Counted from the first letter of the stretch, positions 1 to 64,000 are shown. The stretch: 64,000 nucleotides of DNA from Nitrosopumilaceae archaeon (GCA_965207375.1 OZ242274.1:1920001-1984000); one strand, 5' to 3'. Notes: a model not told the origin generated them from the sequence alone. Translations and numbers: made by a program.

Positions 1-767
1 TGATAGTATTTTTTCCTATCTGCAAATCTGATATTTAGTGGAGGACAGTTGTTTTTTATCAGGATATAGTTCATCAACAGACGTGAAATTCTACCGTTAC
101 CGTCTCCAAATGGATGAATGCTTACAAATCTAAAGTGGGCGATTCCTGCAAGCTCCACAGGTTCCATTTTCTTTTGTGATTTTTTGTACCACTTTAAAAA
201 TTCGCTTACAAACTTTGGAACAAACTTCCAATGTGGAAATGTGGATTCGCTGTTTGTGACATAGACTGGGTATTTCCTTAGTTGTGCTGCAAACTCTGGT
301 TTTGTACTCTTAAACATCTCCTTATGCCACAACATGATGACCTTGTAGGTCAACGATGGCAGTTTTTCTATCATCTTGTGATATGTTTGATGGTGCATCT
401 TGGTTTCTATCATATCAGACTCGGGTTTGCTGTGTGGTGTCAATGAAAATCTCAGGAGATCATCGGTTTCTTTTTTTGTAAGAGTAGAGCCTTCAATTTT
501 TTGCGTATCATGTGTAAATCCGAATGAGAATTCCCAAAGATGCTCCAGAATGAGAGATTTTGATTGCATCAGATAGCCTGCCTTGATTTTTTCTAGATCT
601 GCACTCCAATTATTACGTAGCACCGATAGCAAAAACTCTCTTTTTATCTCAGATATGTTCTTTGGAATCTTTTTGCCAACGTATCTTTCATGTTGGCCTC
701 TTCCAGTATTGTGAATTAAAACATAATACTCTTTTTTGTCTCTTTTGCGCTTTATTATGGAAGCCAT
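1..767 (-). CDS. Fic-domain protein (AMPylase family), runs off the window start
   Basis: Manual translation from ATG at 767 (MASIIKRKRDKKEYY...). Contains the Fic motif HPFGDGNGRISR and an upstream (S/T)xxxE(G/N) inhibitory-helix motif TQKIEG. Not in the ORF track. Confidence 0.9.
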   Translation of the reverse strand, partial: MASIIKRKRDKKEYYVLIHNTGRGQHERYVGKKIPKNISEIKREFLLSVLRNNWSADLEKIKAGYLMQSKSLILEHLWEFSFGFTHDTQKIEGSTLTKKETDDLLRFSLTPHSKPESDMIETKMHHQTYHKMIEKLPSLTYKVIMLWHKEMFKSTKPEFAAQLRKYPVYVTNSESTFPHWKFVPKFVSEFLKWYKKSQKKMEPVELAGIAHFRFVSIHPFGDGNGRISRLLMNYILIKNNCPPLNIRFADRKKYY

Positions 768-1023
768 TGTTTAGTATCCAGCAAAATAGGATATAAATAT
801 TAATTATTATAAAAAACGCTGGATATAAGGTATATGCGATACTATCCAAATTCAACACAGAAAAAAACACATCAGAGAAATGCCTTGATTCATGACATGT
901 TAAAGTACACTCAATAGATACCATTCTACCATTTGGCACAGTATCATTTTCAGATTAACCACATAGGCAGACTAGCCTCAAATTAGATCGAGTCACAAAT
1001 CAATAATTTTAAAAATATTGTAG

Positions 1024-1100
1024 TGGTGCCAGGGGCGGGATTTGAACGCGCGACGGCTCGGTCTTCAGCCGAGTGCTCTTCCGGGCTGAGCTACCCTGGC
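1024..1100 (-). tRNA. tRNA-Phe (GAA), CCA encoded
   Basis: Acceptor GCCAGGG/CCCTGGC; anticodon arm CTCGG-CTGAAGA-CCGAG; T-loop TTCAAAT; one C:C mismatch in the T-stem. Confidence 0.95.
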
Positions 1101-1145
1101 ACACGTGAAATTATCTCTGTGGAAATAAAAACTGTTCTTATTTTC

Positions 1146-1682
1146 TTATGGTTTCCAGAGGACATCAAAGGTGTTATTTCTTTTGTTGATCACTCTAGAT
1201 ATTACAAACAGCAGATCCGACAATCGGTTTAGATACTTGCTGCAATTTGCATTGATTTGTTGCTTTTCTTGTAATTTTACAACAGTAACCTCTGCCCGTC
1301 TTGTAATTGTTCTTGTCACATGAATCTGAGATGCAGTGGTAGTTCCTCCAGGCAGTATGAAATTTGTCAGCGGATCTAGTTCCTTTTCATACTGATCAAT
1401 TTCAGATTCTAATTTCTTAATCAAACCTGCCTCTATTCTGTTTTTGTCATCTGTCAAATCAGGATTTGACAGATCAGCTCCCAATCTGAATAGTTCATGC
1501 TGTATTCTTTTCAATGTTGTAGATATGTCAGCATCTATTTTTCCAGAAAGCGCTAGTCCCAATGAAGTGTTGATTTCATCGACGGTACCATACGCTACAA
1601 TTCTTTGATCTGATTTTGAAATTCGCACATTACCTTGCAGGCTTGTGGTGCCAGTATCACCGGTTTTTGTATATATCTTCAC
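1146..1682 (-). CDS. pduO: PduO-type ATP:cob(I)alamin adenosyltransferase
   Basis: KIYTKTGDTGTTSL, AYGTVDEIN, FILPGG, RTITRRAE and YLNRLSDLLF motifs. Start moved to GTG 1682. Confidence 0.9.
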   Translation of the reverse strand: MKIYTKTGDTGTTSLQGNVRISKSDQRIVAYGTVDEINTSLGLALSGKIDADISTTLKRIQHELFRLGADLSNPDLTDDKNRIEAGLIKKLESEIDQYEKELDPLTNFILPGGTTTASQIHVTRTITRRAEVTVVKLQEKQQINANCSKYLNRLSDLLFVISRVINKRNNTFDVLWKP

Positions 1683-1755
1683 AGTTGAGGTTATGACACA
1701 TGGTTTATTATTATCTTCGAACCGTTTAATAGGAAATTTTGGCATCTTTGAATGT

Positions 1756-2283
1756 ATGATTCTTGATTTTTTCAACATTGCTCTAAAGTTGAAAAAAATA
1801 TCCAGACAGGGCTGGATTGACAAGCTAAACTTGAATCCTGTCGAATCCGTATCTGATCACACATACATGATGACACTAATGGCCATGGTACTTGCAGATC
1901 ACACAAAGCTAGACACTTTAAAAATTATTAAAATGTCCTTGTTGCACGACCTTGCAGAGGCAAAGATTGGAGATGTGATTCCAGGCCAAATGTCTGTAGA
2001 TAAAAAATGTAAACTAGAGAACAGTGCAATGTGTCAAATCCTAAACGAATTGCCCGAATCCATACGTAACAACTATCAAAAAATATGGGATGAATTTCAG
2101 AATGGTGCATCAGAAGAATCTGTTTTTGTACATGAAATTGACAAATTAGAGATGGCATTGCAGGCAAAAAATTATTCCAAAGAAACATCGTCAGATAACA
2201 TCAAGGTGTTTTTTGAATCTGCAAGAAAGTCAATACAAAACAAACATCTGCAAAACATTTTAGATGATATACTTTCACAATAA
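1756..2283 (+). CDS. HD-domain 5'-deoxynucleotidase-like hydrolase (YfbR/HDDC2 family)
   Basis: LKKISRQGW, ESVSDH, LLHDLAEAKIGD and DKLEM motifs. Start taken at ATG 1756. Confidence 0.85.
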   Translation: MILDFFNIALKLKKISRQGWIDKLNLNPVESVSDHTYMMTLMAMVLADHTKLDTLKIIKMSLLHDLAEAKIGDVIPGQMSVDKKCKLENSAMCQILNELPESIRNNYQKIWDEFQNGASEESVFVHEIDKLEMALQAKNYSKETSSDNIKVFFESARKSIQNKHLQNILDDILSQ

Positions 2284-2286
2284 GGC

Positions 2287-2517
2287 ATGTCTGAGCAGGA
2301 CAAAGACGAGTTAATCGAGGCACAAAAGCAGGTAATTGGAATTTTGTTTGAGCTAGTCAAAAGACTACAATCAAACATCAATCTAGATTCAGAATATTTT
2401 CAGCTAGCCGCATCTAGAAAAACACCACAAAATCAATCTAGGTTGGCTGAAATTATGTCAGAACGCGAGGCAAACGCCAAAATTGTAGGCAGATTATTAG
2501 AACAGTTAAAGACCTAG
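2287..2517 (+). CDS. small hypothetical protein
   Basis: Operonic with the HD gene; helical sequence. Confidence 0.65.
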   Translation: MSEQDKDELIEAQKQVIGILFELVKRLQSNINLDSEYFQLAASRKTPQNQSRLAEIMSEREANAKIVGRLLEQLKT

Positions 2518-2831
2518 TGGTCACAACCGCAGGAATCATCGGTACACCCATCATTTACCATTCTTAGTTGAGTAGTTTGTTCATGTTTGCTTTGCACATA
2601 ATGTGCCAGATTTGTAATTCTTACTCGAGTTGATCTGTTGTGCCAGCTACCCTCATTTTCAAACCACGATTCTATATCAGATACGTCATAAGAATCTCCC
2701 TTTTTGAGAATATTTCCAAAAATAGTTTTGACTAGCTGTGTTTCTGATTCGGAAAGTTTTTCTTTGTCTGCAACCATGGTGGTAATTTCGTTGAGTCCAA
2801 TTATCACATCATTTGTTAGAGGCAACAACAT
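2514..2831 (-). CDS. hypothetical protein with Cys-rich C-terminal tail
   Basis: Clean ORF filling the space between genes; ends CTDDSCGCDH. Confidence 0.65.
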   Translation of the reverse strand: MLLPLTNDVIIGLNEITTMVADKEKLSESETQLVKTIFGNILKKGDSYDVSDIESWFENEGSWHNRSTRVRITNLAHYVQSKHEQTTQLRMVNDGCTDDSCGCDH

Positions 2832-2895
2832 TACGGGTCGAATCCGAATATAACAACTTTGTGAGCTTTTTATTATTGAAAGATTACAATGATAT

Positions 2896-3243
2896 ATGCA
2901 ATACTTTGCAGCATTACGAAAGGGTCAAAAAAGAGTAGAGTCTGCTAGGCAGTACCTCAACGAGCACACAGATGGAAAAGCAATGCCTGCCTTGGCGCTA
3001 AAAACTGCCAAAGGAAACGTCTGGACTCCGGTAGGTGAGGAAAACCTCTTTGCATTTGTTGATGAATCATCAGGTTTTGTGTTGACTGACAACAGTGGAT
3101 ACATTTTGGCACTAGTTGACAATGAAGGCTATTCAAAAAGTATCGTTCAAGGAGTAAACCAGACTCGAAAAGAATTTCTTATCAAAAGGTTTGCCGAAGA
3201 TGGTATTGCAGAATATCAAGGAAAGGTCATATTGCCTGTTTGA
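2896..3243 (+). CDS. hypothetical protein
   Basis: ATG ORF with an AT-rich upstream region and globular composition. Confidence 0.7.
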   Translation: MQYFAALRKGQKRVESARQYLNEHTDGKAMPALALKTAKGNVWTPVGEENLFAFVDESSGFVLTDNSGYILALVDNEGYSKSIVQGVNQTRKEFLIKRFAEDGIAEYQGKVILPV

Positions 3244-3314
3244 TGTGCAATGAGTTTCTAGGACGCAACCGTGCAATAAGCAATGCTTTAGTATAGAATA
3301 TTTTATAAAATATT

Positions 3315-4541
3315 ATGGCTAAATTTAGTGAGGAGATTCAAGTACGAGGTCACTTGATTGACTCTTCAATTCTTACCAAAATTTTTGACGTCATTATGGA
3401 TCTTGATGGGGAATTTGATGTATTGGACATACACGTAGGAAAAAAAAAGATGGATGTATCCTTTGCAAAGTTGGCAATACATGCAAAAAATCAAATGCAG
3501 TTGAATAAAATTTTAGAGGCCGTAAACAGAGAGGGGGCAGTTTCCCCAAGTCAAAATGAAGTTAATCTAGTTTCTGCAACCAAAGACATGGTGATGCCGG
3601 AAAATTTTTACAGTACCACAAATAATCATACTAAAATATTTTACAAAAACAAATGGATTCAAGTGGATAACATGATGATGGATAAGTGTATAGTAGTCAA
3701 GGGAACCACTGCATCATGTGTTCCAATTCGTGATGTAAAAAAGGGAGACAAAATCATAGTGGGTGATTCAGGTGTCAGAGTCATACCACCTGAAAGACCA
3801 AGAGAAGGGGTAAATGTATTTGAGTTCATGGGAAGCAGTAGTTCTAGTGAAAGACCAACACAACACATTGCCAAACAGGTAGCATTAGACATCATAAAGA
3901 CCAAAAAAGAGGGAGGCAAGATAATCCTAGTCGGAGGTCCTGCCATTGTACATACAGGGGCAGCACCTGCAGTTGCAGAATTGATCAAAAAAGGATACAT
4001 TGGAGGCGTATTGGCAGGAAATGCCCTAGCAGTGCACGATATTGAATATGCCACTCTTGGTACATCTCTTGGAATGAATGTGCATGATGGTACACTTGCA
4101 ATCAGAGGACATCGCAATCACATGGATGCAATAAATTCCGTGTTTAGGGCAGGTTCCATTCCAAAGATGGTCAAAACCGGTAAATTAAAGCATGGAATTA
4201 TGTACGAATGTGTAAAAAATAATGTTCCATTTGTTTTGGCCTCCTCCATCCGTGATGACGGACCGCTACCTGACGTAATTACAGATATTGCCGAGGCTCA
4301 GCGAAGATACAAGCAGGTTCTCAAGGGAGCAAAAATGGTAATCATGGTCTCTACAATGTTGCATTCAATTGCCACAGGAAACATGCTACCAGCAGATGTT
4401 AAAGTAATTGTTGTAGATATTAGTCAGCCTACTGTAACTAAGCTCATGGACAGGGGTACTTGGCAGGCCCTAGGGATTGTATCAGATGTTGGTGCCTTTT
4501 TGCCTCTAGTGACAGCGCAGATTAAAAAGTCAAAGGGGTAA
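3315..4541 (+). CDS. TIGR00300 family protein (LOR/SDH-domain, ornithine cyclodeaminase-like)
   Basis: GHLIDS start, FYSTTN, EFMGSSSSSERP, GGPAIVHTG, GNALAVHDIE, SIRDDGPLPD, MLHSIATGN. Confidence 0.85.
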   Translation: MAKFSEEIQVRGHLIDSSILTKIFDVIMDLDGEFDVLDIHVGKKKMDVSFAKLAIHAKNQMQLNKILEAVNREGAVSPSQNEVNLVSATKDMVMPENFYSTTNNHTKIFYKNKWIQVDNMMMDKCIVVKGTTASCVPIRDVKKGDKIIVGDSGVRVIPPERPREGVNVFEFMGSSSSSERPTQHIAKQVALDIIKTKKEGGKIILVGGPAIVHTGAAPAVAELIKKGYIGGVLAGNALAVHDIEYATLGTSLGMNVHDGTLAIRGHRNHMDAINSVFRAGSIPKMVKTGKLKHGIMYECVKNNVPFVLASSIRDDGPLPDVITDIAEAQRRYKQVLKGAKMVIMVSTMLHSIATGNMLPADVKVIVVDISQPTVTKLMDRGTWQALGIVSDVGAFLPLVTAQIKKSKG

Positions 4542-5216
4542 CTCAGCCGATTGTACAAGGATTTCTCAAACCGGAGATGTTTAGTCGTATCAGATTATGG
4601 CGCATCATGATCTGAATGGTAATCAATCCACATAGTTACATAACATTGGACTAATCATGCCCCCCCTAGACCGCTACCATCATACTAGCAAAAGAGCCTT
4701 TTGATGTACACTTTGACTTTTTAAAGTTGCATGTGTAAAAAAATGCCAGGCCTATGATTTTTACATTTGATTCAGGCATGCCTAGTTTTTTGCTTTTTTT
4801 GATGGCATGTATCCAAAATTACCACAATTTCAAAACAAGGTTAACAATTACAAAAACCAATCTAAAAAACTGGCAAAATGGAAAAGGGTGGTTTTAAAAT
4901 CCACAAAACCACCGCTTCCAATCTAGTCTCATAGTAGATCCTTTGGGGATCATGTGGGGGACTTGAAATGTACTTGCAAAATCAATATAAAAGCATCAAA
5001 ACTTTACATGTAAAAGACACATATTAAACTCAGAATTTGAACGTATTTTTGACATACATAGTAAACACGACAGATACTACAAATTAAACATTGCAACCTG
5101 AAACATTTGCTAATTTTTGATATAACAAACCGTACTAATTTCTAATATAAACAAATTCAGATTAGACAAAGATAAAACAAGTTATAATTTGACAAAATTT
5201 CAAGAATCAAATCCAA

Positions 5217-6623
5217 TCACTGTAAATCTAGTTTTTCTTTTAATATTTTCAGAGTAAGTTTTGGATCTGCTTTTCCGTTGCTTTTTTTCATGACTTTACC
5301 CACCAGATAATTTATGGTTTGAGGGTTGGATTTTGCCTCTTGTGCTGCCTTTGTCTCCTGTGACATAACTGCATCAATTGTCTCATGCAGATTAGACGAA
5401 TCAGACATTTCCAAATCTAGTCGTTTCATTACATCATTTACAGATTCTCCGGTTTTTACTAGCTCGTATAATGCATTTTTAGCAGAATTTCTTGAGATCT
5501 TATTTTGTCGTATGGCATCAACTAGTTCACAAATATGCAATGCAGATAGTTTTGATGTGTCCCTTTTTTCCTTTGTATCTACTAGCCCCATGATGTCAGT
5601 TGTAATCATATTTGCAACATCTTTGGCATTTTCTTGTGTGTGAGCTTTTTCAAACAAATCAGAATAAAACCTGTCAGAGGAGAGCACGTATGCTACCTGT
5701 GGGGCAATACCATAGTCAGATATGTATCGTTCCTTTTTTGAGCTGATACTTTCAGGCATCTCTGCCTGAATTTTTTCCAAGGTTTGCGAATCAATTACAA
5801 TCCACGGTATGTCGCCTTCCAGAAAATATCTGTAATCAAGATCTTCTACTTTGCGTCTTGCAGGAACCGTGATTTTTCTCTTGTCATCCCAGTGCCTAGT
5901 TTCTTGTTCAATTGTCATGTTTCGTGATTTGAGACTGTTTTGGCGGATCAACTCGTAATCTAAGGCCTTTTCCAAATCGTAAAAAGAGTTGACGTTTTTT
6001 ATTTCAACTTTAGAGCCTCCCGGTATCGATATGTTTCCATCAGCACGCATTGCACCCTCCAATCCAGGATCAGCTACTCTGAGATTTTCTAGTAGGTCAG
6101 AAAGTATGTTTAAAAAGATGCGAACCTGGCGCGGATTCTCAAAGTCAGGCTCAGTTACGATCTCCACAAGCGGTGTTCCTGAACGGTTATAATCCACTAG
6201 AACAATCTGTGTTTCCTCTGATTCACCCTCATAAATCAATCTGCCAGGATCCTCCTCAATCTGAATTCTTCGTATCCGTATGTCTTTGTCCTCTATTGAG
6301 ATCCTGCCATTTCCACCAATGCTTGTATCTCCATACACATTGAGCTGCATAATCTGAAAATTCTTTGGAAGATCAGGATAGAAATAATGTTTTCTAAAAA
6401 AGGCAATCTTTTGAGGAATGTTACATTCAAGTGCCTTTGCAATTGCAATTGCCTTTTGAACTGCCATTTTATTTAATCGCGGCAATGTGCCAGGAAGACC
6501 TAGACAAACAGGACATACGTTTGTGTTGATTTCATAGTCTCGATAGTTGGCACGGCATGAACAAAACAATTTGCTGTTCAGATTTGTCAGCTGACAATGA
6601 ATCTCCAACCCAATTTTTGTCAT
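5217..6623 (-). CDS. gatB: Asp-tRNA(Asn)/Glu-tRNA(Gln) amidotransferase subunit B
   Basis: IGLEIHCQL, YFYPDLPKNFQI, DYNRSGTPLVEIVTEPD, DYRYF and a YqeY-like tail. Confidence 0.97.
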   Translation of the reverse strand: MTKIGLEIHCQLTNLNSKLFCSCRANYRDYEINTNVCPVCLGLPGTLPRLNKMAVQKAIAIAKALECNIPQKIAFFRKHYFYPDLPKNFQIMQLNVYGDTSIGGNGRISIEDKDIRIRRIQIEEDPGRLIYEGESEETQIVLVDYNRSGTPLVEIVTEPDFENPRQVRIFLNILSDLLENLRVADPGLEGAMRADGNISIPGGSKVEIKNVNSFYDLEKALDYELIRQNSLKSRNMTIEQETRHWDDKRKITVPARRKVEDLDYRYFLEGDIPWIVIDSQTLEKIQAEMPESISSKKERYISDYGIAPQVAYVLSSDRFYSDLFEKAHTQENAKDVANMITTDIMGLVDTKEKRDTSKLSALHICELVDAIRQNKISRNSAKNALYELVKTGESVNDVMKRLDLEMSDSSNLHETIDAVMSQETKAAQEAKSNPQTINYLVGKVMKKSNGKADPKLTLKILKEKLDLQ

Positions 6624-8065
6624 AGTGTGACCTCTGGTAGTTTTACGGTTTTTTGTAGCGCATATGCTGCCTGGAGGACAGACTTGTCTTCTAAGGGTTT
6701 TCCCATTATCTGAATGCCAATTGGCAGTCCATCTGCATGAGAAAAGGGTACTGAAATGGCAGGTTTGCCAGTCAAATTAGCAGTTACAGTATTGATGTCA
6801 ACTAGAAACAAGGCCACCGGATCGTCTATTTTTTCTCCTATTTTAAAAGGCAGTATTGGGACAGTGGGCGACAGCAAAAAATCTACAGATTCTAGTGCTT
6901 CATTGACCTCTTTGACAAGTTTGCTTTTTACCTTCAAAGCTTTTAGAAAATATCTTCCTGCATGACCTGCAGAGGGAACAAACCCCCCAAGAATCATGCG
7001 TCTTGTTACCTCTGGTCCGAACCTGCTTCTGGCCTTTGAGATGTAAGAGTTAAACTCATAGCCTTCCATTGGCATATCAAAGCCATACCGAATATTATCA
7101 TATCTTGCCAGATTACTTCCTGCCTCAGTCGCAGTTATGGTGTAATAGGCAGCAACCGAATAATCCACCATATCAAGTGAGATCTCCTGACAATGAGCAC
7201 CCAATTTTTCCAAATTCGATATGGACTGAGTGGTAGCAGATACAACCCTGCTGTCTGCCCCATCTCCTATCATCTCCTTGACAACGCCGAAGGTCTTTCC
7301 CTCAACACCTGCATCAATATTTTCCAAATAATCAGGACTATAGTTATCTACAGTCGTATTGTCATTTGGATCTAGTCCCGAAATGATATTTAGCATAAAT
7401 GCTGCGTCCTCGACTGTTTTGGTCATTGGACCCATTTGCTCAATACTGTTTGCATATGAGATCAAACCGTATCTGCTGATCAGACCATAGGTAGGCTTGT
7501 ATCCCACAATGCCACAAAAACTAGCAGGATTTCTAACAGAGCCGCCCGTATCTGAACCAAGTGATGCAATACATTGATTTGAGCTTACAGCTACCGCACT
7601 TCCCCCGGATGAGCCTCCTGGAACATAATCCGTATTCCATGGATTTCTGCTAGGCCCATATGCACTAAATTCGGTAGTCAAACCCATTGCAAACTCGTCA
7701 AGATTTGTCTTTCCTACAAAAACTACATCCTCGGATCGTAGTTTGGAAATTACCGTTGCATCATAAGGCGCTATAAAATCCTGTAGCATTTTTGATGCAC
7801 ACGTAGTCTTTGTATTTTGTATGCAGATGTTATCTTTGATTGATATTGGCATTCCATAACATGCACCGACCTTGTGACCGGCTTTGATTTTTTTATCTAT
7901 TTGGCGTGCCTGTTTGACTGCATCCTCATTTACATGTAGGTACGCATGAAGTTTTTCATCGTGTTTTTTTATATGCTCCATTGTTTGTGCCATAAACTCT
8001 TCGGCGGTAAAGTTACCAGACCTTACCTGTTGTACATATTTGAGGGCAGATATTGTTAAATCCAA
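6620..8065 (-). CDS. gatA: amidotransferase subunit A
   Basis: Amidase signature GKTNLDEFAMG, PGGSSGGSA, GSDTGGSVRNPA, NLARYD. Confidence 0.97.
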   Translation of the reverse strand: MDLTISALKYVQQVRSGNFTAEEFMAQTMEHIKKHDEKLHAYLHVNEDAVKQARQIDKKIKAGHKVGACYGMPISIKDNICIQNTKTTCASKMLQDFIAPYDATVISKLRSEDVVFVGKTNLDEFAMGLTTEFSAYGPSRNPWNTDYVPGGSSGGSAVAVSSNQCIASLGSDTGGSVRNPASFCGIVGYKPTYGLISRYGLISYANSIEQMGPMTKTVEDAAFMLNIISGLDPNDNTTVDNYSPDYLENIDAGVEGKTFGVVKEMIGDGADSRVVSATTQSISNLEKLGAHCQEISLDMVDYSVAAYYTITATEAGSNLARYDNIRYGFDMPMEGYEFNSYISKARSRFGPEVTRRMILGGFVPSAGHAGRYFLKALKVKSKLVKEVNEALESVDFLLSPTVPILPFKIGEKIDDPVALFLVDINTVTANLTGKPAISVPFSHADGLPIGIQIMGKPLEDKSVLQAAYALQKTVKLPEVTL

Positions 8066-8341
8066 TTACGCCACCTTTGGGGCACGGATATAGGTTCCTT
8101 TGTAATTGTGTATTTTTTTAATTAGTTTATCAGGATATTCCAGATGCTTATCCTCTCTTAATTGGTCAATGGACAGTATTTGTGATGTAATTTCCTCATC
8201 CTCTACTCCTGCCTTGTCTAAAATATCAAAATATGCAAGCATCTTTTGAACTCGCTCAATATGTTCTGTATGATCATCTAGTTCAATTTTCATCAGCTCT
8301 GCGACTTTTTCTATTTCCTGTTTGGATACCAAATTTCTCAA
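8066..8341 (-). CDS. gatC: amidotransferase subunit C
   Basis: Lies between aspS and gatA; about 90 aa; EIEKVAELMKIEL...LRED...YIRAPKV pattern. Confidence 0.85.
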   Translation of the reverse strand: MRNLVSKQEIEKVAELMKIELDDHTEHIERVQKMLAYFDILDKAGVEDEEITSQILSIDQLREDKHLEYPDKLIKKIHNYKGTYIRAPKVA

Positions 8342-8342
8342 C

Positions 8343-9653
8343 CTACGGTGTTAATCTGTCTGCGTCCCTAGGATAAAACGTTACATCCCGTATGTTCTCG
8401 GTTCCGGTAAGGGCCATCATTAATCGCTCCAAGCCTATGCCACAGCCTGCATGCGGTGGTACTCCATAGTCAAATGCACCAAGATGGTACTCAAATGTGT
8501 CTATTTTCATACCCTTGTTCTTCATTCTATCAGTCAGCTGTGCCCGCTTTTCAATTCTTGTGCTGCCAGAGGATATTTCAAGGTCGCCAAACATAAGATC
8601 AAAGGATTCTGAAATTGTCGGATCAGCTGATGTGGCCTTTACATAAAACGGCTTTGGGCCCATCGGCCAATCCGTGATAAAGTAAAATCCCTGTAGACCT
8701 ATTTTTTTAAGGTTTGACGGATACAAGTCGTCACCGAATTCTGTTTTGATATCTGCCTTTTGCATCTTGTCAATTAGTTCTGAATAACAATGACGCGGGA
8801 TTTTTTCAGGCACTGTAAGAGTTGTAAATTCAACGTCTGTATTTGCAGCAGTATAATCTGAAACTGATTTTATTGCAGTTTGAATTAGTTGCTCTATCCT
8901 GTTCATGACATCATTGTAATCTACAAAGGCCTCCTCGAGATCAATTGAGATTGCCTCTGCAAGGTGACGGTTTGTTCTAGAGGATTCTGCTCTAAATATA
9001 GGTGCAATTTCAAATACTTTCTCAAAACTCATAGTCAACTGTTCTTTGTACAGTTGCGGACTCTGAGCTAAAAATGCCTGTTTGTTATAGTAAAATATCG
9101 GAAACAGTGAAGCTCCGCCCTCAGTTGCAGTAGCAATCATTTTTGGAGTGTTGATTTCTATGAAACTATTATCGGTAAAATAATCTCTAATGGATTTTAA
9201 AACGTGGCTTCTTGCATTGAAGATATGTTGCAGTACCTTTCTGCGAAGATCAATTGGTCGAATCTCTAATCTTGTGTCAATATTTTTTACAGTTTTTGCC
9301 TGGGGTTCAAACGGGGGAATTTTTTCAACCTCTGAAAACACGTATAGCTCCTGCGGAATCAATTCAATACCGCTAGGTGATTTCTCTGAGGTCTGTATCT
9401 TGCCAACAATGCCAACTGAAGAGTGTGATTTTAGTTTTGAAATTTTTTCCCGTATATCATCAGGACAGTTGCCTTTTTTGGCAATTATCTGTATTTGTCC
9501 ATTTTTATCTTGTACATTAAGAAATGAGATATTTCCGTGTCCCCTGACGCTCAAGACCCACCCCATTACGGTTGCGTTTTGTCCGTCTAGTGAGGCATTT
9601 AGCTCATTTGAGTAGTGGGTCCGTCTAAGATCGCCTAATTCTGTTCCAATCAT
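8343..9653 (-). CDS. aspS: archaeal-type aspartyl-tRNA synthetase, probably non-discriminating
   Basis: RTHYS, OB fold, LAQSPQLYK, FRAE, GVPPHAGCGIGLERL. Pro in the anticodon-binding loop (KSPSG). Co-located with gatCAB. Confidence 0.95.
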   Translation of the reverse strand: MIGTELGDLRRTHYSNELNASLDGQNATVMGWVLSVRGHGNISFLNVQDKNGQIQIIAKKGNCPDDIREKISKLKSHSSVGIVGKIQTSEKSPSGIELIPQELYVFSEVEKIPPFEPQAKTVKNIDTRLEIRPIDLRRKVLQHIFNARSHVLKSIRDYFTDNSFIEINTPKMIATATEGGASLFPIFYYNKQAFLAQSPQLYKEQLTMSFEKVFEIAPIFRAESSRTNRHLAEAISIDLEEAFVDYNDVMNRIEQLIQTAIKSVSDYTAANTDVEFTTLTVPEKIPRHCYSELIDKMQKADIKTEFGDDLYPSNLKKIGLQGFYFITDWPMGPKPFYVKATSADPTISESFDLMFGDLEISSGSTRIEKRAQLTDRMKNKGMKIDTFEYHLGAFDYGVPPHAGCGIGLERLMMALTGTENIRDVTFYPRDADRLTP

Positions 9654-9733
9654 AAGATGATTAACTGCCCAACCTTAGCGTATTTATTTTTTTGAAAATC
9701 ATTTTAATTACGATACATTTGCAGTATTGTATC

Positions 9734-9964
9734 ATGGTATTGACAGAAAAAGAGCGGCTAGTGGCCATAATTGCCAACGGAATTGTGTCTTTTGGGATTT
9801 ATTCATCACGAAAGGAACTAGCAGAAAACACAAACATGTATGATTTTATTCTACAAATATTGCCCAAAGATCTAAAAAAGATGACTAGTGCAAATCTTAT
9901 CGACGAGGTGTTTGAGGTCATAACAAGTCATAATCGCATACATAATGCAGGAGTAAAGTACTAG
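9734..9964 (+). CDS. small hypothetical protein
   Basis: ATG 9734 (MVLTEKERLVA...), directly upstream of purP. Confidence 0.6.
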   Translation: MVLTEKERLVAIIANGIVSFGIYSSRKELAENTNMYDFILQILPKDLKKMTSANLIDEVFEVITSHNRIHNAGVKY

Positions 9965-9967
9965 AAA

Positions 9968-10993
9968 ATGACCGCAGTTGCAACACTAGGATCGCATTGT
10001 GCCTTGCAGGCATTAAAGGGAGCAAAAGATGAAGGATTAAAAACACTTCTCGTATGTGAGAAAAAACGCGAAAAACTATACCGGCGTTTTAATTTTATTG
10101 ATGAGTTGATTTTAGTTGATTCGTTTTTGGAGGTTTTGGATCAAAAATGTGTACGCATACTAGAGCAAAACAACGCAGTGTTGATTCCACACGGGACATT
10201 GATTGCACAAATGTCATCAGAGCAGATCGAATCCATTAAAACTCCAATTTTTGGGAACCGATGGATTCTCAGATGGGAATCAGATAGAAACATGAAGGAG
10301 GAATTAATGCGAGAGGCCAGACTGCCTGTCCCAACACCTATTGCAGAGCCAGACCAGATAGACAGACTAGTTATTGTAAAAAGACAAGGTGCAGCAGGGG
10401 GCAAGGGATACTTTATGGCAGCAAGTGAGACAGATTATAACAAAAAACGCAATGCCCTCATAAAGGAAGGAATAATTTCAAGTGAGGAGAAATTATACAT
10501 TCAAGAATATGCATCAGGAGTACTGGCATATTTGCAGTATTTTTATTCGCCGCTAAAAGAGGAGTTGGAATTTTATGGAATTGACAAGCGGCACGAATCA
10601 GACATTGAGGGTCTAGGCAGAATCCCATCAGAGCAGCAGCTCAAAATTGACAAGGTGCCCTCATTTAATGTCATAGGAAACAGTCCCATGGTACTGCGCG
10701 AATCATTATTAGAAAAGGTCTATGAGATGGGAGAAAATTTTGTAGAGGCATCAAGTAGGATGGTAAAGCCTGGCATGAATGGACCATTTTGTATTGAAGG
10801 AGTATATGACGAAAATGCAGAGTTTACCACCTTTGAATTCTCAGCAAGGATTGTTGCAGGAACCAACATATACATGGACGGCTCTCCTTATTCCACACTG
10901 CTGTTTGACGAACCAATGAGCATGGGAAGAAGAATTGCACGCGAGATAAAGTTGGCCTCAGAATCAGGCAGGTTAGAGGCAGTCACCACCTGA
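9968..10993 (+). CDS. purP: PurP-family ATP-grasp (FAICAR synthetase-like)
   Basis: ATLGSHCALQ, IPHGT, FGNR, GAAGGKGYF, GPFCIE, FEFSARIVAGTN, MSMGRRIAREIK. Confidence 0.92.
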   Translation: MTAVATLGSHCALQALKGAKDEGLKTLLVCEKKREKLYRRFNFIDELILVDSFLEVLDQKCVRILEQNNAVLIPHGTLIAQMSSEQIESIKTPIFGNRWILRWESDRNMKEELMREARLPVPTPIAEPDQIDRLVIVKRQGAAGGKGYFMAASETDYNKKRNALIKEGIISSEEKLYIQEYASGVLAYLQYFYSPLKEELEFYGIDKRHESDIEGLGRIPSEQQLKIDKVPSFNVIGNSPMVLRESLLEKVYEMGENFVEASSRMVKPGMNGPFCIEGVYDENAEFTTFEFSARIVAGTNIYMDGSPYSTLLFDEPMSMGRRIAREIKLASESGRLEAVTT

Positions 10994-11459
10994 AAATTTC
11001 AAATCTTCTAAATGCAATTATTGTGACAGTCATCACTGCTGCAAAGACAGTCACAACTCCGATTGGAAATTCAGGAATTACACTGGTTCCAACTATTTCT
11101 ATCTCTATTGTTCCTGTAGGGGCAAAAAATTCAACTACAGTTGTCAAAGCATCAGGTTCTTTGAGATATTGTGATGTTTGATAATCAGTCTCAATCCAAT
11201 CAATTAAAACTACAAATTGATCACCTTCAGCTGAGATCAGCTCGTCGGGTAGATGGATTTCAAAGAAAGAATCTTTGGTGTTATTTAATCCAACCAATAA
11301 AGAATTCAGTTCGGGATCAATTTCCATGGCTATGATGTCGGCATCAACAGAATAGACAACATCATATGTGTGATTGCCAACATCAATAGTATATACTGAA
11401 GCAAAACCCAGTTGGGGCACAAGTATCAAAGATAAAATTACAAGGTGGGTCAGTTGCAT
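10983..11459 (-). CDS. PEFG-CTERM-type sorting-signal surface protein
   Basis: N-terminal signal peptide; C-terminal IEIVGTSVIPEFP + TM helix + RR. Confidence 0.85.
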   Translation of the reverse strand: MQLTHLVILSLILVPQLGFASVYTIDVGNHTYDVVYSVDADIIAMEIDPELNSLLVGLNNTKDSFFEIHLPDELISAEGDQFVVLIDWIETDYQTSQYLKEPDALTTVVEFFAPTGTIEIEIVGTSVIPEFPIGVVTVFAAVMTVTIIAFRRFEIFRW

Positions 11460-11640
11460 AATTAAAAAATAAAATAGATCTATAAAAAAAGTAGACATAA
11501 GCGCAAAAAAGAAGATAGTCATAGATTCACTATTATGACGTTGTTATGCCTGATTGTATGGATTGGGATTCTTTTAAACGTACAAAAATACAACAAAACC
11601 CATCTAAAGAATTTATTCAAGAGTAATCCCTAGCAATATA

Positions 11641-13221
11641 ATGTCTGCAAGTCCGGATTTTCAAAGAGCGTGCAATGAAATCACACAGAGTCTACTGCTA
11701 GTAGAAAACCCTTCAAAAAGCCAGGTAAAAGCAAAGATAAAAAAAGTTTGTTCAAAATATGCACTAGATAGAATTCCTAAAAATTATGAGATTTTGGCAA
11801 AAGCATCAGGGGACGATTTTGTAAAGCTGCAGACTATTCTGCTAAGAAAGCCTGTCAAGACTGCATCGGGAGTAGCAGTTGTGGCACTGATGCCAAAACC
11901 GTATGCCTGCCCACATGGAAGGTGCTCATATTGTCCAGGAGGAATAGAGTTTAACACGCCAAATAGCTACACAGGAGACGAGCCTGCCACAATTAATGCA
12001 ATGCAAAACAATTATGATCCTAAAACACAAATCACTACAAAAATTGAAAAGCTGATTGCATACGGACACGATCCGACCAAATTAGAGCTAGTAATTGTAG
12101 GTGGAACGTTTTTGTTTATGCCACAAGACTATAGAACAAATTTCATAAAGTTATGCTACGATGCATTAAACGGGTTTGAGTCAAAAACCCTACAAGATGC
12201 AAAGAATGCAAATCAGCTCGCACAAATAAGAAATGTAGGCTTTACGATTGAAACAAAGCCGGACTATTGCAAGGTACAGCATGTCAATGACATGCTAGAG
12301 TACGGAGTAACAAGAATAGAAATCGGAGTTCAGAGTCTACAGCAAAGAGTGTACAGAATCGTAAACAGGGGCCATGATTTTAATGATGTCACAGAATCGT
12401 TTCAAATTTCAAAGGATGCAGGATATAAAATAGCAGCACACATGATGCCTGGGTTGCCAACTATGACTCCCAAAGACGACATTGCAGATTTTAAAAGACT
12501 GTTCAATGATACAATGCTAAAACCTGACATGCTCAAGATATATCCCGCACTTGTCTTAGAAAATACTCCAATGTATAAAGACTACAAGGCAGGAAACTAC
12601 AAACCATATTCAGATGAGGATATGATTGAGGTATTGACAAGGGTCAAAGAAATGGTTCCAAGATGGGTAAGGATCATGAGGGTTCAAAGAGAAATCTCAT
12701 CAAATCAAATACTAGCAGGTCCAAAATCAGGCAACCTCAGACAAATTGTACACAAAAATTTGCACAGGAATGGAAAATCATGTAAATGCATAAGGTGCAG
12801 AGAGGCAGGTCTCTCAAATGAACCGATCCACTCTGAAATCAAAATGAACCGCATCAATTACAACTCGTCTGGAGGAGAGGAGGTCTTTTTGTCATATGAT
12901 GACTGTAATGATAAAATCTACGGATTTTTGAGATTGCGAAGGCCAAGCAGACAGGCACACAGAAACGAAATAACCCAAAAATCTACACTAGTCAGAGAAC
13001 TACACGTTTATGGAAAATCATTAAAGATTGGTAAAAAGGACAAAGACAGTATACAGCATTCAGGACTAGGAAAAAATCTCATGAGTGAGGCAGAAAAAAT
13101 TTCCAAAGAAGAGTTTGATGCAGATAAAATTCTAGTTACAAGTGCGGTAGGTACAAGACAGTATTATCAAAAAATAGGATACACATTACAAGGTCCATAT
13201 ATGGTAAAAAAATTGAGTTAA
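11641..13221 (+). CDS. elp3: Elp3 tRNA U34 carboxymethyltransferase (radical SAM + GNAT)
   Basis: KPVKTASGVAVVA, CPHGRCSYCPGG, ETKPD, CKCIRCRE, VRELHVYG, QHSGLGK. Confidence 0.96.
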   Translation: MSASPDFQRACNEITQSLLLVENPSKSQVKAKIKKVCSKYALDRIPKNYEILAKASGDDFVKLQTILLRKPVKTASGVAVVALMPKPYACPHGRCSYCPGGIEFNTPNSYTGDEPATINAMQNNYDPKTQITTKIEKLIAYGHDPTKLELVIVGGTFLFMPQDYRTNFIKLCYDALNGFESKTLQDAKNANQLAQIRNVGFTIETKPDYCKVQHVNDMLEYGVTRIEIGVQSLQQRVYRIVNRGHDFNDVTESFQISKDAGYKIAAHMMPGLPTMTPKDDIADFKRLFNDTMLKPDMLKIYPALVLENTPMYKDYKAGNYKPYSDEDMIEVLTRVKEMVPRWVRIMRVQREISSNQILAGPKSGNLRQIVHKNLHRNGKSCKCIRCREAGLSNEPIHSEIKMNRINYNSSGGEEVFLSYDDCNDKIYGFLRLRRPSRQAHRNEITQKSTLVRELHVYGKSLKIGKKDKDSIQHSGLGKNLMSEAEKISKEEFDADKILVTSAVGTRQYYQKIGYTLQGPYMVKKLS

Positions 13222-13223
13222 AA

Positions 13224-14807
13224 ATGTCAGAACAAAAGATTATCGGCAAAGGCACATGGATTGACAAATTAGCACAGGAGCTGATACAGCGCGAAAAGAG
13301 TTTGGGCCGGAGCTTGGAACTCTTGCGTGTGGAAAGTGGGCTAGGCGCATCAGGAATTCCGCACATTGGAAGCTTGGGAGATGCAGCAAGGGCGTTTGGT
13401 GTAAAATTGGCATTGGAAAATATGGGTTACAAATCAGAGCTGATTGCATATTCAGATGATTTAGACGGCCTTAGAAAAATTCCCGAAGGGTTTCCGGATT
13501 CATTGGAGGAACACATTGCAAAACCCGTATCAATGATTCCAGATCCGTTTGGATGTCATGATTCATACGGAATGCACATGAGTGGTCTGCTCCTAGAAGG
13601 GTTGGATAAAATCGGAATAAAGTACAAATTTCAAAGGGCTCTAGACACATACAGGCAGGGACTGCTTGAAGAACAAATCCATCAAATTCTAACCAATAGA
13701 AAAAGCATTGGAGAACAGATTGCAAAAATGGTAGGCCAGCAAAAATATCAAAAATATCTTCCATATTATCCGGTTTGTGCAAACTGTGGAAAACTATACA
13801 CTGCAGAGTCTTATGATTATACAGAGAAACGTACAGTAAAGTACAGATGTCACGATACAGAGATTGGCTCAAAAATCATACGCGGCTGCAATCACGAAGG
13901 TGAATCAGATATTTCAAAGGATTTGGGAAAGCTTGCATGGAAGGTGGAATTTGCAGCAAGATGGAATGTATTTGATATAAGATTTGAGGCATATGGCAAA
14001 GACATTATGGATTCAGTCAAAGTAAATGACTGGGTAGCAGAAAAAATACTAGGATTTGCACACCCTCACCATGTAAAGTATGAGATGTTTTTAGACAAGG
14101 GAGGCAAAAAGATTTCAAAGTCGTTGGGAAATGTGATAACTGCTCAGAAATGGCTCAGATACGGTTCACCAAAATCGATACTTTTACTATTATACAAAAG
14201 AATTACAGGGGCAAGAGAATTGGGATTTGATGACATTCCGTCACTGATGGATGAGTACAATGAACTAGAGGATGTTTATTTTGGAAGGATTAAGCTGGAC
14301 AATCAGGCAAAACTGATAAAATCAAAGGGATTATACGAGTATGTTAACTTGTTAAATCCGCCAAAAACTGCAGAACAGCATATAAGTTTTAGATTGCTAA
14401 TTGAGCTATCAAAGATATTCAAAGAGGACAGGACACAGCATATAGTCAAAAAGCTTGTAGATTATAAAACAATACAAAAGCAAGACGCACACGTTGAGCA
14501 ATTAATCAGACTAGCAGGAAATTATGCAGATGACTTTGATGATAAGCAACAGCAGGAGATAGAAATTGCCTCACAGGTCAAAGTTGCATTAGAGGAGATA
14601 GTAGAAACACTTGAGAGTCAAGAACCCCAAGACATGCAAAATGCAATATATCAGGCTGCCAAAAAAAATGACGTGCCACCAAAAGACCTCTTTAAGATAC
14701 TGTACCAGATAATTTTAGGAACTAGCAGGGGTCCAAAGATAGGCCCATTTATTTTGGATGTAGGGTGTAAAAAAGTGGGGGAAATGATACGAGTTCATTT
14801 GAAATGA
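13224..14807 (+). CDS. lysS: class I lysyl-tRNA synthetase
   Basis: SGIPHIGS (HIGH-like), KISKSLGN (KMSKS-like), GKLAWKVEFAARW, GPKIGPF. Confidence 0.96.
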   Translation: MSEQKIIGKGTWIDKLAQELIQREKSLGRSLELLRVESGLGASGIPHIGSLGDAARAFGVKLALENMGYKSELIAYSDDLDGLRKIPEGFPDSLEEHIAKPVSMIPDPFGCHDSYGMHMSGLLLEGLDKIGIKYKFQRALDTYRQGLLEEQIHQILTNRKSIGEQIAKMVGQQKYQKYLPYYPVCANCGKLYTAESYDYTEKRTVKYRCHDTEIGSKIIRGCNHEGESDISKDLGKLAWKVEFAARWNVFDIRFEAYGKDIMDSVKVNDWVAEKILGFAHPHHVKYEMFLDKGGKKISKSLGNVITAQKWLRYGSPKSILLLLYKRITGARELGFDDIPSLMDEYNELEDVYFGRIKLDNQAKLIKSKGLYEYVNLLNPPKTAEQHISFRLLIELSKIFKEDRTQHIVKKLVDYKTIQKQDAHVEQLIRLAGNYADDFDDKQQQEIEIASQVKVALEEIVETLESQEPQDMQNAIYQAAKKNDVPPKDLFKILYQIILGTSRGPKIGPFILDVGCKKVGEMIRVHLK

Positions 14808-15013
14808 AAATGGCGCACAATCAACACAACAAATCAAAAAGCGGTGGCGGATTTTTCCTGATATTGCTTGGGGCATTAATTTTCATTACCGCGCCAATTT
14901 ATTTACAGGACAATCCAGAACTAGGATTTGCAGCAATTGCATTTGGATTTTGTGTGGGAGGAATTGGGTTTTACATAAAGTTTCTAAAATACAGGGTAAA
15001 GGCAGGACAGTGA
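14804..15013 (+). CDS. small two-TM membrane protein
   Basis: Two hydrophobic segments; overlaps the lysS stop. Confidence 0.7.
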   Translation: MKMAHNQHNKSKSGGGFFLILLGALIFITAPIYLQDNPELGFAAIAFGFCVGGIGFYIKFLKYRVKAGQ

Positions 15014-15017
15014 TACT

Positions 15018-15725
15018 ATGAAATTTTTTAGTAGAAAAAAGCAAAATGTATCTGAAGAAGCAGAAATTCAGGAGGATTCTCAAAAAGAGGAGTTAGAATC
15101 AGAGTTGGAAAAAATTGAGGAAAATATCAGACAGAAAAATCAGCAATTAAAAGGCATCACATCAAAGCTTGCAGATGTAAAAAAAGAGTACGATGTAGCA
15201 GTCTCAGCACTGATGACAGTAAAAAAAGAGTCAAATGAGAAAAAAAATCACATAGAGTCACTTGAAAGACAGCAAAGAGTGTCAAAGTCAAAGGCTATAG
15301 AGGCTCAAAGGCAATACGACCATGAAAAGATCAAAATCAACGAGGTCCAAAAGACTCGTGCAAGTCTTGAGCAGACAAAAAAAGATATCGAGTTGGGCAA
15401 GAAAAATCATTTAAAAATTCAAGGTGAAATCACAGAGGCACAGACTAGATTAAATGATATAAACGTAAAGCGTATAGATGCAGAGAACAAATATCAGGAA
15501 ATTCTTGCCAAAATTGACGGCGCAGACATTAAAGAAAAACCAGATGTCAAGACATTAACTGAAAAAGTGCCCAAAAATGTTGTAGAGGCTGCTAGTGCAG
15601 TTGTTGCATCAATGAAAACCAGATTAAACATTGCTCAGAAAGAGCTAGAGGTAGTAAAACGATTGTTAGAAAAGGAACGAATCGAACACCAAAAAACAAA
15701 AGATATGCTAAAGTCAGAGAAATGA
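15018..15725 (+). CDS. coiled-coil protein
   Basis: K/E/Q-rich heptad pattern; C-terminal VVEAASAVVAS motif. Confidence 0.8.
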   Translation: MKFFSRKKQNVSEEAEIQEDSQKEELESELEKIEENIRQKNQQLKGITSKLADVKKEYDVAVSALMTVKKESNEKKNHIESLERQQRVSKSKAIEAQRQYDHEKIKINEVQKTRASLEQTKKDIELGKKNHLKIQGEITEAQTRLNDINVKRIDAENKYQEILAKIDGADIKEKPDVKTLTEKVPKNVVEAASAVVASMKTRLNIAQKELEVVKRLLEKERIEHQKTKDMLKSEK

Positions 15726-15776
15726 CACGAGATATATTTGAAGATATAAGACAGATTGGACAAAAGTAATCGACTA

Positions 15777-17089
15777 TAGCAGATCTAACTAATAATCGAT
15801 AGCAAATTTGTCAATTAAAGTCAACTAAAAGATCTATATGTCGATCTTGTTCCAAGATGGTTACAATGGATAAATTCCTACCAGATACAAACATGAAGAA
15901 ATTGTACAAACTCAAAAAAGAAGAAGAAAATCCAAAGGTTGTACAGAGAATTACTGCATACATGTTAAAAAAGGAGGGCAAAACATTGTGGGAAATTTCA
16001 AATTCCATAAAGATACCGTACACCACGGTTCAAAATTGGATAGACAGAATCAACAAGGAAGGCATTGATGCTAGATACGATAAGAAGCAACCTGGTGCAC
16101 AGTGTAAGCTGGACAAGAAGCAGATAAACAAGCTAATACGTGATTTGAAAAAAGGACCACAAAAATGTGGTTATGATACTAATTTGTGGACATCACCCAT
16201 AATACAAAGACACATCAAAAAAATATTCAAGACAGATTACAATGTAAGTTCGGTATGGGCATTGATCACTAGACTTGATCTTCATCTAGTTGCACCTAGA
16301 CCTAGAAACGACAAGGCAGCAACCCTGAGGAAATCGCAGTGTTCAAAAAAAAAGCTCACCGCAAGGTAAAATACTATAGCGACAAAGGACACACAATTAT
16401 GACCATGGATGCTGCTCACAAGCTGGTGGCATCAGTGCCCAAAAAGGGCTGGTTTTTTGAAAAACGTCCTGTATTTATCACAGGCAAGAAAAAACCAAAG
16501 AAAAAATCCGCAAAAAATAAATCTAAAAAATCCAAGAGTCTCACGATTATAGGTGCTATTGGCGCAGAGAAAGAATATTACTTTAGGTTTTACGATACAG
16601 GAAACTGGGTTAACGTGGAAAACTTTTTGCAGGGTGTACACAAGAAATTCGGCAAGGTTCTGATGTTTATGGACAATGCAGCTTATCACAAAAAAGATGA
16701 GCTAAAACGTATCACAAGGGAGACAGGTGGTCAGATGCAGTTTGAGTTTTATCTAAAATATACTCCTGAACTCAATCCGATTGAGCCTGAATGGTCGGTC
16801 ATGAAAAAGAGTATTGCAGGTATTATAGCTACAAATGCTGAGCTCAAACGTATCATAGCTCGATCAATAAAAAACAAAACTATTCCAATAGTAAAAATGT
16901 TCGACTATTTGATACCGTAATTTTGTTCTTTGATTCTTTTGTTTGTAACTATCAGATAATATGCTGTAATATTTTGTGCATTTCATGTTTAGTTGCTTTG
17001 ATCGCAACTGTTGCAAGTGTCAATGTCAGGTCACGACTTTGTTTTTTAAAATATGTAGAAAAACTATTGATTATTAGTTAGATCTGCTA
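15777..17089 (+). mobile_element. IS630-family element A, apparently intact
   Basis: TIRs TAGCAGATCTAACTAATAATCGATAG / CTATTGATTATTAGTTAGATCTGCTA; duplicated TA (15775-6, 17090-1) in an ACTAGT target. Confidence 0.92.
15857..16920 (+). CDS. IS630 transposase in two ORFs (15857-16369 HTH; 16339-16920 DDE), probably joined by -1 frameshift
   Basis: A9G slippery run in the overlap; D (MDAAH), D (MDNAAYH), E (ELNPIEPEW). Confidence 0.88.
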
Positions 17090-17158
17090 TAGTTCAGGTA
17101 TGATGTAAATCATGACGGCAAAAGATTAGAAATGTCAAAAGCGCCTTTGTCAAAATAG

Positions 17159-17614
17159 TTAATCACAAAGTCTTTTTGTCCATATTTTACGAATCTGTTG
17201 TTCTGAAAATCCCAGGTCATACAGTGGAGAGACTATAACACTTACGTGTACAACAGATACCAAAACTAGTCCCAAAATGTCACTTTTTATACCTAGATTT
17301 TTATAAAACAGAATAATTTTTTCATAAAGATCATTTTGCTTGAGAATTTTTCCTGTACCCTTAAAGCGATACCCACGTCGCAAAACAGGATCAATTACAT
17401 TGATTTCTAATTTGGGATTAGATTGTAGGTTTTTCATTGTTTGAGGGGAACGGATATTTGCAAAGATTAGATGAGAGTCGTCCCAGACAAAAATCGTGCC
17501 CTTGGGAGAAAGATTCGGAGTACCATCAACTGAAACGGTAGCAACATAGCCTAGTTTTTGTTTTAAGAGAAAATTCCTTATGACACCATCAAGCAACACA
17601 GAAAATATTGACAA
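17159..17614 (-). CDS. pyridoxamine 5'-phosphate oxidase-like flavin-binding protein
   Basis: YVATVSVDGTPNLSPKG, TMKNLQSNP, RGYRFKG. Confidence 0.85.
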   Translation of the reverse strand: MSIFSVLLDGVIRNFLLKQKLGYVATVSVDGTPNLSPKGTIFVWDDSHLIFANIRSPQTMKNLQSNPKLEINVIDPVLRRGYRFKGTGKILKQNDLYEKIILFYKNLGIKSDILGLVLVSVVHVSVIVSPLYDLGFSEQQIRKIWTKRLCD

Positions 17615-17636
17615 TCATACCTAAATAAAGTTGGAA

Positions 17637-17735
17637 TTATCTCATCAGTTCTGCTGCAACACCATAAAAGAAGTAAAATGCTATTCCTCCTCCAATTATT
17701 CCGACCCAGATTGCTATATTTTTGGCATTGGCCAT
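17637..17735 (-). CDS. 32-aa single-TM microprotein
   Basis: MANAKNIAIWVGIIGGGIAFYFFYGVAAELMR (manual translation). Confidence 0.55.
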   Translation of the reverse strand: MANAKNIAIWVGIIGGGIAFYFFYGVAAELMR

Positions 17736-17772
17736 AGAAAAAATCAAAACAGGTCATTATTGAATGTAGCAG

Positions 17773-17883
17773 TTACTTCCTGCATGTATCGTGCTTTTTG
17801 CCAATGTGTCTTGCCAATCTAATCACATCATCATCAAAATTCTGTCCGCAAAACAGGCACCGGAATTTGAGTTTTTCAGACAC
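17773..17883 (-). CDS. 36-aa C2H2 zinc-finger microprotein
   Basis: MSEKLKFRCLFCGQNFDDDVIRLARHIGKKHDTCRK (manual, GTG start). Confidence 0.65.
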   Translation of the reverse strand: MSEKLKFRCLFCGQNFDDDVIRLARHIGKKHDTCRK

Positions 17884-17965
17884 AAAATCTCACCGGTAAA
17901 ATGATTTAAAAAATTTTCAGAGTCTGATGACAAAAGATTCGGGATTTGATCAGTGCAGTAACCTA

Positions 17966-18032
17966 GCAGGACTAAATTATCTAGAAGATATGGTAAAATA
18001 CCTCTAGAGACGTAAAAGCCACGTTAACACTT
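17966..18032 (+). mobile_element. remnant of the IS66-A 3' end
   Basis: Encodes AGLNYLEDMVKYL* followed by ...CCACGTTAACACTT; near-identical to the reverse complement of 19779-19846. Confidence 0.85.
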
Positions 18033-18376
18033 GGATTCTCCAGTGTTAATCAGTAGATGGAAAAACCTATCAAAAAAGTGAAAAATGGACACATTTTGAC
18101 ATGAAATTGAATTATTTTTGATCTACGGATCTAAAAGGATGGTGAGCCTACCCACTTTAGTGCGTAGTGATTTTAAAAAAGAATGGAACCCAAATTCCTG
18201 AAAAAAAGAGCCTGCATGCCCATATCTTGGGCCAAATTGGACAGGAATGTGCCTGCTTAGTTGCATTTTTGTCATATTTGGTAACGTATGGGATCAAAGA
18301 AATTAGAACTTGCGATACAAAAGATGACGTGCCTAGAAGCAATTATGACAAAGCATCCAAAGGCACATCAAGATAC

Positions 18377-18485
18377 ACTTGATAATGCCATATTTAACTG
18401 CCCATGTTGTGAGCGTATTGTTTTCAATGTACTATCTAGCAGACTTTTACTTGATAATGCCATATTTAACTGCCCATGTTGTGAG
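18377..18485. repeat. perfect 37-bp direct repeat x2 separated by 35 bp
   Basis: ACTTGATAATGCCATATTTAACTGCCCATGTTGTGAG at 18377-18413 and 18449-18485. Confidence 0.95.
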
Positions 18486-18496
18486 GCCGATATTTT

Positions 18497-19585
18497 ATGA
18501 AGCCATCCTCAGGGGTAAAGAGAGGAATAGAGTTTCTCAAAGGTACCACTACATCTGAGATGGAATATCGTCTAAAGGCAGAGCATTCAGGTAAGTCACG
18601 TGAGCGACTACAGGCAGCACTGCTGCGTAGACAGGGCCAAGACCTAGAATCTATACGTAAAATCCTAGGACGAGGTAAGGGCAGCATCTCAAGATGGCTC
18701 AACAGAATGCAAAAAGAAGGACCTGATGCGATACTTGACGGTAAGAGTACAGGAAGACCCTGCAAGCTCTCAAAGGTACAACAGGAGGCAGTCAAGATAT
18801 CTCTTGCCCAAGATCCAATGAGCAGCGGTTTTGAGCGCTCAAACTGGACTGCTAGATTGCTTGGAGTACACATTGAGAACAATTACGATATACGATACAG
18901 TGCATCAGGAGCTCTTGCACTTGCATATGGCATGGGCTATTCCATCAGGGTGCCTAGATCCGTACCATACAATACACCTGACAAGGAGACAATTGACAAA
19001 TACGTGTCAAACACCATACAAGCAATTACGTCACATGCATCTGCTGATTATGCCATATATTGTTTGGATGCTGCAGGATTTGTCGACTCGCCGTTTTCTG
19101 CTCGTGGGATTCGTCCCATAGGTGGACATGAAACAGTAAAGTCTAACTTTAAGACTGCTACCACAAAGGCAATAGGCGCACTCGGTCAAGACGGACTAGT
19201 CTTGGATTTTTATGACGATGTTGGATCTGATAGTGTCATAGATTTACTTGAACAGATACGTAAAAAACACGGCAGAGTCTTTGTAATATGTGATAATGCA
19301 AGTGGCCACAAATCCAAAAAAATCAAAGAGTATTTGGAAAAGGCATGCGGTGATGTTGTCCTGTGGTACCTTCCCCCGTACACCCCACAACACAATCCAA
19401 TAGAGATGATGTGGCGTGAGATAAAGAGGGCCATTGCAGGAAGATACTTTGGCAGCTTTGAAAAGATGCATGATACCATAAAACAACTCATAAAATCAGG
19501 TGAGGTGGCAACTGTAAAGCTGTTCAAATACATGCTTGATGCAATAGATCAGGCCAAAAACGTCCTTCAGACATCTGTAATCTGA
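18497..19585 (+). CDS. IS630 transposase (single ORF)
   Basis: HTH ISRWLNR...GRPCKLS, WTARLL; D (CLDAAG), D (CDNASGH), E (HNPIEMMW). Confidence 0.92.
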   Translation: MKPSSGVKRGIEFLKGTTTSEMEYRLKAEHSGKSRERLQAALLRRQGQDLESIRKILGRGKGSISRWLNRMQKEGPDAILDGKSTGRPCKLSKVQQEAVKISLAQDPMSSGFERSNWTARLLGVHIENNYDIRYSASGALALAYGMGYSIRVPRSVPYNTPDKETIDKYVSNTIQAITSHASADYAIYCLDAAGFVDSPFSARGIRPIGGHETVKSNFKTATTKAIGALGQDGLVLDFYDDVGSDSVIDLLEQIRKKHGRVFVICDNASGHKSKKIKEYLEKACGDVVLWYLPPYTPQHNPIEMMWREIKRAIAGRYFGSFEKMHDTIKQLIKSGEVATVKLFKYMLDAIDQAKNVLQTSVI

Positions 19586-19776
19586 AAAACATATCAGGAT
19601 TTCAAGGGTTGTCTTTTCAGGGTAACCTAAGCTCAAAACTGCACCAATATGCCAAAACATGCCACAACATGTTTGATTTTATGAATTTGCCCATATTCTG
19701 TCATGATTTTGCGTTTTGCCTGTGGCTGAAATCTACTAGCACAGGCTACAGCCAAAAAGCGTTCCATTCTTTTTTG

Positions 19777-21304
19777 GTAAGTGTTAACGTGGTTTTTACG
19801 TCTCTAGAGGTATTTTGCCATCTCTTCTAGATAATTTAATCCAGCATTTCTCCAAGTCATCACACATGAAAACAAATTGCCCAATGTCTCCATGCTTTTT
19901 TCGGATCTGATTCCACCACGTATTTTTCTGTGTACAACAATCTCACGCAGTGCACGTTCTGCTGTATTGTTGGTAGGAGGTATGGTAGGATCCAGCACAA
20001 ACCTGAACAGGTTTGGTAGGGCTCGTCCCAGCTTTCCCATGAATCTTTTGAGATTGTGCAATGGAGTGTATGTGTTAATAATTCTCTTTACACGACGATA
20101 CAGATTGCGCCGTATTTTTTTGCGCCGTTTATACGAGATACGTGCAGTTATGGTATCTTTTGCATCTTCATATATTTTCTTGAGAGCCTCTTGTGCACCC
20201 AGACATTTTTTACATCCACATTTTTGTGTCTCGTGGTGCATCTCACGCATGATGTGAGCCCAACATCTCTGGATATCATATACCATGTACGGTTTGTGTC
20301 CGTCACAGATGATTGTTCCCTTCCAGTCATCTCCTAGTATCTCTTCGAGTACGTCTCTTCCCCTGCTAGGCCGTACCACATACAGTGCAGTATTTGTACC
20401 TGGAATGTAAAATACCCACGCCCATACGTTTTTGCCGTTTAGATGTATTGATGTCTCATCTATGTGTAACAGGACTGCAGCCCTGATTGCCTTTAGGAGT
20501 TGTTTTGTGGGTGCCGTTAGGCACGCACCAACCATGGTTATTATGTTGTGTGCAGAAGCTGGAGATATTTTGATTCCCCTCAAGGTCAGTGCTTCTGCGT
20601 TTCTGCGATGAGGTAGTCTGTCGATATAATTTGCTACTGCCTGTGTTACTATATTGTTGCCATAATTGCCTTTTGTAGGAAAATCAGTCTCTGGGATTAT
20701 GTCTTTTTTGCCACAGTTTTTGCATGAGCACAAATCTACATGATGACGTGTTGTTTCAGGTTGTACCTGTGGCGGTACTTCTGTAATGTCACGTATCTGT
20801 GTTTTGATAATTTTAAGATCTTTTGAGCCACACTCTGGACATTTTGCTGGCGTGTGTTGTTTGAATTTTGTAGGTTTTGGCTTGCTTGTTGCACCTTTGT
20901 GTCCCTTTGGTGCTCCTCGCTCACCTGTTGTTTTCTTGTTTTTATCCTTGTTTTTATTATCAGTTTTCTTCTTTTCTGGCATCTTGCGTGATGGTGGAGT
21001 GTGTGCGTTATCATAAAATTGGAGTTTTTTATTAAGATCAGTGGCAATAGTTTTCAAATTGTGTATGTTGTTTTCTAACTCCTTTACTAGATCTTTTAGT
21101 TTTTTTTCGTTGTCATCTTTTTTTTGGATCATGGCATCTTTCAACTCCATCATCTGTTCGAGTTTTAGATTCTTAGTTCGTTCGGCTTTGTAGAGTTTTT
21201 TGAAATCTGTCAATGTATGGTTTGGCTATTTGACCTCATTTAGATCATGTTGCCAAAAATTTGATCGTAAATGGTCAAAATCTAGGCACGACGTAAACAC
21301 TTAC
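19777..21304 (-). mobile_element. IS66-family element A (single-ORF, ISBst12-like)
   Basis: Ends GTAAGTGTTAACG / CGTAAACACTTAC; 8-bp TSD CTTTTTTG at 19769-19776 and 21305-21312. Confidence 0.93.
19804..21213 (-). CDS. IS66 TnpC transposase
   Basis: Coiled coil, HTPPS, GAPKGHKG, CPECG...CKNCG finger, HIDETS, ICDG, QRCWAHIMR, TNNTAERALR. Confidence 0.93.
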   Translation of the reverse strand: MTDFKKLYKAERTKNLKLEQMMELKDAMIQKKDDNEKKLKDLVKELENNIHNLKTIATDLNKKLQFYDNAHTPPSRKMPEKKKTDNKNKDKNKKTTGERGAPKGHKGATSKPKPTKFKQHTPAKCPECGSKDLKIIKTQIRDITEVPPQVQPETTRHHVDLCSCKNCGKKDIIPETDFPTKGNYGNNIVTQAVANYIDRLPHRRNAEALTLRGIKISPASAHNIITMVGACLTAPTKQLLKAIRAAVLLHIDETSIHLNGKNVWAWVFYIPGTNTALYVVRPSRGRDVLEEILGDDWKGTIICDGHKPYMVYDIQRCWAHIMREMHHETQKCGCKKCLGAQEALKKIYEDAKDTITARISYKRRKKIRRNLYRRVKRIINTYTPLHNLKRFMGKLGRALPNLFRFVLDPTIPPTNNTAERALREIVVHRKIRGGIRSEKSMETLGNLFSCVMTWRNAGLNYLEEMAKYL

Positions 21305-21320
21305 CTTTTTTGCGATTACT

Positions 21321-22486
21321 ATGCGTCAACAAAAAAGTGGGCAAACACACCGAAGAGAGATTGGTACGAGGATCTTTAATATCTTCTCAAACACACTGGA
21401 AACTGCAGGTATATCATTTGGTACAGCAGACAATACAAAATACGACCTACCAAATTTTACAACAATGCTAACTGAAATGAGTCGTTCTCGCATCACTGCA
21501 GAATCAGTAGCTGTAGATTTTGAAACGAACAAAGATGCACTAGGTGGAAAATGGATACGCAGCATGATAAATGATATGAGTTCTGATCAGGCAGAACATG
21601 TCTGCAATGAAATGTTACGCCAGACATCACGACCTGCAATAAAAGCAATAATTCACAAAACAGACACACGGGTTGCAATAGACAAACATCTCATACCGCG
21701 TTACGACAAGGGCAATTTGGCTTATCTTATACGGTCCAAATCATACAAGGGCACCACCAAGTTTGAGGCTTATGCGACCATGCAGATAGTAGCTAAAGAT
21801 GAAAACCCACCCTAGACTGTGTTCCAATAACCCGAGACGATTCTGATGTCGATTTCGTGCGTAGATTTACCAAAAATCTACAAAAATACAAGATTCATCC
21901 ACGCCTTTTGCTGTTAGACAGGGAATTTTTCTCAGTAGAGGTCATGGAATCCCTGTACGAAAATCAGCATACGTTTCTTATGCCAGCAGTAAAAAACGCT
22001 ATAATCAAAAAGAACATTATAAAATTCCACGATGGAAAAGCAGAGGCAGTATCGTCTCATACTATGAAAAACAAAGATGGACAAGAATTTACCTTTACTC
22101 TAGTTATCAGAAAATCCAAAAAGTATGATGATCCTGATACAAAAATAATTGAAAAGTATGTAGTCTTTGCCACCAATTTATCACATGAGCGTGCCATCAA
22201 AGAGATTGAGATGCTGCCAAAGGCATATCGTCGTAGGTGTGGAATAGAGACAGGCTACAGACAGCTAGAACAATTCAGACCTAGAACCAGTAGTCGCAAT
22301 CATCTGTTTCGGATTTTTCTGTTTTTTATTTCCGTTTTCATGCGCAACATGCGGGCATTGACTCGATATGATGAGGTCACACAGTCAAGTATTACAATGA
22401 GGCAAATAATTGGTGCAGTTATGATGTGTGCTGTACAATATATCAGAATTGTTGTAATGCAGTATGATGTAGGTGGTGCAGAATAG
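21321..22486 (+). pseudogene. ISH3-family DDE transposase, frameshifted near 21810 and split from its first 9 codons
   Basis: VAIDKH, LLLDREFFS and YRRRCGIETGYR (YxxRWxIE-like) lie in two frames. Confidence 0.82.
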
Positions 22487-22543
22487 TGGGTGAATTTCCA
22501 TCTACTGGTCAACACTAATATTACAAAATATCATAAAGTAATT

Positions 22544-23320
22544 ATGACAATCATAAAAAACATTAAGATAATTTTGTTTAGTTCACTGATGGTTGCAATG
22601 ATTTTGCCATTTTCTGCAATGGACACAGCCGCCGAAATACAAACTGATGAAGATGAGCTGGCAAAACTCTTAGAATACAAAAAAGAGATCAAATCTCAAC
22701 TAAAAGAAACAGAAGTTAAATCTGAAAGGAAAGAACTTCGTAAGATTATCAAGCGAGTAAATGTTCTAATCGATTTATTGCATATCAAACAAGATCATGA
22801 AACAAATAAGATCAACTTGACAACAGCTAATAACCAAACTACGATATTGCTAGAAAAATTAGATTCTACGTTTACTAGTATGGATACACATAGATTAGAC
22901 ATGGTCATGACAAATGTAGTAATAGCGCAATCTGGAACTTATAATTATGCAACTACAACACAGACGAAGTTCAATTGTGACACAATATCTAATCAAATTG
23001 GTTACAACTATGGAACTGTCACTGGGATTGATTTTGTCGAATCTTATGTGGTGGCAATTCAGGGTTATCCTAGTTCTATCGCAATAATGGAAAATAACTA
23101 TTGTACAGAAAAGAACTTTGATTATGGATATGTAAAATACCGAAATGTTGCTACGGGAAAAATGTGTACTGGTGATTTACCCACTGCAAGTTCTGTAGCT
23201 CAAGGTTATTGTGCCAAATTTGGAACCGGAAGTCCTGTATTTATCACAGCTACTGCATGGTATGATGGATCAAACCCGTTCAATATCACAGAAGGTTGGG
23301 AATTCATATGGGTTCCATAA
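22544..23320 (+). CDS. secreted protein: signal peptide, coiled-coil region, beta-rich C-terminal domain with 4 Cys
   Basis: IKIILFSSLMVAMILPFSAM signal-like segment; start taken at ATG 22544, outside the IS end. Confidence 0.75.
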   Translation: MTIIKNIKIILFSSLMVAMILPFSAMDTAAEIQTDEDELAKLLEYKKEIKSQLKETEVKSERKELRKIIKRVNVLIDLLHIKQDHETNKINLTTANNQTTILLEKLDSTFTSMDTHRLDMVMTNVVIAQSGTYNYATTTQTKFNCDTISNQIGYNYGTVTGIDFVESYVVAIQGYPSSIAIMENNYCTEKNFDYGYVKYRNVATGKMCTGDLPTASSVAQGYCAKFGTGSPVFITATAWYDGSNPFNITEGWEFIWVP

Positions 23321-23326
23321 TTTTTC

Positions 23327-23533
23327 ATGATGAATAAACTGAAAATTTTTGTATGGGTAGTTCCGATAATGGTTATTTTGATTGCAGATAGACCCATAAC
23401 GCGCCTGACTAATGAATTGGTAACATCTAAAACCTTTGAGATTGGGGTGATTGTGATGATTTTGGATGTAATGTTGATTTTAACTGTGGGTGGTTTGTCC
23501 TTCTATACAGTCAAAAGAATTTGGAATGCATAG
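23327..23533 (+). CDS. small two-TM membrane protein
   Basis: Two hydrophobic helices; 6 bp downstream of the secreted-protein gene. Confidence 0.6.
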   Translation: MMNKLKIFVWVVPIMVILIADRPITRLTNELVTSKTFEIGVIVMILDVMLILTVGGLSFYTVKRIWNA

Positions 23534-23675
23534 TGATTTTAAAATCACTACACATCACGCATTCCAAGAATAAAATATCCATAGTAACAGAATATCTATT
23601 ATTTTCTAAAATGTCATTTAAGTAAAGATTAGAAAACAATTTTGGCGCGGAGGTACACATCGAGAATAACTCAGG

Positions 23676-24185
23676 GTGTTTGTAATATGTGATAATACAA
23701 GTGGCCACAAATCCAAAAAGATCAAAGAGTATTTGGAAAAGGCATGCGGCGATGTTGTCCTATGGTGCCTTCCACCGTACACCCCACAGCACAATCCAAT
23801 AGAGAGGATGTGGCGCGAGATCAAGCGTGCCATTGCAGGAAGATATTTTGGCAGCTTTGAAAAGATGCAGGATACCATAAAACAACTTGTACAAAGCGGT
23901 GAGGCAGCAACTGTAAAGCTGTTCAAATACATGCTGGATGTAATAAATCAGGACAAAAATGTACTTCAGATATCTGTAACCTGAGAAACATATTAGGATT
24001 TCAAGAGTATTGTCTTTTCAGGATAACCTAAGCTCAAAACTGCACCAATATGCCAAAACATGCCACAACATGTTTGATTTTATGGATTTGTCGTATCTTC
24101 TGTCATGATTTTGTGTTTTGCCTGTGGCTGAAATCTACTATCACAGGCTACAGCCAAAAAGCGTTCCATTCTTTTTTGCGATTAC
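23676..24185 (+). mobile_element. 3' remnant of an IS630-B copy
   Basis: Highly similar to about 19277-19776 (FVICDNTSGHKSKK...); intact right end GTTCCATTCTTTTTTGCGATTAC + TA. Confidence 0.9.
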
Positions 24186-24187
24186 TA

Positions 24188-24660
24188 CACACCAGCTTCG
24201 GTTGCCAAAAAAGGAGATCAAATACGGCAATCCCAAGGGAGACGTACTAAAATTTCTAAACGAACTTGTACATCTATGCCAGCAACACTATTTTGCAGAC
24301 AAGATAACTGATATGCACTCAAGAAAGGTGGCAGCCAACTGTCTTGACAGTCAAATGCGTCAGCTTATGAACGCAGATTGGACAGATGACAAGCAAGGTA
24401 CGATACGCAGATTCCAAAAGAGATGGAGAAGGGAAGGATACTACACCACGACGTTTCTGACAATTGAGGGGATTGAACCTGACAACAACGGAGTGGAGAG
24501 AATGAATCGGCGTTTTGTATCAATACGGCATGATGGAGGTGGGAATCGTTCTGATGCAGGCATGGAGACCAATTCCATACTGTTTACAATACTTGCAACT
24601 AGCAAGATTCAAAATACTAGTTTTTATGACATTTTAAGAAATTCCTACAGCCCAGGATAG
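24188..24660 (+). pseudogene. C-terminal fragment of a second IS66-lineage (B) transposase
   Basis: IEPDNNGVERMNR...GGNRS...SILFTILAT matches the IS66 C-terminal pattern. An IS66-type end GCGAAACAGTTAC lies at 26502-26514. Confidence 0.75.
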
Positions 24661-24675
24661 CATTATCCTTTCTGT

Positions 24676-26418
24676 GATTCTCCAGCATTAATTGTTGGTA
24701 AAAGTCAATATACAAATTTTCTCTGGATTGCCCGTGCCTAGATTACTGCCTGTACCAGCAGATCAATCACACATTATCAAAGCAATCACACATTAGCAGA
24801 ACATAATCTTCTCCGAGTTGTCACTGTTTCATCACACATGTAACTTTGACATTAGAGTTTATTGCACGTACAGTGCAGCGTTTGATATTACTGTCCTCCA
24901 TTTTTGTCCGTGTATAGTTATACCTGCAGCCTCTGCAGGCGTCTTGCCTCCAAGACTCGAGTGAGGTCGCATGAAATTGTAATAAATATCACATCCTGCA
25001 AATATTGGCGAGTTTTTACTTTTAATGCCGCGTCTGGGTCGTTGTATAGAACGTAATGTCCCGTTGAATCTTTCCTGGACATTGTTGTTGTTCTTTTTGG
25101 AAATTCCTGCATTTGATATGTGTGTGCAATGTTGATGTATCGCGTTTGGTGCAGCATACACTGATTCAAATGCTTGTGCATATGAGGGCAGGCCATCGCT
25201 TACAAATTCTGTAGGTTTCTTTCCGGCACGGGCTGCTGCAGCTTTGAGTAGATTTTCTGCATTGTGTCCGTCCTTGCAGTTTGCAACCTCCCATGCTAGT
25301 AAAAATCTGGTATCATAATCAGTCTCTGCAAAAAGATAATTTTGTTTACCTCTTATTGAAATGTATTCCTCGTCTGCACAGAATCGATTGCCTGTATTAA
25401 TTGAAAGTGACATCAGGTATACATACACCATTGTTACAAATTTGATTATCCATCTGTATATCGTAGATATACACACATACACTCCCTTTTGTGCTAGCGT
25501 GTCTTGTATTGCACTAGGTGTATGTCCTTTAAAGTAGGCATCAAGTGCATCTAGAATCGCCCATGATTCTATTCGTGTGTGTTCCATGCCGCCCCTGTAC
25601 CCAAAGACACGATTGCAATTTTTGCATTGGTATCGCTGTGTAATGCCATTTTGACGCTGTATATGACCATATTTTATGAGACGGTCGTTACCGCAACGAA
25701 TACAGTGGGATGGGATTTCTATTAGACATATTTCTGTGACCTTTTCAGTGATGTCATCTGTATCTTTGATCTGTTTGTCCTGGCAAGGCAGCTCAGACGC
25801 ATCTTTGGGGTGTCCATCCATTATTGTCTCTGCCTCTCTATCTGTTACATCTGCAATTACTGCCAGGATGTGTTTGCATTGAGCTTGTCTGTATTTGTAA
25901 TCTGGACAGTCACATGACCAAGAATTTTTTTTCTGTATCACGGTATATCTGATGTTGTCCTTAGATTGGGACTGTACTGTGTAATGGTTAGGTTTGACTT
26001 TTTTTATTGCATTTTGTGTTTCTAGTATTTTCAAGGCACGGTTTCCACGCCCTTGTGCACCCTTACTCCAGGATACACGTGTACTCATCCATCTGGTAAC
26101 TCGTGTCATTTTGTCAGTACTGCGCGTAAGCAGTGTAGATGTCTTGTTTCGTATAGCCTCAAATTTTTCGTGTAGTTTAAATTTTGATCCTGTACATGGT
26201 TTTTGATGTGTTTGTCCCATCATTGTGGTAATCGATGGGACTACATGTCGTGTGTATTTGGATCATGTGGGTTAACAAATTTTGAAAAAATGGTTAAATT
26301 TTTGATCTCTTTTACCTGCACAAGAACAAACTATGTAACAATTGAAGAAATTTTAGGCACGGGCAATTCGGAGAAAATTTGCATATTGACTTTGACCAAC
26401 AGATAACGCTGGAGAATC
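24676..26418 (-). mobile_element. SWIM-finger IS6-like element with 65-bp TIRs
   Basis: TIRs 24676-24740 and 26354-26418 (58/65 identical by manual alignment); 8-bp TSD CTTTCTGT at 24668-24675 and 26419-26426. Confidence 0.9.
24859..26223 (-). CDS. DDE transposase (IS6/IS240-like) with N-terminal SWIM finger and IS1-type Zn ribbon
   Basis: WSCDCPDY...CKHILAV; CIRCG...QRYQCKNC; STIYRWI HTH; CADEEY, VSDGLPSY, NNVQERFNG, YYNFMRPHSSLGGKTPAE. Confidence 0.9.
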   Translation of the reverse strand: MMGQTHQKPCTGSKFKLHEKFEAIRNKTSTLLTRSTDKMTRVTRWMSTRVSWSKGAQGRGNRALKILETQNAIKKVKPNHYTVQSQSKDNIRYTVIQKKNSWSCDCPDYKYRQAQCKHILAVIADVTDREAETIMDGHPKDASELPCQDKQIKDTDDITEKVTEICLIEIPSHCIRCGNDRLIKYGHIQRQNGITQRYQCKNCNRVFGYRGGMEHTRIESWAILDALDAYFKGHTPSAIQDTLAQKGVYVCISTIYRWIIKFVTMVYVYLMSLSINTGNRFCADEEYISIRGKQNYLFAETDYDTRFLLAWEVANCKDGHNAENLLKAAAARAGKKPTEFVSDGLPSYAQAFESVYAAPNAIHQHCTHISNAGISKKNNNNVQERFNGTLRSIQRPRRGIKSKNSPIFAGCDIYYNFMRPHSSLGGKTPAEAAGITIHGQKWRTVISNAALYVQ

Positions 26419-26514
26419 CTTTCTGTATATCATATCCTGAGGAATAGTAAATTACAATGATAGGGGATGTTGCGCATGACTATCTGAGATAGCTTCAAAA
26501 AGCGAAACAGTTAC

Positions 26515-26537
26515 GTTCCATTCTTTTTTGCGATTAC
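26515..26537 (+). mobile_element. isolated IS630-B right TIR
   Basis: GTTCCATTCTTTTTTGCGATTAC + TA, identical to 24163-24185. Confidence 0.85.
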
Positions 26538-26679
26538 TACGTATCAGATTTTTTTGTATAGGTTTGGTTCATATTCTACAGATGATTTGGACTACAAATT
26601 ACGGCCTGCACATTACAAAGACATGCAGTTTGACACCGTAATTCAAGTTCAGAAAAATTTGCGTGTGTTGATACTAGAA

Positions 26680-26853
26680 TTATCCATAGATCATACAGTG
26701 TTCACATTCACAGCTGTTAATTTTTTTAGTCTTTGCAAGACAATTCTTGTGTTGGCCCGCCTGACACTGAACACATATTTCATCAAGATTTTCAATTTTG
26801 GTGTATTTTTTTGACTGATCAAATCCAAATCCACCATCTTCTGGTCCCACCAT
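26680..26853 (-). CDS. small Cys-rich protein
   Basis: MVGPEDGGFG...CVQCQAGQHKNC...CECEHC. Confidence 0.7.
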   Translation of the reverse strand: MVGPEDGGFGFDQSKKYTKIENLDEICVQCQAGQHKNCLAKTKKINSCECEHCMIYG

Positions 26854-26889
26854 AAAACTACAAAACAATACCAGTATTTTATGTCATTG

Positions 26890-27204
26890 CTAGCAAATGG
26901 CCTCTCTAATTAACTTGTACAGTTCGGCTCTGTGCTCCTCAACAAATCCACGAATTTCAAAGGTATCTACAAACCCTCCCGCCGAAGCTCTAGTGGCCTT
27001 TAGCAAATAATGCAATGCACCTTCCTCAATTTTACCAACATAATAACCATAAAGAAAATCAACCTCATTTTCACATTTCCATACTTGTGATATTTTTAGA
27101 AATGTTTGATTTATTTCGGTAGGAATTTCTTTAATTCTATTTTTGACATATTCGTCAAGAGATTTTCTCAAAGAGGCATCTTGAATCATGTGTAAGTACA
27201 ACAC
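26890..27204 (-). CDS. hypothetical protein
   Basis: Clean ORF containing DFLYGYYVGKIEEG. Confidence 0.7.
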   Translation of the reverse strand: MLYLHMIQDASLRKSLDEYVKNRIKEIPTEINQTFLKISQVWKCENEVDFLYGYYVGKIEEGALHYLLKATRASAGGFVDTFEIRGFVEEHRAELYKLIREAIC

Positions 27205-27225
27205 AGACGGTAGTTTTAAGGTATT

Positions 27226-27357
27226 CTAATCAGAATCGTTAGAATCTTTGTCCCACATGTGCATGTTTCCCCTAATCATAAAAGAGCCAACCACGATGAC
27301 AATCAAGCCAGTTACGATAAACAAAAAGAATCTTCCAACACTTTTGATGTTTGCCAA
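27226..27357 (-). CDS. 43-aa single-TM microprotein
   Basis: MANIKSVGRFFLFIVTGLIVIVVGSFMIRGNMHMWDKDSNDSD (manual, TTG start). Confidence 0.55.
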   Translation of the reverse strand: MANIKSVGRFFLFIVTGLIVIVVGSFMIRGNMHMWDKDSNDSD

Positions 27358-27429
27358 TAATTAGATTCATGTGTCATCATAGTTATAATTTCAGCCATCA
27401 AATGGGCCACAATCTACAAGAGATATTCC

Positions 27430-27914
27430 CTAGGTGCAATTAAACTGTTGTACATGCAATATAGAATCCATACAGAAGGCGTTGTACTTGAGGATATCGT
27501 CTGTCATTACTGGTACGGACCAGTCATTTACTGCGTTATTATTTCCAAGACACGGTTTGCCCGCCCTTACGCAACCTCACTCCACGATACACATGTCCTC
27601 ATCTAGTTTGTAATTGTTATTTTGTCAGTACTGCGCGTAAACAGCGCCGATATCTTATTCCGCATAACCTCAAATTTTTCACGTAGTTTAAATTTTGATC
27701 CTGTACATGGTTTTTGATGTGTTTGTCCCATCATTGCCAAATCCGATGGGATATACAGGTCATGACACATTTGGATCATGTGGGTTGACAAATTTTTCAA
27801 AAAATGATTGAATTTTTTGATCACTAATTCTGAAACAAATGCGACATATTGAAAGAATTTCAGACGTGGAGGAAAATCCGGAGAATTTTATCAACATTTA
27901 ATTCAGGAGAATTC
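27430..27914 (-). mobile_element. degenerate 5' remnant of the SWIM/IS6-like element
   Basis: MMGQTHQKPCTGSKFKL near-identical to the start at 26223; shared upstream block; ends GGAGAATTC like the TIR. Left boundary approximate. Confidence 0.8.
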
Positions 27915-27954
27915 AAATTATAAATTAAATAATGAAGAGGTATGGTATAAAGTC

Positions 27955-28284
27955 ATGACCGTTATAGTAACTAAAATGCCTGGAGGGATAGCGCAAATGT
28001 TTACCCCAGAAACTGGAAAAATCACATACAAATGCAAGGGTCAAAGTACATTTATGGAAATTGAGGCATTTGGTGGAATTGTTAAATTTAATCAAAAAGG
28101 ATCAAAGGCCATCGTTTCAGGACAGGTTACAGAATTGCAGGATTGTAAGGTAATACTTCCTCAAGATGAGCAGTATTCTGCTGCTAAAAAAGCTGCAAAT
28201 GATGCAAAAAGATCTTTTAAAGAGGAGCAAATTTCCACGCTGCAAAAAGAGATTAAAACTCTAGATCTTCTTACAGGAAATTAA
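27955..28284 (+). CDS. hypothetical protein
   Basis: ATG ORF, 109 aa; no motif recognised. Confidence 0.55.
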   Translation: MTVIVTKMPGGIAQMFTPETGKITYKCKGQSTFMEIEAFGGIVKFNQKGSKAIVSGQVTELQDCKVILPQDEQYSAAKKAANDAKRSFKEEQISTLQKEIKTLDLLTGN

Positions 28285-29091
28285 CATATAATCAATGATT
28301 CCGTTCTGAGATACACTTTGCATTTTCTTAATTGAACTGTATAGTATCTTTTCAACATAACCCGGATAAAGGTCAGAAATTTGGGCTTTGATGGCGTTTC
28401 GATTTTTTTCATAATAAACAGAAAGAGGATCATAGACCTGGGTTCCAATTTTATTCAAGGAAATAATTTCAAATCCCTGATTCTTTATAGAATCTAACAC
28501 ATAATTTTCAGAATAGTGTTCAGATGACCAAGTCATAGACAACAGTCCTAGTTTAGTCATAGAAATGCTTGTTGTACCAGACATTACAGGAATTGCCAAC
28601 GCCAAAATTCCAGAATCAGTCAACACCCGATATGATTCAGATACAAATGACGTCAACGGTTTAAAATGTTGAGCAGATTCAAAGGCTAGCACCCTGTCTA
28701 ATGAGGAATCTCGGAAGGGAAATGAGACAGCAGTGGCATTTAGTTTTGCAGTCTGGGAGTTTTTTAATTGATCAAAATTTATGTTCAGGCAGACAAGATC
28801 AAGAGGACCGTGTTCTGATTGCCATTGCAATGCAGGTGCACCATATCCACTCCCAACATCAAGTACCCTTTGATTAGGGTAAAGCTGTGCCAAATTTCCA
28901 AAAACAGAACACAGTCGCTGTTGAGCATGTAACGGTGTGATATCTGGACTGTCCCAATATCCAAAATTAAGCATGTCACCTCCGGTTGCAAGACGCATTA
29001 TATCAGATAGACAATCATACAGGCGGATTACGTCTCTTTCGTTTCTCCTAAAAGTCCACAAAAAAAGATCAAAAAGATTGATAGATTTCAA
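28261..29091 (-). CDS. class I SAM-dependent methyltransferase (type 11)
   Basis: MLNFGYW, VLDVGSGYG, FPFRDSSLDRVLAFESAQHF. The longer track start lies inside the MITE, so TTG 29091 was used. Confidence 0.88.
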   Translation of the reverse strand: MKSINLFDLFLWTFRRNERDVIRLYDCLSDIMRLATGGDMLNFGYWDSPDITPLHAQQRLCSVFGNLAQLYPNQRVLDVGSGYGAPALQWQSEHGPLDLVCLNINFDQLKNSQTAKLNATAVSFPFRDSSLDRVLAFESAQHFKPLTSFVSESYRVLTDSGILALAIPVMSGTTSISMTKLGLLSMTWSSEHYSENYVLDSIKNQGFEIISLNKIGTQVYDPLSVYYEKNRNAIKAQISDLYPGYVEKILYSSIKKMQSVSQNGIIDYMLISCKKI

Positions 29092-29128
29092 GTTAAATTG
29101 GTTTACAGGTACCAATATGTAATTATTA

Positions 29129-29229
29129 CATCTAAGCAAAATGTGGCACAAATTCTTACCCCGCATCTGTTGCTCTGTTTGCATTTTGGAGTAGATTTTG
29201 ACCTATTTTGCCCACATTTCGCTTAGCTG
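29129..29229 (-). mobile_element. 101-bp MITE, copy 1
   Basis: Ends CATCTAAGCAAAATGTGG / CCACATTTCGCTTAGCTG; reverse complement aligns with 54686-54786 and 55681-55781. Confidence 0.9.
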
Positions 29230-29317
29230 TTGAGTAATTTCAATTTTAAGGGATCTGGATCACGCAGCAGAATCACAATTACAAATATTTTTAATCCACA
29301 ATTGCATATGTAAATAC

Positions 29318-29458
29318 ATGTCAAAGACAAAACAGATTGATTCTCCGCCACTTACAGAGGCAGAGATTGCAGATGTGGAATATTTTCGTGCCCATCCAGA
29401 AGAACATAAGGTCATGACACCTGAGGAATTTTTCAAAGAAATACATGACGGTGATTGA
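29318..29458 (+). CDS. 46-aa acidic putative antitoxin
   Basis: MSKTKQIDSPPLTEAEIADVEYF...TPEEFFKEI resembles 59394-59522 and precedes a RelE-like start. Confidence 0.65.
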   Translation: MSKTKQIDSPPLTEAEIADVEYFRAHPEEHKVMTPEEFFKEIHDGD

Positions 29459-29460
29459 AT

Positions 29461-29544
29461 ATGTGGAATCTAAAGATCAACGGCAGATTCTTTAAACAAT
29501 ACAAGAATTTAGATTTACAGATACAGCAAGTCAGAGTATTATGA
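29461..29544 (+). pseudogene. truncated RelE/ParE-like toxin N-terminus
   Basis: MWNLKINGRFFKQYKNLDLQIQ then a premature stop; aligns with W...KFIKQFANLDLTIQ of the 59.1-59.4 kb toxin. Confidence 0.65.
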
Positions 29545-29613
29545 CCATGCTAGTTTTCAAAGTACAAATGGATTTTGAGTTAATGCGTCAGTTCAAGCCG
29601 CCGCCAGGGTAGG

Positions 29614-29638
29614 ATTTTGCCCACATTTCGCTTAGCTG
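29614..29638 (-). mobile_element. isolated MITE end
   Basis: ATTTTGCCCACATTTCGCTTAGCTG, identical to 29205-29229. Confidence 0.88.
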
Positions 29639-29681
29639 TATTATGAATAACATTAATCTATAGGGTCCTCAAACCTAGAAT

Positions 29682-30191
29682 ATGCAGATATCACCCAAGC
29701 TAAAAAAACTGTTAAATGATCAAATTGCACTAGAGGCAAATGCATCAAGCTATTACATGTCAATGGCATCATGGTGCGAATTTACAGGATATGAGGGGGC
29801 TGCCGTATACTTTTACAACCAGTCAGACGAAGAAAGGCAGCACATGTTAAAAATTGTACACTTTCTCAATGCACGAGGAATTGCAGCAGAAATACCACAG
29901 GTCAAAAAATCACCTGCAGTCTTTAAATCTCTTGAAGAAATAATCAAGACTGCACTAAAAAACGAGCAGGCAGTAACTGTTGCAGTTACAAAAATGGTTG
30001 AACTAGCATCAAAAGAAAAAGATCACATAACCTTTACCTTTCTCCAATGGTTTGTAAACGAGCAAATGCATGAGGAAGAAAAGTTTGAAACGATACTTCA
30101 AAAGTTTGAATTAATTGGAAGAGACAAGCTTGCAATTAATGAAATAGACAAGATGTTAGGCAGTACACCCGTAGAGAGCACTGCACAATAA
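29682..30191 (+). CDS. ftnA: non-heme ferritin
   Basis: LNDQIALE, YMSMASW, QSDEERQHMLK, E-x-x-V, FLQWFVNEQMHEE ferroxidase pattern. Confidence 0.93.
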   Translation: MQISPKLKKLLNDQIALEANASSYYMSMASWCEFTGYEGAAVYFYNQSDEERQHMLKIVHFLNARGIAAEIPQVKKSPAVFKSLEEIIKTALKNEQAVTVAVTKMVELASKEKDHITFTFLQWFVNEQMHEEEKFETILQKFELIGRDKLAINEIDKMLGSTPVESTAQ

Positions 30192-30198
30192 AAGGCAA

Positions 30199-30747
30199 CT
30201 ATTTGTATCTAAAGCACTGCACAGTATGATCATTTACCATCCCTATTGCCTGCATCAAGGCATAGCAGATGGTCGGACCTACAAATGTAAATCCACGTTT
30301 TTTCAAATCCCGGCTTAGTTTGACTGAGACATCAGTAAAGGCAGGAATATCAGAGTGCTTTTTGCGTTTGTTGTGTACCGGAACATGGTTTACAAACTGC
30401 CACAGATAATTGTCAAAGGTTCCAAACTCTTTTTGCACTCTTAGAAATTGTTTTGCATTGTTTATTGCAGAGTTGATTTTTAGTTTGTTTCGTATGATTT
30501 GTTTATTTTGCAACAGCGCAGATACATCCTTGGAGGCGTATTTTGAAACTTTGAAAGGATTGAAATTGCAAAATGCATTTTTATATCCGTTTCTTCGTTT
30601 CAGAATGGTAGTCCAGGAGAGTCCTGCCTGGGCACCTTCTAAAATTAAAAACTCGAATAGTTTTTTGTCGTCATGTTGTGGAGTCCCCCATTCGTTGTCA
30701 TGATATGAAATGTTGGGTTCATCTTTTGCCCAAATGCATCGCTTCAT
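30199..30747 (-). CDS. tag: DNA-3-methyladenine glycosylase I
   Basis: RCIWA, YHDNEWG, LEGAQAGLSWTTILKRR, IIRNKLKI, FVGPTICYALMQAIGMVNDH. Confidence 0.95.
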   Translation of the reverse strand: MKRCIWAKDEPNISYHDNEWGTPQHDDKKLFEFLILEGAQAGLSWTTILKRRNGYKNAFCNFNPFKVSKYASKDVSALLQNKQIIRNKLKINSAINNAKQFLRVQKEFGTFDNYLWQFVNHVPVHNKRKKHSDIPAFTDVSVKLSRDLKKRGFTFVGPTICYALMQAIGMVNDHTVQCFRYK

Positions 30748-30781
30748 AAAACAATACATGAATATACAAATTTAAAATTTA

Positions 30782-31260
30782 GTAACATGTCAATTCTTTT
30801 GAATTAAGTTTAGTAAAATTATCTGGATTGTCCTCCACACCTGAAATTTTTTCTGTATATCTCATTTGTTTCAGTAGGGAACAAAAAGTTGGCCATTTTT
30901 CTAAATTTGTCAAATCGCATGATCCAAATGTATCATGACATGCATGTTCAAGAACATATGATGGGATAAACACATCAAAAATCAATTGTTCAGTATCTAT
31001 GTACAGTTTTAAAAGACTTTGGATTTTACTCATTGGAGCACAGGCTTTTGCTAGAACAATATTCTTTCTCAAAAAAAAAGTCAGAAGTGTATCTATTCGT
31101 GCATTAAATACCATAAATTCAAAATAACGTCAACAGATGCCAAAAATCATACACACTCAGCATTTTTCCCCGTATTCAAGACAAAATTCAGTATTTTGGT
31201 AAAACCAAGATGCGTCAAGAGTCAGCTCAGGCAGTTTTTGCAGCAAAACAATCAAAATAA
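30782..31260 (+). mobile_element. highly degenerate 5' remnant related to the SWIM/IS6-like element
   Basis: Shared upstream block in inverted orientation, followed by ATGATGGGA-TAA-ACACATCAAAAA (cf. MMGQTHQK). Boundaries approximate. Confidence 0.65.
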
Positions 31261-31305
31261 CACCTGTTGATAAACAATAAAAATCGCTAGTTATCTATAC
31301 ACAGT

Positions 31306-31437
31306 ATGATTTGTGCAGATTGTGAAAAACGCCTACATTTTCAGTGTATAGATTGTAAAAACGATCACAAGACATACCTGTGTAGTTGTGATTGCCATGA
31401 TGAGAACACAAAATCGCATAGCGAACAAGCTCATTGA
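31306..31437 (+). CDS. 43-aa Cys/His-rich metal-binding microprotein
   Basis: MICADCEKRLHFQCIDCKNDHKTYLCSCDCHDENTKSHSEQAH (manual). Confidence 0.6.
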   Translation: MICADCEKRLHFQCIDCKNDHKTYLCSCDCHDENTKSHSEQAH

Positions 31438-31550
31438 CTTTGAAATCTTTGTTGTAACCACTTACTGAATTTTTATTACTAAAAAACCCATCTATGATCT
31501 CAAGATAATATCAAGATTCATAAGTAAAAAAAATTGTCAAAGGGCGGTTT

Positions 31551-33272
31551 ATGGCAACTACTATGGACGACTTTGGAAGTTTGGAATACGTGCTTGACAG
31601 GTATTCAAAATCCTGGTGTTGGAAGATCACAGGAAATCGTGCAGTCAACATGATTTCAAAATTGATCCCTCAATCATGGTATGGTGAGGGCCCCGACGTA
31701 GTTATTGTTCCAGATACTTTGGAAAATGTAAACCACATAAAATGGATCAATGACAGATACCCATTTGAAATTCTCTCAAAAACTGCATGGCAGCGCAAAA
31801 TCATCAAAACCATAAAGCCCAAATACAAGATTCCCAAAATTCAAAAACTAATCGAGGCAAAGGCAGGAGAACAGTTCAAGGGGGAGTTGCTCAACTTTCA
31901 AAAGGAAGGTCTTGATTTTTTTATAAAATCCTCAGGCAATGCACTGTTAGCAGACGAGATGGGTCTTGGTAAAACAGTTCAGACGCTAGCCTATTTAGCT
32001 ACCGAAAAACAAACATTTCCCACATTAATTGTGTCCCCACTAGTTACCCTGAACAATTGGCAACGCGAAATAGAAAAATTTCTCAACAAAAAAAGTAAAA
32101 ATGGAAAAATAAACAGCTCCAAATCCCCATCATCTATAATTATCAGAACAGGTAAATCTTCCAAACTACCAGAGGTCGACTTTTACATTATCAATTACGA
32201 GTTGTTACACAAACGAATGAGCGACATATCCAAATTAGGAATTAGAGCAATAGTATGTGATGAGGTACATAATCTTCGTTCTAAAACCACCAAAAAATAT
32301 CATGCAATCAAAAAACTAGCCGCATTGTCTTCTGTAAAGTATAGAGTAGGCCTTTCTGGAACACCGATTTATAATCGTGGTTCTGAAATATGGCCAATTG
32401 TTGACATTTTAAGGCCGGGTTTGTTGGGAAATTTCAAGGAATTTTGCGAATATTTCTGCTATGTAAATGACAAGGGAAAGGCCATAGTGCTTGAAAATAG
32501 AAGAGAATCACTTCGTAATGAGCTACAAAAACATGTAATGTTGCGAAGAAAAAAATCCGACGTCCTAAAGGAGCTCAAAGATAAGGTCAGATACAAGGAG
32601 GTAATTGATGCAGATACCGATTACTATTTTACCGAACTAGACAAAATCTGGAAAAGGTTGGAGGAGGAACAAAAACAAGCAGAAACCGCATTTGACAAGT
32701 CTGCATCATATCAGCGTGCAATTAAAAGTGAACGCCAAATAGCAGGCGTTGCCAAACTTCCACATGTGATAAACTTTGTAAAAAACATCATGGAGATTGA
32801 GGAGAGTGTGGTTGTGTTTTGTCATCACCGTGCGATTCACACATTGCTTCATCAAAGCTTGGAAGAGTTCTCACCTGTGTCAGTAATTGGTGGGCAAAGT
32901 GATAAAGAAAGACAGAGAAATATCGATATGTTTCAAGCGGGTCAGTCAAAATTAATGATTGCAGGTCTGCGTGCAGGAAATGTTGGAATTAATCTGACTA
33001 GGGCAAAGTATGTTATATTTGCAGAGCTAGATTGGAGTCCTGCCATACACAGACAAGCAGAAGATCGTTTACACAGAATTGGACAAAAAAATACTGTATT
33101 TGCATACTATTTGATTGGAAATGGAACCCTCGATGATCATGTTGCAAATGTATTGGTCGATAAAAGTTATGAGATTGATGCTATCATGGATGAAAAAATA
33201 GAAACCTATGAAAACAAAGAAAAAGCAAAGCTTATCCTAGCACAAATTCACGACAAAATACGCAACAAGTAA
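31551..33272 (+). CDS. SNF2-family ATPase (SMARCAL1/HARP-like), copy 1
   Basis: LADEMGLGKT, DEVH, LSGTPIYN, LRRKK, VVFCHH, GNVGINLT, ELDWSPAIHRQAEDRLHRIGQ. Confidence 0.93.
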   Translation: MATTMDDFGSLEYVLDRYSKSWCWKITGNRAVNMISKLIPQSWYGEGPDVVIVPDTLENVNHIKWINDRYPFEILSKTAWQRKIIKTIKPKYKIPKIQKLIEAKAGEQFKGELLNFQKEGLDFFIKSSGNALLADEMGLGKTVQTLAYLATEKQTFPTLIVSPLVTLNNWQREIEKFLNKKSKNGKINSSKSPSSIIIRTGKSSKLPEVDFYIINYELLHKRMSDISKLGIRAIVCDEVHNLRSKTTKKYHAIKKLAALSSVKYRVGLSGTPIYNRGSEIWPIVDILRPGLLGNFKEFCEYFCYVNDKGKAIVLENRRESLRNELQKHVMLRRKKSDVLKELKDKVRYKEVIDADTDYYFTELDKIWKRLEEEQKQAETAFDKSASYQRAIKSERQIAGVAKLPHVINFVKNIMEIEESVVVFCHHRAIHTLLHQSLEEFSPVSVIGGQSDKERQRNIDMFQAGQSKLMIAGLRAGNVGINLTRAKYVIFAELDWSPAIHRQAEDRLHRIGQKNTVFAYYLIGNGTLDDHVANVLVDKSYEIDAIMDEKIETYENKEKAKLILAQIHDKIRNK

Positions 33273-33863
33273 TCACACAAGCAATCTTGCCCGTATCTCA
33301 TATAACAGCTTGATTATCTCCTCTTTGAGAGGTGCCTCCATGTCTGAGTTTTTTATCTTATAAGTCACATCAGATATCAGATGATGAATATCCCTGCCGT
33401 TTGTATCTGAATCTGTGCTACAATATTTGGGATTTAGTTGATCTGCTCCCCTTGGCAGTATCTCAAATACCTGCTGTATCACATCATGTTTTCTGACTGT
33501 TGTCATTAAAATGAGGTGGTCTTTGCGCAGTGTCTCAACTGTAAACATGACATCATCATGATTCTCATTGAGATATGTAGCAATCTCGACTCCAGTCATT
33601 GAACCAATATCAAGTACACGCAGTATCCTGATGCGCAATGGGTCAGAGCCCTTCCACAGTATCTGCCTTGCAGTCGCAGTAACCTGAAATGACCTGTCCT
33701 GATTCAGGCTAAGCAGTTTTCTTTCCACTAGCGAGGCTAGACAGTCTAAAAGCCGTCCGGTTCCTGCATCTTGCAATATTTCTAGCCGTTTTGCATCGAT
33801 GTTGCCATTGTTTTGAATTCCAAGTGCAAGGATCTTGAGATCATATAGTCCTATTTTATCCAT
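33273..33863 (-). CDS. tandem winged-HTH hypothetical protein
   Basis: Two wHTH-like segments (LDCLASLVERKLL...FQVTATA; RILRVL...MTGVEIATYL...VETLRKDHLI...FEILPRG). Confidence 0.65.
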   Translation of the reverse strand: MDKIGLYDLKILALGIQNNGNIDAKRLEILQDAGTGRLLDCLASLVERKLLSLNQDRSFQVTATARQILWKGSDPLRIRILRVLDIGSMTGVEIATYLNENHDDVMFTVETLRKDHLILMTTVRKHDVIQQVFEILPRGADQLNPKYCSTDSDTNGRDIHHLISDVTYKIKNSDMEAPLKEEIIKLLYEIRARLLV

Positions 33864-33976
33864 TAGAAAACGATGAAGACGCACAATATATGATGATTGG
33901 TAATTCACGACATGTTTAGTTTTGGCACACTAGACAGATCATAGGAACAAGTGATACATTTCTATCTGAGCGTATT

Positions 33977-35725
33977 CTACTCGTCGCCAAGCAGTCTCGG
34001 ATTTGATCTGAATTTTTCCTGCAAGAGTTCAAATGCCTTTTTGTTGTTGGTATCTTCTGCCTTGTCTCCAAGTACTCCCCTTATTGCAGCTCCCTTTGCA
34101 GTCAGCACATCGGCAATATACTCATCAAAGGTGTCCTCACCTATAACATAGTGTGAGAACACCCTGTTCTTCTGTCCTATGCGGTGCAATCTATCCTCTG
34201 CCTGTGCGTGTACCGCAGGAGACCAGTCAAGCTCTGCAAATATCACATATGCTGCCTCTGTAAGATTGATTCCAACGTTTCCTGCCCGCAGTCCGCAGAT
34301 TATGACACGGTGGTTTGGATCTGTCTGAAACAGATCTATGGCCTGCTGTCTTGTGGCATCTAGTTGACCACCGATTATCTGAAGAGGTCTGTATTTCCAC
34401 AGTCCATCAGCAATTATCTTGTGCACCCTTCTATGATGGCAAAAAACTACAAATTTTTCGTTGTTATAATCCTCCAACAATTCGTTGAGATAATCCACGA
34501 CATGTGTAGCCTTTGCAAGTCCTGCTAGTTGGCGCTCCTCGATTCGTAGCTCAAGCAAAAGTGAGTTAAACTCTGCAAGCTTGTGTTTTTTATCTGTATC
34601 ACCTTGGGCTTCATCTAGTCTCTTTTTTGCCCTATCTATCTTGAGATACATTTTCTTTATCTTCTCCTCGTACATGTCTCTATCTATAGGAATGGTCTGC
34701 TGAATTCTTGTTTTTTCTGGAAGGTCATCTAGCACATCCTTTTTTCTCCTTCGTATCATTAGATTTTTTTGTAGAAACTCTGAGAGTTCATCCTGTTTGA
34801 GATCAACGGTGCTATACATATCATCAAAATCATAAAACTTTTCTTTAAACTGTTCCTTGGTGCCAAATATGCCTGGTCGAAGCACCTCTGCTATCTCATA
34901 CATCTCCATGCCGTTGTTATATATCGGAGTTCCAGAAAGTCCTATACGATACACGATGGACTTGTGATGAACAAGATCCGTAGATGCGTGGATCTTGTAC
35001 GTGTTTGTACGTCGTATGTTCTGTATTTCATCAAAGACGACCGTCCTTGGATCTGTTGCTAAAATGTCACCTAGGCGCTTGTGTATAAGTTCATAATTTA
35101 TAAGATAAAAGTCAGCAGGTGCAAGAGCCGCTGCCTTACCTGACCGTATAACATTCACATGTGTGTCAACACGTCTGCCTGTAGTGTCAGTAAGTTTAAG
35201 GAATCGCGTTATCTCCCGCCTCCAATTCTCTAGTGTGACAATAGGTGCCACTATTACTGCAGGTATGCTATCTGGTCGCTGTGCCATAAACGCAAGCGTT
35301 TGAACGGTCTTGCCCAATCCCATCTCGTCTGCTACCAAAGCATTTCCATCAGTTTTTAAAAGAAAATCTAAACCGTATTTTTGAAACGGCATTAAAATTC
35401 CTGCAAAGTGTTTTGGATTCGGTGTAACAGGTGCAAGATGTGAAACAACATACTGTATGTGTTTGTCAGATTCCATTCCCATTAGCAATTCATACCACTT
35501 GTCCTTGCCTGCTATTTGTAGAGGGTACTCACTCATTACCATTTTAAGAAGCCGCACGTTCTCACTACTAGCTGCCACCGAAAAAGGATTTGAACCATAC
35601 ATAGGTATGAGGCGCGCAATGATGTCCTCGATCTCAGGTTCGGTCTTTATCTGTATCGTGTCTAGTTTTACATCGCGGCGCAATGCACTTTTCTTTATTA
35701 CCTCCAAGACACCATATGACTTCAT
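33977..35725 (-). CDS. SNF2-family ATPase, copy 2 (divergent paralog)
   Basis: VADEMGLGKT, DEIQ, LSGTPIYN, IRRRKK, GNVGINLT, ELDWSPAVHAQAEDRLHRIGQ. Confidence 0.93.
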   Translation of the reverse strand: MKSYGVLEVIKKSALRRDVKLDTIQIKTEPEIEDIIARLIPMYGSNPFSVAASSENVRLLKMVMSEYPLQIAGKDKWYELLMGMESDKHIQYVVSHLAPVTPNPKHFAGILMPFQKYGLDFLLKTDGNALVADEMGLGKTVQTLAFMAQRPDSIPAVIVAPIVTLENWRREITRFLKLTDTTGRRVDTHVNVIRSGKAAALAPADFYLINYELIHKRLGDILATDPRTVVFDEIQNIRRTNTYKIHASTDLVHHKSIVYRIGLSGTPIYNNGMEMYEIAEVLRPGIFGTKEQFKEKFYDFDDMYSTVDLKQDELSEFLQKNLMIRRRKKDVLDDLPEKTRIQQTIPIDRDMYEEKIKKMYLKIDRAKKRLDEAQGDTDKKHKLAEFNSLLLELRIEERQLAGLAKATHVVDYLNELLEDYNNEKFVVFCHHRRVHKIIADGLWKYRPLQIIGGQLDATRQQAIDLFQTDPNHRVIICGLRAGNVGINLTEAAYVIFAELDWSPAVHAQAEDRLHRIGQKNRVFSHYVIGEDTFDEYIADVLTAKGAAIRGVLGDKAEDTNNKKAFELLQEKFRSNPRLLGDE

Positions 35726-35880
35726 ATACAGACACTATCAAGGTAGGCTAAAACAATTACGGATGATCATACCATACAACAACCTGGATCACATGTCGAT
35801 CAGATAATATGTTTTGTAAACAGTGTACGATCATTTTCATACATAGAAAACTTCTAAAACCACATGCAAGCACTAGTTGT

Positions 35881-37572
35881 ATGAATCTTAATAGTCCACA
35901 TTTACAAAAAGTAAGAAGAAATGTAGGTGACACAGTATTTCATGAAGGTTATAATCTGTTTGTCAACCGACGTATAAGTGCAATATATGAGGAAGGCAAT
36001 GACCTAACTGCAAAGGTAAAAGACGAAAGAACTTACACCGTAAACATGTCGTTAAGAGACGGAACATATACTCAAACATGTACATGCTCCAAAAGATCGG
36101 AAATCTGCGAGCATGTGATGGCAGTACTGTTTTACGTATACGACAAAACCAAACCAAGGGACGTATCAAACTATACCTATGAGGAATTAGATGACAAATA
36201 TCTCAGTAGGAGGGCAGATGCATATGACCCCGCAGGATACAAGGGTTCATTGTTTGGAGACGTGGAAAAAGATGAAGATAGAGATATCATAGAGTCGCTA
36301 ATGTACAGCATAGGTGATTTCAACAAAAAGCCACCCAAGGTTCTAACTGAGATTGATGCCAAAACGCCGCCTGCACGCAAATGCAAGATTTTTTTGGATT
36401 ATCTGTATGAGGGTTCAAAGGGCAAAAGTGGTAAGATTCCAAACAAAAGCAGGGTGCCGTTTCACACAATTGGAACTCTTGCAACACAGTATGAAAGCCG
36501 TGGACAGCCAAAGAAGGTAATTGACGTATATCAATGCATGTGTGAATACATATCAAATAATATCGCCATAGTGAACGACGCAAAACAGCACTATACCAAA
36601 CAATTCCAACATTCAATTCGCCAGGCATTAGAATCCATACGTAAGACCAAGGCAAGTGACGATGAAAAACGGCATTATGCAAAATACTATTTTACGGCAT
36701 ATATCAATGAGAGAACACCGCGCTTTGCACACATGTATCTGTCTGCAATATACGACATCAGCAAGGATACAGAATATACCAAATACTGCATGTCCCTATT
36801 TGTCTCTGAGTTTGAAGATAAAAAGAAGGTAGGTGTAAAAAATACACGTCGCAGTAAAGATGAGCTTCTTGATGCCATCTGGCCACTTCTTGAAAGGCTC
36901 GGAGATAAACAGGTCAATGACTTTTTGGTAAAGCACCATATGGAAAGCGATGACATGTGTGTAAGACATATCTGGAACTTGGCAGATTCGAATCCAGATC
37001 AAGCAATGGATGTGGCCAAAAAGGCGATGCAAACATTTGCAGATCCAGAACGGTTCATTCGCATTCAAAGCTTTTTGCTAGAAGCAAATGATAATTCAGA
37101 GCATGAAGATTTGCTGCGCCAGCGGTTTGTCAGAACAACAAACTGGTCACACTATGAGATGTTAAAGGAAAAGGCAACCGATTGGGATGTACAGTTAAAA
37201 AAGATTCTCAAGGATCTCACGGATGATAATTGTACACATACGTGCATAGACATACTGCTACGCGAAAAGGGTGCAGATGAGGCATTCAAAGCAGCAATAG
37301 ATAGCAAGGATCTAGACATACTTGATGCTTACAAGTACGAATTTTCTTCAAAGTATCCAGACAAGTACTATACAGAGTATAAACGGCTAGTACCAAAACT
37401 AGCAGCGTCTGCCAACACAGCTCAAGACTTTGAAGATATTTTAAGACACATAGAGGTCATGAAACACATACCAGGATACGTTACAGAGACAGACAAACTT
37501 GTTGCCAAACTAGAGTACAAATATCCGCAGCTAGCAGAGCAGATGGAATCCATACCGATTCATGACAAGTAA
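35881..37572 (+). CDS. SWIM zinc-finger protein with a long alpha-helical region
   Basis: YTVNM...TCTCSKRSEICEHVMAVL (CxCxnCxH); start taken at ATG 35881. Confidence 0.85.
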   Translation: MNLNSPHLQKVRRNVGDTVFHEGYNLFVNRRISAIYEEGNDLTAKVKDERTYTVNMSLRDGTYTQTCTCSKRSEICEHVMAVLFYVYDKTKPRDVSNYTYEELDDKYLSRRADAYDPAGYKGSLFGDVEKDEDRDIIESLMYSIGDFNKKPPKVLTEIDAKTPPARKCKIFLDYLYEGSKGKSGKIPNKSRVPFHTIGTLATQYESRGQPKKVIDVYQCMCEYISNNIAIVNDAKQHYTKQFQHSIRQALESIRKTKASDDEKRHYAKYYFTAYINERTPRFAHMYLSAIYDISKDTEYTKYCMSLFVSEFEDKKKVGVKNTRRSKDELLDAIWPLLERLGDKQVNDFLVKHHMESDDMCVRHIWNLADSNPDQAMDVAKKAMQTFADPERFIRIQSFLLEANDNSEHEDLLRQRFVRTTNWSHYEMLKEKATDWDVQLKKILKDLTDDNCTHTCIDILLREKGADEAFKAAIDSKDLDILDAYKYEFSSKYPDKYYTEYKRLVPKLAASANTAQDFEDILRHIEVMKHIPGYVTETDKLVAKLEYKYPQLAEQMESIPIHDK

Positions 37573-37896
37573 TTTTCACATCTTGCATGTATTTTTGAAA
37601 CAAGATTTAGGAATTGTTCAAAGATTCACATGGTTTTGACATTATGGTTTTGGCCTGCAAGAGTGTTACTTTTTGAATGGCATAGTAGAGATATAGTTGA
37701 AATTTCAATACAGGTTCAAAATCTCAGCTAGATGCAGGTGAGGCACATTTTTGACATAGGGTTAAGAGGCTAGATTTACTGTTTTTTACATTTCAAATTC
37801 TAGGCATGACCCACGCAAACTCGTCATGCCCAGACCTAAACCTCTTACGCTAGACATTTAGTAACAGATTTTAAGTAGATATTTTAGATTCATGTA

Positions 37897-39852
37897 ATGA
37901 AGTCAAATTTTAGACACATAATGTTGTTTATGCTATTACCTTTACTGCTAACATCAACACTGATGGTTAGCTCCTTTATGGATGCAGATGCTACCAAAGC
38001 CAAAGGAGTATCTACAAGCCAGTACGGTTCTGCCACCGCAGGAATCGTTTGCGGTGACCGACTTTGCTCTGAATATCCCGGTGGACGTGCCGAGTTTGAA
38101 CAGACATGGATGACCCCAAAGGTTCAGGATACACAACAAGACCACATGGATGACAAATTGACGTATAATATAGACGATATTTGTGGCACCGTACACGATA
38201 CAAAACACAAAGACCATACAAAACATGACATGGAAGATAAACATGATGCAATAGATGAAAGAATGCACAAAATACACATGAAGATATGCAGCGTGTTGAC
38301 AAATTATAACAGCATGCAAGGTCATGATGAAAGGATGATGTCAGTAAATGAAAAACATCACCTAAAGAAAGTACTAGAGCATCACGAAGAGATGGCAGAA
38401 TACTTTCACATGATGTTAAATCACAAAGAAATGTTGAAAATGTCAGTAAATGAAGGACTATCTCAGGACGTGCTAGACTCTTACAAGGACATGCTAATGA
38501 AATATATCGACATGTTGGAATTTCACATTTTGATTGCATCCTTTCATGATTCGGACCTAAATGCAGGATCAATGCATCATGAAAAAATGAAAGAAAAGCA
38601 CGATGACGATAAAACAATGTCTGAAGGTGAGCATATGCACATCAAGCAGATAAAACAACATCTACAAATGATGGAGGGGCACCAACAAATGATGTTAAAT
38701 CACAAAGAAATGTTGAAAATGTCAGTAAATGAAGGACTATCTCAGGACGTGCTAGACTCTTACAAGGACATGCTAATGAAATATTCAGAAATAAAGGATG
38801 CATATCACAAGGCTACTACCTATCACGATGAAAGACATGAAAAGATGCAAACAGGCGACGAAAAAACAAAGTGGACTGCAGAATATGATGCTGAACCAAC
38901 ACTCAAACTTTCAAGGGCCAACGTACCTGCACAAATTCCACTACACATGGGACACTATGACGGCCAAGATGTCTATTATATAATCACAGATTCTAGTGAT
39001 CCCACCCATGCAGAGGTAATAACAGAAAAGCAGGGATGGAATGTAGAGCTTGCTCCGGTTTTGGAATATACTCCAGACTCTGCCCTCTCAAAGACATACT
39101 TTTTCACCAATGGAATCTCAGGTGACGGGGTTCACAATTATCAAAATCAAGTATTTACAAGCATTCCAGGACAAGATAACTATAGTGCATTGACTTCACA
39201 CATTCACGTGACATGGGCAGATGAAAGCAATGCACGCGTATTGACATCAGAGGCAGAAATACTTTTAGCTGCAGAGGATGGCGAGATAGTCATGTCTGAT
39301 CTTCCGGTAGTTCTCAACATGCCACACATAGTCTGGCCAGGAGGTCAGATGACGGTAGTTGACAGAGTATTAGAGGATGATTCCCCATACGGAGGAGGCC
39401 AAGTTCTAGACATTGACACCGAAGAGATGACTGTAACATTTATCGCACATAGAGGCTGGGGTCCTGACGGCAGAACCATCTACTATATAGTAACTGACGC
39501 AACGCCTAGTGGTCCAGCAGAGATGATGGGCGTGATTCACTCTCCATCATCTGCCAATCTACTTGCCAATGCAGCAGCAGTAGACTTGTATCAATTCAAA
39601 AATGGAATAAAAGGATCAGGTCCATTAGGATTCCAACCAGGAATCGCAACCGGAGCTCCAGGTGATGCAAATTATAGTCCAATGTGGAGAATATTTCTCA
39701 TAGAGTGGCAGAATCAAGATGATGCAGCAGTATTAGAAACCATTGGCGATATCAACGCATACAAAAATGAAGGATTAATCAGTACAAGTATTGCAAAACC
39801 GATGGACAGCGATCATATTGTCAACTGTCCATTTATTGATCCCTTTCAATAG
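37897..39852 (+). CDS. secreted His/Met-rich protein with two C-terminal YYI(I/V)TD...YS(A/P) domains
   Basis: Signal peptide, GIVCGDRLCSE motif, His/Met-rich middle, duplicated C-terminal domain ending VNCPF. Confidence 0.85.
   Translation: MKSNFRHIMLFMLLPLLLTSTLMVSSFMDADATKAKGVSTSQYGSATAGIVCGDRLCSEYPGGRAEFEQTWMTPKVQDTQQDHMDDKLTYNIDDICGTVHDTKHKDHTKHDMEDKHDAIDERMHKIHMKICSVLTNYNSMQGHDERMMSVNEKHHLKKVLEHHEEMAEYFHMMLNHKEMLKMSVNEGLSQDVLDSYKDMLMKYIDMLEFHILIASFHDSDLNAGSMHHEKMKEKHDDDKTMSEGEHMHIKQIKQHLQMMEGHQQMMLNHKEMLKMSVNEGLSQDVLDSYKDMLMKYSEIKDAYHKATTYHDERHEKMQTGDEKTKWTAEYDAEPTLKLSRANVPAQIPLHMGHYDGQDVYYIITDSSDPTHAEVITEKQGWNVELAPVLEYTPDSALSKTYFFTNGISGDGVHNYQNQVFTSIPGQDNYSALTSHIHVTWADESNARVLTSEAEILLAAEDGEIVMSDLPVVLNMPHIVWPGGQMTVVDRVLEDDSPYGGGQVLDIDTEEMTVTFIAHRGWGPDGRTIYYIVTDATPSGPAEMMGVIHSPSSANLLANAAAVDLYQFKNGIKGSGPLGFQPGIATGAPGDANYSPMWRIFLIEWQNQDDAAVLETIGDINAYKNEGLISTSIAKPMDSDHIVNCPFIDPFQ
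38410..38784 (+). repeat. identical 96-bp in-frame duplication
   Basis: 38410-38505 = 38689-38784, encoding MMLNHKEMLKMSVNEGLSQDVLDSYKDMLMKY. Confidence 0.95.
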
Positions 39853-39898
39853 GGAATCTTTTGGTTAAAGACAAATAGAACCCAAATTGTAATGTATC

Positions 39899-40150
39899 AT
39901 GGATTTTATGCTAGAAGAGGAATTGATTGATCTTTTTACATTTTGCCTGCAAAATCCAGAATCCTCCAAAGTTGCAGAAAAAAAAGCACGAATCACTGAA
40001 ATTGGAAAAGAGATACATGCAGATGGCGGAACAGACGCAATGGAGAACTTTTTCTTTGCAATAAAAAACAGGATAATTGGGGAAATTGAAAAAGACCCAG
40101 AGCCGTTTCGTGCCCTGTGGAATGATATAGATCCCAAATGGAGTCATTGA
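39899..40150 (+). CDS. small hypothetical protein
   Basis: Clean ATG ORF (EIGKEIHADGG...LWNDIDPKW). Confidence 0.7.
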   Translation: MDFMLEEELIDLFTFCLQNPESSKVAEKKARITEIGKEIHADGGTDAMENFFFAIKNRIIGEIEKDPEPFRALWNDIDPKWSH

Positions 40151-40362
40151 TTTTGGATGGAAACGCCACATGTGGTAAAGATGCCATAGTTTTTGAAAAC
40201 GTGTGGAGACAAACAGGGTGAGAACCACATACCGGGTAAAAATCAACTTGGTCAAAATCACTTGTATGTAGTTAAATCTAGCACATGGCAACGTGCAAGT
40301 TTTTGCAATCAGGTAACCACAAAAATACTGCAAAAGGAAAAGATTTGAAAAAAAGAATAAGT

Positions 40363-40506
40363 TCAGGCTTTTCCGATCCTGAATATCTGAGTGCTGCAGG
40401 TTGGACATACGCCTTTTACCGCAGGTTTTCCATTTTTGAGAGTAGTTGGTGTGACACCTTGAATTTCTCTCTTATCGCGACATTTTACACAATATCCGAT
40501 TGTCAT
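40363..40506 (-). CDS. 47-aa Zn-ribbon protein (DUF5679-like)
   Basis: MTIGYCVKCRDKREIQGVTPTTLKNGKPAVKGVCPTCSTQIFRIGKA (manual; below the track cut-off). Confidence 0.85.
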   Translation of the reverse strand: MTIGYCVKCRDKREIQGVTPTTLKNGKPAVKGVCPTCSTQIFRIGKA

Positions 40507-40659
40507 ACTTTTTTTTGTACATCATCTTATTAGCAAGAACGTGTAAAATTATTTTTACCATATGGCAAACTGCCGATCTTATTTTATTTCACCAAAATTA
40601 AATCAGTTATCCATATTTTTGCTAAATTACATATAAAATGTACAAATTTTTGTAAAAAT

Positions 40660-41085
40660 CTAACTTGCAGTGATTATGATAACTGACAATTTTGCCAAAG
40701 GCAATTGTGTTGTAAAGTCATCCCAGACAAAGATTTCTGCAGTGTACTCTCCAACAAATTCAGGAGTCCACGAAAGAGAAGGGCTGAAAATCTGGTTTGC
40801 ATCAAGGGTTCCTGAGAACCATCCCAGAGAAATTATTTTTTGATCAGAGTCTTTTATCTGTACTATGTATACAAATGATTGCTTTATGTTTTGGTTGTTT
40901 TGTACATCAGACATTATCTGGACATTCTGGTTTACACCGATTTTATTTCCAACAGGACTATTAAGCTGATTTACCAATCTCGGGTTATCCACACTAGTTT
41001 TGTCTAGTGAGCTTGATGCAAATGCAGGATATGCCTGAGCTGCCCCCATGATAACGATTACGGCTAGTGCCAGAATTATTAACAC
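40660..41085 (-). CDS. secreted Ig-like domain protein
   Basis: Signal peptide; FVYIVQIKD...LSWTP...GEYTAEIFVW pattern. Confidence 0.8.
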   Translation of the reverse strand: MLIILALAVIVIMGAAQAYPAFASSSLDKTSVDNPRLVNQLNSPVGNKIGVNQNVQIMSDVQNNQNIKQSFVYIVQIKDSDQKIISLGWFSGTLDANQIFSPSLSWTPEFVGEYTAEIFVWDDFTTQLPLAKLSVIIITAS

Positions 41086-41136
41086 ATTTTCAGAACGGAT
41101 TTCTTTCCAATAAAGGGTTTGTGTATTTTTGTCATA

Positions 41137-42585
41137 TTACCATTTGAGATATCGAGTCATTTTTCCCCTTTTTGTGATGATTTTATCAGGATTCAGAATA
41201 TCGCCAGGATCTAAAATTTTTTTTAATTTTTTAAACATTTTATAGTTTCTTGAGCCATACTGAGCCTTTACAAATTCTGATCTTGCCAGTCCGTCACCGT
41301 GCTCTGCAGTAATGGTGCCATGTAGTTTGAGTATTTCTTTAAAAAATTCAGCAGATGCGTTTTTCAATAAAGCCTTTGATGGCTTTTTGGCAACTAGTCG
41401 GACATGCAAATTTCCATTTCCTGCATGGCCATACATGACAGTCTTTGTTTTGTATTTGCTGTTAATTTTTTGAATTATCAAAAGCAGCTTGTCAAATTTT
41501 TCAACAGGTACGGCACTGTCTTCTATAACATGCGGTACCAGCCGTTGTTTTGATATGGTACTCAAACTGTAAGACAGTGCCAAATTCCTGTAATTCCACC
41601 ATTTTGCTATTTGGTTTTTGTTGTTTATGCAAAGTATCACCTTTCCTTCTACGATTTTTTTGGTTTTTGTTACTTTTTGTATGACATTTTCATCAAACTC
41701 TACAAACAATAACAGACAGGTATTTTTTGGAAATTCATGTTTAATGTTTTTGATTGTTTTTTTATCTACATATTCAACTGCAGCAGGATTTAATTTTAAA
41801 ATATTCATCAAGTCATTTGAAATAGATTTTTCAGAATCATATGCAATAACAAGTAAGGATTTTTGTTTTGGGATATCTAATATCTTAAATTTTGCAGAGA
41901 CTATTATTCCCAATGTTCCCTCCGAGCCTGCAATCACTTTGTGGGTGTGATTGATATCCATAACCGAATTGAGCATATAGCCGCATGAATTTTTTGAGGT
42001 ATTTGGATACATTGTTGTGTCTATTTGTTTTGCGATTTCAAAAATCTGTTTGCCTGTTCCGTCAGTGTTTGGAAGTTTGATTTTTTTGCCGGTTCCATCT
42101 ATGATGGTGACTTGCAGCATATTATCAACTACGCTACCATATTTTAGAGCATGACTTCCACTTGCATTTGTTCCAATCATGCCACCCATACTACAGTATT
42201 TTCCCACAGATGGATTTGGTGCAAGGAATTTTTTCCTTTTTAGTAGTTTTTTATCCAATATTCCTTTGATTGTTCCGGGTTGCACTATGACAGATTTTTT
42301 CAAAATTTTTATTTTGTTCATATTTTTTAAATCCAAAATAATTCCCTTGCCCAATGCACTGCCAACTAGACCTGTACCTGCACCCCGTGCAGTTATTGAG
42401 ATATTGTTTTTATTTGCAAACTTTACCAGTTGAATTATTTCATTTTCATTATTTGGAAAAACCACCGCCTGTGGCCTGATTTGATAGCAACTAGCATCAA
42501 CTGAATAATAGTTTAAAATTAAATCGTCATCTTGTATTGTGCAATCGAATTTTTTTTCCAGATGCTTTCTGAGTTGTTTGTTCAT
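41137..42585 (-). CDS. FAD-linked oxidase (GlcD/D-lactate dehydrogenase-like)
   Basis: YSVDAS, RGAGTGLVG, GGMIGTNASG, GSEGTLGII, GHAGNGNLH, EHGDG, DPGDILNPDK. Confidence 0.9.
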   Translation of the reverse strand: MNKQLRKHLEKKFDCTIQDDDLILNYYSVDASCYQIRPQAVVFPNNENEIIQLVKFANKNNISITARGAGTGLVGSALGKGIILDLKNMNKIKILKKSVIVQPGTIKGILDKKLLKRKKFLAPNPSVGKYCSMGGMIGTNASGSHALKYGSVVDNMLQVTIIDGTGKKIKLPNTDGTGKQIFEIAKQIDTTMYPNTSKNSCGYMLNSVMDINHTHKVIAGSEGTLGIIVSAKFKILDIPKQKSLLVIAYDSEKSISNDLMNILKLNPAAVEYVDKKTIKNIKHEFPKNTCLLLFVEFDENVIQKVTKTKKIVEGKVILCINNKNQIAKWWNYRNLALSYSLSTISKQRLVPHVIEDSAVPVEKFDKLLLIIQKINSKYKTKTVMYGHAGNGNLHVRLVAKKPSKALLKNASAEFFKEILKLHGTITAEHGDGLARSEFVKAQYGSRNYKMFKKLKKILDPGDILNPDKIITKRGKMTRYLKW

Positions 42586-42586
42586 T

Positions 42587-43912
42587 CTACAAACTTATTC
42601 GGTAATAATCCCATCTTTCCGGATCAAATAACGTCACAAACTCGGCATCCTCTTTGGATTCTATTCTTTTTCGTATTACATCTCTTAGGGCAAAACTTGT
42701 CAGATACTTGAATTTCATGGATTCGGCCTGCATGACAAACATGTGTCTCATTTCACTGCCTCCCCGCATTCCCCAATATCCCATTTTGAGTGCCAACGGT
42801 TCTAGGAAAACTGTATTGTATAGTCCAAAGTTTTTGTCCTGTATTTCCGGGCGAAGTTTGTATGATTCTAATGGTCCGCCTTTTGCAAAGCCTATGATTT
42901 CTCCGTTTGGATTGTCTAGTCTAAGTGTGTTTAAAATAAAACTGGGATTTTTTATCGACTCTTCAAATTCATCTCTTGTAAATTGTAACGGTCTTGGAAG
43001 CTCATCATAAATTGCCAACAATGATTTGATAAAATATTCATTGCTCCTAGTATTCATTTTTTCTATGGTCGGTATTAGTTTGAGATTCTCAAATGCAAAA
43101 TCTGCCTGAATTTTAATTTCCTGCTGTCTGAGATTCATAAAGGATTGCACAGTGTTGAAAAAATTTTGGCGCATATGTTTTGGCAAAGCCTTTAGAACAT
43201 ATTGCGACACATATTCCTCTGAATTTAATAGATCTTCAAAATATGCCACTGAGCTTCGGACAATAACTGCAGGATGCCATGCAGATGCATGAGCATTCAT
43301 TTTTGCCATCTCCATTGCCTTTGCAAAATCACCTAATGCATATCCAGACATCCTATCCACTATGGATAAAAACCACCCCAGCTCTAAAATTTTATTTTGT
43401 CTTGCCTTGTCATGTTTTGTTGTAGGTGACAGCTCAAAACATTTGGCTATGTGACCTTCTGCATCAGTCTTTAGTTGTCCCTTCCACGGATATGTGGTTC
43501 TTAAAATTAACACCTTGATAATTTCAAGGTCAACATTTACTGCATCTAATAACTGTTTTAGATTTTTATCCATTGAAATAAAATTGATCACACTTTGCTC
43601 GTGTGGCTTGTCTACGCTTTTTTGGGGATCAAAGTCATGAAACAGTGCGGCTGTGAACAAGTATTTCATGTCATCTATAGTTAATTCGTTTTTGTTCAGA
43701 TAATATTTCCCAAACAGTAACGTGGTATATGTTACCTCTAATTCGTGATTGATATTGTGATATCCATAATAGTCTGTCCCAAGCCCCTGTGTTTCAAAAA
43801 GATCAATAGTATAGTCTAACATCTTTAGATAGCAGTCATCATCTAATCCACAAGATTCTGCAAGTTCCTTAATCTGATTGCGCATTGCATGAGGGGTTGC
43901 AAATTGCTGCAT
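42587..43912 (-). CDS. HD-domain protein with GNAT-like C-terminal domain
   Basis: YHNINHELEV...AALFHDFD; C-terminal GEIIGFAKG...VFLEPLAL...YWGMRGG. Confidence 0.75.
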   Translation of the reverse strand: MQQFATPHAMRNQIKELAESCGLDDDCYLKMLDYTIDLFETQGLGTDYYGYHNINHELEVTYTTLLFGKYYLNKNELTIDDMKYLFTAALFHDFDPQKSVDKPHEQSVINFISMDKNLKQLLDAVNVDLEIIKVLILRTTYPWKGQLKTDAEGHIAKCFELSPTTKHDKARQNKILELGWFLSIVDRMSGYALGDFAKAMEMAKMNAHASAWHPAVIVRSSVAYFEDLLNSEEYVSQYVLKALPKHMRQNFFNTVQSFMNLRQQEIKIQADFAFENLKLIPTIEKMNTRSNEYFIKSLLAIYDELPRPLQFTRDEFEESIKNPSFILNTLRLDNPNGEIIGFAKGGPLESYKLRPEIQDKNFGLYNTVFLEPLALKMGYWGMRGGSEMRHMFVMQAESMKFKYLTSFALRDVIRKRIESKEDAEFVTLFDPERWDYYRISL

Positions 43913-43988
43913 TAGTACATCGATCTATTACTATTTTTTAAAGATGTAGAGATTTTGCTTTATAAAACGCCTGATATTATTTGTCTTT

Positions 43989-44366
43989 ATGGGTTTTGAC
44001 GAGTCACTAGTTGAGAAAATTCTACAGTCAGAGCCTACATGGACCATAAACGTGCAAAAAAAACAATATGTTCCAAGCTCTGTTGACATTGTAGAATCTG
44101 TCATACCGGTTAAAAAGCCAAGTATGCGTGGAGGTGTTTATTTTTCTCAAACCAAAGCCTACAAGATACGGTGCTGCATCGAGGACTCATCTGTTGCTAC
44201 TGTTTTGACCGGCACCATGTTAGGTCCCAATACAGAGTTTGTTCCAATAAAACTCACCGCATCTGTTTGTTCATCCAAGTATGTCATTATGGCAAATCTT
44301 ACCAATTATGTTCAAACCAAAAACGACACACAGCTAAATCTCATCATTGTCGATGTTTTTGACTAG
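43989..44366 (+). CDS. hypothetical protein
   Basis: PVKKPSMRGGVYFS and MLGPNTEF segments. Confidence 0.7.
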   Translation: MGFDESLVEKILQSEPTWTINVQKKQYVPSSVDIVESVIPVKKPSMRGGVYFSQTKAYKIRCCIEDSSVATVLTGTMLGPNTEFVPIKLTASVCSSKYVIMANLTNYVQTKNDTQLNLIIVDVFD

Positions 44367-44870
44367 GTCATATTGCGCACGTTGTTGAGGATCTGAAAGT
44401 ATTTCGTATGCTTGGTTGATTTGTGCCATTGTCTCTTTTGCATCTTGCTGTGTACTTTTGTCGGGATGACTTTGTTTGGCCAGTTTACGATATTGTTGCT
44501 TGATCTCTTTTGATGTTGCATCTTTTTGGATGTCTAAGATTGCATACAAATCCGGCAGAGATTCGATATCAAGTGTGTTAAATTTTTCCCAGGGTTTACG
44601 GTTTCTTGAACCCAAATCCTCATAATCATCATTCCAGTCAGAGTGATACTTGTCATAGTCTTTATTTTTTTGAGATTCTAGATTTTTTTCATCATATGCT
44701 GTTTTTTTGCGCAATATCATATCCCTTGCCAGATAGATGAAAATGGCCGCTACTGCTATGATAAATCCGATAAAAATAGTCATTTGATCTTCGGCAGAAA
44801 CTACAACCTCTTGGGCATGTATCGGTAAAATTAAACCAAGCAAAAACACAGCTATGATGATTGTTTTCAT
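44334..44870 (-). CDS. membrane-anchored J-domain protein
   Basis: Signal/TM segments; DLYAIL...YRKLAKQSHPDK...INQAYEILSDP. Confidence 0.9.
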   Translation of the reverse strand: MKTIIIAVFLLGLILPIHAQEVVVSAEDQMTIFIGFIIAVAAIFIYLARDMILRKKTAYDEKNLESQKNKDYDKYHSDWNDDYEDLGSRNRKPWEKFNTLDIESLPDLYAILDIQKDATSKEIKQQYRKLAKQSHPDKSTQQDAKETMAQINQAYEILSDPQQRAQYDLVKNIDNDEI

Positions 44871-44871
44871 T

Positions 44872-45309
44872 TTATGTCAGTCGAAAATCTTCTTTGACCG
44901 TATTTAGAACCAAATGAGTAATGGTGTTCTCTACGTGAGGTATGCTCGATATTCCTTTGACAAATTTGCTCAATTCAGTTCTTCCTTGAAATTTTGCTAT
45001 TACCAGTGTGTCGGTGTTTCCCGTAACATCATAGACTCCACACACATTTTCTATATCCGATAACTTGTCTTCGACCTCTACAATTTTGTCTTTTTTGGCA
45101 ATAATTTCAATGATTGCAGTAAGATTATACCCTAATTGTTCATGATCTAATCTCGCCGTATATCCTTGGATGATCTTTGCCTTTTCTAGTTTTTTTATTC
45201 GAGACAGTACCGTAACTGTGGACAGGCCTAGCTTTAGTGCAAGCTGTCGTGCTGATAGTCGAGAATCTACCACCAAATTTTTAAGAATTTTTTCATTAAT
45301 CTTGTCCAT
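44872..45309 (-). CDS. Lrp/AsnC transcriptional regulator
   Basis: DSRLSARQLA...TVLSRIKKLE...IIQGY; VYDVTGNTD. Confidence 0.93.
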   Translation of the reverse strand: MDKINEKILKNLVVDSRLSARQLALKLGLSTVTVLSRIKKLEKAKIIQGYTARLDHEQLGYNLTAIIEIIAKKDKIVEVEDKLSDIENVCGVYDVTGNTDTLVIAKFQGRTELSKFVKGISSIPHVENTITHLVLNTVKEDFRLT

Positions 45310-45434
45310 TTATGTATATGGTACAACTGAAAATGTATTTAAATTTTTAATTAATTTTTGTACGTGTGTTTATTGAAAAGAGAAAAGATGATAGGCATCA
45401 TCACTTTTTATGTTGTTGATTTTTATGACTATAC

Positions 45435-45662
45435 ATGGAGCAAATTGACAAGCTAGTTTCTAGGGGTAAAAAAATGCTAGATGCGCAAAAATTCGAACTT
45501 GCTTTGGAATTTTTTGAGCAGGCACTGTTACTTGATCAGACCGATCCAGATTTGTGGAACAACAAGGCAGTAGCTTTGAGAAGCATAGGCAGATATCAAG
45601 AGGCAATCGAGTGCTTTAACAAGTCTCTTGAAATTGACCCACGTGACAGACAATCCTCATAA
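45435..45662 (+). CDS. short TPR protein
   Basis: ALEFFEQAL, WNNKAVAL...GRYQEAIECFNKSLEIDP. Confidence 0.85.
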   Translation: MEQIDKLVSRGKKMLDAQKFELALEFFEQALLLDQTDPDLWNNKAVALRSIGRYQEAIECFNKSLEIDPRDRQSS

Positions 45663-45679
45663 TTGGTTAGGGATACACA

Positions 45680-45706
45680 GTGATTTTAAAAAAGAATGGA
45701 ACCCAA
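45680..45706 (+). mobile_element. isolated IS630-B left end
   Basis: GTGATTTTAAAAAAGAATGGAACCCAA, identical to 18167-18193. Confidence 0.85.
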
Positions 45707-45841
45707 CTTGCGTAATCAGACATGACTATACAATAATGGAATTTATGATTTCAATCTTTTTTTATGATTACTAGACGTCATCTAGATATTACAATAACCT
45801 CAACGCTAAAAGACGATTAATCTTAGAAATGCCGTTAAACA

Positions 45842-46369
45842 ATGAGTATAATATTATCAGGATCAGTACATATTTTGATGGATGACAAAGCTGAGCGACT
45901 CATGTCTCAGGCCTATGAACTGTGTGAAGAGGGTTTCTTTGATGATGCATTGTCATGTTATGAACAAGTTCTAAAAATGGATCCAAACAATATATCGGCC
46001 ATAGTGAACAAGGCAACAACATTGCAAAATATAGGATATTGTAAAAAAGCAATTGCAATATTTGACGAGGTACTAAAACTAGAATCTACCAATGTTGATG
46101 CCTTACTAAACAAGGGCGCAGCATTGCACACTTTGGAAAGATTTGATGAGGCCATATCCTGCTATGATATAATTTTAAAACACGATAAAAAATCCGCCTT
46201 GGCCTTTGCTTACAAGGGATTGTCATTGGGAGAAAAAGGGAATCTCAAAGAGGCATTAAAGCATTTCAAAAAGGCGCTTGCAATAGATGGCAACTACAAG
46301 TTGGCAAATATTAGCAAAAAGCGTGCAGAGCAGTTGTTAGAGTCATCAAAAAAATCTAAAACACAGTAA
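45842..46369 (+). CDS. TPR protein
   Basis: Four TPR-like units; the start may be at MDDKAE. Confidence 0.85.
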   Translation: MSIILSGSVHILMDDKAERLMSQAYELCEEGFFDDALSCYEQVLKMDPNNISAIVNKATTLQNIGYCKKAIAIFDEVLKLESTNVDALLNKGAALHTLERFDEAISCYDIILKHDKKSALAFAYKGLSLGEKGNLKEALKHFKKALAIDGNYKLANISKKRAEQLLESSKKSKTQ

Positions 46370-46529
46370 CGTCGCCGGGTGCAGGCTCTTTTTTGATGTT
46401 TGAATCGTGTTGATTTTGCAATTCACCATGTTTTATCTTCTGATGCTGTCGTAACTGCTCAATGTCTGAAAACCCTTGATGACAAAGATAGCATTTAGGC
46501 TTGTCTTCATCAACTAGTGGCAACACCAT
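46356..46529 (-). CDS. 57-aa C2H2 zinc-finger protein
   Basis: MVLPLVDEDKPKCYLCHQGFSDIEQLRQHQKIKH...EPAPGDVTVF (manual). Confidence 0.75.
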   Translation of the reverse strand: MVLPLVDEDKPKCYLCHQGFSDIEQLRQHQKIKHGELQNQHDSNIKKEPAPGDVTVF

Positions 46530-46592
46530 GTTTGATGTTTCATTTGCCCGTATTTAAAATCAGACTACAACTTTAATTATATATTTGCTGTA

Positions 46593-47705
46593 ATGATTGA
46601 AATTTGCATGTTGGAAAATATAGTAAACAGCTCTGATGCATTAGAAAAGGCAATTGCAGGAGAAGAGTTGACATTTGATGACGGAGTTGAGCTAATGAAT
46701 TACGATAATCTTCACATGTTAGGTGCAGTAGCCGATGACTTGCGCCAAAAAACGGTTGGAGAGACGGTGACTTTTGCTGCCTCATATTATATGAATTACA
46801 CAAACGTTTGTGCAGCTAGTTGTCAAATGTGTGCATTTTACAGAAAAGGTGACGAAGACGATGCATATACTTTGACGCCAGAACAAATTGAACAGCGTGT
46901 AGGTATTGCAAAACAAATGGGGGCAACTGAGGTTCACATAGTTGGAGGATTTCATCCAAAACTTCAACTAGATTACTATGAAGACATGATGCGTGCAATC
47001 AAATCCAAGCATCCCGAATTAAATATCAAGGCATTTACTGCAGCAGAAATTTTCTTTTTGTCAAAATTAACAAAAACTTCAGTTAAGGAAATACTTGCAC
47101 GTCTCAAAGATGCAGGATTAAACTCAATGCCGGGTGGAGGAGCTGAACTATTCCATCCAGATATTAGAAAAGATATCGTTCGTGGTAAATGTTCTGGTCA
47201 ACAATGGCTTGACACAATTGAACAGGCCCACAAATTAGGAATAAAAAGCAACGTCACAATGCTGTATGGGCACATTGAAAAGCCCGAACACGTTGTAGAT
47301 CACCTAATCAAAATCCGCAAATTACAAAAAAAGACAGGAGGATTCATTACATTAATTCCTCTAAAATTCAGTCTTGACAATACAGAACTTGAGGTCAGAC
47401 ATCAAGTAACTCATGAATGTTCTAGCGTATATGATTTGAAAATAATAGCACTCTCAAGATTAATGCTTGCTAATGTACTTGACAACATTTCAGTATACTG
47501 GGTAGCATACGGTAAAAAGCTTGCACAGGTGGCACTGTCTAATGGAGGCAATGACTTGGTAGGCACGGCGTTTTCTGAAGAAATTTACCGTGCTGCAGGA
47601 AAGCCTACTGATTCATCAGTTGATGAGCTAGCAACACTTGTAAAAGAGATCCAAAGAAGGCCGGTACAGCGCGACACGTTCTTTAATCAAATCAAAACAT
47701 TCTAG
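46593..47705 (+). CDS. mqnE: CofH/MqnE-family radical SAM enzyme, probably aminofutalosine synthase
   Basis: NYTNVCAASCQMCAF, EVHIVGG, KAFTAAEI, MPGGGAE, TMLYGHIE, VYWV. Confidence 0.75.
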   Translation: MIEICMLENIVNSSDALEKAIAGEELTFDDGVELMNYDNLHMLGAVADDLRQKTVGETVTFAASYYMNYTNVCAASCQMCAFYRKGDEDDAYTLTPEQIEQRVGIAKQMGATEVHIVGGFHPKLQLDYYEDMMRAIKSKHPELNIKAFTAAEIFFLSKLTKTSVKEILARLKDAGLNSMPGGGAELFHPDIRKDIVRGKCSGQQWLDTIEQAHKLGIKSNVTMLYGHIEKPEHVVDHLIKIRKLQKKTGGFITLIPLKFSLDNTELEVRHQVTHECSSVYDLKIIALSRLMLANVLDNISVYWVAYGKKLAQVALSNGGNDLVGTAFSEEIYRAAGKPTDSSVDELATLVKEIQRRPVQRDTFFNQIKTF

Positions 47706-47776
47706 TGCACGTGTCAAATTTATGCAAATCTTTTTGATTTAACGAGTTTTATAACACATGTTATTACGAGTCAAAG

Positions 47777-48061
47777 TTACATGCCCACATCTGGCTTTTT
47801 TTCCACTTTTTTGGGCCCTCCCTTTCTTTTCCTACGAGCTCCAAATGAGACCAAAACAAGTAAGAATCCCACTCCAATCAAAATGCCTGCAAGTGTATTC
47901 ATGTCCTCATTTTCTTGCTGTTTTAATAGAAGTTCCAAGGTCTCCTCTTCGGTCATTCCGGTAGTGCCAACAGGTACAGATGAACTAACGGATACAGATA
48001 AGGAAAATCCTACAACTAACATTGCTAGTCCTCCTGCTAAAATCCTCTTGTCAATTAACAC
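47777..48061 (-). CDS. two-TM membrane protein
   Basis: Two hydrophobic helices and a basic tail. Confidence 0.75.
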   Translation of the reverse strand: MLIDKRILAGGLAMLVVGFSLSVSVSSSVPVGTTGMTEEETLELLLKQQENEDMNTLAGILIGVGFLLVLVSFGARRKRKGGPKKVEKKPDVGM

Positions 48062-48169
48062 AAGATAATTTAAAATTGATTATATATAGAGTGTTTGTGG
48101 TGCAGTATGCCACAAATTCATCATATAACTGAGGCAGGCATTGTTGCAATGCAGTAGCAAAAAAATATT

Positions 48170-49327
48170 TTAAAAATAATCGGATAGTGTTTTTTGTTTT
48201 AGGAGCCTAGATATGCTGCCGTGTGCAAGCCATTTCTGTTTACTAGTGTTTAGCTTGGCACATGCAAATCGAAGAGCATGATCAAAGCTGTCTAAAATTT
48301 GAGGGGTTTGTTTCATTGCAAGTCTAATTCCCTCTCTGACCTGCCATACACCTACCGGAATTGCATATTCGGGTTGAATTTCTCGTAAAATCAAGACACC
48401 TGCCTGCATTTTTTGTTTGACCAGATATTCTACAACCCCAAGCTTTGCGGCAAAAAATGCACCAGCAGTAACCGGAGGATGATCAATGCCTCTAGCATCC
48501 TCATAATCAGAGCCAAATCCAAGCGTACCATTAGAATACCAGGCCTCAATCAGCTCATATATCCACAGGCGTGGTAACAAAATCACAGAAAACAAATTAC
48601 CCAAATGAGAAAATTGGAATACTCTGTAATGATCAATTACAGAGAAATTCAAAACTTCTTTCATCAAAGAATCTGAGATTATACCATCAGTTGCAGTAAT
48701 ACTCCATCTGGTGGGAACAAGTTTTCTTTTTTTACCCATCATTCCAATACTAAAGCATTTTTGTATTTTTGAAATCTCAATTCCAGAATTATATAGTTTC
48801 AAAACTGCGTCTTTTGCTTTTAGATCCGTATCATAGTATACCTTTTCGATGTAATGTTCAGATGTTGTTCCCGAATAATTGGCAGATTTTATTTCTCCAA
48901 TTGGTCCAAATGGTGCACTTTGGCCATCAAGGGATACTGCAGGTGAGGTTGCTTTGGTAAATTGTAATTCAGAATCAATGGGTTTAGACGCCATTGCCAC
49001 TTCTTGCAAATCTTCAATATATCTTCCATGGGGATTATCTACGGATATTTTTTGTGTTCCTCTGACCAAGTTTAATCTGTAATTTACTATTTCCTCAAGG
49101 CTTTTACCAATCCATTTTTCTGGTGTGTCAAGTAATGCGGTATCACCATGTATGGGTGGAACCATCGGTCCTGCTAATACCTTGGGATAGCTATACGATC
49201 CAACAAAAACAGATGGAGGGCTAGTACCGTTTATGTTATCTGAAGAAAAAAGATTTCCATATTTGGATAAATTATCACGCCATTTTGTCTCAATTGCAAT
49301 TCTAATGTCACGGGCATTTTGAGGCAT
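48170..49327 (-). CDS. nreA: Nre-family DNA repair protein
   Basis: GTSPPSVFVG...YPKV, LVPTRWSITATD, PVGVWQVRE; C-terminal PIP box QKTLSDYF. Confidence 0.92.
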   Translation of the reverse strand: MPQNARDIRIAIETKWRDNLSKYGNLFSSDNINGTSPPSVFVGSYSYPKVLAGPMVPPIHGDTALLDTPEKWIGKSLEEIVNYRLNLVRGTQKISVDNPHGRYIEDLQEVAMASKPIDSELQFTKATSPAVSLDGQSAPFGPIGEIKSANYSGTTSEHYIEKVYYDTDLKAKDAVLKLYNSGIEISKIQKCFSIGMMGKKRKLVPTRWSITATDGIISDSLMKEVLNFSVIDHYRVFQFSHLGNLFSVILLPRLWIYELIEAWYSNGTLGFGSDYEDARGIDHPPVTAGAFFAAKLGVVEYLVKQKMQAGVLILREIQPEYAIPVGVWQVREGIRLAMKQTPQILDSFDHALRFACAKLNTSKQKWLAHGSISRLLKQKTLSDYF

Positions 49328-49815
49328 GATTAAGGATAATTTCTGATGCTATTAACTTGCAGGGTTTACGATTCTTCAGCATCATCACTCATATGAAAAA
49401 TCCCTCGGCTACGTGCCAGATCCTATACAGTGAGCATTTGCAGATCAGGTCATCTTTACGAGATACATATTCAGGTCGCCTCTGATTTTATGCTTAGTTT
49501 TTGAACATACAGGAAAATTTTGTGCTTGAAAAATTTACGATCAGAGTTTGTCCAATTGCAAGTGTCAACGTCGCGCCTGAATTAATTCTATTTTTTGAAA
49601 TTTCATGTCTAAATTATCATAAATTCAAAACATTAACAGATACAATAAATTCAAGGTATTAATTAAACAATCTTACATTATTTTTATTGAATCATTTAAT
49701 TATCTATATCGTTTCATGATATCTGTGAAAGCATTATCTCTAGTTTTCATGGTATCTGCCGCGTGTAGATGCTACATTAGGAACCCCCCCCCGTACATTA
49801 CACTGTATAGTTTTC

Positions 49816-51831
49816 ATGGCAGCTGCCACAGGATTGTTATTATTTACACCGACTTTAGCAGATGCCCATTCTCCAACTGATGATGAATTTTTATGCAAAA
49901 GTGACAAATTGATGGCGCAGTTTGGAGCGGAACTGACCCATCCCCTTAATCCAGATGGTACAATAGACTACACTGCCTTCATTTTGTCAGGAGGACATCA
50001 AGGTCAACTTGGTGTTTACACCGACGCTGATGGTATAACCTACACATGCATTAATTATTTTGACAGTGCATTACAGTTTTACAGGGAATTACGAGTACAA
50101 TATAACGGACGTACAGACACATACATTACACCACCTGGCCAAAATTACCATGACGGAATAGAACGAATTGACATTTTCCATCATAATGGCTCTCTAAAAC
50201 AATCTATACTATATGAGGCAAAAACCATTCTAGGTGTTGAAGATGAAGACGATCCAAATAGTAACCCAAATCAAGGCGTGTTTATGAAACTAGAACATCA
50301 TGAAGATGGCACACTCAAAGAAATAATCAATCTTGAGGACGGTGAATCTCCAAGTGAAATAAAATTCAAAGAGGGCGGAAATATTGCAACAGAAGTTATC
50401 AAACGTGACTTGAAGGCAGAAAACACCACAAGGACAGATGAAAACGGTAATTTCCTATTACCTCAAAATAAAACCACATGGCATGATAACGGAATCCAAA
50501 AGAGTTATTATGAAATATTTCCAGACGGTAAAGACTTGAGTATCGAGTGGAATGAACGTGGAACTATGACCAAATATGTCAAAACATATTCCAATGATGT
50601 GGTGTATGTTTTACTAGAAACATCTCATGCGAATTTCATAAGCGCTCAAAATATTGCAGATATTTCAAAACCTGCCCTTGTGGCTGTTGTACGTGATGAC
50701 CTTAGAAGGTATTACTCAATTATTGATGTGGATACCCAGAGAGCAGCTATACACGGGAATATTAGGAATTTTGTAGAAGGTCACCTTCATGATTTGAATC
50801 ATGTACATCTTACCCATAATATAAACACGGTAACCGCTGCAATTGCAAATGGCATTTATAATGCGATTGTTATTACAGAAGCAGACAATAATCGTGGCAA
50901 AAACTATGTTGCTAGTCTTGCAGATGGTTTTGTAAGTACAGGAATTGCAAATATTGATGATAATGCCAGACTTAATCAACTCTTGACTCTGCATGACCAT
51001 ACAAACATTGACGGATTGGGTCACGTCACTTACCTCATATACGGCATAAATATGCAGACCCAATTATACCATGACGGCTCTACAGGTACTGAACTATGTT
51101 ATTCTGAAAATAGAGCAGCTATAACATGCACTGATGATTCTAGGGCAGAATATTTTGAATTTCTAGAGCGTATGATTCCAAGAACAGGCGGCAGCACTCA
51201 TGACACGGCATCTGCAAAATATGACCGTAACTTGAGTAACGAGATAACACCAGAGTTGTTAATTGCTGTACCAGGTTATGTAGATACATCTTTACTCAAT
51301 GAAGTAAGATATACAAAATCGCTATTGGAACACGGTAAATCAATAGCAAATGGCCCTAATGATCATGAGACTTGGAACAAGGTACTAGCAGCATTTGGAC
51401 ATTTGGATCAAGGCAAAATGACAGCAGCTGAAGCCCAAGTCAATGCTGATACATACGGAGGCCCATTATGGTCAAGAATTGCAGCAGCAATTAGCGAGTT
51501 AGAATCAGATACACCTGCAGGCATTAACGCAGAATCAATAGAACAGCAACCTATACCGGATTCAATACCTGATTCTATACAAGATACACAAGTTAAGCCT
51601 GAACCAGCAATAGACCCAGAACTAATTGAGGATGTAAAGTACCTTGCATCTATGACACATCACGGTGAGCAGCACGTTGAGCGATGGAACAGGGTTTTGG
51701 CAGCATTTGGGATTTTACAACATGATAACCCAATTACAGCTGCCGAGGCTGAAGCAAATTCAAAGAAATATTCTAGTCCACTCTGGCCTAAAATTGCAGA
51801 GGTTTTGAAAGTAATAGAGAATGCCAGCTAA
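49816..51831 (+). CDS. large secreted protein with MORN-like repeats and a duplicated C-terminal helical module
   Basis: Signal-like start; HHNGSLKQ/HEDGTLKE/HDNGIQKS/WNERG repeats; two WN(K/R)VLAAFG...TAAEA...PLW units. Confidence 0.8.
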   Translation: MAAATGLLLFTPTLADAHSPTDDEFLCKSDKLMAQFGAELTHPLNPDGTIDYTAFILSGGHQGQLGVYTDADGITYTCINYFDSALQFYRELRVQYNGRTDTYITPPGQNYHDGIERIDIFHHNGSLKQSILYEAKTILGVEDEDDPNSNPNQGVFMKLEHHEDGTLKEIINLEDGESPSEIKFKEGGNIATEVIKRDLKAENTTRTDENGNFLLPQNKTTWHDNGIQKSYYEIFPDGKDLSIEWNERGTMTKYVKTYSNDVVYVLLETSHANFISAQNIADISKPALVAVVRDDLRRYYSIIDVDTQRAAIHGNIRNFVEGHLHDLNHVHLTHNINTVTAAIANGIYNAIVITEADNNRGKNYVASLADGFVSTGIANIDDNARLNQLLTLHDHTNIDGLGHVTYLIYGINMQTQLYHDGSTGTELCYSENRAAITCTDDSRAEYFEFLERMIPRTGGSTHDTASAKYDRNLSNEITPELLIAVPGYVDTSLLNEVRYTKSLLEHGKSIANGPNDHETWNKVLAAFGHLDQGKMTAAEAQVNADTYGGPLWSRIAAAISELESDTPAGINAESIEQQPIPDSIPDSIQDTQVKPEPAIDPELIEDVKYLASMTHHGEQHVERWNRVLAAFGILQHDNPITAAEAEANSKKYSSPLWPKIAEVLKVIENAS

Positions 51832-52395
51832 CAAGCAATCAATGAATTTTTAAAAATCAAGGTTTACGTAAAACATACTGTATCGTCAAACTCTAGACAT
51901 GGCATTAACAATTACAAAAAGAATAACATTTCAGAATACATCTGATCAAAAATCATTCAAAAACACGTTTGCATCATATATTAAAAACAGGGATCTTAGT
52001 GTACACATCATATGGAATTAAAGACTGCATTCCTTGATTTTGAGGATATGCCACCTGAGATACAAGAGTGGTAAAGACCGAACTTGACAACGAATCTGCA
52101 ACAGGATTAGAACAAATACTTGACATAATTTACATGCAAATATACACAATTGCAACAGTGTGTCACCTCTAGCATTTATCGACTAGATGGTTTGTTTCCC
52201 AATCTCGATTTTGTGTGTGAATATTTGTTACTAAAATCTTAACGGCTAGGCAGCACGACAGGTTTTTACTCTTTTATGATGTTTATGTCCAAAACATCAT
52301 TAATTTCAAATCAGCATAGTTGTCTAATTTGTGCCACTAGACTATTTTGAGAAAATATCAGATAGAACTATGCACGGCATATACTATAATTATAA

Positions 52396-53334
52396 TTGAA
52401 AACAATACAAAAACAATTGCAAAGAATTGTATCTTTTCTACCAAGTGCTACGGAATTAATTTACGCACTAAAAGTGCAAGATATGCTACTAGGAGTAACA
52501 CACCAATGTCAGTATCCAAAAGATGCAAAATTCAAACCTAAAATCATCGATACCGTAATAGACTCGAAAAATTTGAACAGTCATCAAATTGACGAAATCA
52601 CATGCAAGATGTTCAAAGACGGAAAAGACATCTTTGTTTTAAATAAAAAAAATATCAAAAAAGCAAATCCAAATCTGATAATATCACAAAACACATGCAG
52701 TGTCTGTGCAGCTCATACTAGTCAGGTTCAACAGGCAATAAAAATACTAGATGTAAAACCAGAGATTTATTCAATGGATCCTCACAATGTAAAAGAAATA
52801 CTTGAAGGAATAATTGAGATCTCAGAAATATTAAAAATAAAAGAAAGAGGTACTGTACTCAAAAAAGAATTAGAGTGTAGAATCAAAAATGTTAAAAAAG
52901 TAAAAATTCAAAACAGGCCAAAAATTGTCGCAATAGAATGGATTGAACCACTTTTTACTGCAGGGCATTGGATTCCTGAAATGATCGAGATTGCAGGAGG
53001 TACAAATCTCATAAGCAGTGCAAAAGAACATTCACAAATGATTAGCATACAAGATATACTACAGGCAAATCCAGAAATCATTGTTTTGATGCCTTGTGGG
53101 TTTGATGTGAAAAAAACAAAATCAGAGTATGAAAGATTCCTAAAAAACGATATACGATGGAATAGACTTGAAGCAGTAAAAAACGGCAAAGTGTTTGCAA
53201 CAGATGCCAATTCATTTTTTAGCAAACCAAGCATTAGAACCATACAAGGAATAGAGATTCTAGCAAAAATCATACACCCAAAAGAATTTGCAGTAACATC
53301 TGTGCCAAAAAATTCCTATACTAAACTAGGCTAG
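52396..53334 (+). CDS. BtuF/TroA-like cobalamin/Fe-complex binding protein
   Basis: RIVSFLPSATE, GVTHQC, EWIEPLFTAGHWIPEMIEIAGG, FSKPSIR. Confidence 0.85.
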   Translation: MKTIQKQLQRIVSFLPSATELIYALKVQDMLLGVTHQCQYPKDAKFKPKIIDTVIDSKNLNSHQIDEITCKMFKDGKDIFVLNKKNIKKANPNLIISQNTCSVCAAHTSQVQQAIKILDVKPEIYSMDPHNVKEILEGIIEISEILKIKERGTVLKKELECRIKNVKKVKIQNRPKIVAIEWIEPLFTAGHWIPEMIEIAGGTNLISSAKEHSQMISIQDILQANPEIIVLMPCGFDVKKTKSEYERFLKNDIRWNRLEAVKNGKVFATDANSFFSKPSIRTIQGIEILAKIIHPKEFAVTSVPKNSYTKLG

Positions 53335-53505
53335 GTCTATCGCTCTTGAGTTTCGTCAAGATCATCGACTTCGTAAGTTTTACGATTTGGCCTAGTAGGG
53401 ATGTAAATAACTGTCAATATTTACAGTGCTTGTAAATCACACATATGGAACTTGGTTGGAAAAAGTTTGCCTTTTTGGTAATTATATTATAGTTGCAGAT
53501 AAAAG

Positions 53506-53979
53506 CTAAAATTTACACTCAGTTTTTAGCGATTTTATCGTAGTCCAGTAGGTAAAACAAAGAATTCCGATTGCAGTTATTCTAATCGGCATTTCATAAT
53601 TGGTCAAAAAGGCAGAGGTGGTAGCACCTACGGCTCCAAATGTGGAGATCACTGCAAATCCGATTGGTCCACAACTGCATGCACCTGCGGCTGCACCAAT
53701 AATAGAGCCGAAAATACCTCCGCCTATTTTTCTAGACGAGCTATGAAGCATTTTGATTCTGTACAAGTTTAGAGACATTACCAATCCAGACAAGGCAGAC
53801 AGAATTACAATCAAGGAGAATCCAAACTCTGTATTTGTTGGCAGATGTGCTACCACATAAGGCTCCAAGAAGACATACTCTGAAATAATCAAAAGAGGAA
53901 TCAAAAGTCCAACAAAAATCACTGTTGCTAAAATTACAAACAGTGGATTTGAAAATACTAGTTTTAAAACAGATTCCAT
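53506..53979 (-). CDS. four-TM membrane protein with CSC motif
   Basis: Hydrophobic helices and GACSCGP; adjacent to the DsbA gene. Confidence 0.75.
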   Translation of the reverse strand: MESVLKLVFSNPLFVILATVIFVGLLIPLLIISEYVFLEPYVVAHLPTNTEFGFSLIVILSALSGLVMSLNLYRIKMLHSSSRKIGGGIFGSIIGAAAGACSCGPIGFAVISTFGAVGATTSAFLTNYEMPIRITAIGILCFTYWTTIKSLKTECKF

Positions 53980-54642
53980 TTAGATCATCGAATCTAATAC
54001 CTGTTGAAATACAGAATACGGTTGTGCTCCAATTATTTTTTGTTGACTCTCAGATCCTACTATGACAAACGTAGGCGTTGCATTTGCACCTTCCTTTGTG
54101 GCCTCTACCATATTGAATTGTACACGTTTTGAGTATTTTCCAGAATCAAGGCAGCTGTTAAACAGTTCCATATCTAGTCCAAGAGAAAACGCAAAAGCTT
54201 TGAGTCGTTCAGTATTTGCCCAACCACCATCAATTTGTGATTCTTGATTGTTGTAAAGGATCTCATGGTATTGCCAATACATTCCTTGATCTTCTGCACA
54301 ATACGTTGCCTGTGCAGCTTTTGGAGAATCTCGTCCTAAAAATGCAAGGTCGACAAAAATGAGATTTGCTTTTCCAGATTCAATGTAATTGTCTTTGATT
54401 AGGGGTTTGGTATTATGAAACCAATTATAACATTGATGACATTGATAATCACCAAATTCAACTATTGTAACAGGGGCATCAAGGTTGCCCAAGATTGGCG
54501 AGCCCATAGCAGTGGATATAGTTCCGTGTTGTCTTTGCATGTCAAGATTGATACTTTCAGGGTCAGACATCAAGGCAGAGACAGCTATTCCTGTCACGAT
54601 TGCAATGACAATACTGCCTACAATTACTCCTTTCTTGCTCAT
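53980..54642 (-). CDS. DsbA-family thioredoxin-fold oxidoreductase
   Basis: N-terminal TM, APVTIVEFGDYQCHQC, ATPTF, GAQPYSVF. Confidence 0.92.
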   Translation of the reverse strand: MSKKGVIVGSIVIAIVTGIAVSALMSDPESINLDMQRQHGTISTAMGSPILGNLDAPVTIVEFGDYQCHQCYNWFHNTKPLIKDNYIESGKANLIFVDLAFLGRDSPKAAQATYCAEDQGMYWQYHEILYNNQESQIDGGWANTERLKAFAFSLGLDMELFNSCLDSGKYSKRVQFNMVEATKEGANATPTFVIVGSESQQKIIGAQPYSVFQQVLDSMI

Positions 54643-54685
54643 GTATGGTAGATTTCAAATGGCTTTAAAAAATTTATTCCAAATA

Positions 54686-54786
54686 CAGCTAAGCGAAATG
54701 CGGGTAAAATAGGCCAAAATCTACTCCAAAATGCAAACAGAACAATAGGGACTGGGTAAGAGTTTGGATCACATTTTGCTTAACTG
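54686..54786 (+). mobile_element. 101-bp MITE, copy 2
   Basis: CAGCTAAGCGAAATGCGG...TCACATTTTGCTTAACTG. Confidence 0.88.
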
Positions 54787-54998
54787 ACTAGTTCATTTAG
54801 AATAGATAATCTACAAGTCTGTTTTGCTGATGTGCCTGTTCCATCATTTGAAAGATAATGGAACATTACATCATGTATGTTTTAGATATGGAGACAGAAA
54901 TTAGATCAGCAGGTACAAATTTCTTGGTAAGCAAATGGTGGTATGTAACTAGGTTAAAGCTTCAAAAAGCCAAACAATTACAAATATTAGGTAAAATG

Positions 54999-55072
54999 TG
55001 GACCCGACGGGATTTGAACCCGTGACCTATTGATTTTCAAACAATCGCTCTACCAAGCTGAACCACAGGCCC
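54999..55072 (-). tRNA. atypical tRNA-like gene, anticodon GAA (functional status uncertain)
   Basis: GGGCCTG/CGGGTCC-A acceptor; D arm GTTC-AGCTTGGTA-GAGC; anticodon arm ATTGT-TTGAAAA-TCAAT; perfect T arm ACGGG-TTCAAAT-CCCGT. Confidence 0.75.
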
Positions 55073-55152
55073 ACAAAGATTTTATACTTTATACACGTAA
55101 TAATGTTGATTTTCAAACAATAAAGGCTGAATGCTGAACTAGCCTGTTTTTT

Positions 55153-55434
55153 TTAATTTCCGTCTATGATTCTAAGCTCATTCCATTTTAGATCAATAGC
55201 AGCATTACCTCTATAATCCCATAAATCCTCACCGTTGATAATTAGGGTAATTTCACCTGTCTCTCCTGGCTTTAATTTCTCAAAGTTTATTGTGTGATTC
55301 ATAGGTAGGTCATAGATTAATTCTAAATCCTGTATTATATTTCTGTCATCCTCGTTCCTTGCCTCAATGATAACCTCTAATGTCTCCTTGTCATGAATGT
55401 CTAGCCTAAGTTCATCTAACGGTTTACCACCTAG
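55153..55434 (-). pseudogene. start-less 93-codon open frame (beta-sandwich-like fragment)
   Basis: LGGKPLDELRLD...LKPGETGEITLII...IDGN*, preceded by an in-frame TAA. Confidence 0.5.
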
Positions 55435-55630
55435 TTAGGGGGTCAAGACCTTTGATTTGGCATAGTTTTACTTTCATCTGATTATTCTATGTGTCTGGAT
55501 TGATTTTAGTGCCTTATTCGTTTTGTCTTCTGTACTGCCTGCACTGGTTTATTTTGGCTTTGCAAAGATGGTCTTGTGTTGTTTTACCTTTGTGCGTTTT
55601 TGTATGACATTGCATCTACCTTGACATAAT

Positions 55631-55676
55631 CAGTAGGTAGAAATTCACCCACTATCGTGCATTTGCATCGTACGGC
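55631..55676 (-). mobile_element. remnant of an ISH3 right end
   Basis: CAGTAGGTAGAAATTCACCCACTAT resembles the reverse complement of 22483-22507 (CAGTAGATGGAAATTCACCCACTAT). Confidence 0.75.
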
Positions 55677-55680
55677 ATTT

Positions 55681-55781
55681 CATCTAAACGAAATGTGGGT
55701 AAAATAGGCCAAAATATATTCTAAAATGCAAAGAGAATAATAGTGGAGGGATAAGAATTTGGGCCACATTTTGCTTAGCTG
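55681..55781 (+). mobile_element. 101-bp MITE, copy 3
   Basis: CATCTAAACGAAATGTGG...CCACATTTTGCTTAGCTG. Confidence 0.88.
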
Positions 55782-55989
55782 AAATATGGGCAAGTCAAAC
55801 ACTCCAAATTTTAGATCATAGGAAGGTTTGGATAGATACAAAAAGTAACTATACCTTATAACTCTAACAGTGTGCTAGCACGTAAAAGATGTCATGGTCG
55901 TTTTGTCTTGTATTGCTTGAATTTTGATTGACATAAAGATTCAAGATTTAGATGTCAAGACTTGGCAATCTGGTGTAAAAAAACCAAGG

Positions 55990-56169
55990 TTATTTTCTAC
56001 GAAACAGCCTAGTTAATTTTTCGACTGCGGCATCTAACGGACAGGATTCGCATGAGGTTCCCATATGTTGATCTAGATGTTTTTCATATTTTTTCTTTGA
56101 ATCAAAGACGGCATTGCATTTTTCACAGTATACTTTTGAGATGTCTTGGCCATCAGATGAATCTGCCAT
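55990..56169 (-). CDS. small C2H2 zinc-finger protein
   Basis: YCEKCNAVFDSKKKYEKHLDQH plus CESCP; start at MADSSDG. Confidence 0.8.
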   Translation of the reverse strand: MADSSDGQDISKVYCEKCNAVFDSKKKYEKHLDQHMGTSCESCPLDAAVEKLTRLFRRK

Positions 56170-56331
56170 GACATATAATTGCAGATTGTGCTTATAAAGA
56201 AACCTTTCCAAAATTCGAATATGTCCTGCATAAAACAGCAGATAAACAGATCTTGGAGGTTTTACAAAATAATGAAAACATACAGTGTGATTTGACAAAT
56301 TTCTTGCAAGGTAGAGGTCACAGTTAGGACA

Positions 56332-56700
56332 TTATATGTAGTGTATTTTTACGTGGTTTTGGTATTCAATCTCATACTGGGTAACATATCCGCAATGGGT
56401 GCAGGTGAACATTTCCTCTACATTTTTGGTTTCTCGTTCTATTTGTTTGCCGGTAATAGATTTTACAACTATGATGTTGCCTTGTGTGATTACAGCAAAG
56501 TTTCGAATTTCACCGATGGATTCTAAATATTCTTTGATGGCAGTTACGACCTCGGCAGGAGAGATAATCTCAGATTCTTCAATTGGTGCTAGAACAAATT
56601 CATGTAGTTTCAATGCAGGTAGAGCCCCCACATTATCTGCCACATATACTAGTAATTCGTGTTTGATGGATTCTATATCCCTACAGTCCACAGTAATCAT
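56332..56700 (-). CDS. protein with C-terminal C2H2 finger
   Basis: FTCTHCGY...HVKIHY. Confidence 0.8.
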   Translation of the reverse strand: MITVDCRDIESIKHELLVYVADNVGALPALKLHEFVLAPIEESEIISPAEVVTAIKEYLESIGEIRNFAVITQGNIIVVKSITGKQIERETKNVEEMFTCTHCGYVTQYEIEYQNHVKIHYI

Positions 56701-56958
56701 AAAAAGAATTTATTAAAATCGATATTTTAGTCAAGCTATATAGGCAGTTAACCAACTAGTAGATCATCAGTACAATATTAGTCAAAAAAATGCAAATCAG
56801 AACGGATCAACAAGGTCTAGATTGTAGATAGCACAATCCTACCTAAAATTCTTCAAAATAGTGCAAAATGACCCAGATTAGACTAATTCATCAGAATTGT
56901 TTACATAACGTAAATTCTATTCCTTTTTGAAATTACTATACATGTAAAGTACAATACA

Positions 56959-57390
56959 GTGCCTCAACATACTTTAGTTACTCTATCAACACTCAAAATT
57001 GAGTTGAGGGATTCAGAAACCTTTGGAGTAGAAAAAGGTCACGGAGACAAAGTAATCAATTGGCTAAATGATACTGCTAAAAAAGAAGAGTTGAAGTTTG
57101 AGGCAAGAAAATACGGATACAATATAAACACAGAGAACTTTGGGGCATTTGAGATGTTTTCATGGATAGGTGACGTACATCATGCAAGAAAGCTCATTTT
57201 AAAGGCAGGTAAAAGATTCAAAATTAAAACCATAGAAGGCGGATACAAAACTAAAGAACGCACCTTTGCTATGAATAAAACAGATTACGCAATGGTAAGA
57301 CGCGGCAGTAAAATAATCGGACATTTACAATTTGAGGCACCCAGATTCGGTAACGGACAATGGCTAGTCAAACAGGAAGAAAGAAGGTAG
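56959..57390 (+). CDS. hypothetical protein
   Basis: Clean ORF operonic with the downstream dehydrogenase. Confidence 0.7.
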   Translation: MPQHTLVTLSTLKIELRDSETFGVEKGHGDKVINWLNDTAKKEELKFEARKYGYNINTENFGAFEMFSWIGDVHHARKLILKAGKRFKIKTIEGGYKTKERTFAMNKTDYAMVRRGSKIIGHLQFEAPRFGNGQWLVKQEERR

Positions 57391-57396
57391 GGACTC

Positions 57397-58272
57397 TTGG
57401 TAAAAATCGGCATAATTGGGATAGGTATGCTTGGAAATGCAGTGGCACAGCATTTGATTGAATCAGGACATCAGGTTTGCGTATACAACAGAACAAAGAG
57501 TAAAACACTACAGTTAGAGTCACAAGGTGCAAAAGTATGCAATACACCAAAAGAGATAGTAGAAAATTCAGAATTAGTAATCACCATAGTCAAAGATGCA
57601 GATGCAGTAAAACATGTTGCATTTGAATCAGACGGTATCATAAAAGGATCCCATCATGGATTGGTAGTAGCAGATATGAGTACAATTAATCCCATTCAGT
57701 CAAGGCAGATATCGCAAAAATTCAAGGATTCTGGAATTGTAATGCTTGATACACCGGTTATGGGCGGTCCCAATGTAGCAATATCAGGCGATTTGATAAT
57801 GATGGCATCTGGAGACGAGTCTGCCTTTAACAGGTTCAAGCAGGTCTTTGAAACAATTGCAAGCAAGGTGTTTTATTTGGGAAAAAATGGAACGGCCCAT
57901 TCAGTCAAGCTTGCAATGAATTTGCAAATTGCAATGTTGGCACTTGCATTATCAGAAGGAATTACTCTTGCAAGAGGAGCAAATATTGATCCCAAGATAT
58001 TTTTAAAAATTCTAAACTATACATATTTTAAAACAGGGATGAGTCAAAACAAGGCGTTTAAGATGATAAAGGATCAATTCAGTCCTACATTTACACTAGA
58101 AAACTTGAAAAAAGATTTGCATACGATTAATCAAACCTCAGAATCGTTTGGGATATCCCTGCCAATGGCCAAAGAAGCAGAAAAAATTTACAGTCAGGCA
58201 ATTAAAAATGGATTTGGAAATCTAGATTATACAGGAATTTTGGCACATATCAAACAGATTTCAAAATCATGA
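57397..58272 (+). CDS. beta-hydroxyacid dehydrogenase (3-hydroxyisobutyrate/6-phosphogluconate DH family)
   Basis: IGIIGIGMLG, YNRT, DMSTI, LDTPVMGG, VKLAMN, KDL. Confidence 0.92.
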   Translation: MVKIGIIGIGMLGNAVAQHLIESGHQVCVYNRTKSKTLQLESQGAKVCNTPKEIVENSELVITIVKDADAVKHVAFESDGIIKGSHHGLVVADMSTINPIQSRQISQKFKDSGIVMLDTPVMGGPNVAISGDLIMMASGDESAFNRFKQVFETIASKVFYLGKNGTAHSVKLAMNLQIAMLALALSEGITLARGANIDPKIFLKILNYTYFKTGMSQNKAFKMIKDQFSPTFTLENLKKDLHTINQTSESFGISLPMAKEAEKIYSQAIKNGFGNLDYTGILAHIKQISKS

Positions 58273-58465
58273 CGCATGCTTTTGGCGTTTTAGGTACAAA
58301 CGATATGTCACAGACGTAACTAGTATCAGTATTCCTGCAACGGCTGACCATACTGCAAACGGGGCAACATCGGCATATGTCATGTCGTATGGTGTATTTG
58401 GATAATACTAAAGTTTTGATTTTTTACAAATAAACATCTAAATAGATTTGATTGAAAGCAAAATT

Positions 58466-58672
58466 ATGCCAGAAATCATTTGTGAGGAGTGTGGAAAAAG
58501 ATTGTATCATGAAAATGAGACTACTTTGACAATTGAGAATACAATTCACAAGAAATTCTGTAGGAAAAAACCCGGCGATACACAAAGTTACATGCACAGG
58601 GATGCAGCACATCAGGATACGTTTGATTCTGAAAGGCAGGCAGACGCAGATGGAACACCTGTACTAAAGTAA
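58466..58672 (+). CDS. small Zn-finger-like protein
   Basis: ICEECGK...IHKKFC. Confidence 0.7.
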   Translation: MPEIICEECGKRLYHENETTLTIENTIHKKFCRKKPGDTQSYMHRDAAHQDTFDSERQADADGTPVLK

Positions 58673-58736
58673 ATTCTGCATCAAGACTCTTACAATATAT
58701 GTTGGTAAAATTCATAGTATTGCATTTTGGTGCTAC

Positions 58737-59090
58737 TCACTTACCTGTCGTTTTCTTGTTTTTATTCCCAATTTTCTTCTTTTCTGGCATCTTGCGTGAT
58801 GATACAATGTGTGTATTATCATAAAATTGGAGTCTCTTAGTAAGATCAGATGTAATAATTTTCAAATTGTGTATGTCGTTTTCAAATTCTTTTATTGTAT
58901 GATTTAGCTCTTTTTCTCTATTATCTTTTATCTCTATTATTTGGTTGAGTTTTAGATTCTTAGTTAGTTTGTCTTTGTAGAGTTTTTTGTAATCTGTCAA
59001 TGTATGGTTTGGCTATTTGACCTCATTTAGATCCTGTTGCCAAAAATTTGATCGTAAATAATCAAAATCTGGGCATGGCGTTAACGGTTA
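58737..59090 (-). mobile_element. 5' remnant of IS66-A
   Basis: MTDYKKLYK...SRKMPEKKK and upstream sequence match about 20920-21300; degenerate terminus. Confidence 0.88.
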
Positions 59091-59127
59091 TATCACATTA
59101 CGTTCACATAAAATTTTCAATAATAAT

Positions 59128-59397
59128 CTAATCTTTACCATAGATAGACTTGTGATCACAAATTCTGAGAAATTCTATCATATTGGAATTCCAATTAACA
59201 TTGTAGATTATTCTATGTTTTCTTCCAAGTTCATACACAAATATTCTCATATGTTGCTTGTATTTGTCAAGTCTAGCAGGATTTTCTGATGTTAGTATCT
59301 CAAGTATTGCATTCTCTGCAGTTTTTTGAATTGTCAAATCTAGATTTGCAAATTGTTTGATAAACTTGGGACGTCTATCTGGAATCCAAACACTTAC
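59128..59397 (-). CDS. RelE/ParE-like toxin; full-length start codon appears lost
   Basis: Open frame SVWIPDRRPKFIKQFANLD...YELGRKHRIIYNV...IEFLRICDHKSIY; the first usable start is TTG 59337. Confidence 0.7.
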   Translation of the reverse strand, partial: VSVWIPDRRPKFIKQFANLDLTIQKTAENAILEILTSENPARLDKYKQHMRIFVYELGRKHRIIYNVNWNSNMIEFLRICDHKSIYGKD

Positions 59398-59522
59398 GCT
59401 GATCGTAACTCTTCAAGAAATTCTTCAATAGAAGATGTCTTTCTGTCATTTGACTTGTAAAATTCCTCAATGTCCATTATTTCATCATAGGTCAAATCGT
59501 CGGTATGCTCTGTTTTTGACAT
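59394..59522 (-). CDS. 42-aa acidic putative antitoxin
   Basis: MSKTEHTDDLTYDEIMDIEEFY...SIEEFLEELRSA, directly upstream of the RelE-like frame. Confidence 0.7.
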   Translation of the reverse strand: MSKTEHTDDLTYDEIMDIEEFYKSNDRKTSSIEEFLEELRSA

Positions 59523-59694
59523 GTCTTAAATGTAACAACTCGTGTTGAAAAGAGTATTACTGATTTAGTTAGTGTTGTAACCCTGCCTAAATTCTATTTC
59601 AAACATACAAAATTACGCATGAAATCAGAGTTAGGACACTGACTAAATTTACCTTTACGTATAATTATATCTCAGAAGATTTCAATCAAGATAA

Positions 59695-60915
59695 TTGGAG
59701 AGACGCGAATTTGATCTAGTTGTAGTAGGAGGAGGCCCTGCGGGATCATCTGCTGCATACGCTGCATCAAAAAGAGGCATAAATACGGCACTGTTGGAAA
59801 AAGAAGAGTCTATTGCACACTCTGTGAGAACAAGCGGTGTCACATGGATTGAGGACATTGAAAACTTTGGAATTCCAGAGGATTGCTACAATCCCGTGAA
59901 AAATTTCGTATTTTATTCTCCCAATAATAAAGTAAGCATAAAAGATGACATTGCACGCTCTGCAGTGCTAGACGTAAGAAAAACATACCGGTGGTTGGCA
60001 GAGGAGGCAAAAAGACAAGGTGCTGAGATTTTTGTAAATACAAATGTAAAAGATGCAATAAAAAATGATTCAGGAGAAATAACTGGAGTTAAGGCAGTTG
60101 CAAAAGGAAAAAAGACGGAATTTTACGGTAAGATCATAATAGATGCAAGCGGATTTCAATCAACAATTGCAAAGTCTATGGGAAAGGTACAACAATGGAG
60201 GCGATTTGGGGCAGGTGCAGAATACGAGGCCAGGGTAGAACATGTCCAAGCAGACACATGGTGTCTCATGGTTGGACAAAAATACTCACCTGCAGGATAC
60301 GCATGGATATTTCCACTAGGAGACCACACCGCACGTATAGGTGTAGGTATAGGAAAGCCAGAATCTCCCGTAGACCCTGTACAACAATTAGACGAATTGA
60401 TCAAAAACAAAAAAGGTCCAATCAAGGATTTGGGAAGAATCGAGCCCATAGAGTTTCACTACGGATTAATACCAAATGACGGACCCATACGAAAAACAGT
60501 TTATGACAATTTGATTCTAGTTGGAGATTCAGCAGGCCAGGCAAACCCACTGGTACTAGAAGGAATTAGATACGCCATAAGGTTTGGACGCATGGCAGGG
60601 GAGGTTTGTGCAAAGGCAATAAAGGCAAATGACACCTCTGAGAAAACCCTATCAGAGTATGAACGAAACTGGAAAAAGGCCATAGAGTCAAAGATAAAAT
60701 CTGCAGCAAAGGTGCAAGACAGGTGGATTGGCCTCACAGATCAAGAGTGGGACAGGGAGCTGGACATCATCTGTGAGTTAAAACCTGAGGAATTTTTAGA
60801 TTTTATCAAGGCAGATTTTGGATTATCAAGCATGGCAAGGCTTGCAACAAACCATCCAAAATTACTAGTCAGGCAATTATTTGCAATTGTCAAAAACATG
60901 GGAAAAAAATCATAA
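59695..60915 (+). CDS. geranylgeranyl reductase-family flavoprotein
   Basis: DLVVVGGGPAGS, IDASG, PAGYAWIFP, LVGDSAGQANPLVLEGI. Confidence 0.9.
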   Translation: MERREFDLVVVGGGPAGSSAAYAASKRGINTALLEKEESIAHSVRTSGVTWIEDIENFGIPEDCYNPVKNFVFYSPNNKVSIKDDIARSAVLDVRKTYRWLAEEAKRQGAEIFVNTNVKDAIKNDSGEITGVKAVAKGKKTEFYGKIIIDASGFQSTIAKSMGKVQQWRRFGAGAEYEARVEHVQADTWCLMVGQKYSPAGYAWIFPLGDHTARIGVGIGKPESPVDPVQQLDELIKNKKGPIKDLGRIEPIEFHYGLIPNDGPIRKTVYDNLILVGDSAGQANPLVLEGIRYAIRFGRMAGEVCAKAIKANDTSEKTLSEYERNWKKAIESKIKSAAKVQDRWIGLTDQEWDRELDIICELKPEEFLDFIKADFGLSSMARLATNHPKLLVRQLFAIVKNMGKKS

Positions 60916-60938
60916 ACAGCTATTTTACAGGTACAGTA

Positions 60939-61163
60939 ATGATGAGTGAACCTCCAAAACCCGTATCAGGAGATGAAATATGCCCTGTTTGCAACAAGCC
61001 AAAAAGCCAGCACAGACCAGAGCAGATGCTGAATTGCTCAAAAAAACTCTTAGAGTAGGAAAATAAAAGATACTGTAGTGTGTGCGGATTGACACAGCCA
61101 GAAGAAGGAATTCACGACAGGTGTGGAAAATGTGGGGAAAAATATTCTTTTGTTAATGAGTGA
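60939..61163 (+). pseudogene. double zinc-finger microprotein with internal TAG (61056-61058)
   Basis: ...CPVC...H...C...LLE*ENKRYCSVC...CGKC... in a single frame. Confidence 0.65.
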
Positions 61164-61341
61164 AGGTATCTTTTTGAGGGTAAGTGCAATACCTCTCCAA
61201 GAAGGCATAGTCTGCAAAAAAATGCCGTACACATGTCTTAATCTCCCAGCCATGACAACTTAAGTCACTCAAGATTGACCCCGAGGTAATAGTTATTGAT
61301 CTTTTTATCTTAACTATTTTTTTTGACATACATGTTTAGTC

Positions 61342-61695
61342 ATGGTAGACCCGCTAGTACAACGACTCGAAAAAATACGCTCATTTTCTGAATCTGCCAA
61401 GAGACGTGCCAGTTTATACTCAGATATTACAAGAATAGAGGATAAAAACACGGCTAGATCTTTAGGCAGTGTACAAAGGGCATCTGCACCCGGAAAAAAA
61501 CTGCAAAAAATTGGATTTATCATGTTATGGGTGCCAGAGCCTACCATGGTAACTGCTGCCATCGGTGGACCCATGATTTTGGCAGGCAAATACATTGAAA
61601 AAAAATACAACGGCTCGACTATTGCAGATATAGGACAGGAAACAAAAAATACCATGACATCAATTAATGATTTTAAGAGCTCAATTCACTCTTAG
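61342..61695 (+). CDS. hypothetical protein
   Basis: Clean ORF with a PEP-containing hydrophobic hairpin. Confidence 0.7.
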   Translation: MVDPLVQRLEKIRSFSESAKRRASLYSDITRIEDKNTARSLGSVQRASAPGKKLQKIGFIMLWVPEPTMVTAAIGGPMILAGKYIEKKYNGSTIADIGQETKNTMTSINDFKSSIHS

Positions 61696-61724
61696 TTTTT
61701 ATTTTGCGACTGTGACATTATAGT

Positions 61725-62216
61725 ATGCCAACTAGAGTTCAGGTAATTGCCCCAATTGCAGTTGCTGCCTTTATCGTTGGTGTCGTCGGCTTGCTGTCAA
61801 TTCCAAGTGATGCAAAACTCGAATCCGTAGAATTTCCGCGCGGTACAATCAAAGTAGATGATCACGTTTTAGAGGTTCAAATTGCAGATAATGAGCCACG
61901 TAGATTGCGTGGATTAATGTTCCAGGAACAGCTGCCTTTAGATCAAGGCATGTTATTTGTATTTGATAAACCAGGCGTCTATTCTCTGTGGATGATTAAC
62001 ATGCAGTTTTCTCTAGATATGATTTGGTTTGACGAGTCAGGAAACGTAGTTCATATTGAAACTGATGTTCAACCGTGCCAAAGTGCAGTTGAGACTATGA
62101 CGTGTCCTAGTCAAATTCCTACTGCATTTGCAAGCTATGTGCTAGAGGTAACATCAGGATTTGTAGAACAGTTCAACATAGATGAAAATACAAAATTAGA
62201 AATCATCTCGATATGA
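61725..62216 (+). CDS. DUF192 protein
   Basis: VQIAD...RGLMF...GMLFVF...WMINMQFSLDMIW...YVLEV. Confidence 0.92.
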   Translation: MPTRVQVIAPIAVAAFIVGVVGLLSIPSDAKLESVEFPRGTIKVDDHVLEVQIADNEPRRLRGLMFQEQLPLDQGMLFVFDKPGVYSLWMINMQFSLDMIWFDESGNVVHIETDVQPCQSAVETMTCPSQIPTAFASYVLEVTSGFVEQFNIDENTKLEIISI

Positions 62217-62244
62217 TTTTGCAAAACCTTATCAATCCAAAGTT

Positions 62245-62883
62245 TTGTCTCGTATTGTGAATAGATACGGTATAATTTTTGCATCAGTTGGCGTTACAAT
62301 TGCTGCAATAGTTGCAGTGTATATTATTTCATATATGAATTCTGATTTTGACGCACAGGCACTAGATTTTGACTATACTATTAATTCTAAAATTGCCGAA
62401 AAACTAGAGGATAAAGGCATTTCAATGTCATTGGCTGTCAAAATATCTACCCCGTCTGGAATCAAAAAGTATTGTATGTTTTTTGAGGATGCAGTAAAAC
62501 AGGGCCAGATACAATACTGCACATCTACTGAGCTGTTGGATCAGGGAGACAATTTTGTCGGCAATATCCACATGATTGGAACAGTCCAATCCCCAAAGCT
62601 TGTAATTGTCGTCTTGGAAATCCCATTTGGAGAAACTGACAATGTAATTCCAATTTTTGATACCGTAATTGATGTCACCGTATGTGACTGTTGGGAACAG
62701 GAATCTCCCGGAGGCTTTGCAGATGTTTCTGATTGGATTAACGCATTAAACGAGTTTCATAGGCATGCAAATGTGGGAATTACCACCAAATCAAGCGTGA
62801 TTGCTTTGGAGGATGAGAAAATTCAGAGTGAATTAACCACAACGCATACCGGTAAACTTTGGAAATTGTTTGTGGCCAAATAA
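62245..62883 (+). CDS. membrane-anchored hypothetical protein
   Basis: N-terminal TM; YCTSTEL and VCDCWE Cys motifs. Confidence 0.75.
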   Translation: MSRIVNRYGIIFASVGVTIAAIVAVYIISYMNSDFDAQALDFDYTINSKIAEKLEDKGISMSLAVKISTPSGIKKYCMFFEDAVKQGQIQYCTSTELLDQGDNFVGNIHMIGTVQSPKLVIVVLEIPFGETDNVIPIFDTVIDVTVCDCWEQESPGGFADVSDWINALNEFHRHANVGITTKSSVIALEDEKIQSELTTTHTGKLWKLFVAK

Positions 62884-62913
62884 TTTAGATATCTAAAATA
62901 GATTGTAATTGGT

Positions 62914-63669
62914 ATGTTTGAGTATGTCTGGCTTGTCCCATTGGGTGTAGCAGCAGGGGTTTTAGGCTCGATGACAGGATTAGGCGGTGGAATAATCATA
63001 GTTCCGATACTGACGTTTTTTGGATTTGCCCCAACACAGGCAGCAAGCAACAGTCTGTTTGCCACATTTAGCAACGCTGCAGCCTCTACTGTCTCTTATT
63101 CCAAGCAAAAAAGAATCAACTATTCAGTTGGGCTAAAACTTGGATTATTAAGCATTCCAGGAACAATTCTGGGTGCCCTTATTTCTGCAGATGTAACTGC
63201 GGGAGTTTTTCAGTTATTGTTTAGTTTGGTGTTGATTGTATCTGGCATCTATATTTTCTTGCGAAAAAACATTGCAGGTAAGCAAAAAACTGCATCTGCT
63301 GCGATTTTGGTTTTGGTAATTGCATCTAGTTTTTTTGCAGGTATCATTTCTAGCTTCTTTGGAATAGGTGGAGGTATTGTCTTTGTACCTGTAATGGTAG
63401 TTGCAATGGCAATGTCTATGAAAAAAGCTGCGCCAACCTCTCAATTCGTATTGCTTTTTGCATCATTTTCTGGACTAGTTACACATTCTATATTGGGACA
63501 TCCAGACTTTCTTCAGGCATTGTATCTTGCAATTGGTGCATTTGCAGGAGGTATAATTGGGGCAAGGCTGTCAATAGAAATTAAAGAAAGATATCTTCAG
63601 GTTTTAATTTCGGTTGTACTATTTGTTGCTGCAGTTAAGATGATGTTTGACTCTTTTACGCTGTTTTAG
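62914..63669 (+). CDS. TauE/SafE (TSUP) family transporter
   Basis: GLGGGIIIVP and GIGGGIVFVP duplicated motifs; multiple TM helices. Confidence 0.92.
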   Translation: MFEYVWLVPLGVAAGVLGSMTGLGGGIIIVPILTFFGFAPTQAASNSLFATFSNAAASTVSYSKQKRINYSVGLKLGLLSIPGTILGALISADVTAGVFQLLFSLVLIVSGIYIFLRKNIAGKQKTASAAILVLVIASSFFAGIISSFFGIGGGIVFVPVMVVAMAMSMKKAAPTSQFVLLFASFSGLVTHSILGHPDFLQALYLAIGAFAGGIIGARLSIEIKERYLQVLISVVLFVAAVKMMFDSFTLF

Positions 63670-63780
63670 AGTCTAAAACATCCCACGTCAGATCCGCAGT
63701 ATTTATCAAGATGCAGATATAGTTGGCTTTTGTCATAAATACAGAAAGATTAAAGCAATGCCACAATTAGAAAAATTAGT

Positions 63781-64000
63781 TTGTCAGATAAAGAAGAAAT
63801 CATCAATATAGTTGAAGCATTTTTTGAGATAGGCAAAACAAAAGACCTCTCACCGCTGAGAACGATTCAATTAGATGATTCTAGATTTTCTAGTTTTAGC
63901 GACGTTCCGCCCCTTGATCTAAAAGATTTTAACACGACAATTGCATTAGAGGAGCTAAGATTTGTTAGCATTTCAGATTACAATTACAGCATTACAAATC
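63781..64000 (+). CDS. NTF2/SnoaL-like protein, runs off the window end
   Basis: Open frame from TTG 63781: MSDKEEIINIVEAFFEIGK...FSSFSDVPPLDLKD. Confidence 0.55.
   Translation, partial: MSDKEEIINIVEAFFEIGKTKDLSPLRTIQLDDSRFSSFSDVPPLDLKDFNTTIALEELRFVSISDYNYSITN

Follow-up and report, generated by a model that had tools for sequence, protein, structure and literature searches.

In the window, the 64,000-nucleotide stretch of DNA analysed here, two segments are bracketed by opposed ends of one family of transposable elements: unit 1 (29129 to 29638), between a methyltransferase gene and a ferritin gene, and unit 2 (54686 to 55781), in the neighborhood of a DsbA gene. The host of these element pairs and of the cargo between them is a sponge-associated ammonia-oxidising archaeon, whose chromosome is contig C1. 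The family consists of a 101-bp sequence that fits the definition of a MITE in being shorter than 500 bp, non-coding, multicopy and bounded by terminal inverted repeats, the first 18 nt of both ends being near-identical and inverted. Three copies lie in the window at pairwise identities of 83 to 87%, the copy in unit 1 being inverted relative to the two in unit 2. A sequence-only reading of this DNA had listed the three copies, one additional end, and the TATTA and AAATA repeats that flank the two units, all of which we recovered exactly where it had placed them, and it was also right that no single MITE in the window has matching flanks (1, 1, and 2 of 5 bases agree). The features are collected in Table 1.

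Unit 1 pairs a MITE with a remnant of a longer insertion sequence, IS-A. The supposed lone MITE end (29614-29638) is the outermost part of this 119-bp remnant, which holds the 3' end of the transposase gene together with the right terminus. The cargo is an antitoxin-like ORF followed by a toxin gene stub, and stub and remnant are joined within a 10-bp microhomology, such that bases 29520-29529 are common to both. Compared with the 18-nt terminus CAGCTAAGCGAAATGTGG, the outer left end of the unit carries 2 mismatches and the inner end none. A paralog of the antitoxin-like ORF is present in unit 6 (C1 1617411-1617551), upstream of an intact 87-aa ParE/RelE-like ORF, and this full-length toxin paralog has a weak match to Pfam ParE_toxin (E = 0.0014; 19.6 bits, below the cut-off of 23). 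Units 1 and 6 share 95% identity in their cargo but only 83% in the adjacent MITEs, a combination that a single shared composite ancestor fails to explain. Assembled contigs from three public runs of one study, probably that of the source sample, span both outer junctions of unit 1 with zero differences, and no allele without unit 1 was found among them.

Unit 2 is bounded by two MITEs and carries a mosaic, namely, a tRNA gene together with fragments of other repeat families. The tRNA gene scores 63.2 bits against the Rfam tRNA model; its identity as canonical tRNA-Phe was rejected, as it belongs to a five-copy family unlike the canonical gene at window positions 1024-1100. The inner junctions of the unit truncate repeats: a dispersed repeat on the left and, on the right, a terminal fragment of IS-C, another ISH3-like lineage. 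Since the missing parts of both are absent from the outer side of the unit 2 MITEs, these MITEs did not insert at their present positions. The earlier claim that the outer ends of this unit are intact and the inner ones mutated stands as a trend, with one mismatch to the 18-nt terminus at each outer end and three and two at the inner ends, but does not generalize, as unit 1 shows the reverse. The window also contains a frameshifted IS-C copy, which is probably the “ISH3 right end” compared in the sequence-only reading. As a partner of the MITE this copy was rejected, its protein being only about 31% identical to the IS-A transposase.

Table 1. Features of units 1 and 2 in the window and of units 3 to 6 elsewhere on C1. 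Window positions are counted from the first base of the 64,000-nucleotide stretch.
Feature	Position	Strand	Remarks
IS-C copy (other ISH3-like lineage)	21322..22507	+	Frameshifted; transposase about 31% identical to that of IS-A
TATTA, left target duplication, unit 1	29124..29128	.	Abuts MITE
101-bp MITE, left boundary, unit 1	29129..29229	-	Own flanks TATTA/TTGAG, 1/5 alike; inverted relative to right-hand IS-A remnant
46-aa antitoxin-like ORF, unit 1 cargo	29318..29458	+	No family match above threshold
ParE/RelE-like toxin gene stub, first 23 codons	29461..29529	+	Ends at junction with IS-A remnant
IS-A remnant, last 119 bp, right boundary, unit 1	29520..29638	+	92% identical to IS-A 1129-1247
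TATTA, right target duplication, unit 1	29639..29643	.	G004 homology restarts at 29642
AAATA, left target duplication, unit 2	54681..54685	.	End of promoter block ...TTCCAAAT(A/G/T), kept in four relatives
MITE, left boundary, unit 2	54686..54786	+	Own flanks AAATA/ACTAG
Copy of roughly 205-bp dispersed repeat	54788..54990	.	About the first 8 bases missing where it abuts the MITE
tRNA gene, anticodon GAA	54998..55072	-	Member of five-copy tRNA-bearing repeat family
IS-C terminal fragment, about 52 bp	55629..55680	+	Cut by right-hand MITE, no continuation beyond
MITE, right boundary, unit 2	55681..55781	+	Own flanks CATTT/AAATA
AAATA, right target duplication, unit 2	55782..55786	.	Abuts right-hand MITE
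Unit 3	C1 382393-383554		Duplication TGCAA
Unit 4	C1 2015864-2016987		Duplication ATATG
Unit 5	C1 1453025-1455632		Duplication TTGAC; cargo an intact Fic gene; one boundary an intact IS-A
Unit 6	C1 1617267-1617931		Encloses intact toxin-antitoxin pair; outer repeat 4/5 only

A genome-wide search returned 69 MITE match intervals, comprising 38 full-length copies, which lie on C1, and fragments. The mean pairwise identity is 0.77; most copies are old, and the composite events discussed below are possibly ancient as well. Among 30 single MITEs, 9 have perfect 5-bp flanking repeats, 2 match at four of the five bases and 19 are at chance level, from which it follows that processes besides clean transposition also shape MITE flanks in C1. 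According to a review of such elements (PMC10969869), target duplications of MITEs decay in older copies; with most single MITEs lacking one, the missing duplication of any single copy is weak evidence when taken alone.

The sequence-only reading had suggested looking for an autonomous element that shares the terminal repeat of the MITE, and we find one outside the window in IS-A, a 1247-bp ISH3-like insertion sequence represented on C1 by five full-length copies (mutual identity, 95 to 100%), four of which carry an uninterrupted 350-aa transposase ORF. The first 69 bases of the MITE match the first 69 of IS-A and its bases 74-101 match IS-A 1220-1247, making the MITE an internal-deletion derivative of IS-A; the first 18 nt of each IS-A end are the terminus used to find MITE ends. 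The copy within unit 5 and the copy at 554147 are 100% identical over 1251 bp, and the IS-A family has thus moved recently. Perfect 5-bp repeats flank the copies at 554147, 751907, 888888, and 1059781, that is, three of the five full-length copies and an interrupted one; the full-length copy at 2111126 has no flanking repeat, and the fifth sits within unit 5.

The IS-A ORF matches Pfam DDE_Tnp_1, and its best family match is the NCBIfam ISH3 profile NF033541 (E = 8.5e-36; 123.6 bits; positions 2-298 of 298), a score that falls short of the curated equivalog cut-off of 225 bits but exceeds that of the runner-up family, IS4 (25 bits), by about 100 bits. Outside this genome, the searched protein collection contains nothing more than 62% identical to the IS-A protein. 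The ISH3 family, as De Palmenaer et al. 2008 (PMC2266710) describe it, comprises elements 1225-1500 bp long that encode their transposase in one ORF, are flanked by direct repeats of 4-5 bp (in most cases 5), have the conserved terminal bases CRGT, and possess a transposase with Y-(2)-R-(3)-E in which the full YREK motif is absent. IS-A resembles this family in its length, its 5-bp repeats, its CAG start and its archaeal host, and its transposase, as read directly from the protein sequence, shows ...EYASRWGIESGYGKIEE..., corresponding to Y-(2)-R-(3)-E with E instead of the YREK lysine at position +7 after E. It differs in its profile score and in the fourth terminal base: both IS-A termini read CAGC, of which the first three bases fit CRGT, whereas the fourth is C and not T.

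Flanks were compared for 58 opposed end pairs lying 60-6000 bp apart, along with eight shifted-flank controls. Perfect 5-bp repeats occur at 16 of the 58 pairs, compared with 0, 0, 0, 0, 0, 0, 2, and 0 in the controls, and the probability that two 5-mers drawn at random from C1 are the same is 0.0015. Among the non-adjacent pairs within 6 kb, a set that leaves out the two ends of any one MITE or IS, 5 of 19 have perfect repeats versus about 0.03 expected. These five composites are units 1 and 2 and three more, units 3, 4, and 5; in each, the repeat lies at the outer ends only, and none of the eight full-length MITEs inside units has a perfect repeat of its own. Tabulated genome-wide, as the sequence-only reading had proposed, perfect flanking repeats are thus found at 9/30 single MITEs, at 4/8 IS-type end pairs, and, on the outside only, at five composites. 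Longer-range end pairs show no excess of perfect repeats (0/17, 0/109, and 4/1999, with controls of 2-6 for the last).

These counts bear on an alternative in which two MITEs inserted independently around resident genes, the outer 5-mers are coincidental in AT-rich intergenic DNA, and nothing has moved. The duplications are indeed short and AT-rich (about 80% A or T over all 18), and most single MITEs are without one anyway. However, five perfect repeats in 19 pairs far exceed the chance expectation, the cargo and not just the MITEs is missing at four syntenic sites in relatives, and the inner junctions of unit 2 cut repeats whose remainders are not found on the outer side. This alternative is already close to refuted.

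The syntenic comparison was made with relatives of which the nearest are only about 70-75% identical in genes. Unit 1 is missing in G004, where the adjacency of methyltransferase and ferritin genes is kept and homology restarts 4 bp past the unit. Unit 2 is missing in G001, G002, G004, G006, G007, and G013, in all of which the DsbA neighborhood is kept, and the conserved promoter block stops exactly at the left border of the unit in G002, G004, G006, and G007. Unit 4 is missing in G001, G002, G004, G006, and G007, and at the site of unit 6 we observe spacers of 97-147 bp in G004, G006, and G007 versus 1780 bp here. The neighborhood of unit 5 is not conserved in relatives. The earlier prediction of empty sites in relatives was thus borne out for the absence of the cargo at the loci of units 1 (G004) and 2 (six relatives), but in no case could an exact empty site with one copy of the 5-mer be reconstructed, as intergenic DNA in the nearest relatives is too diverged to align.

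Several of these insertions extend beyond the units or are themselves composed of repeats, as would be the case if the units were relics of larger insertions (integrated plasmids, viruses, or other transposons) in which MITEs accumulated, with the 5-mers deriving from the other element. Compared with five relatives, C1 has an insertion of 1.44 kb that includes unit 4 and has the 9-bp direct repeat TTTTTTTGA at its borders; beyond unit 6 come about 1.1 kb of additional repeats missing from G004, G006, and G007; and the mosaic cargo of unit 2 could be read in the same way. Against this, the 5-bp repeats abut MITE or IS-A termini exactly, and single MITEs and IS-A also generate duplications of 5 bp. 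Moreover, at unit 4 the 5-bp repeats are separate from the 9-bp repeats and lie inside them, in keeping with a unit landing in an older insertion. We consider an origin in larger elements very unlikely.

Opposed, outward-facing termini bracket unrelated DNA in units 1 to 5 as well as in unit 6. Units 1 and 5 have boundary elements inverted relative to each other, and units 2, 3, and 4 have MITEs in direct orientation; to a transposase that sees termini only, this orientation would be irrelevant. In comparison with four relatives, unit 3 coincides with the breakpoint of an inversion, and its two MITEs are 98% identical and each other's nearest relatives among 40 copies; a route by duplication or recombination fits this unit equally well.

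In another account, a single MITE or IS would have inserted first with its 5-bp duplication, and its interior would have been enlarged later with the outer duplication kept, either by a circle carrying a MITE and cargo recombining into a resident MITE, in the manner of an IS26 translocatable unit, or by ectopic gene conversion. The direct MITEs of units 2, 3, and 4 are as such a route requires, and the closely matching MITEs and rearrangement breakpoint of unit 3 also speak for it. The inverted boundary elements of units 1 and 5, in contrast, exclude the integration of a circle by homologous recombination, and in units 2 and 4 the paired MITEs, with identities of only 83% and 73% across some 100 bp, offer a poor substrate for homologous recombination. 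In addition, there is no genome-wide excess of recombination-type flank exchanges (10/2811, with controls of 3-12, and 4/1999, with controls of 2-6). We consider later enlargement unlikely, though less so than the other two alternatives.

Taken together, the anatomy of the units, the statistics of their outer-only duplications, the existence of an autonomous element with matching termini, and the lack of the units at syntenic sites in relatives are best read as composite transposition mobilised in trans, which we regard as probable. The IS-A transposase, supplied in trans, would recognise the near-identical 18-25-bp terminal inverted repeats and insert any DNA lying between two opposed ends, creating a 5-bp target duplication. 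Whenever outward-facing ends are available from two neighboring elements, the entire stretch they delimit would move as a composite transposon, eligible pairs being two MITEs, a MITE and an IS-A remnant, or a MITE remnant and a whole IS-A. The inner junctions would travel with the unit, and a new duplication would arise at the outer ends only. Judging from its structure, each unit may have moved once; IS-A transposase as the agent, a DDE cut-and-paste mechanism, and the timing of the events are what we infer from sequence. The proposal made in the sequence-only reading, that non-autonomous, gene-carrying units are mobilised in trans by an ISH3-like transposase, is thereby supported, the checks it named having come out favorably to the extent that they could be carried out. 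As for its term “gene-shuttling”, repeated shuttling would go further than the data: no whole unit occurs at two loci in this genome, where only parts of the cargo recur elsewhere.

Plant Pack-MITEs and Pack-MULEs are single elements in which one pair of terminal repeats surrounds captured gene fragments, and they belong to the Mutator superfamily with 9-bp duplications. The units described here share with Pack-MITEs that they are non-autonomous and carry host-derived sequence; they differ in consisting of two separate elements and in having 5-bp duplications. We therefore rejected the plant-type class, as units 2 to 4 have two complete MITEs and hence four termini, the duplications measure 5 bp, and the transposase, with its DDE_Tnp_1 domain, is ISH3-like. 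“Pack-MITE-like” was accordingly too loose a label for composites in which both boundaries are whole MITEs, or in which a MITE is paired with an IS or its remnant.

Parallels are also provided by classical composite transposons such as Tn5, with its two IS50 copies (as summarized in PMC10969869), in which the outer ends likewise act jointly and only the unit in its entirety is flanked by a target duplication. Unlike in these, four of the five units have no transposase encoded at a boundary, only unit 5 having an intact IS; the four must therefore be mobilised in trans. Bacteria are already known to harbor MITE-flanked composites: class 1 integrons of Acinetobacter are reported to be bounded by identical MITEs, and copies of MITE-297 to bound a 76-kb region (PMC10969869, PMC6382973). 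There, too, two non-autonomous miniature elements bracket unrelated DNA, and a related IS elsewhere is the presumed source of the transposase. The units described here differ from the bacterial composites in their archaeal host and their ISH3-like elements; their MITEs measure 101 bp compared with 439-502 bp and are mostly 73-83% identical within a unit, not identical, and two units pair a MITE with an IS or IS remnant. The cargo differs as well, comprising a toxin-antitoxin pair, a Fic gene, a tRNA gene, and small ORFs here and resistance integrons there.

The autonomous element with MITE termini proposed in the sequence-only reading exists, and lies elsewhere on the archaeal chromosome contig (C1), of which the window covers positions 1920001-1984000. 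BLASTN with the three MITE copies of the window returned 180 matches, all on C1, which merge into 69 intervals, 38 of them full-length MITEs; mean pairwise identity among 40 near-complete copies is 77%, so most copies are old. Seven MITE matches ended at position 65-69 and several more spanned 74-101 alone, marking the opposite ends of a 1247-bp insertion sequence, IS-A, represented by five full-length copies, one interrupted copy, and several fragments. Four of the full-length copies encode an uninterrupted 350-amino-acid (aa) open reading frame (ORF), which is frameshifted in the copy at 2111126. Two copies are 100% identical across 1251 bp, and IS-A has thus moved recently. No MITE or IS-A copies were found by BLASTN on the other three contigs of the assembly (C2 to C4; 2.14 Mb), where runs of 100 or more codons without a stop make up 22-30% of the sequence, versus 85% of C1. 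These contigs, in which there are long microsatellites of the CA/GT type and just 14 tRNA genes, look eukaryotic and probably represent host DNA in the assembly.

The IS-A protein matches Pfam DDE_Tnp_1 and, over its whole length, the NCBIfam ISH3 transposase profile (E = 8.5e-36; 123.6 bits, against a curated cut-off of 225), with the next NCBIfam family, IS4, far under this score at 25 bits. Judged by the passages on the ISH3 family in PMC2266710, IS-A shares with it the 1247-bp size, 5-bp duplications, termini starting with CAG, and a Y-(2)-R-(3)-E signature without the YREK lysine, but differs at terminal base 4, which is C in IS-A and T in the family consensus. In the protein collection searched, the nearest proteins outside the source genome are 62% identical to the IS-A transposase, and a distant homolog labelled Cenarchaeum is 39% identical. 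The ISH3-like element within the window (IS-C), whose right end is probably the one likened to the MITE from sequence, is not the partner: it belongs to another lineage, with a frameshifted protein approximately 31% identical to that of IS-A. Three or more other lineages of ISH3-like transposase also occur on C1, 27-38% identical to IS-A and each present in several copies. Adjoining IS-C is an ORF of 469 aa, with Cys pairs resembling those of zinc ribbons, that may encode the transposase of yet another insertion sequence; its initial ~700 bp (window 20601-21304) occur at 7 or more places on C1 at 90-100% identity, some at 100%.

Positions of MITE copies, candidate composite transposons (units 1 to 6), insertion sequences, and associated features
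Feature	Sequence	Position	Remark
MITE copies	window	29129-29229; 54686-54786; 55681-55781	first copy inverted relative to the other two
Unit 1	window	29129-29638	duplication TATTA
Unit 2	window	54686-55781	duplication AAATA
Unit 3	C1	382393-383554	duplication TGCAA
Unit 4	C1	2015864-2016987	duplication ATATG
Unit 5	C1	1453025-1455632	duplication TTGAC
Unit 6	C1	1617267-1617931	outer repeats ATAAT / ATGAT, 4/5 matching
Locus around unit 3 (L020)	C1	380393-385554
Insertion around unit 4 (L021:1708-3164)	C1	~2015571-2017027	1.44 kb
IS-A, full-length (n = 5)	C1	554147-555395; 751907-753153; 888888-890134; 1454384-1455632; 2111126-2112372	95-100% identical
IS-A tail in unit 1	window	29520-29638	119 bp
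IS-C	window	21322-22507
469-aa ORF beside IS-C	window	19804-21213
Further ISH3-like lineage copies, group	C1	259878-260954; 1906126-1907202; 2135057-2136133; 2155216-2156292
Further ISH3-like lineage copies, group	C1	626832-627884; 1428734-1429786; 1678655-1679707
AT-rich GAA-anticodon tRNA family	window; C1	54998-55072; 1341225, 1355322, 1407365, 1444064	5 copies, 200-500 bp common flanks
Canonical tRNA-Phe	window	1024-1100

The three window MITEs lie where they had been placed from sequence, none (0/3) with matching flanks of its own, and the two reported 5-mers indeed abut the outermost bases of units 1 and 2 on the outside. The "lone end" described at 29614-29638 is present, but it is the tip of an IS-A tail, 92% identical to the final 119 bp of the element and including the end of the transposase gene, rather than an isolated end. 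The toxin stub of unit 1 joins this tail within a 10-bp stretch, GATACAGCAA (window 29520-29529), common to both, so that the joint reads as an illegitimate deletion and not as a transposition end; its sequence fits a microhomology-mediated deletion.

Matches to the terminus CAGCTAAGCGAAATGTGG with at most four mismatches number 122 on C1, with 13 weak ones on other contigs. When the five outside bases were compared for opposed end pairs 60-6000 bp apart (termini with at most three mismatches), identical 5-mers were found in 16 of 58 pairs, while controls with flanks shifted by 5-20 bp gave 0, 0, 0, 0, 0, 0, 2, and 0. Perfect 5-bp repeats flank 7 of 31 single-MITE pairs, 4 of 8 insertion-sequence-type pairs, and 5 of 19 pairs of two different elements. 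Two random C1 5-mers match with p = 0.0015, so that chance alone would give approximately 0.03 matches in the 19 different-element pairs, against the 5 observed; we consider coincidence and relics of other elements, even taken jointly, a very improbable source of the units. Longer-range pairs display no excess over controls (0/17, 0/109, and 4/1999; controls, 2-6). The 18 duplications are AT-rich and reveal no clear target motif.

None of the eight full-length MITEs within units has a perfect repeat of its own (0/8). Among single full-length MITEs, 19 of 30 have 5-bp flanks at chance level (0-3 of 5 matching), a pattern unlike that which an old, decaying duplication should leave, and no recombination signature accounting for such duplication-less single MITEs was found on C1.

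The units are likely to be composite transposons for which the ISH3-like IS-A supplied the transposase in trans, in line with the trans mobilisation by an ISH3-like transposase envisaged from sequence and now supported by the outer-only repeats, by IS-A itself, and by relatives without the units. A transposase needing just two opposed termini would be indifferent to the orientation of the boundary elements and would move the whole unit. Single MITEs and IS-A make 5-bp duplications in the source genome, the same length as the units do. In unit 2, both inner junctions cut other repeats whose missing parts are absent beyond the MITEs (beyond MITE 3, on the right side, just 5-14 of 40 bases match), which indicates that the MITEs did not land where they are now placed. 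Each whole unit is single-copy in the source genome, and the case for movement is thus entirely structural.

For some units a recombination route is an alternative, and an unlikely one. It finds its footing in unit 3, where the two MITEs are 98% identical and the site coincides with the breakpoint of an inversion, as judged against four relatives (G001, G004, G005, and G007) in which the flanking genes are adjacent with the right-hand gene reversed; here duplication or recombination fits equally well. In units 1 and 5, however, the boundary elements are mutually inverted, an arrangement that homologous circle integration cannot yield. Neither long-range reciprocal flank matches of the direct type (4/1999 versus 2-6 in controls) nor those of the inversion type (10/2811 versus 3-12) exceed their controls.

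Relatives bear out the anticipated absence of the units at the unit 1 and unit 2 sites, with gene order kept. In relative G004, the methyltransferase and ferritin genes are adjacent without the MITE or cargo of unit 1, and homology picks up at window 29642, 4 bp past the unit. Unit 2 is missing in six relatives with the DsbA neighbourhood kept, and in four of these six a conserved promoter block ending in TTCCAAAT followed by A/G/T stops exactly at the left border of the unit. Unit 4 is missing in five relatives, and at the unit 6 site spacers measure 97-147 bp in G004, G006, and G007 versus 1780 bp in the source genome. Since the relatives' genes are only ~70-75% identical to those of the source genome, right flanks are unalignable, and the absence of units is seen without an exact single-5-mer empty site. 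The unit 5 neighbourhood, whose flanks include repeated domains, shows no synteny with relatives. Searching the DNA of 40 relatives with IS-A revealed no MITE copies, only distant IS-A matches (65-84%), mostly in G004 and G019.

Contigs from three public runs of one study, compared over window 28300-30400, run across the outer junctions of unit 1 on either side. No contig in these runs joins across the unit as a unit-less allele would, although contigs cannot show rare variants; the single joint detected, from 29164 to 29275, fits the paralogous unit 6 locus. Neither the 39-nt sequence left of unit 2, taken exactly, nor a degenerate 28-nt MITE terminus had a match in metagenome contigs, and the terminus had none in species-representative genomes; the source genome itself may be missing from what was searched.

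The cargo is varied. Unit 1 carries a 46-aa antitoxin-like ORF (no family match) along with the initial 23 codons of a toxin gene, of which unit 6 holds an intact 87-aa paralog with a weak ParE_toxin match (E = 0.0014, under the cut-off); the two cargo loci are 95% identical across 248 bp. At both, a MITE in matching orientation closely precedes the cargo, with a spacing of 45 bp in unit 1 (window 29230-29274) and 0 in unit 6 (C1 1617367/1617368). The 466-bp cargo repeat of unit 4 likewise has a paralog at C1 1377761 with a MITE upstream in the same orientation, at 74 bp versus 149 bp in unit 4 (C1 1377686-1377761; 2015962-2016112), and with no homology in the intervening DNA. MITEs upstream of paired cargo loci are 83-85% identical. 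Descent of units 1 and 6 from one common composite was rejected: their cargo is 95% identical versus 83% for the adjacent MITEs, MITE differences are even and non-mosaic, and the 45-bp spacer occurs in unit 1 alone.

In unit 5, an intact gene for a 386-aa Fic-domain protein (Fic_N, 4e-21; Fic, 2.7e-19) is enclosed by a 75-bp remnant of a MITE on one side and by an intact IS-A on the other, and units 3 and 4 contain small ORFs without family matches. Unit 2 comprises a truncated copy of a ~205-bp dispersed repeat, a 49-aa ORF without family match, a ~52-bp IS-C terminal fragment, and a tRNA gene with anticodon GAA (63.2 bits on the Rfam tRNA model). This gene is unlike the canonical tRNA-Phe and belongs to a five-copy family for which some other mobile element may be the carrier. 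As to a donor site for unit 2, no IS-C copy is truncated at the matching position. Unit 4 sits inside an insertion relative to five relatives, with a 9-bp direct repeat, TTTTTTTGA, at its edges and a non-MITE part that is unique in the genome, which suggests that unit 4 arrived later within an earlier insertion of a different kind. No paralogous empty site exists for unit 4 in the genome, as its 284-bp and 26-bp flanks within the larger insertion are unique.

The units, labelled Pack-MITE-like from sequence alone, are not Pack-MITEs by the plant definition. MITE-bounded composites are established in bacteria, as the relevant passages of PMC10969869 and PMC6382973 attest for Acinetobacter class 1 integrons between identical MITEs and for MITE-297 around a 76-kb region; the present units would work like these and like classical composites bounded by insertion sequences. 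Searches through open-access full texts yielded no report of MITE-bounded composites in archaea or of MITEs in ammonia-oxidising archaea. In the main text of a 2019 thaumarchaeal mobile-element survey, ISH3 is recorded in a single species (1 of 21 genomes) and the word MITE is absent (PMC6563490). We tentatively propose, as a reading that could well be wrong, that MITE pairs and MITE-insertion-sequence hybrids form a functioning system for moving genes in an ammonia-oxidising archaeon that lives with a host, the first archaeal miniature-bounded composites, and a main route of accessory-gene relocation within a small symbiont chromosome. If so, the recurrence of a MITE directly ahead of two families of cargo would reflect capture-prone gene families and not chance.

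Such units would offer a well-controlled, purely genomic case that paired miniature non-autonomous elements can relocate archaeal genes, including an intact Fic gene, a toxin-antitoxin pair, and an extra tRNA gene, and a route for internal gene shuffling in symbiont genomes without plasmid or virus. They bring to a lineage with few ISH3 reports an ISH3-like insertion sequence not described before, together with its family of MITEs, and leave the understanding of how composite transposons work unchanged. For annotation, the "tRNA-Phe" and small ORFs in units would be passengers of mobile DNA, not core genes. Finally, units 1 and 2 are each followed, after exactly 43 bp, by a start codon (of the ferritin gene and a DsbA-like gene, respectively), and their outer flanks at window 29639-29650 and 54674-54685 are alike when inverted (TATTATGAATAA versus TATTTGGAATAA, 10/12), which may represent a promoter feature common to both sites or a preference in the choice of target.
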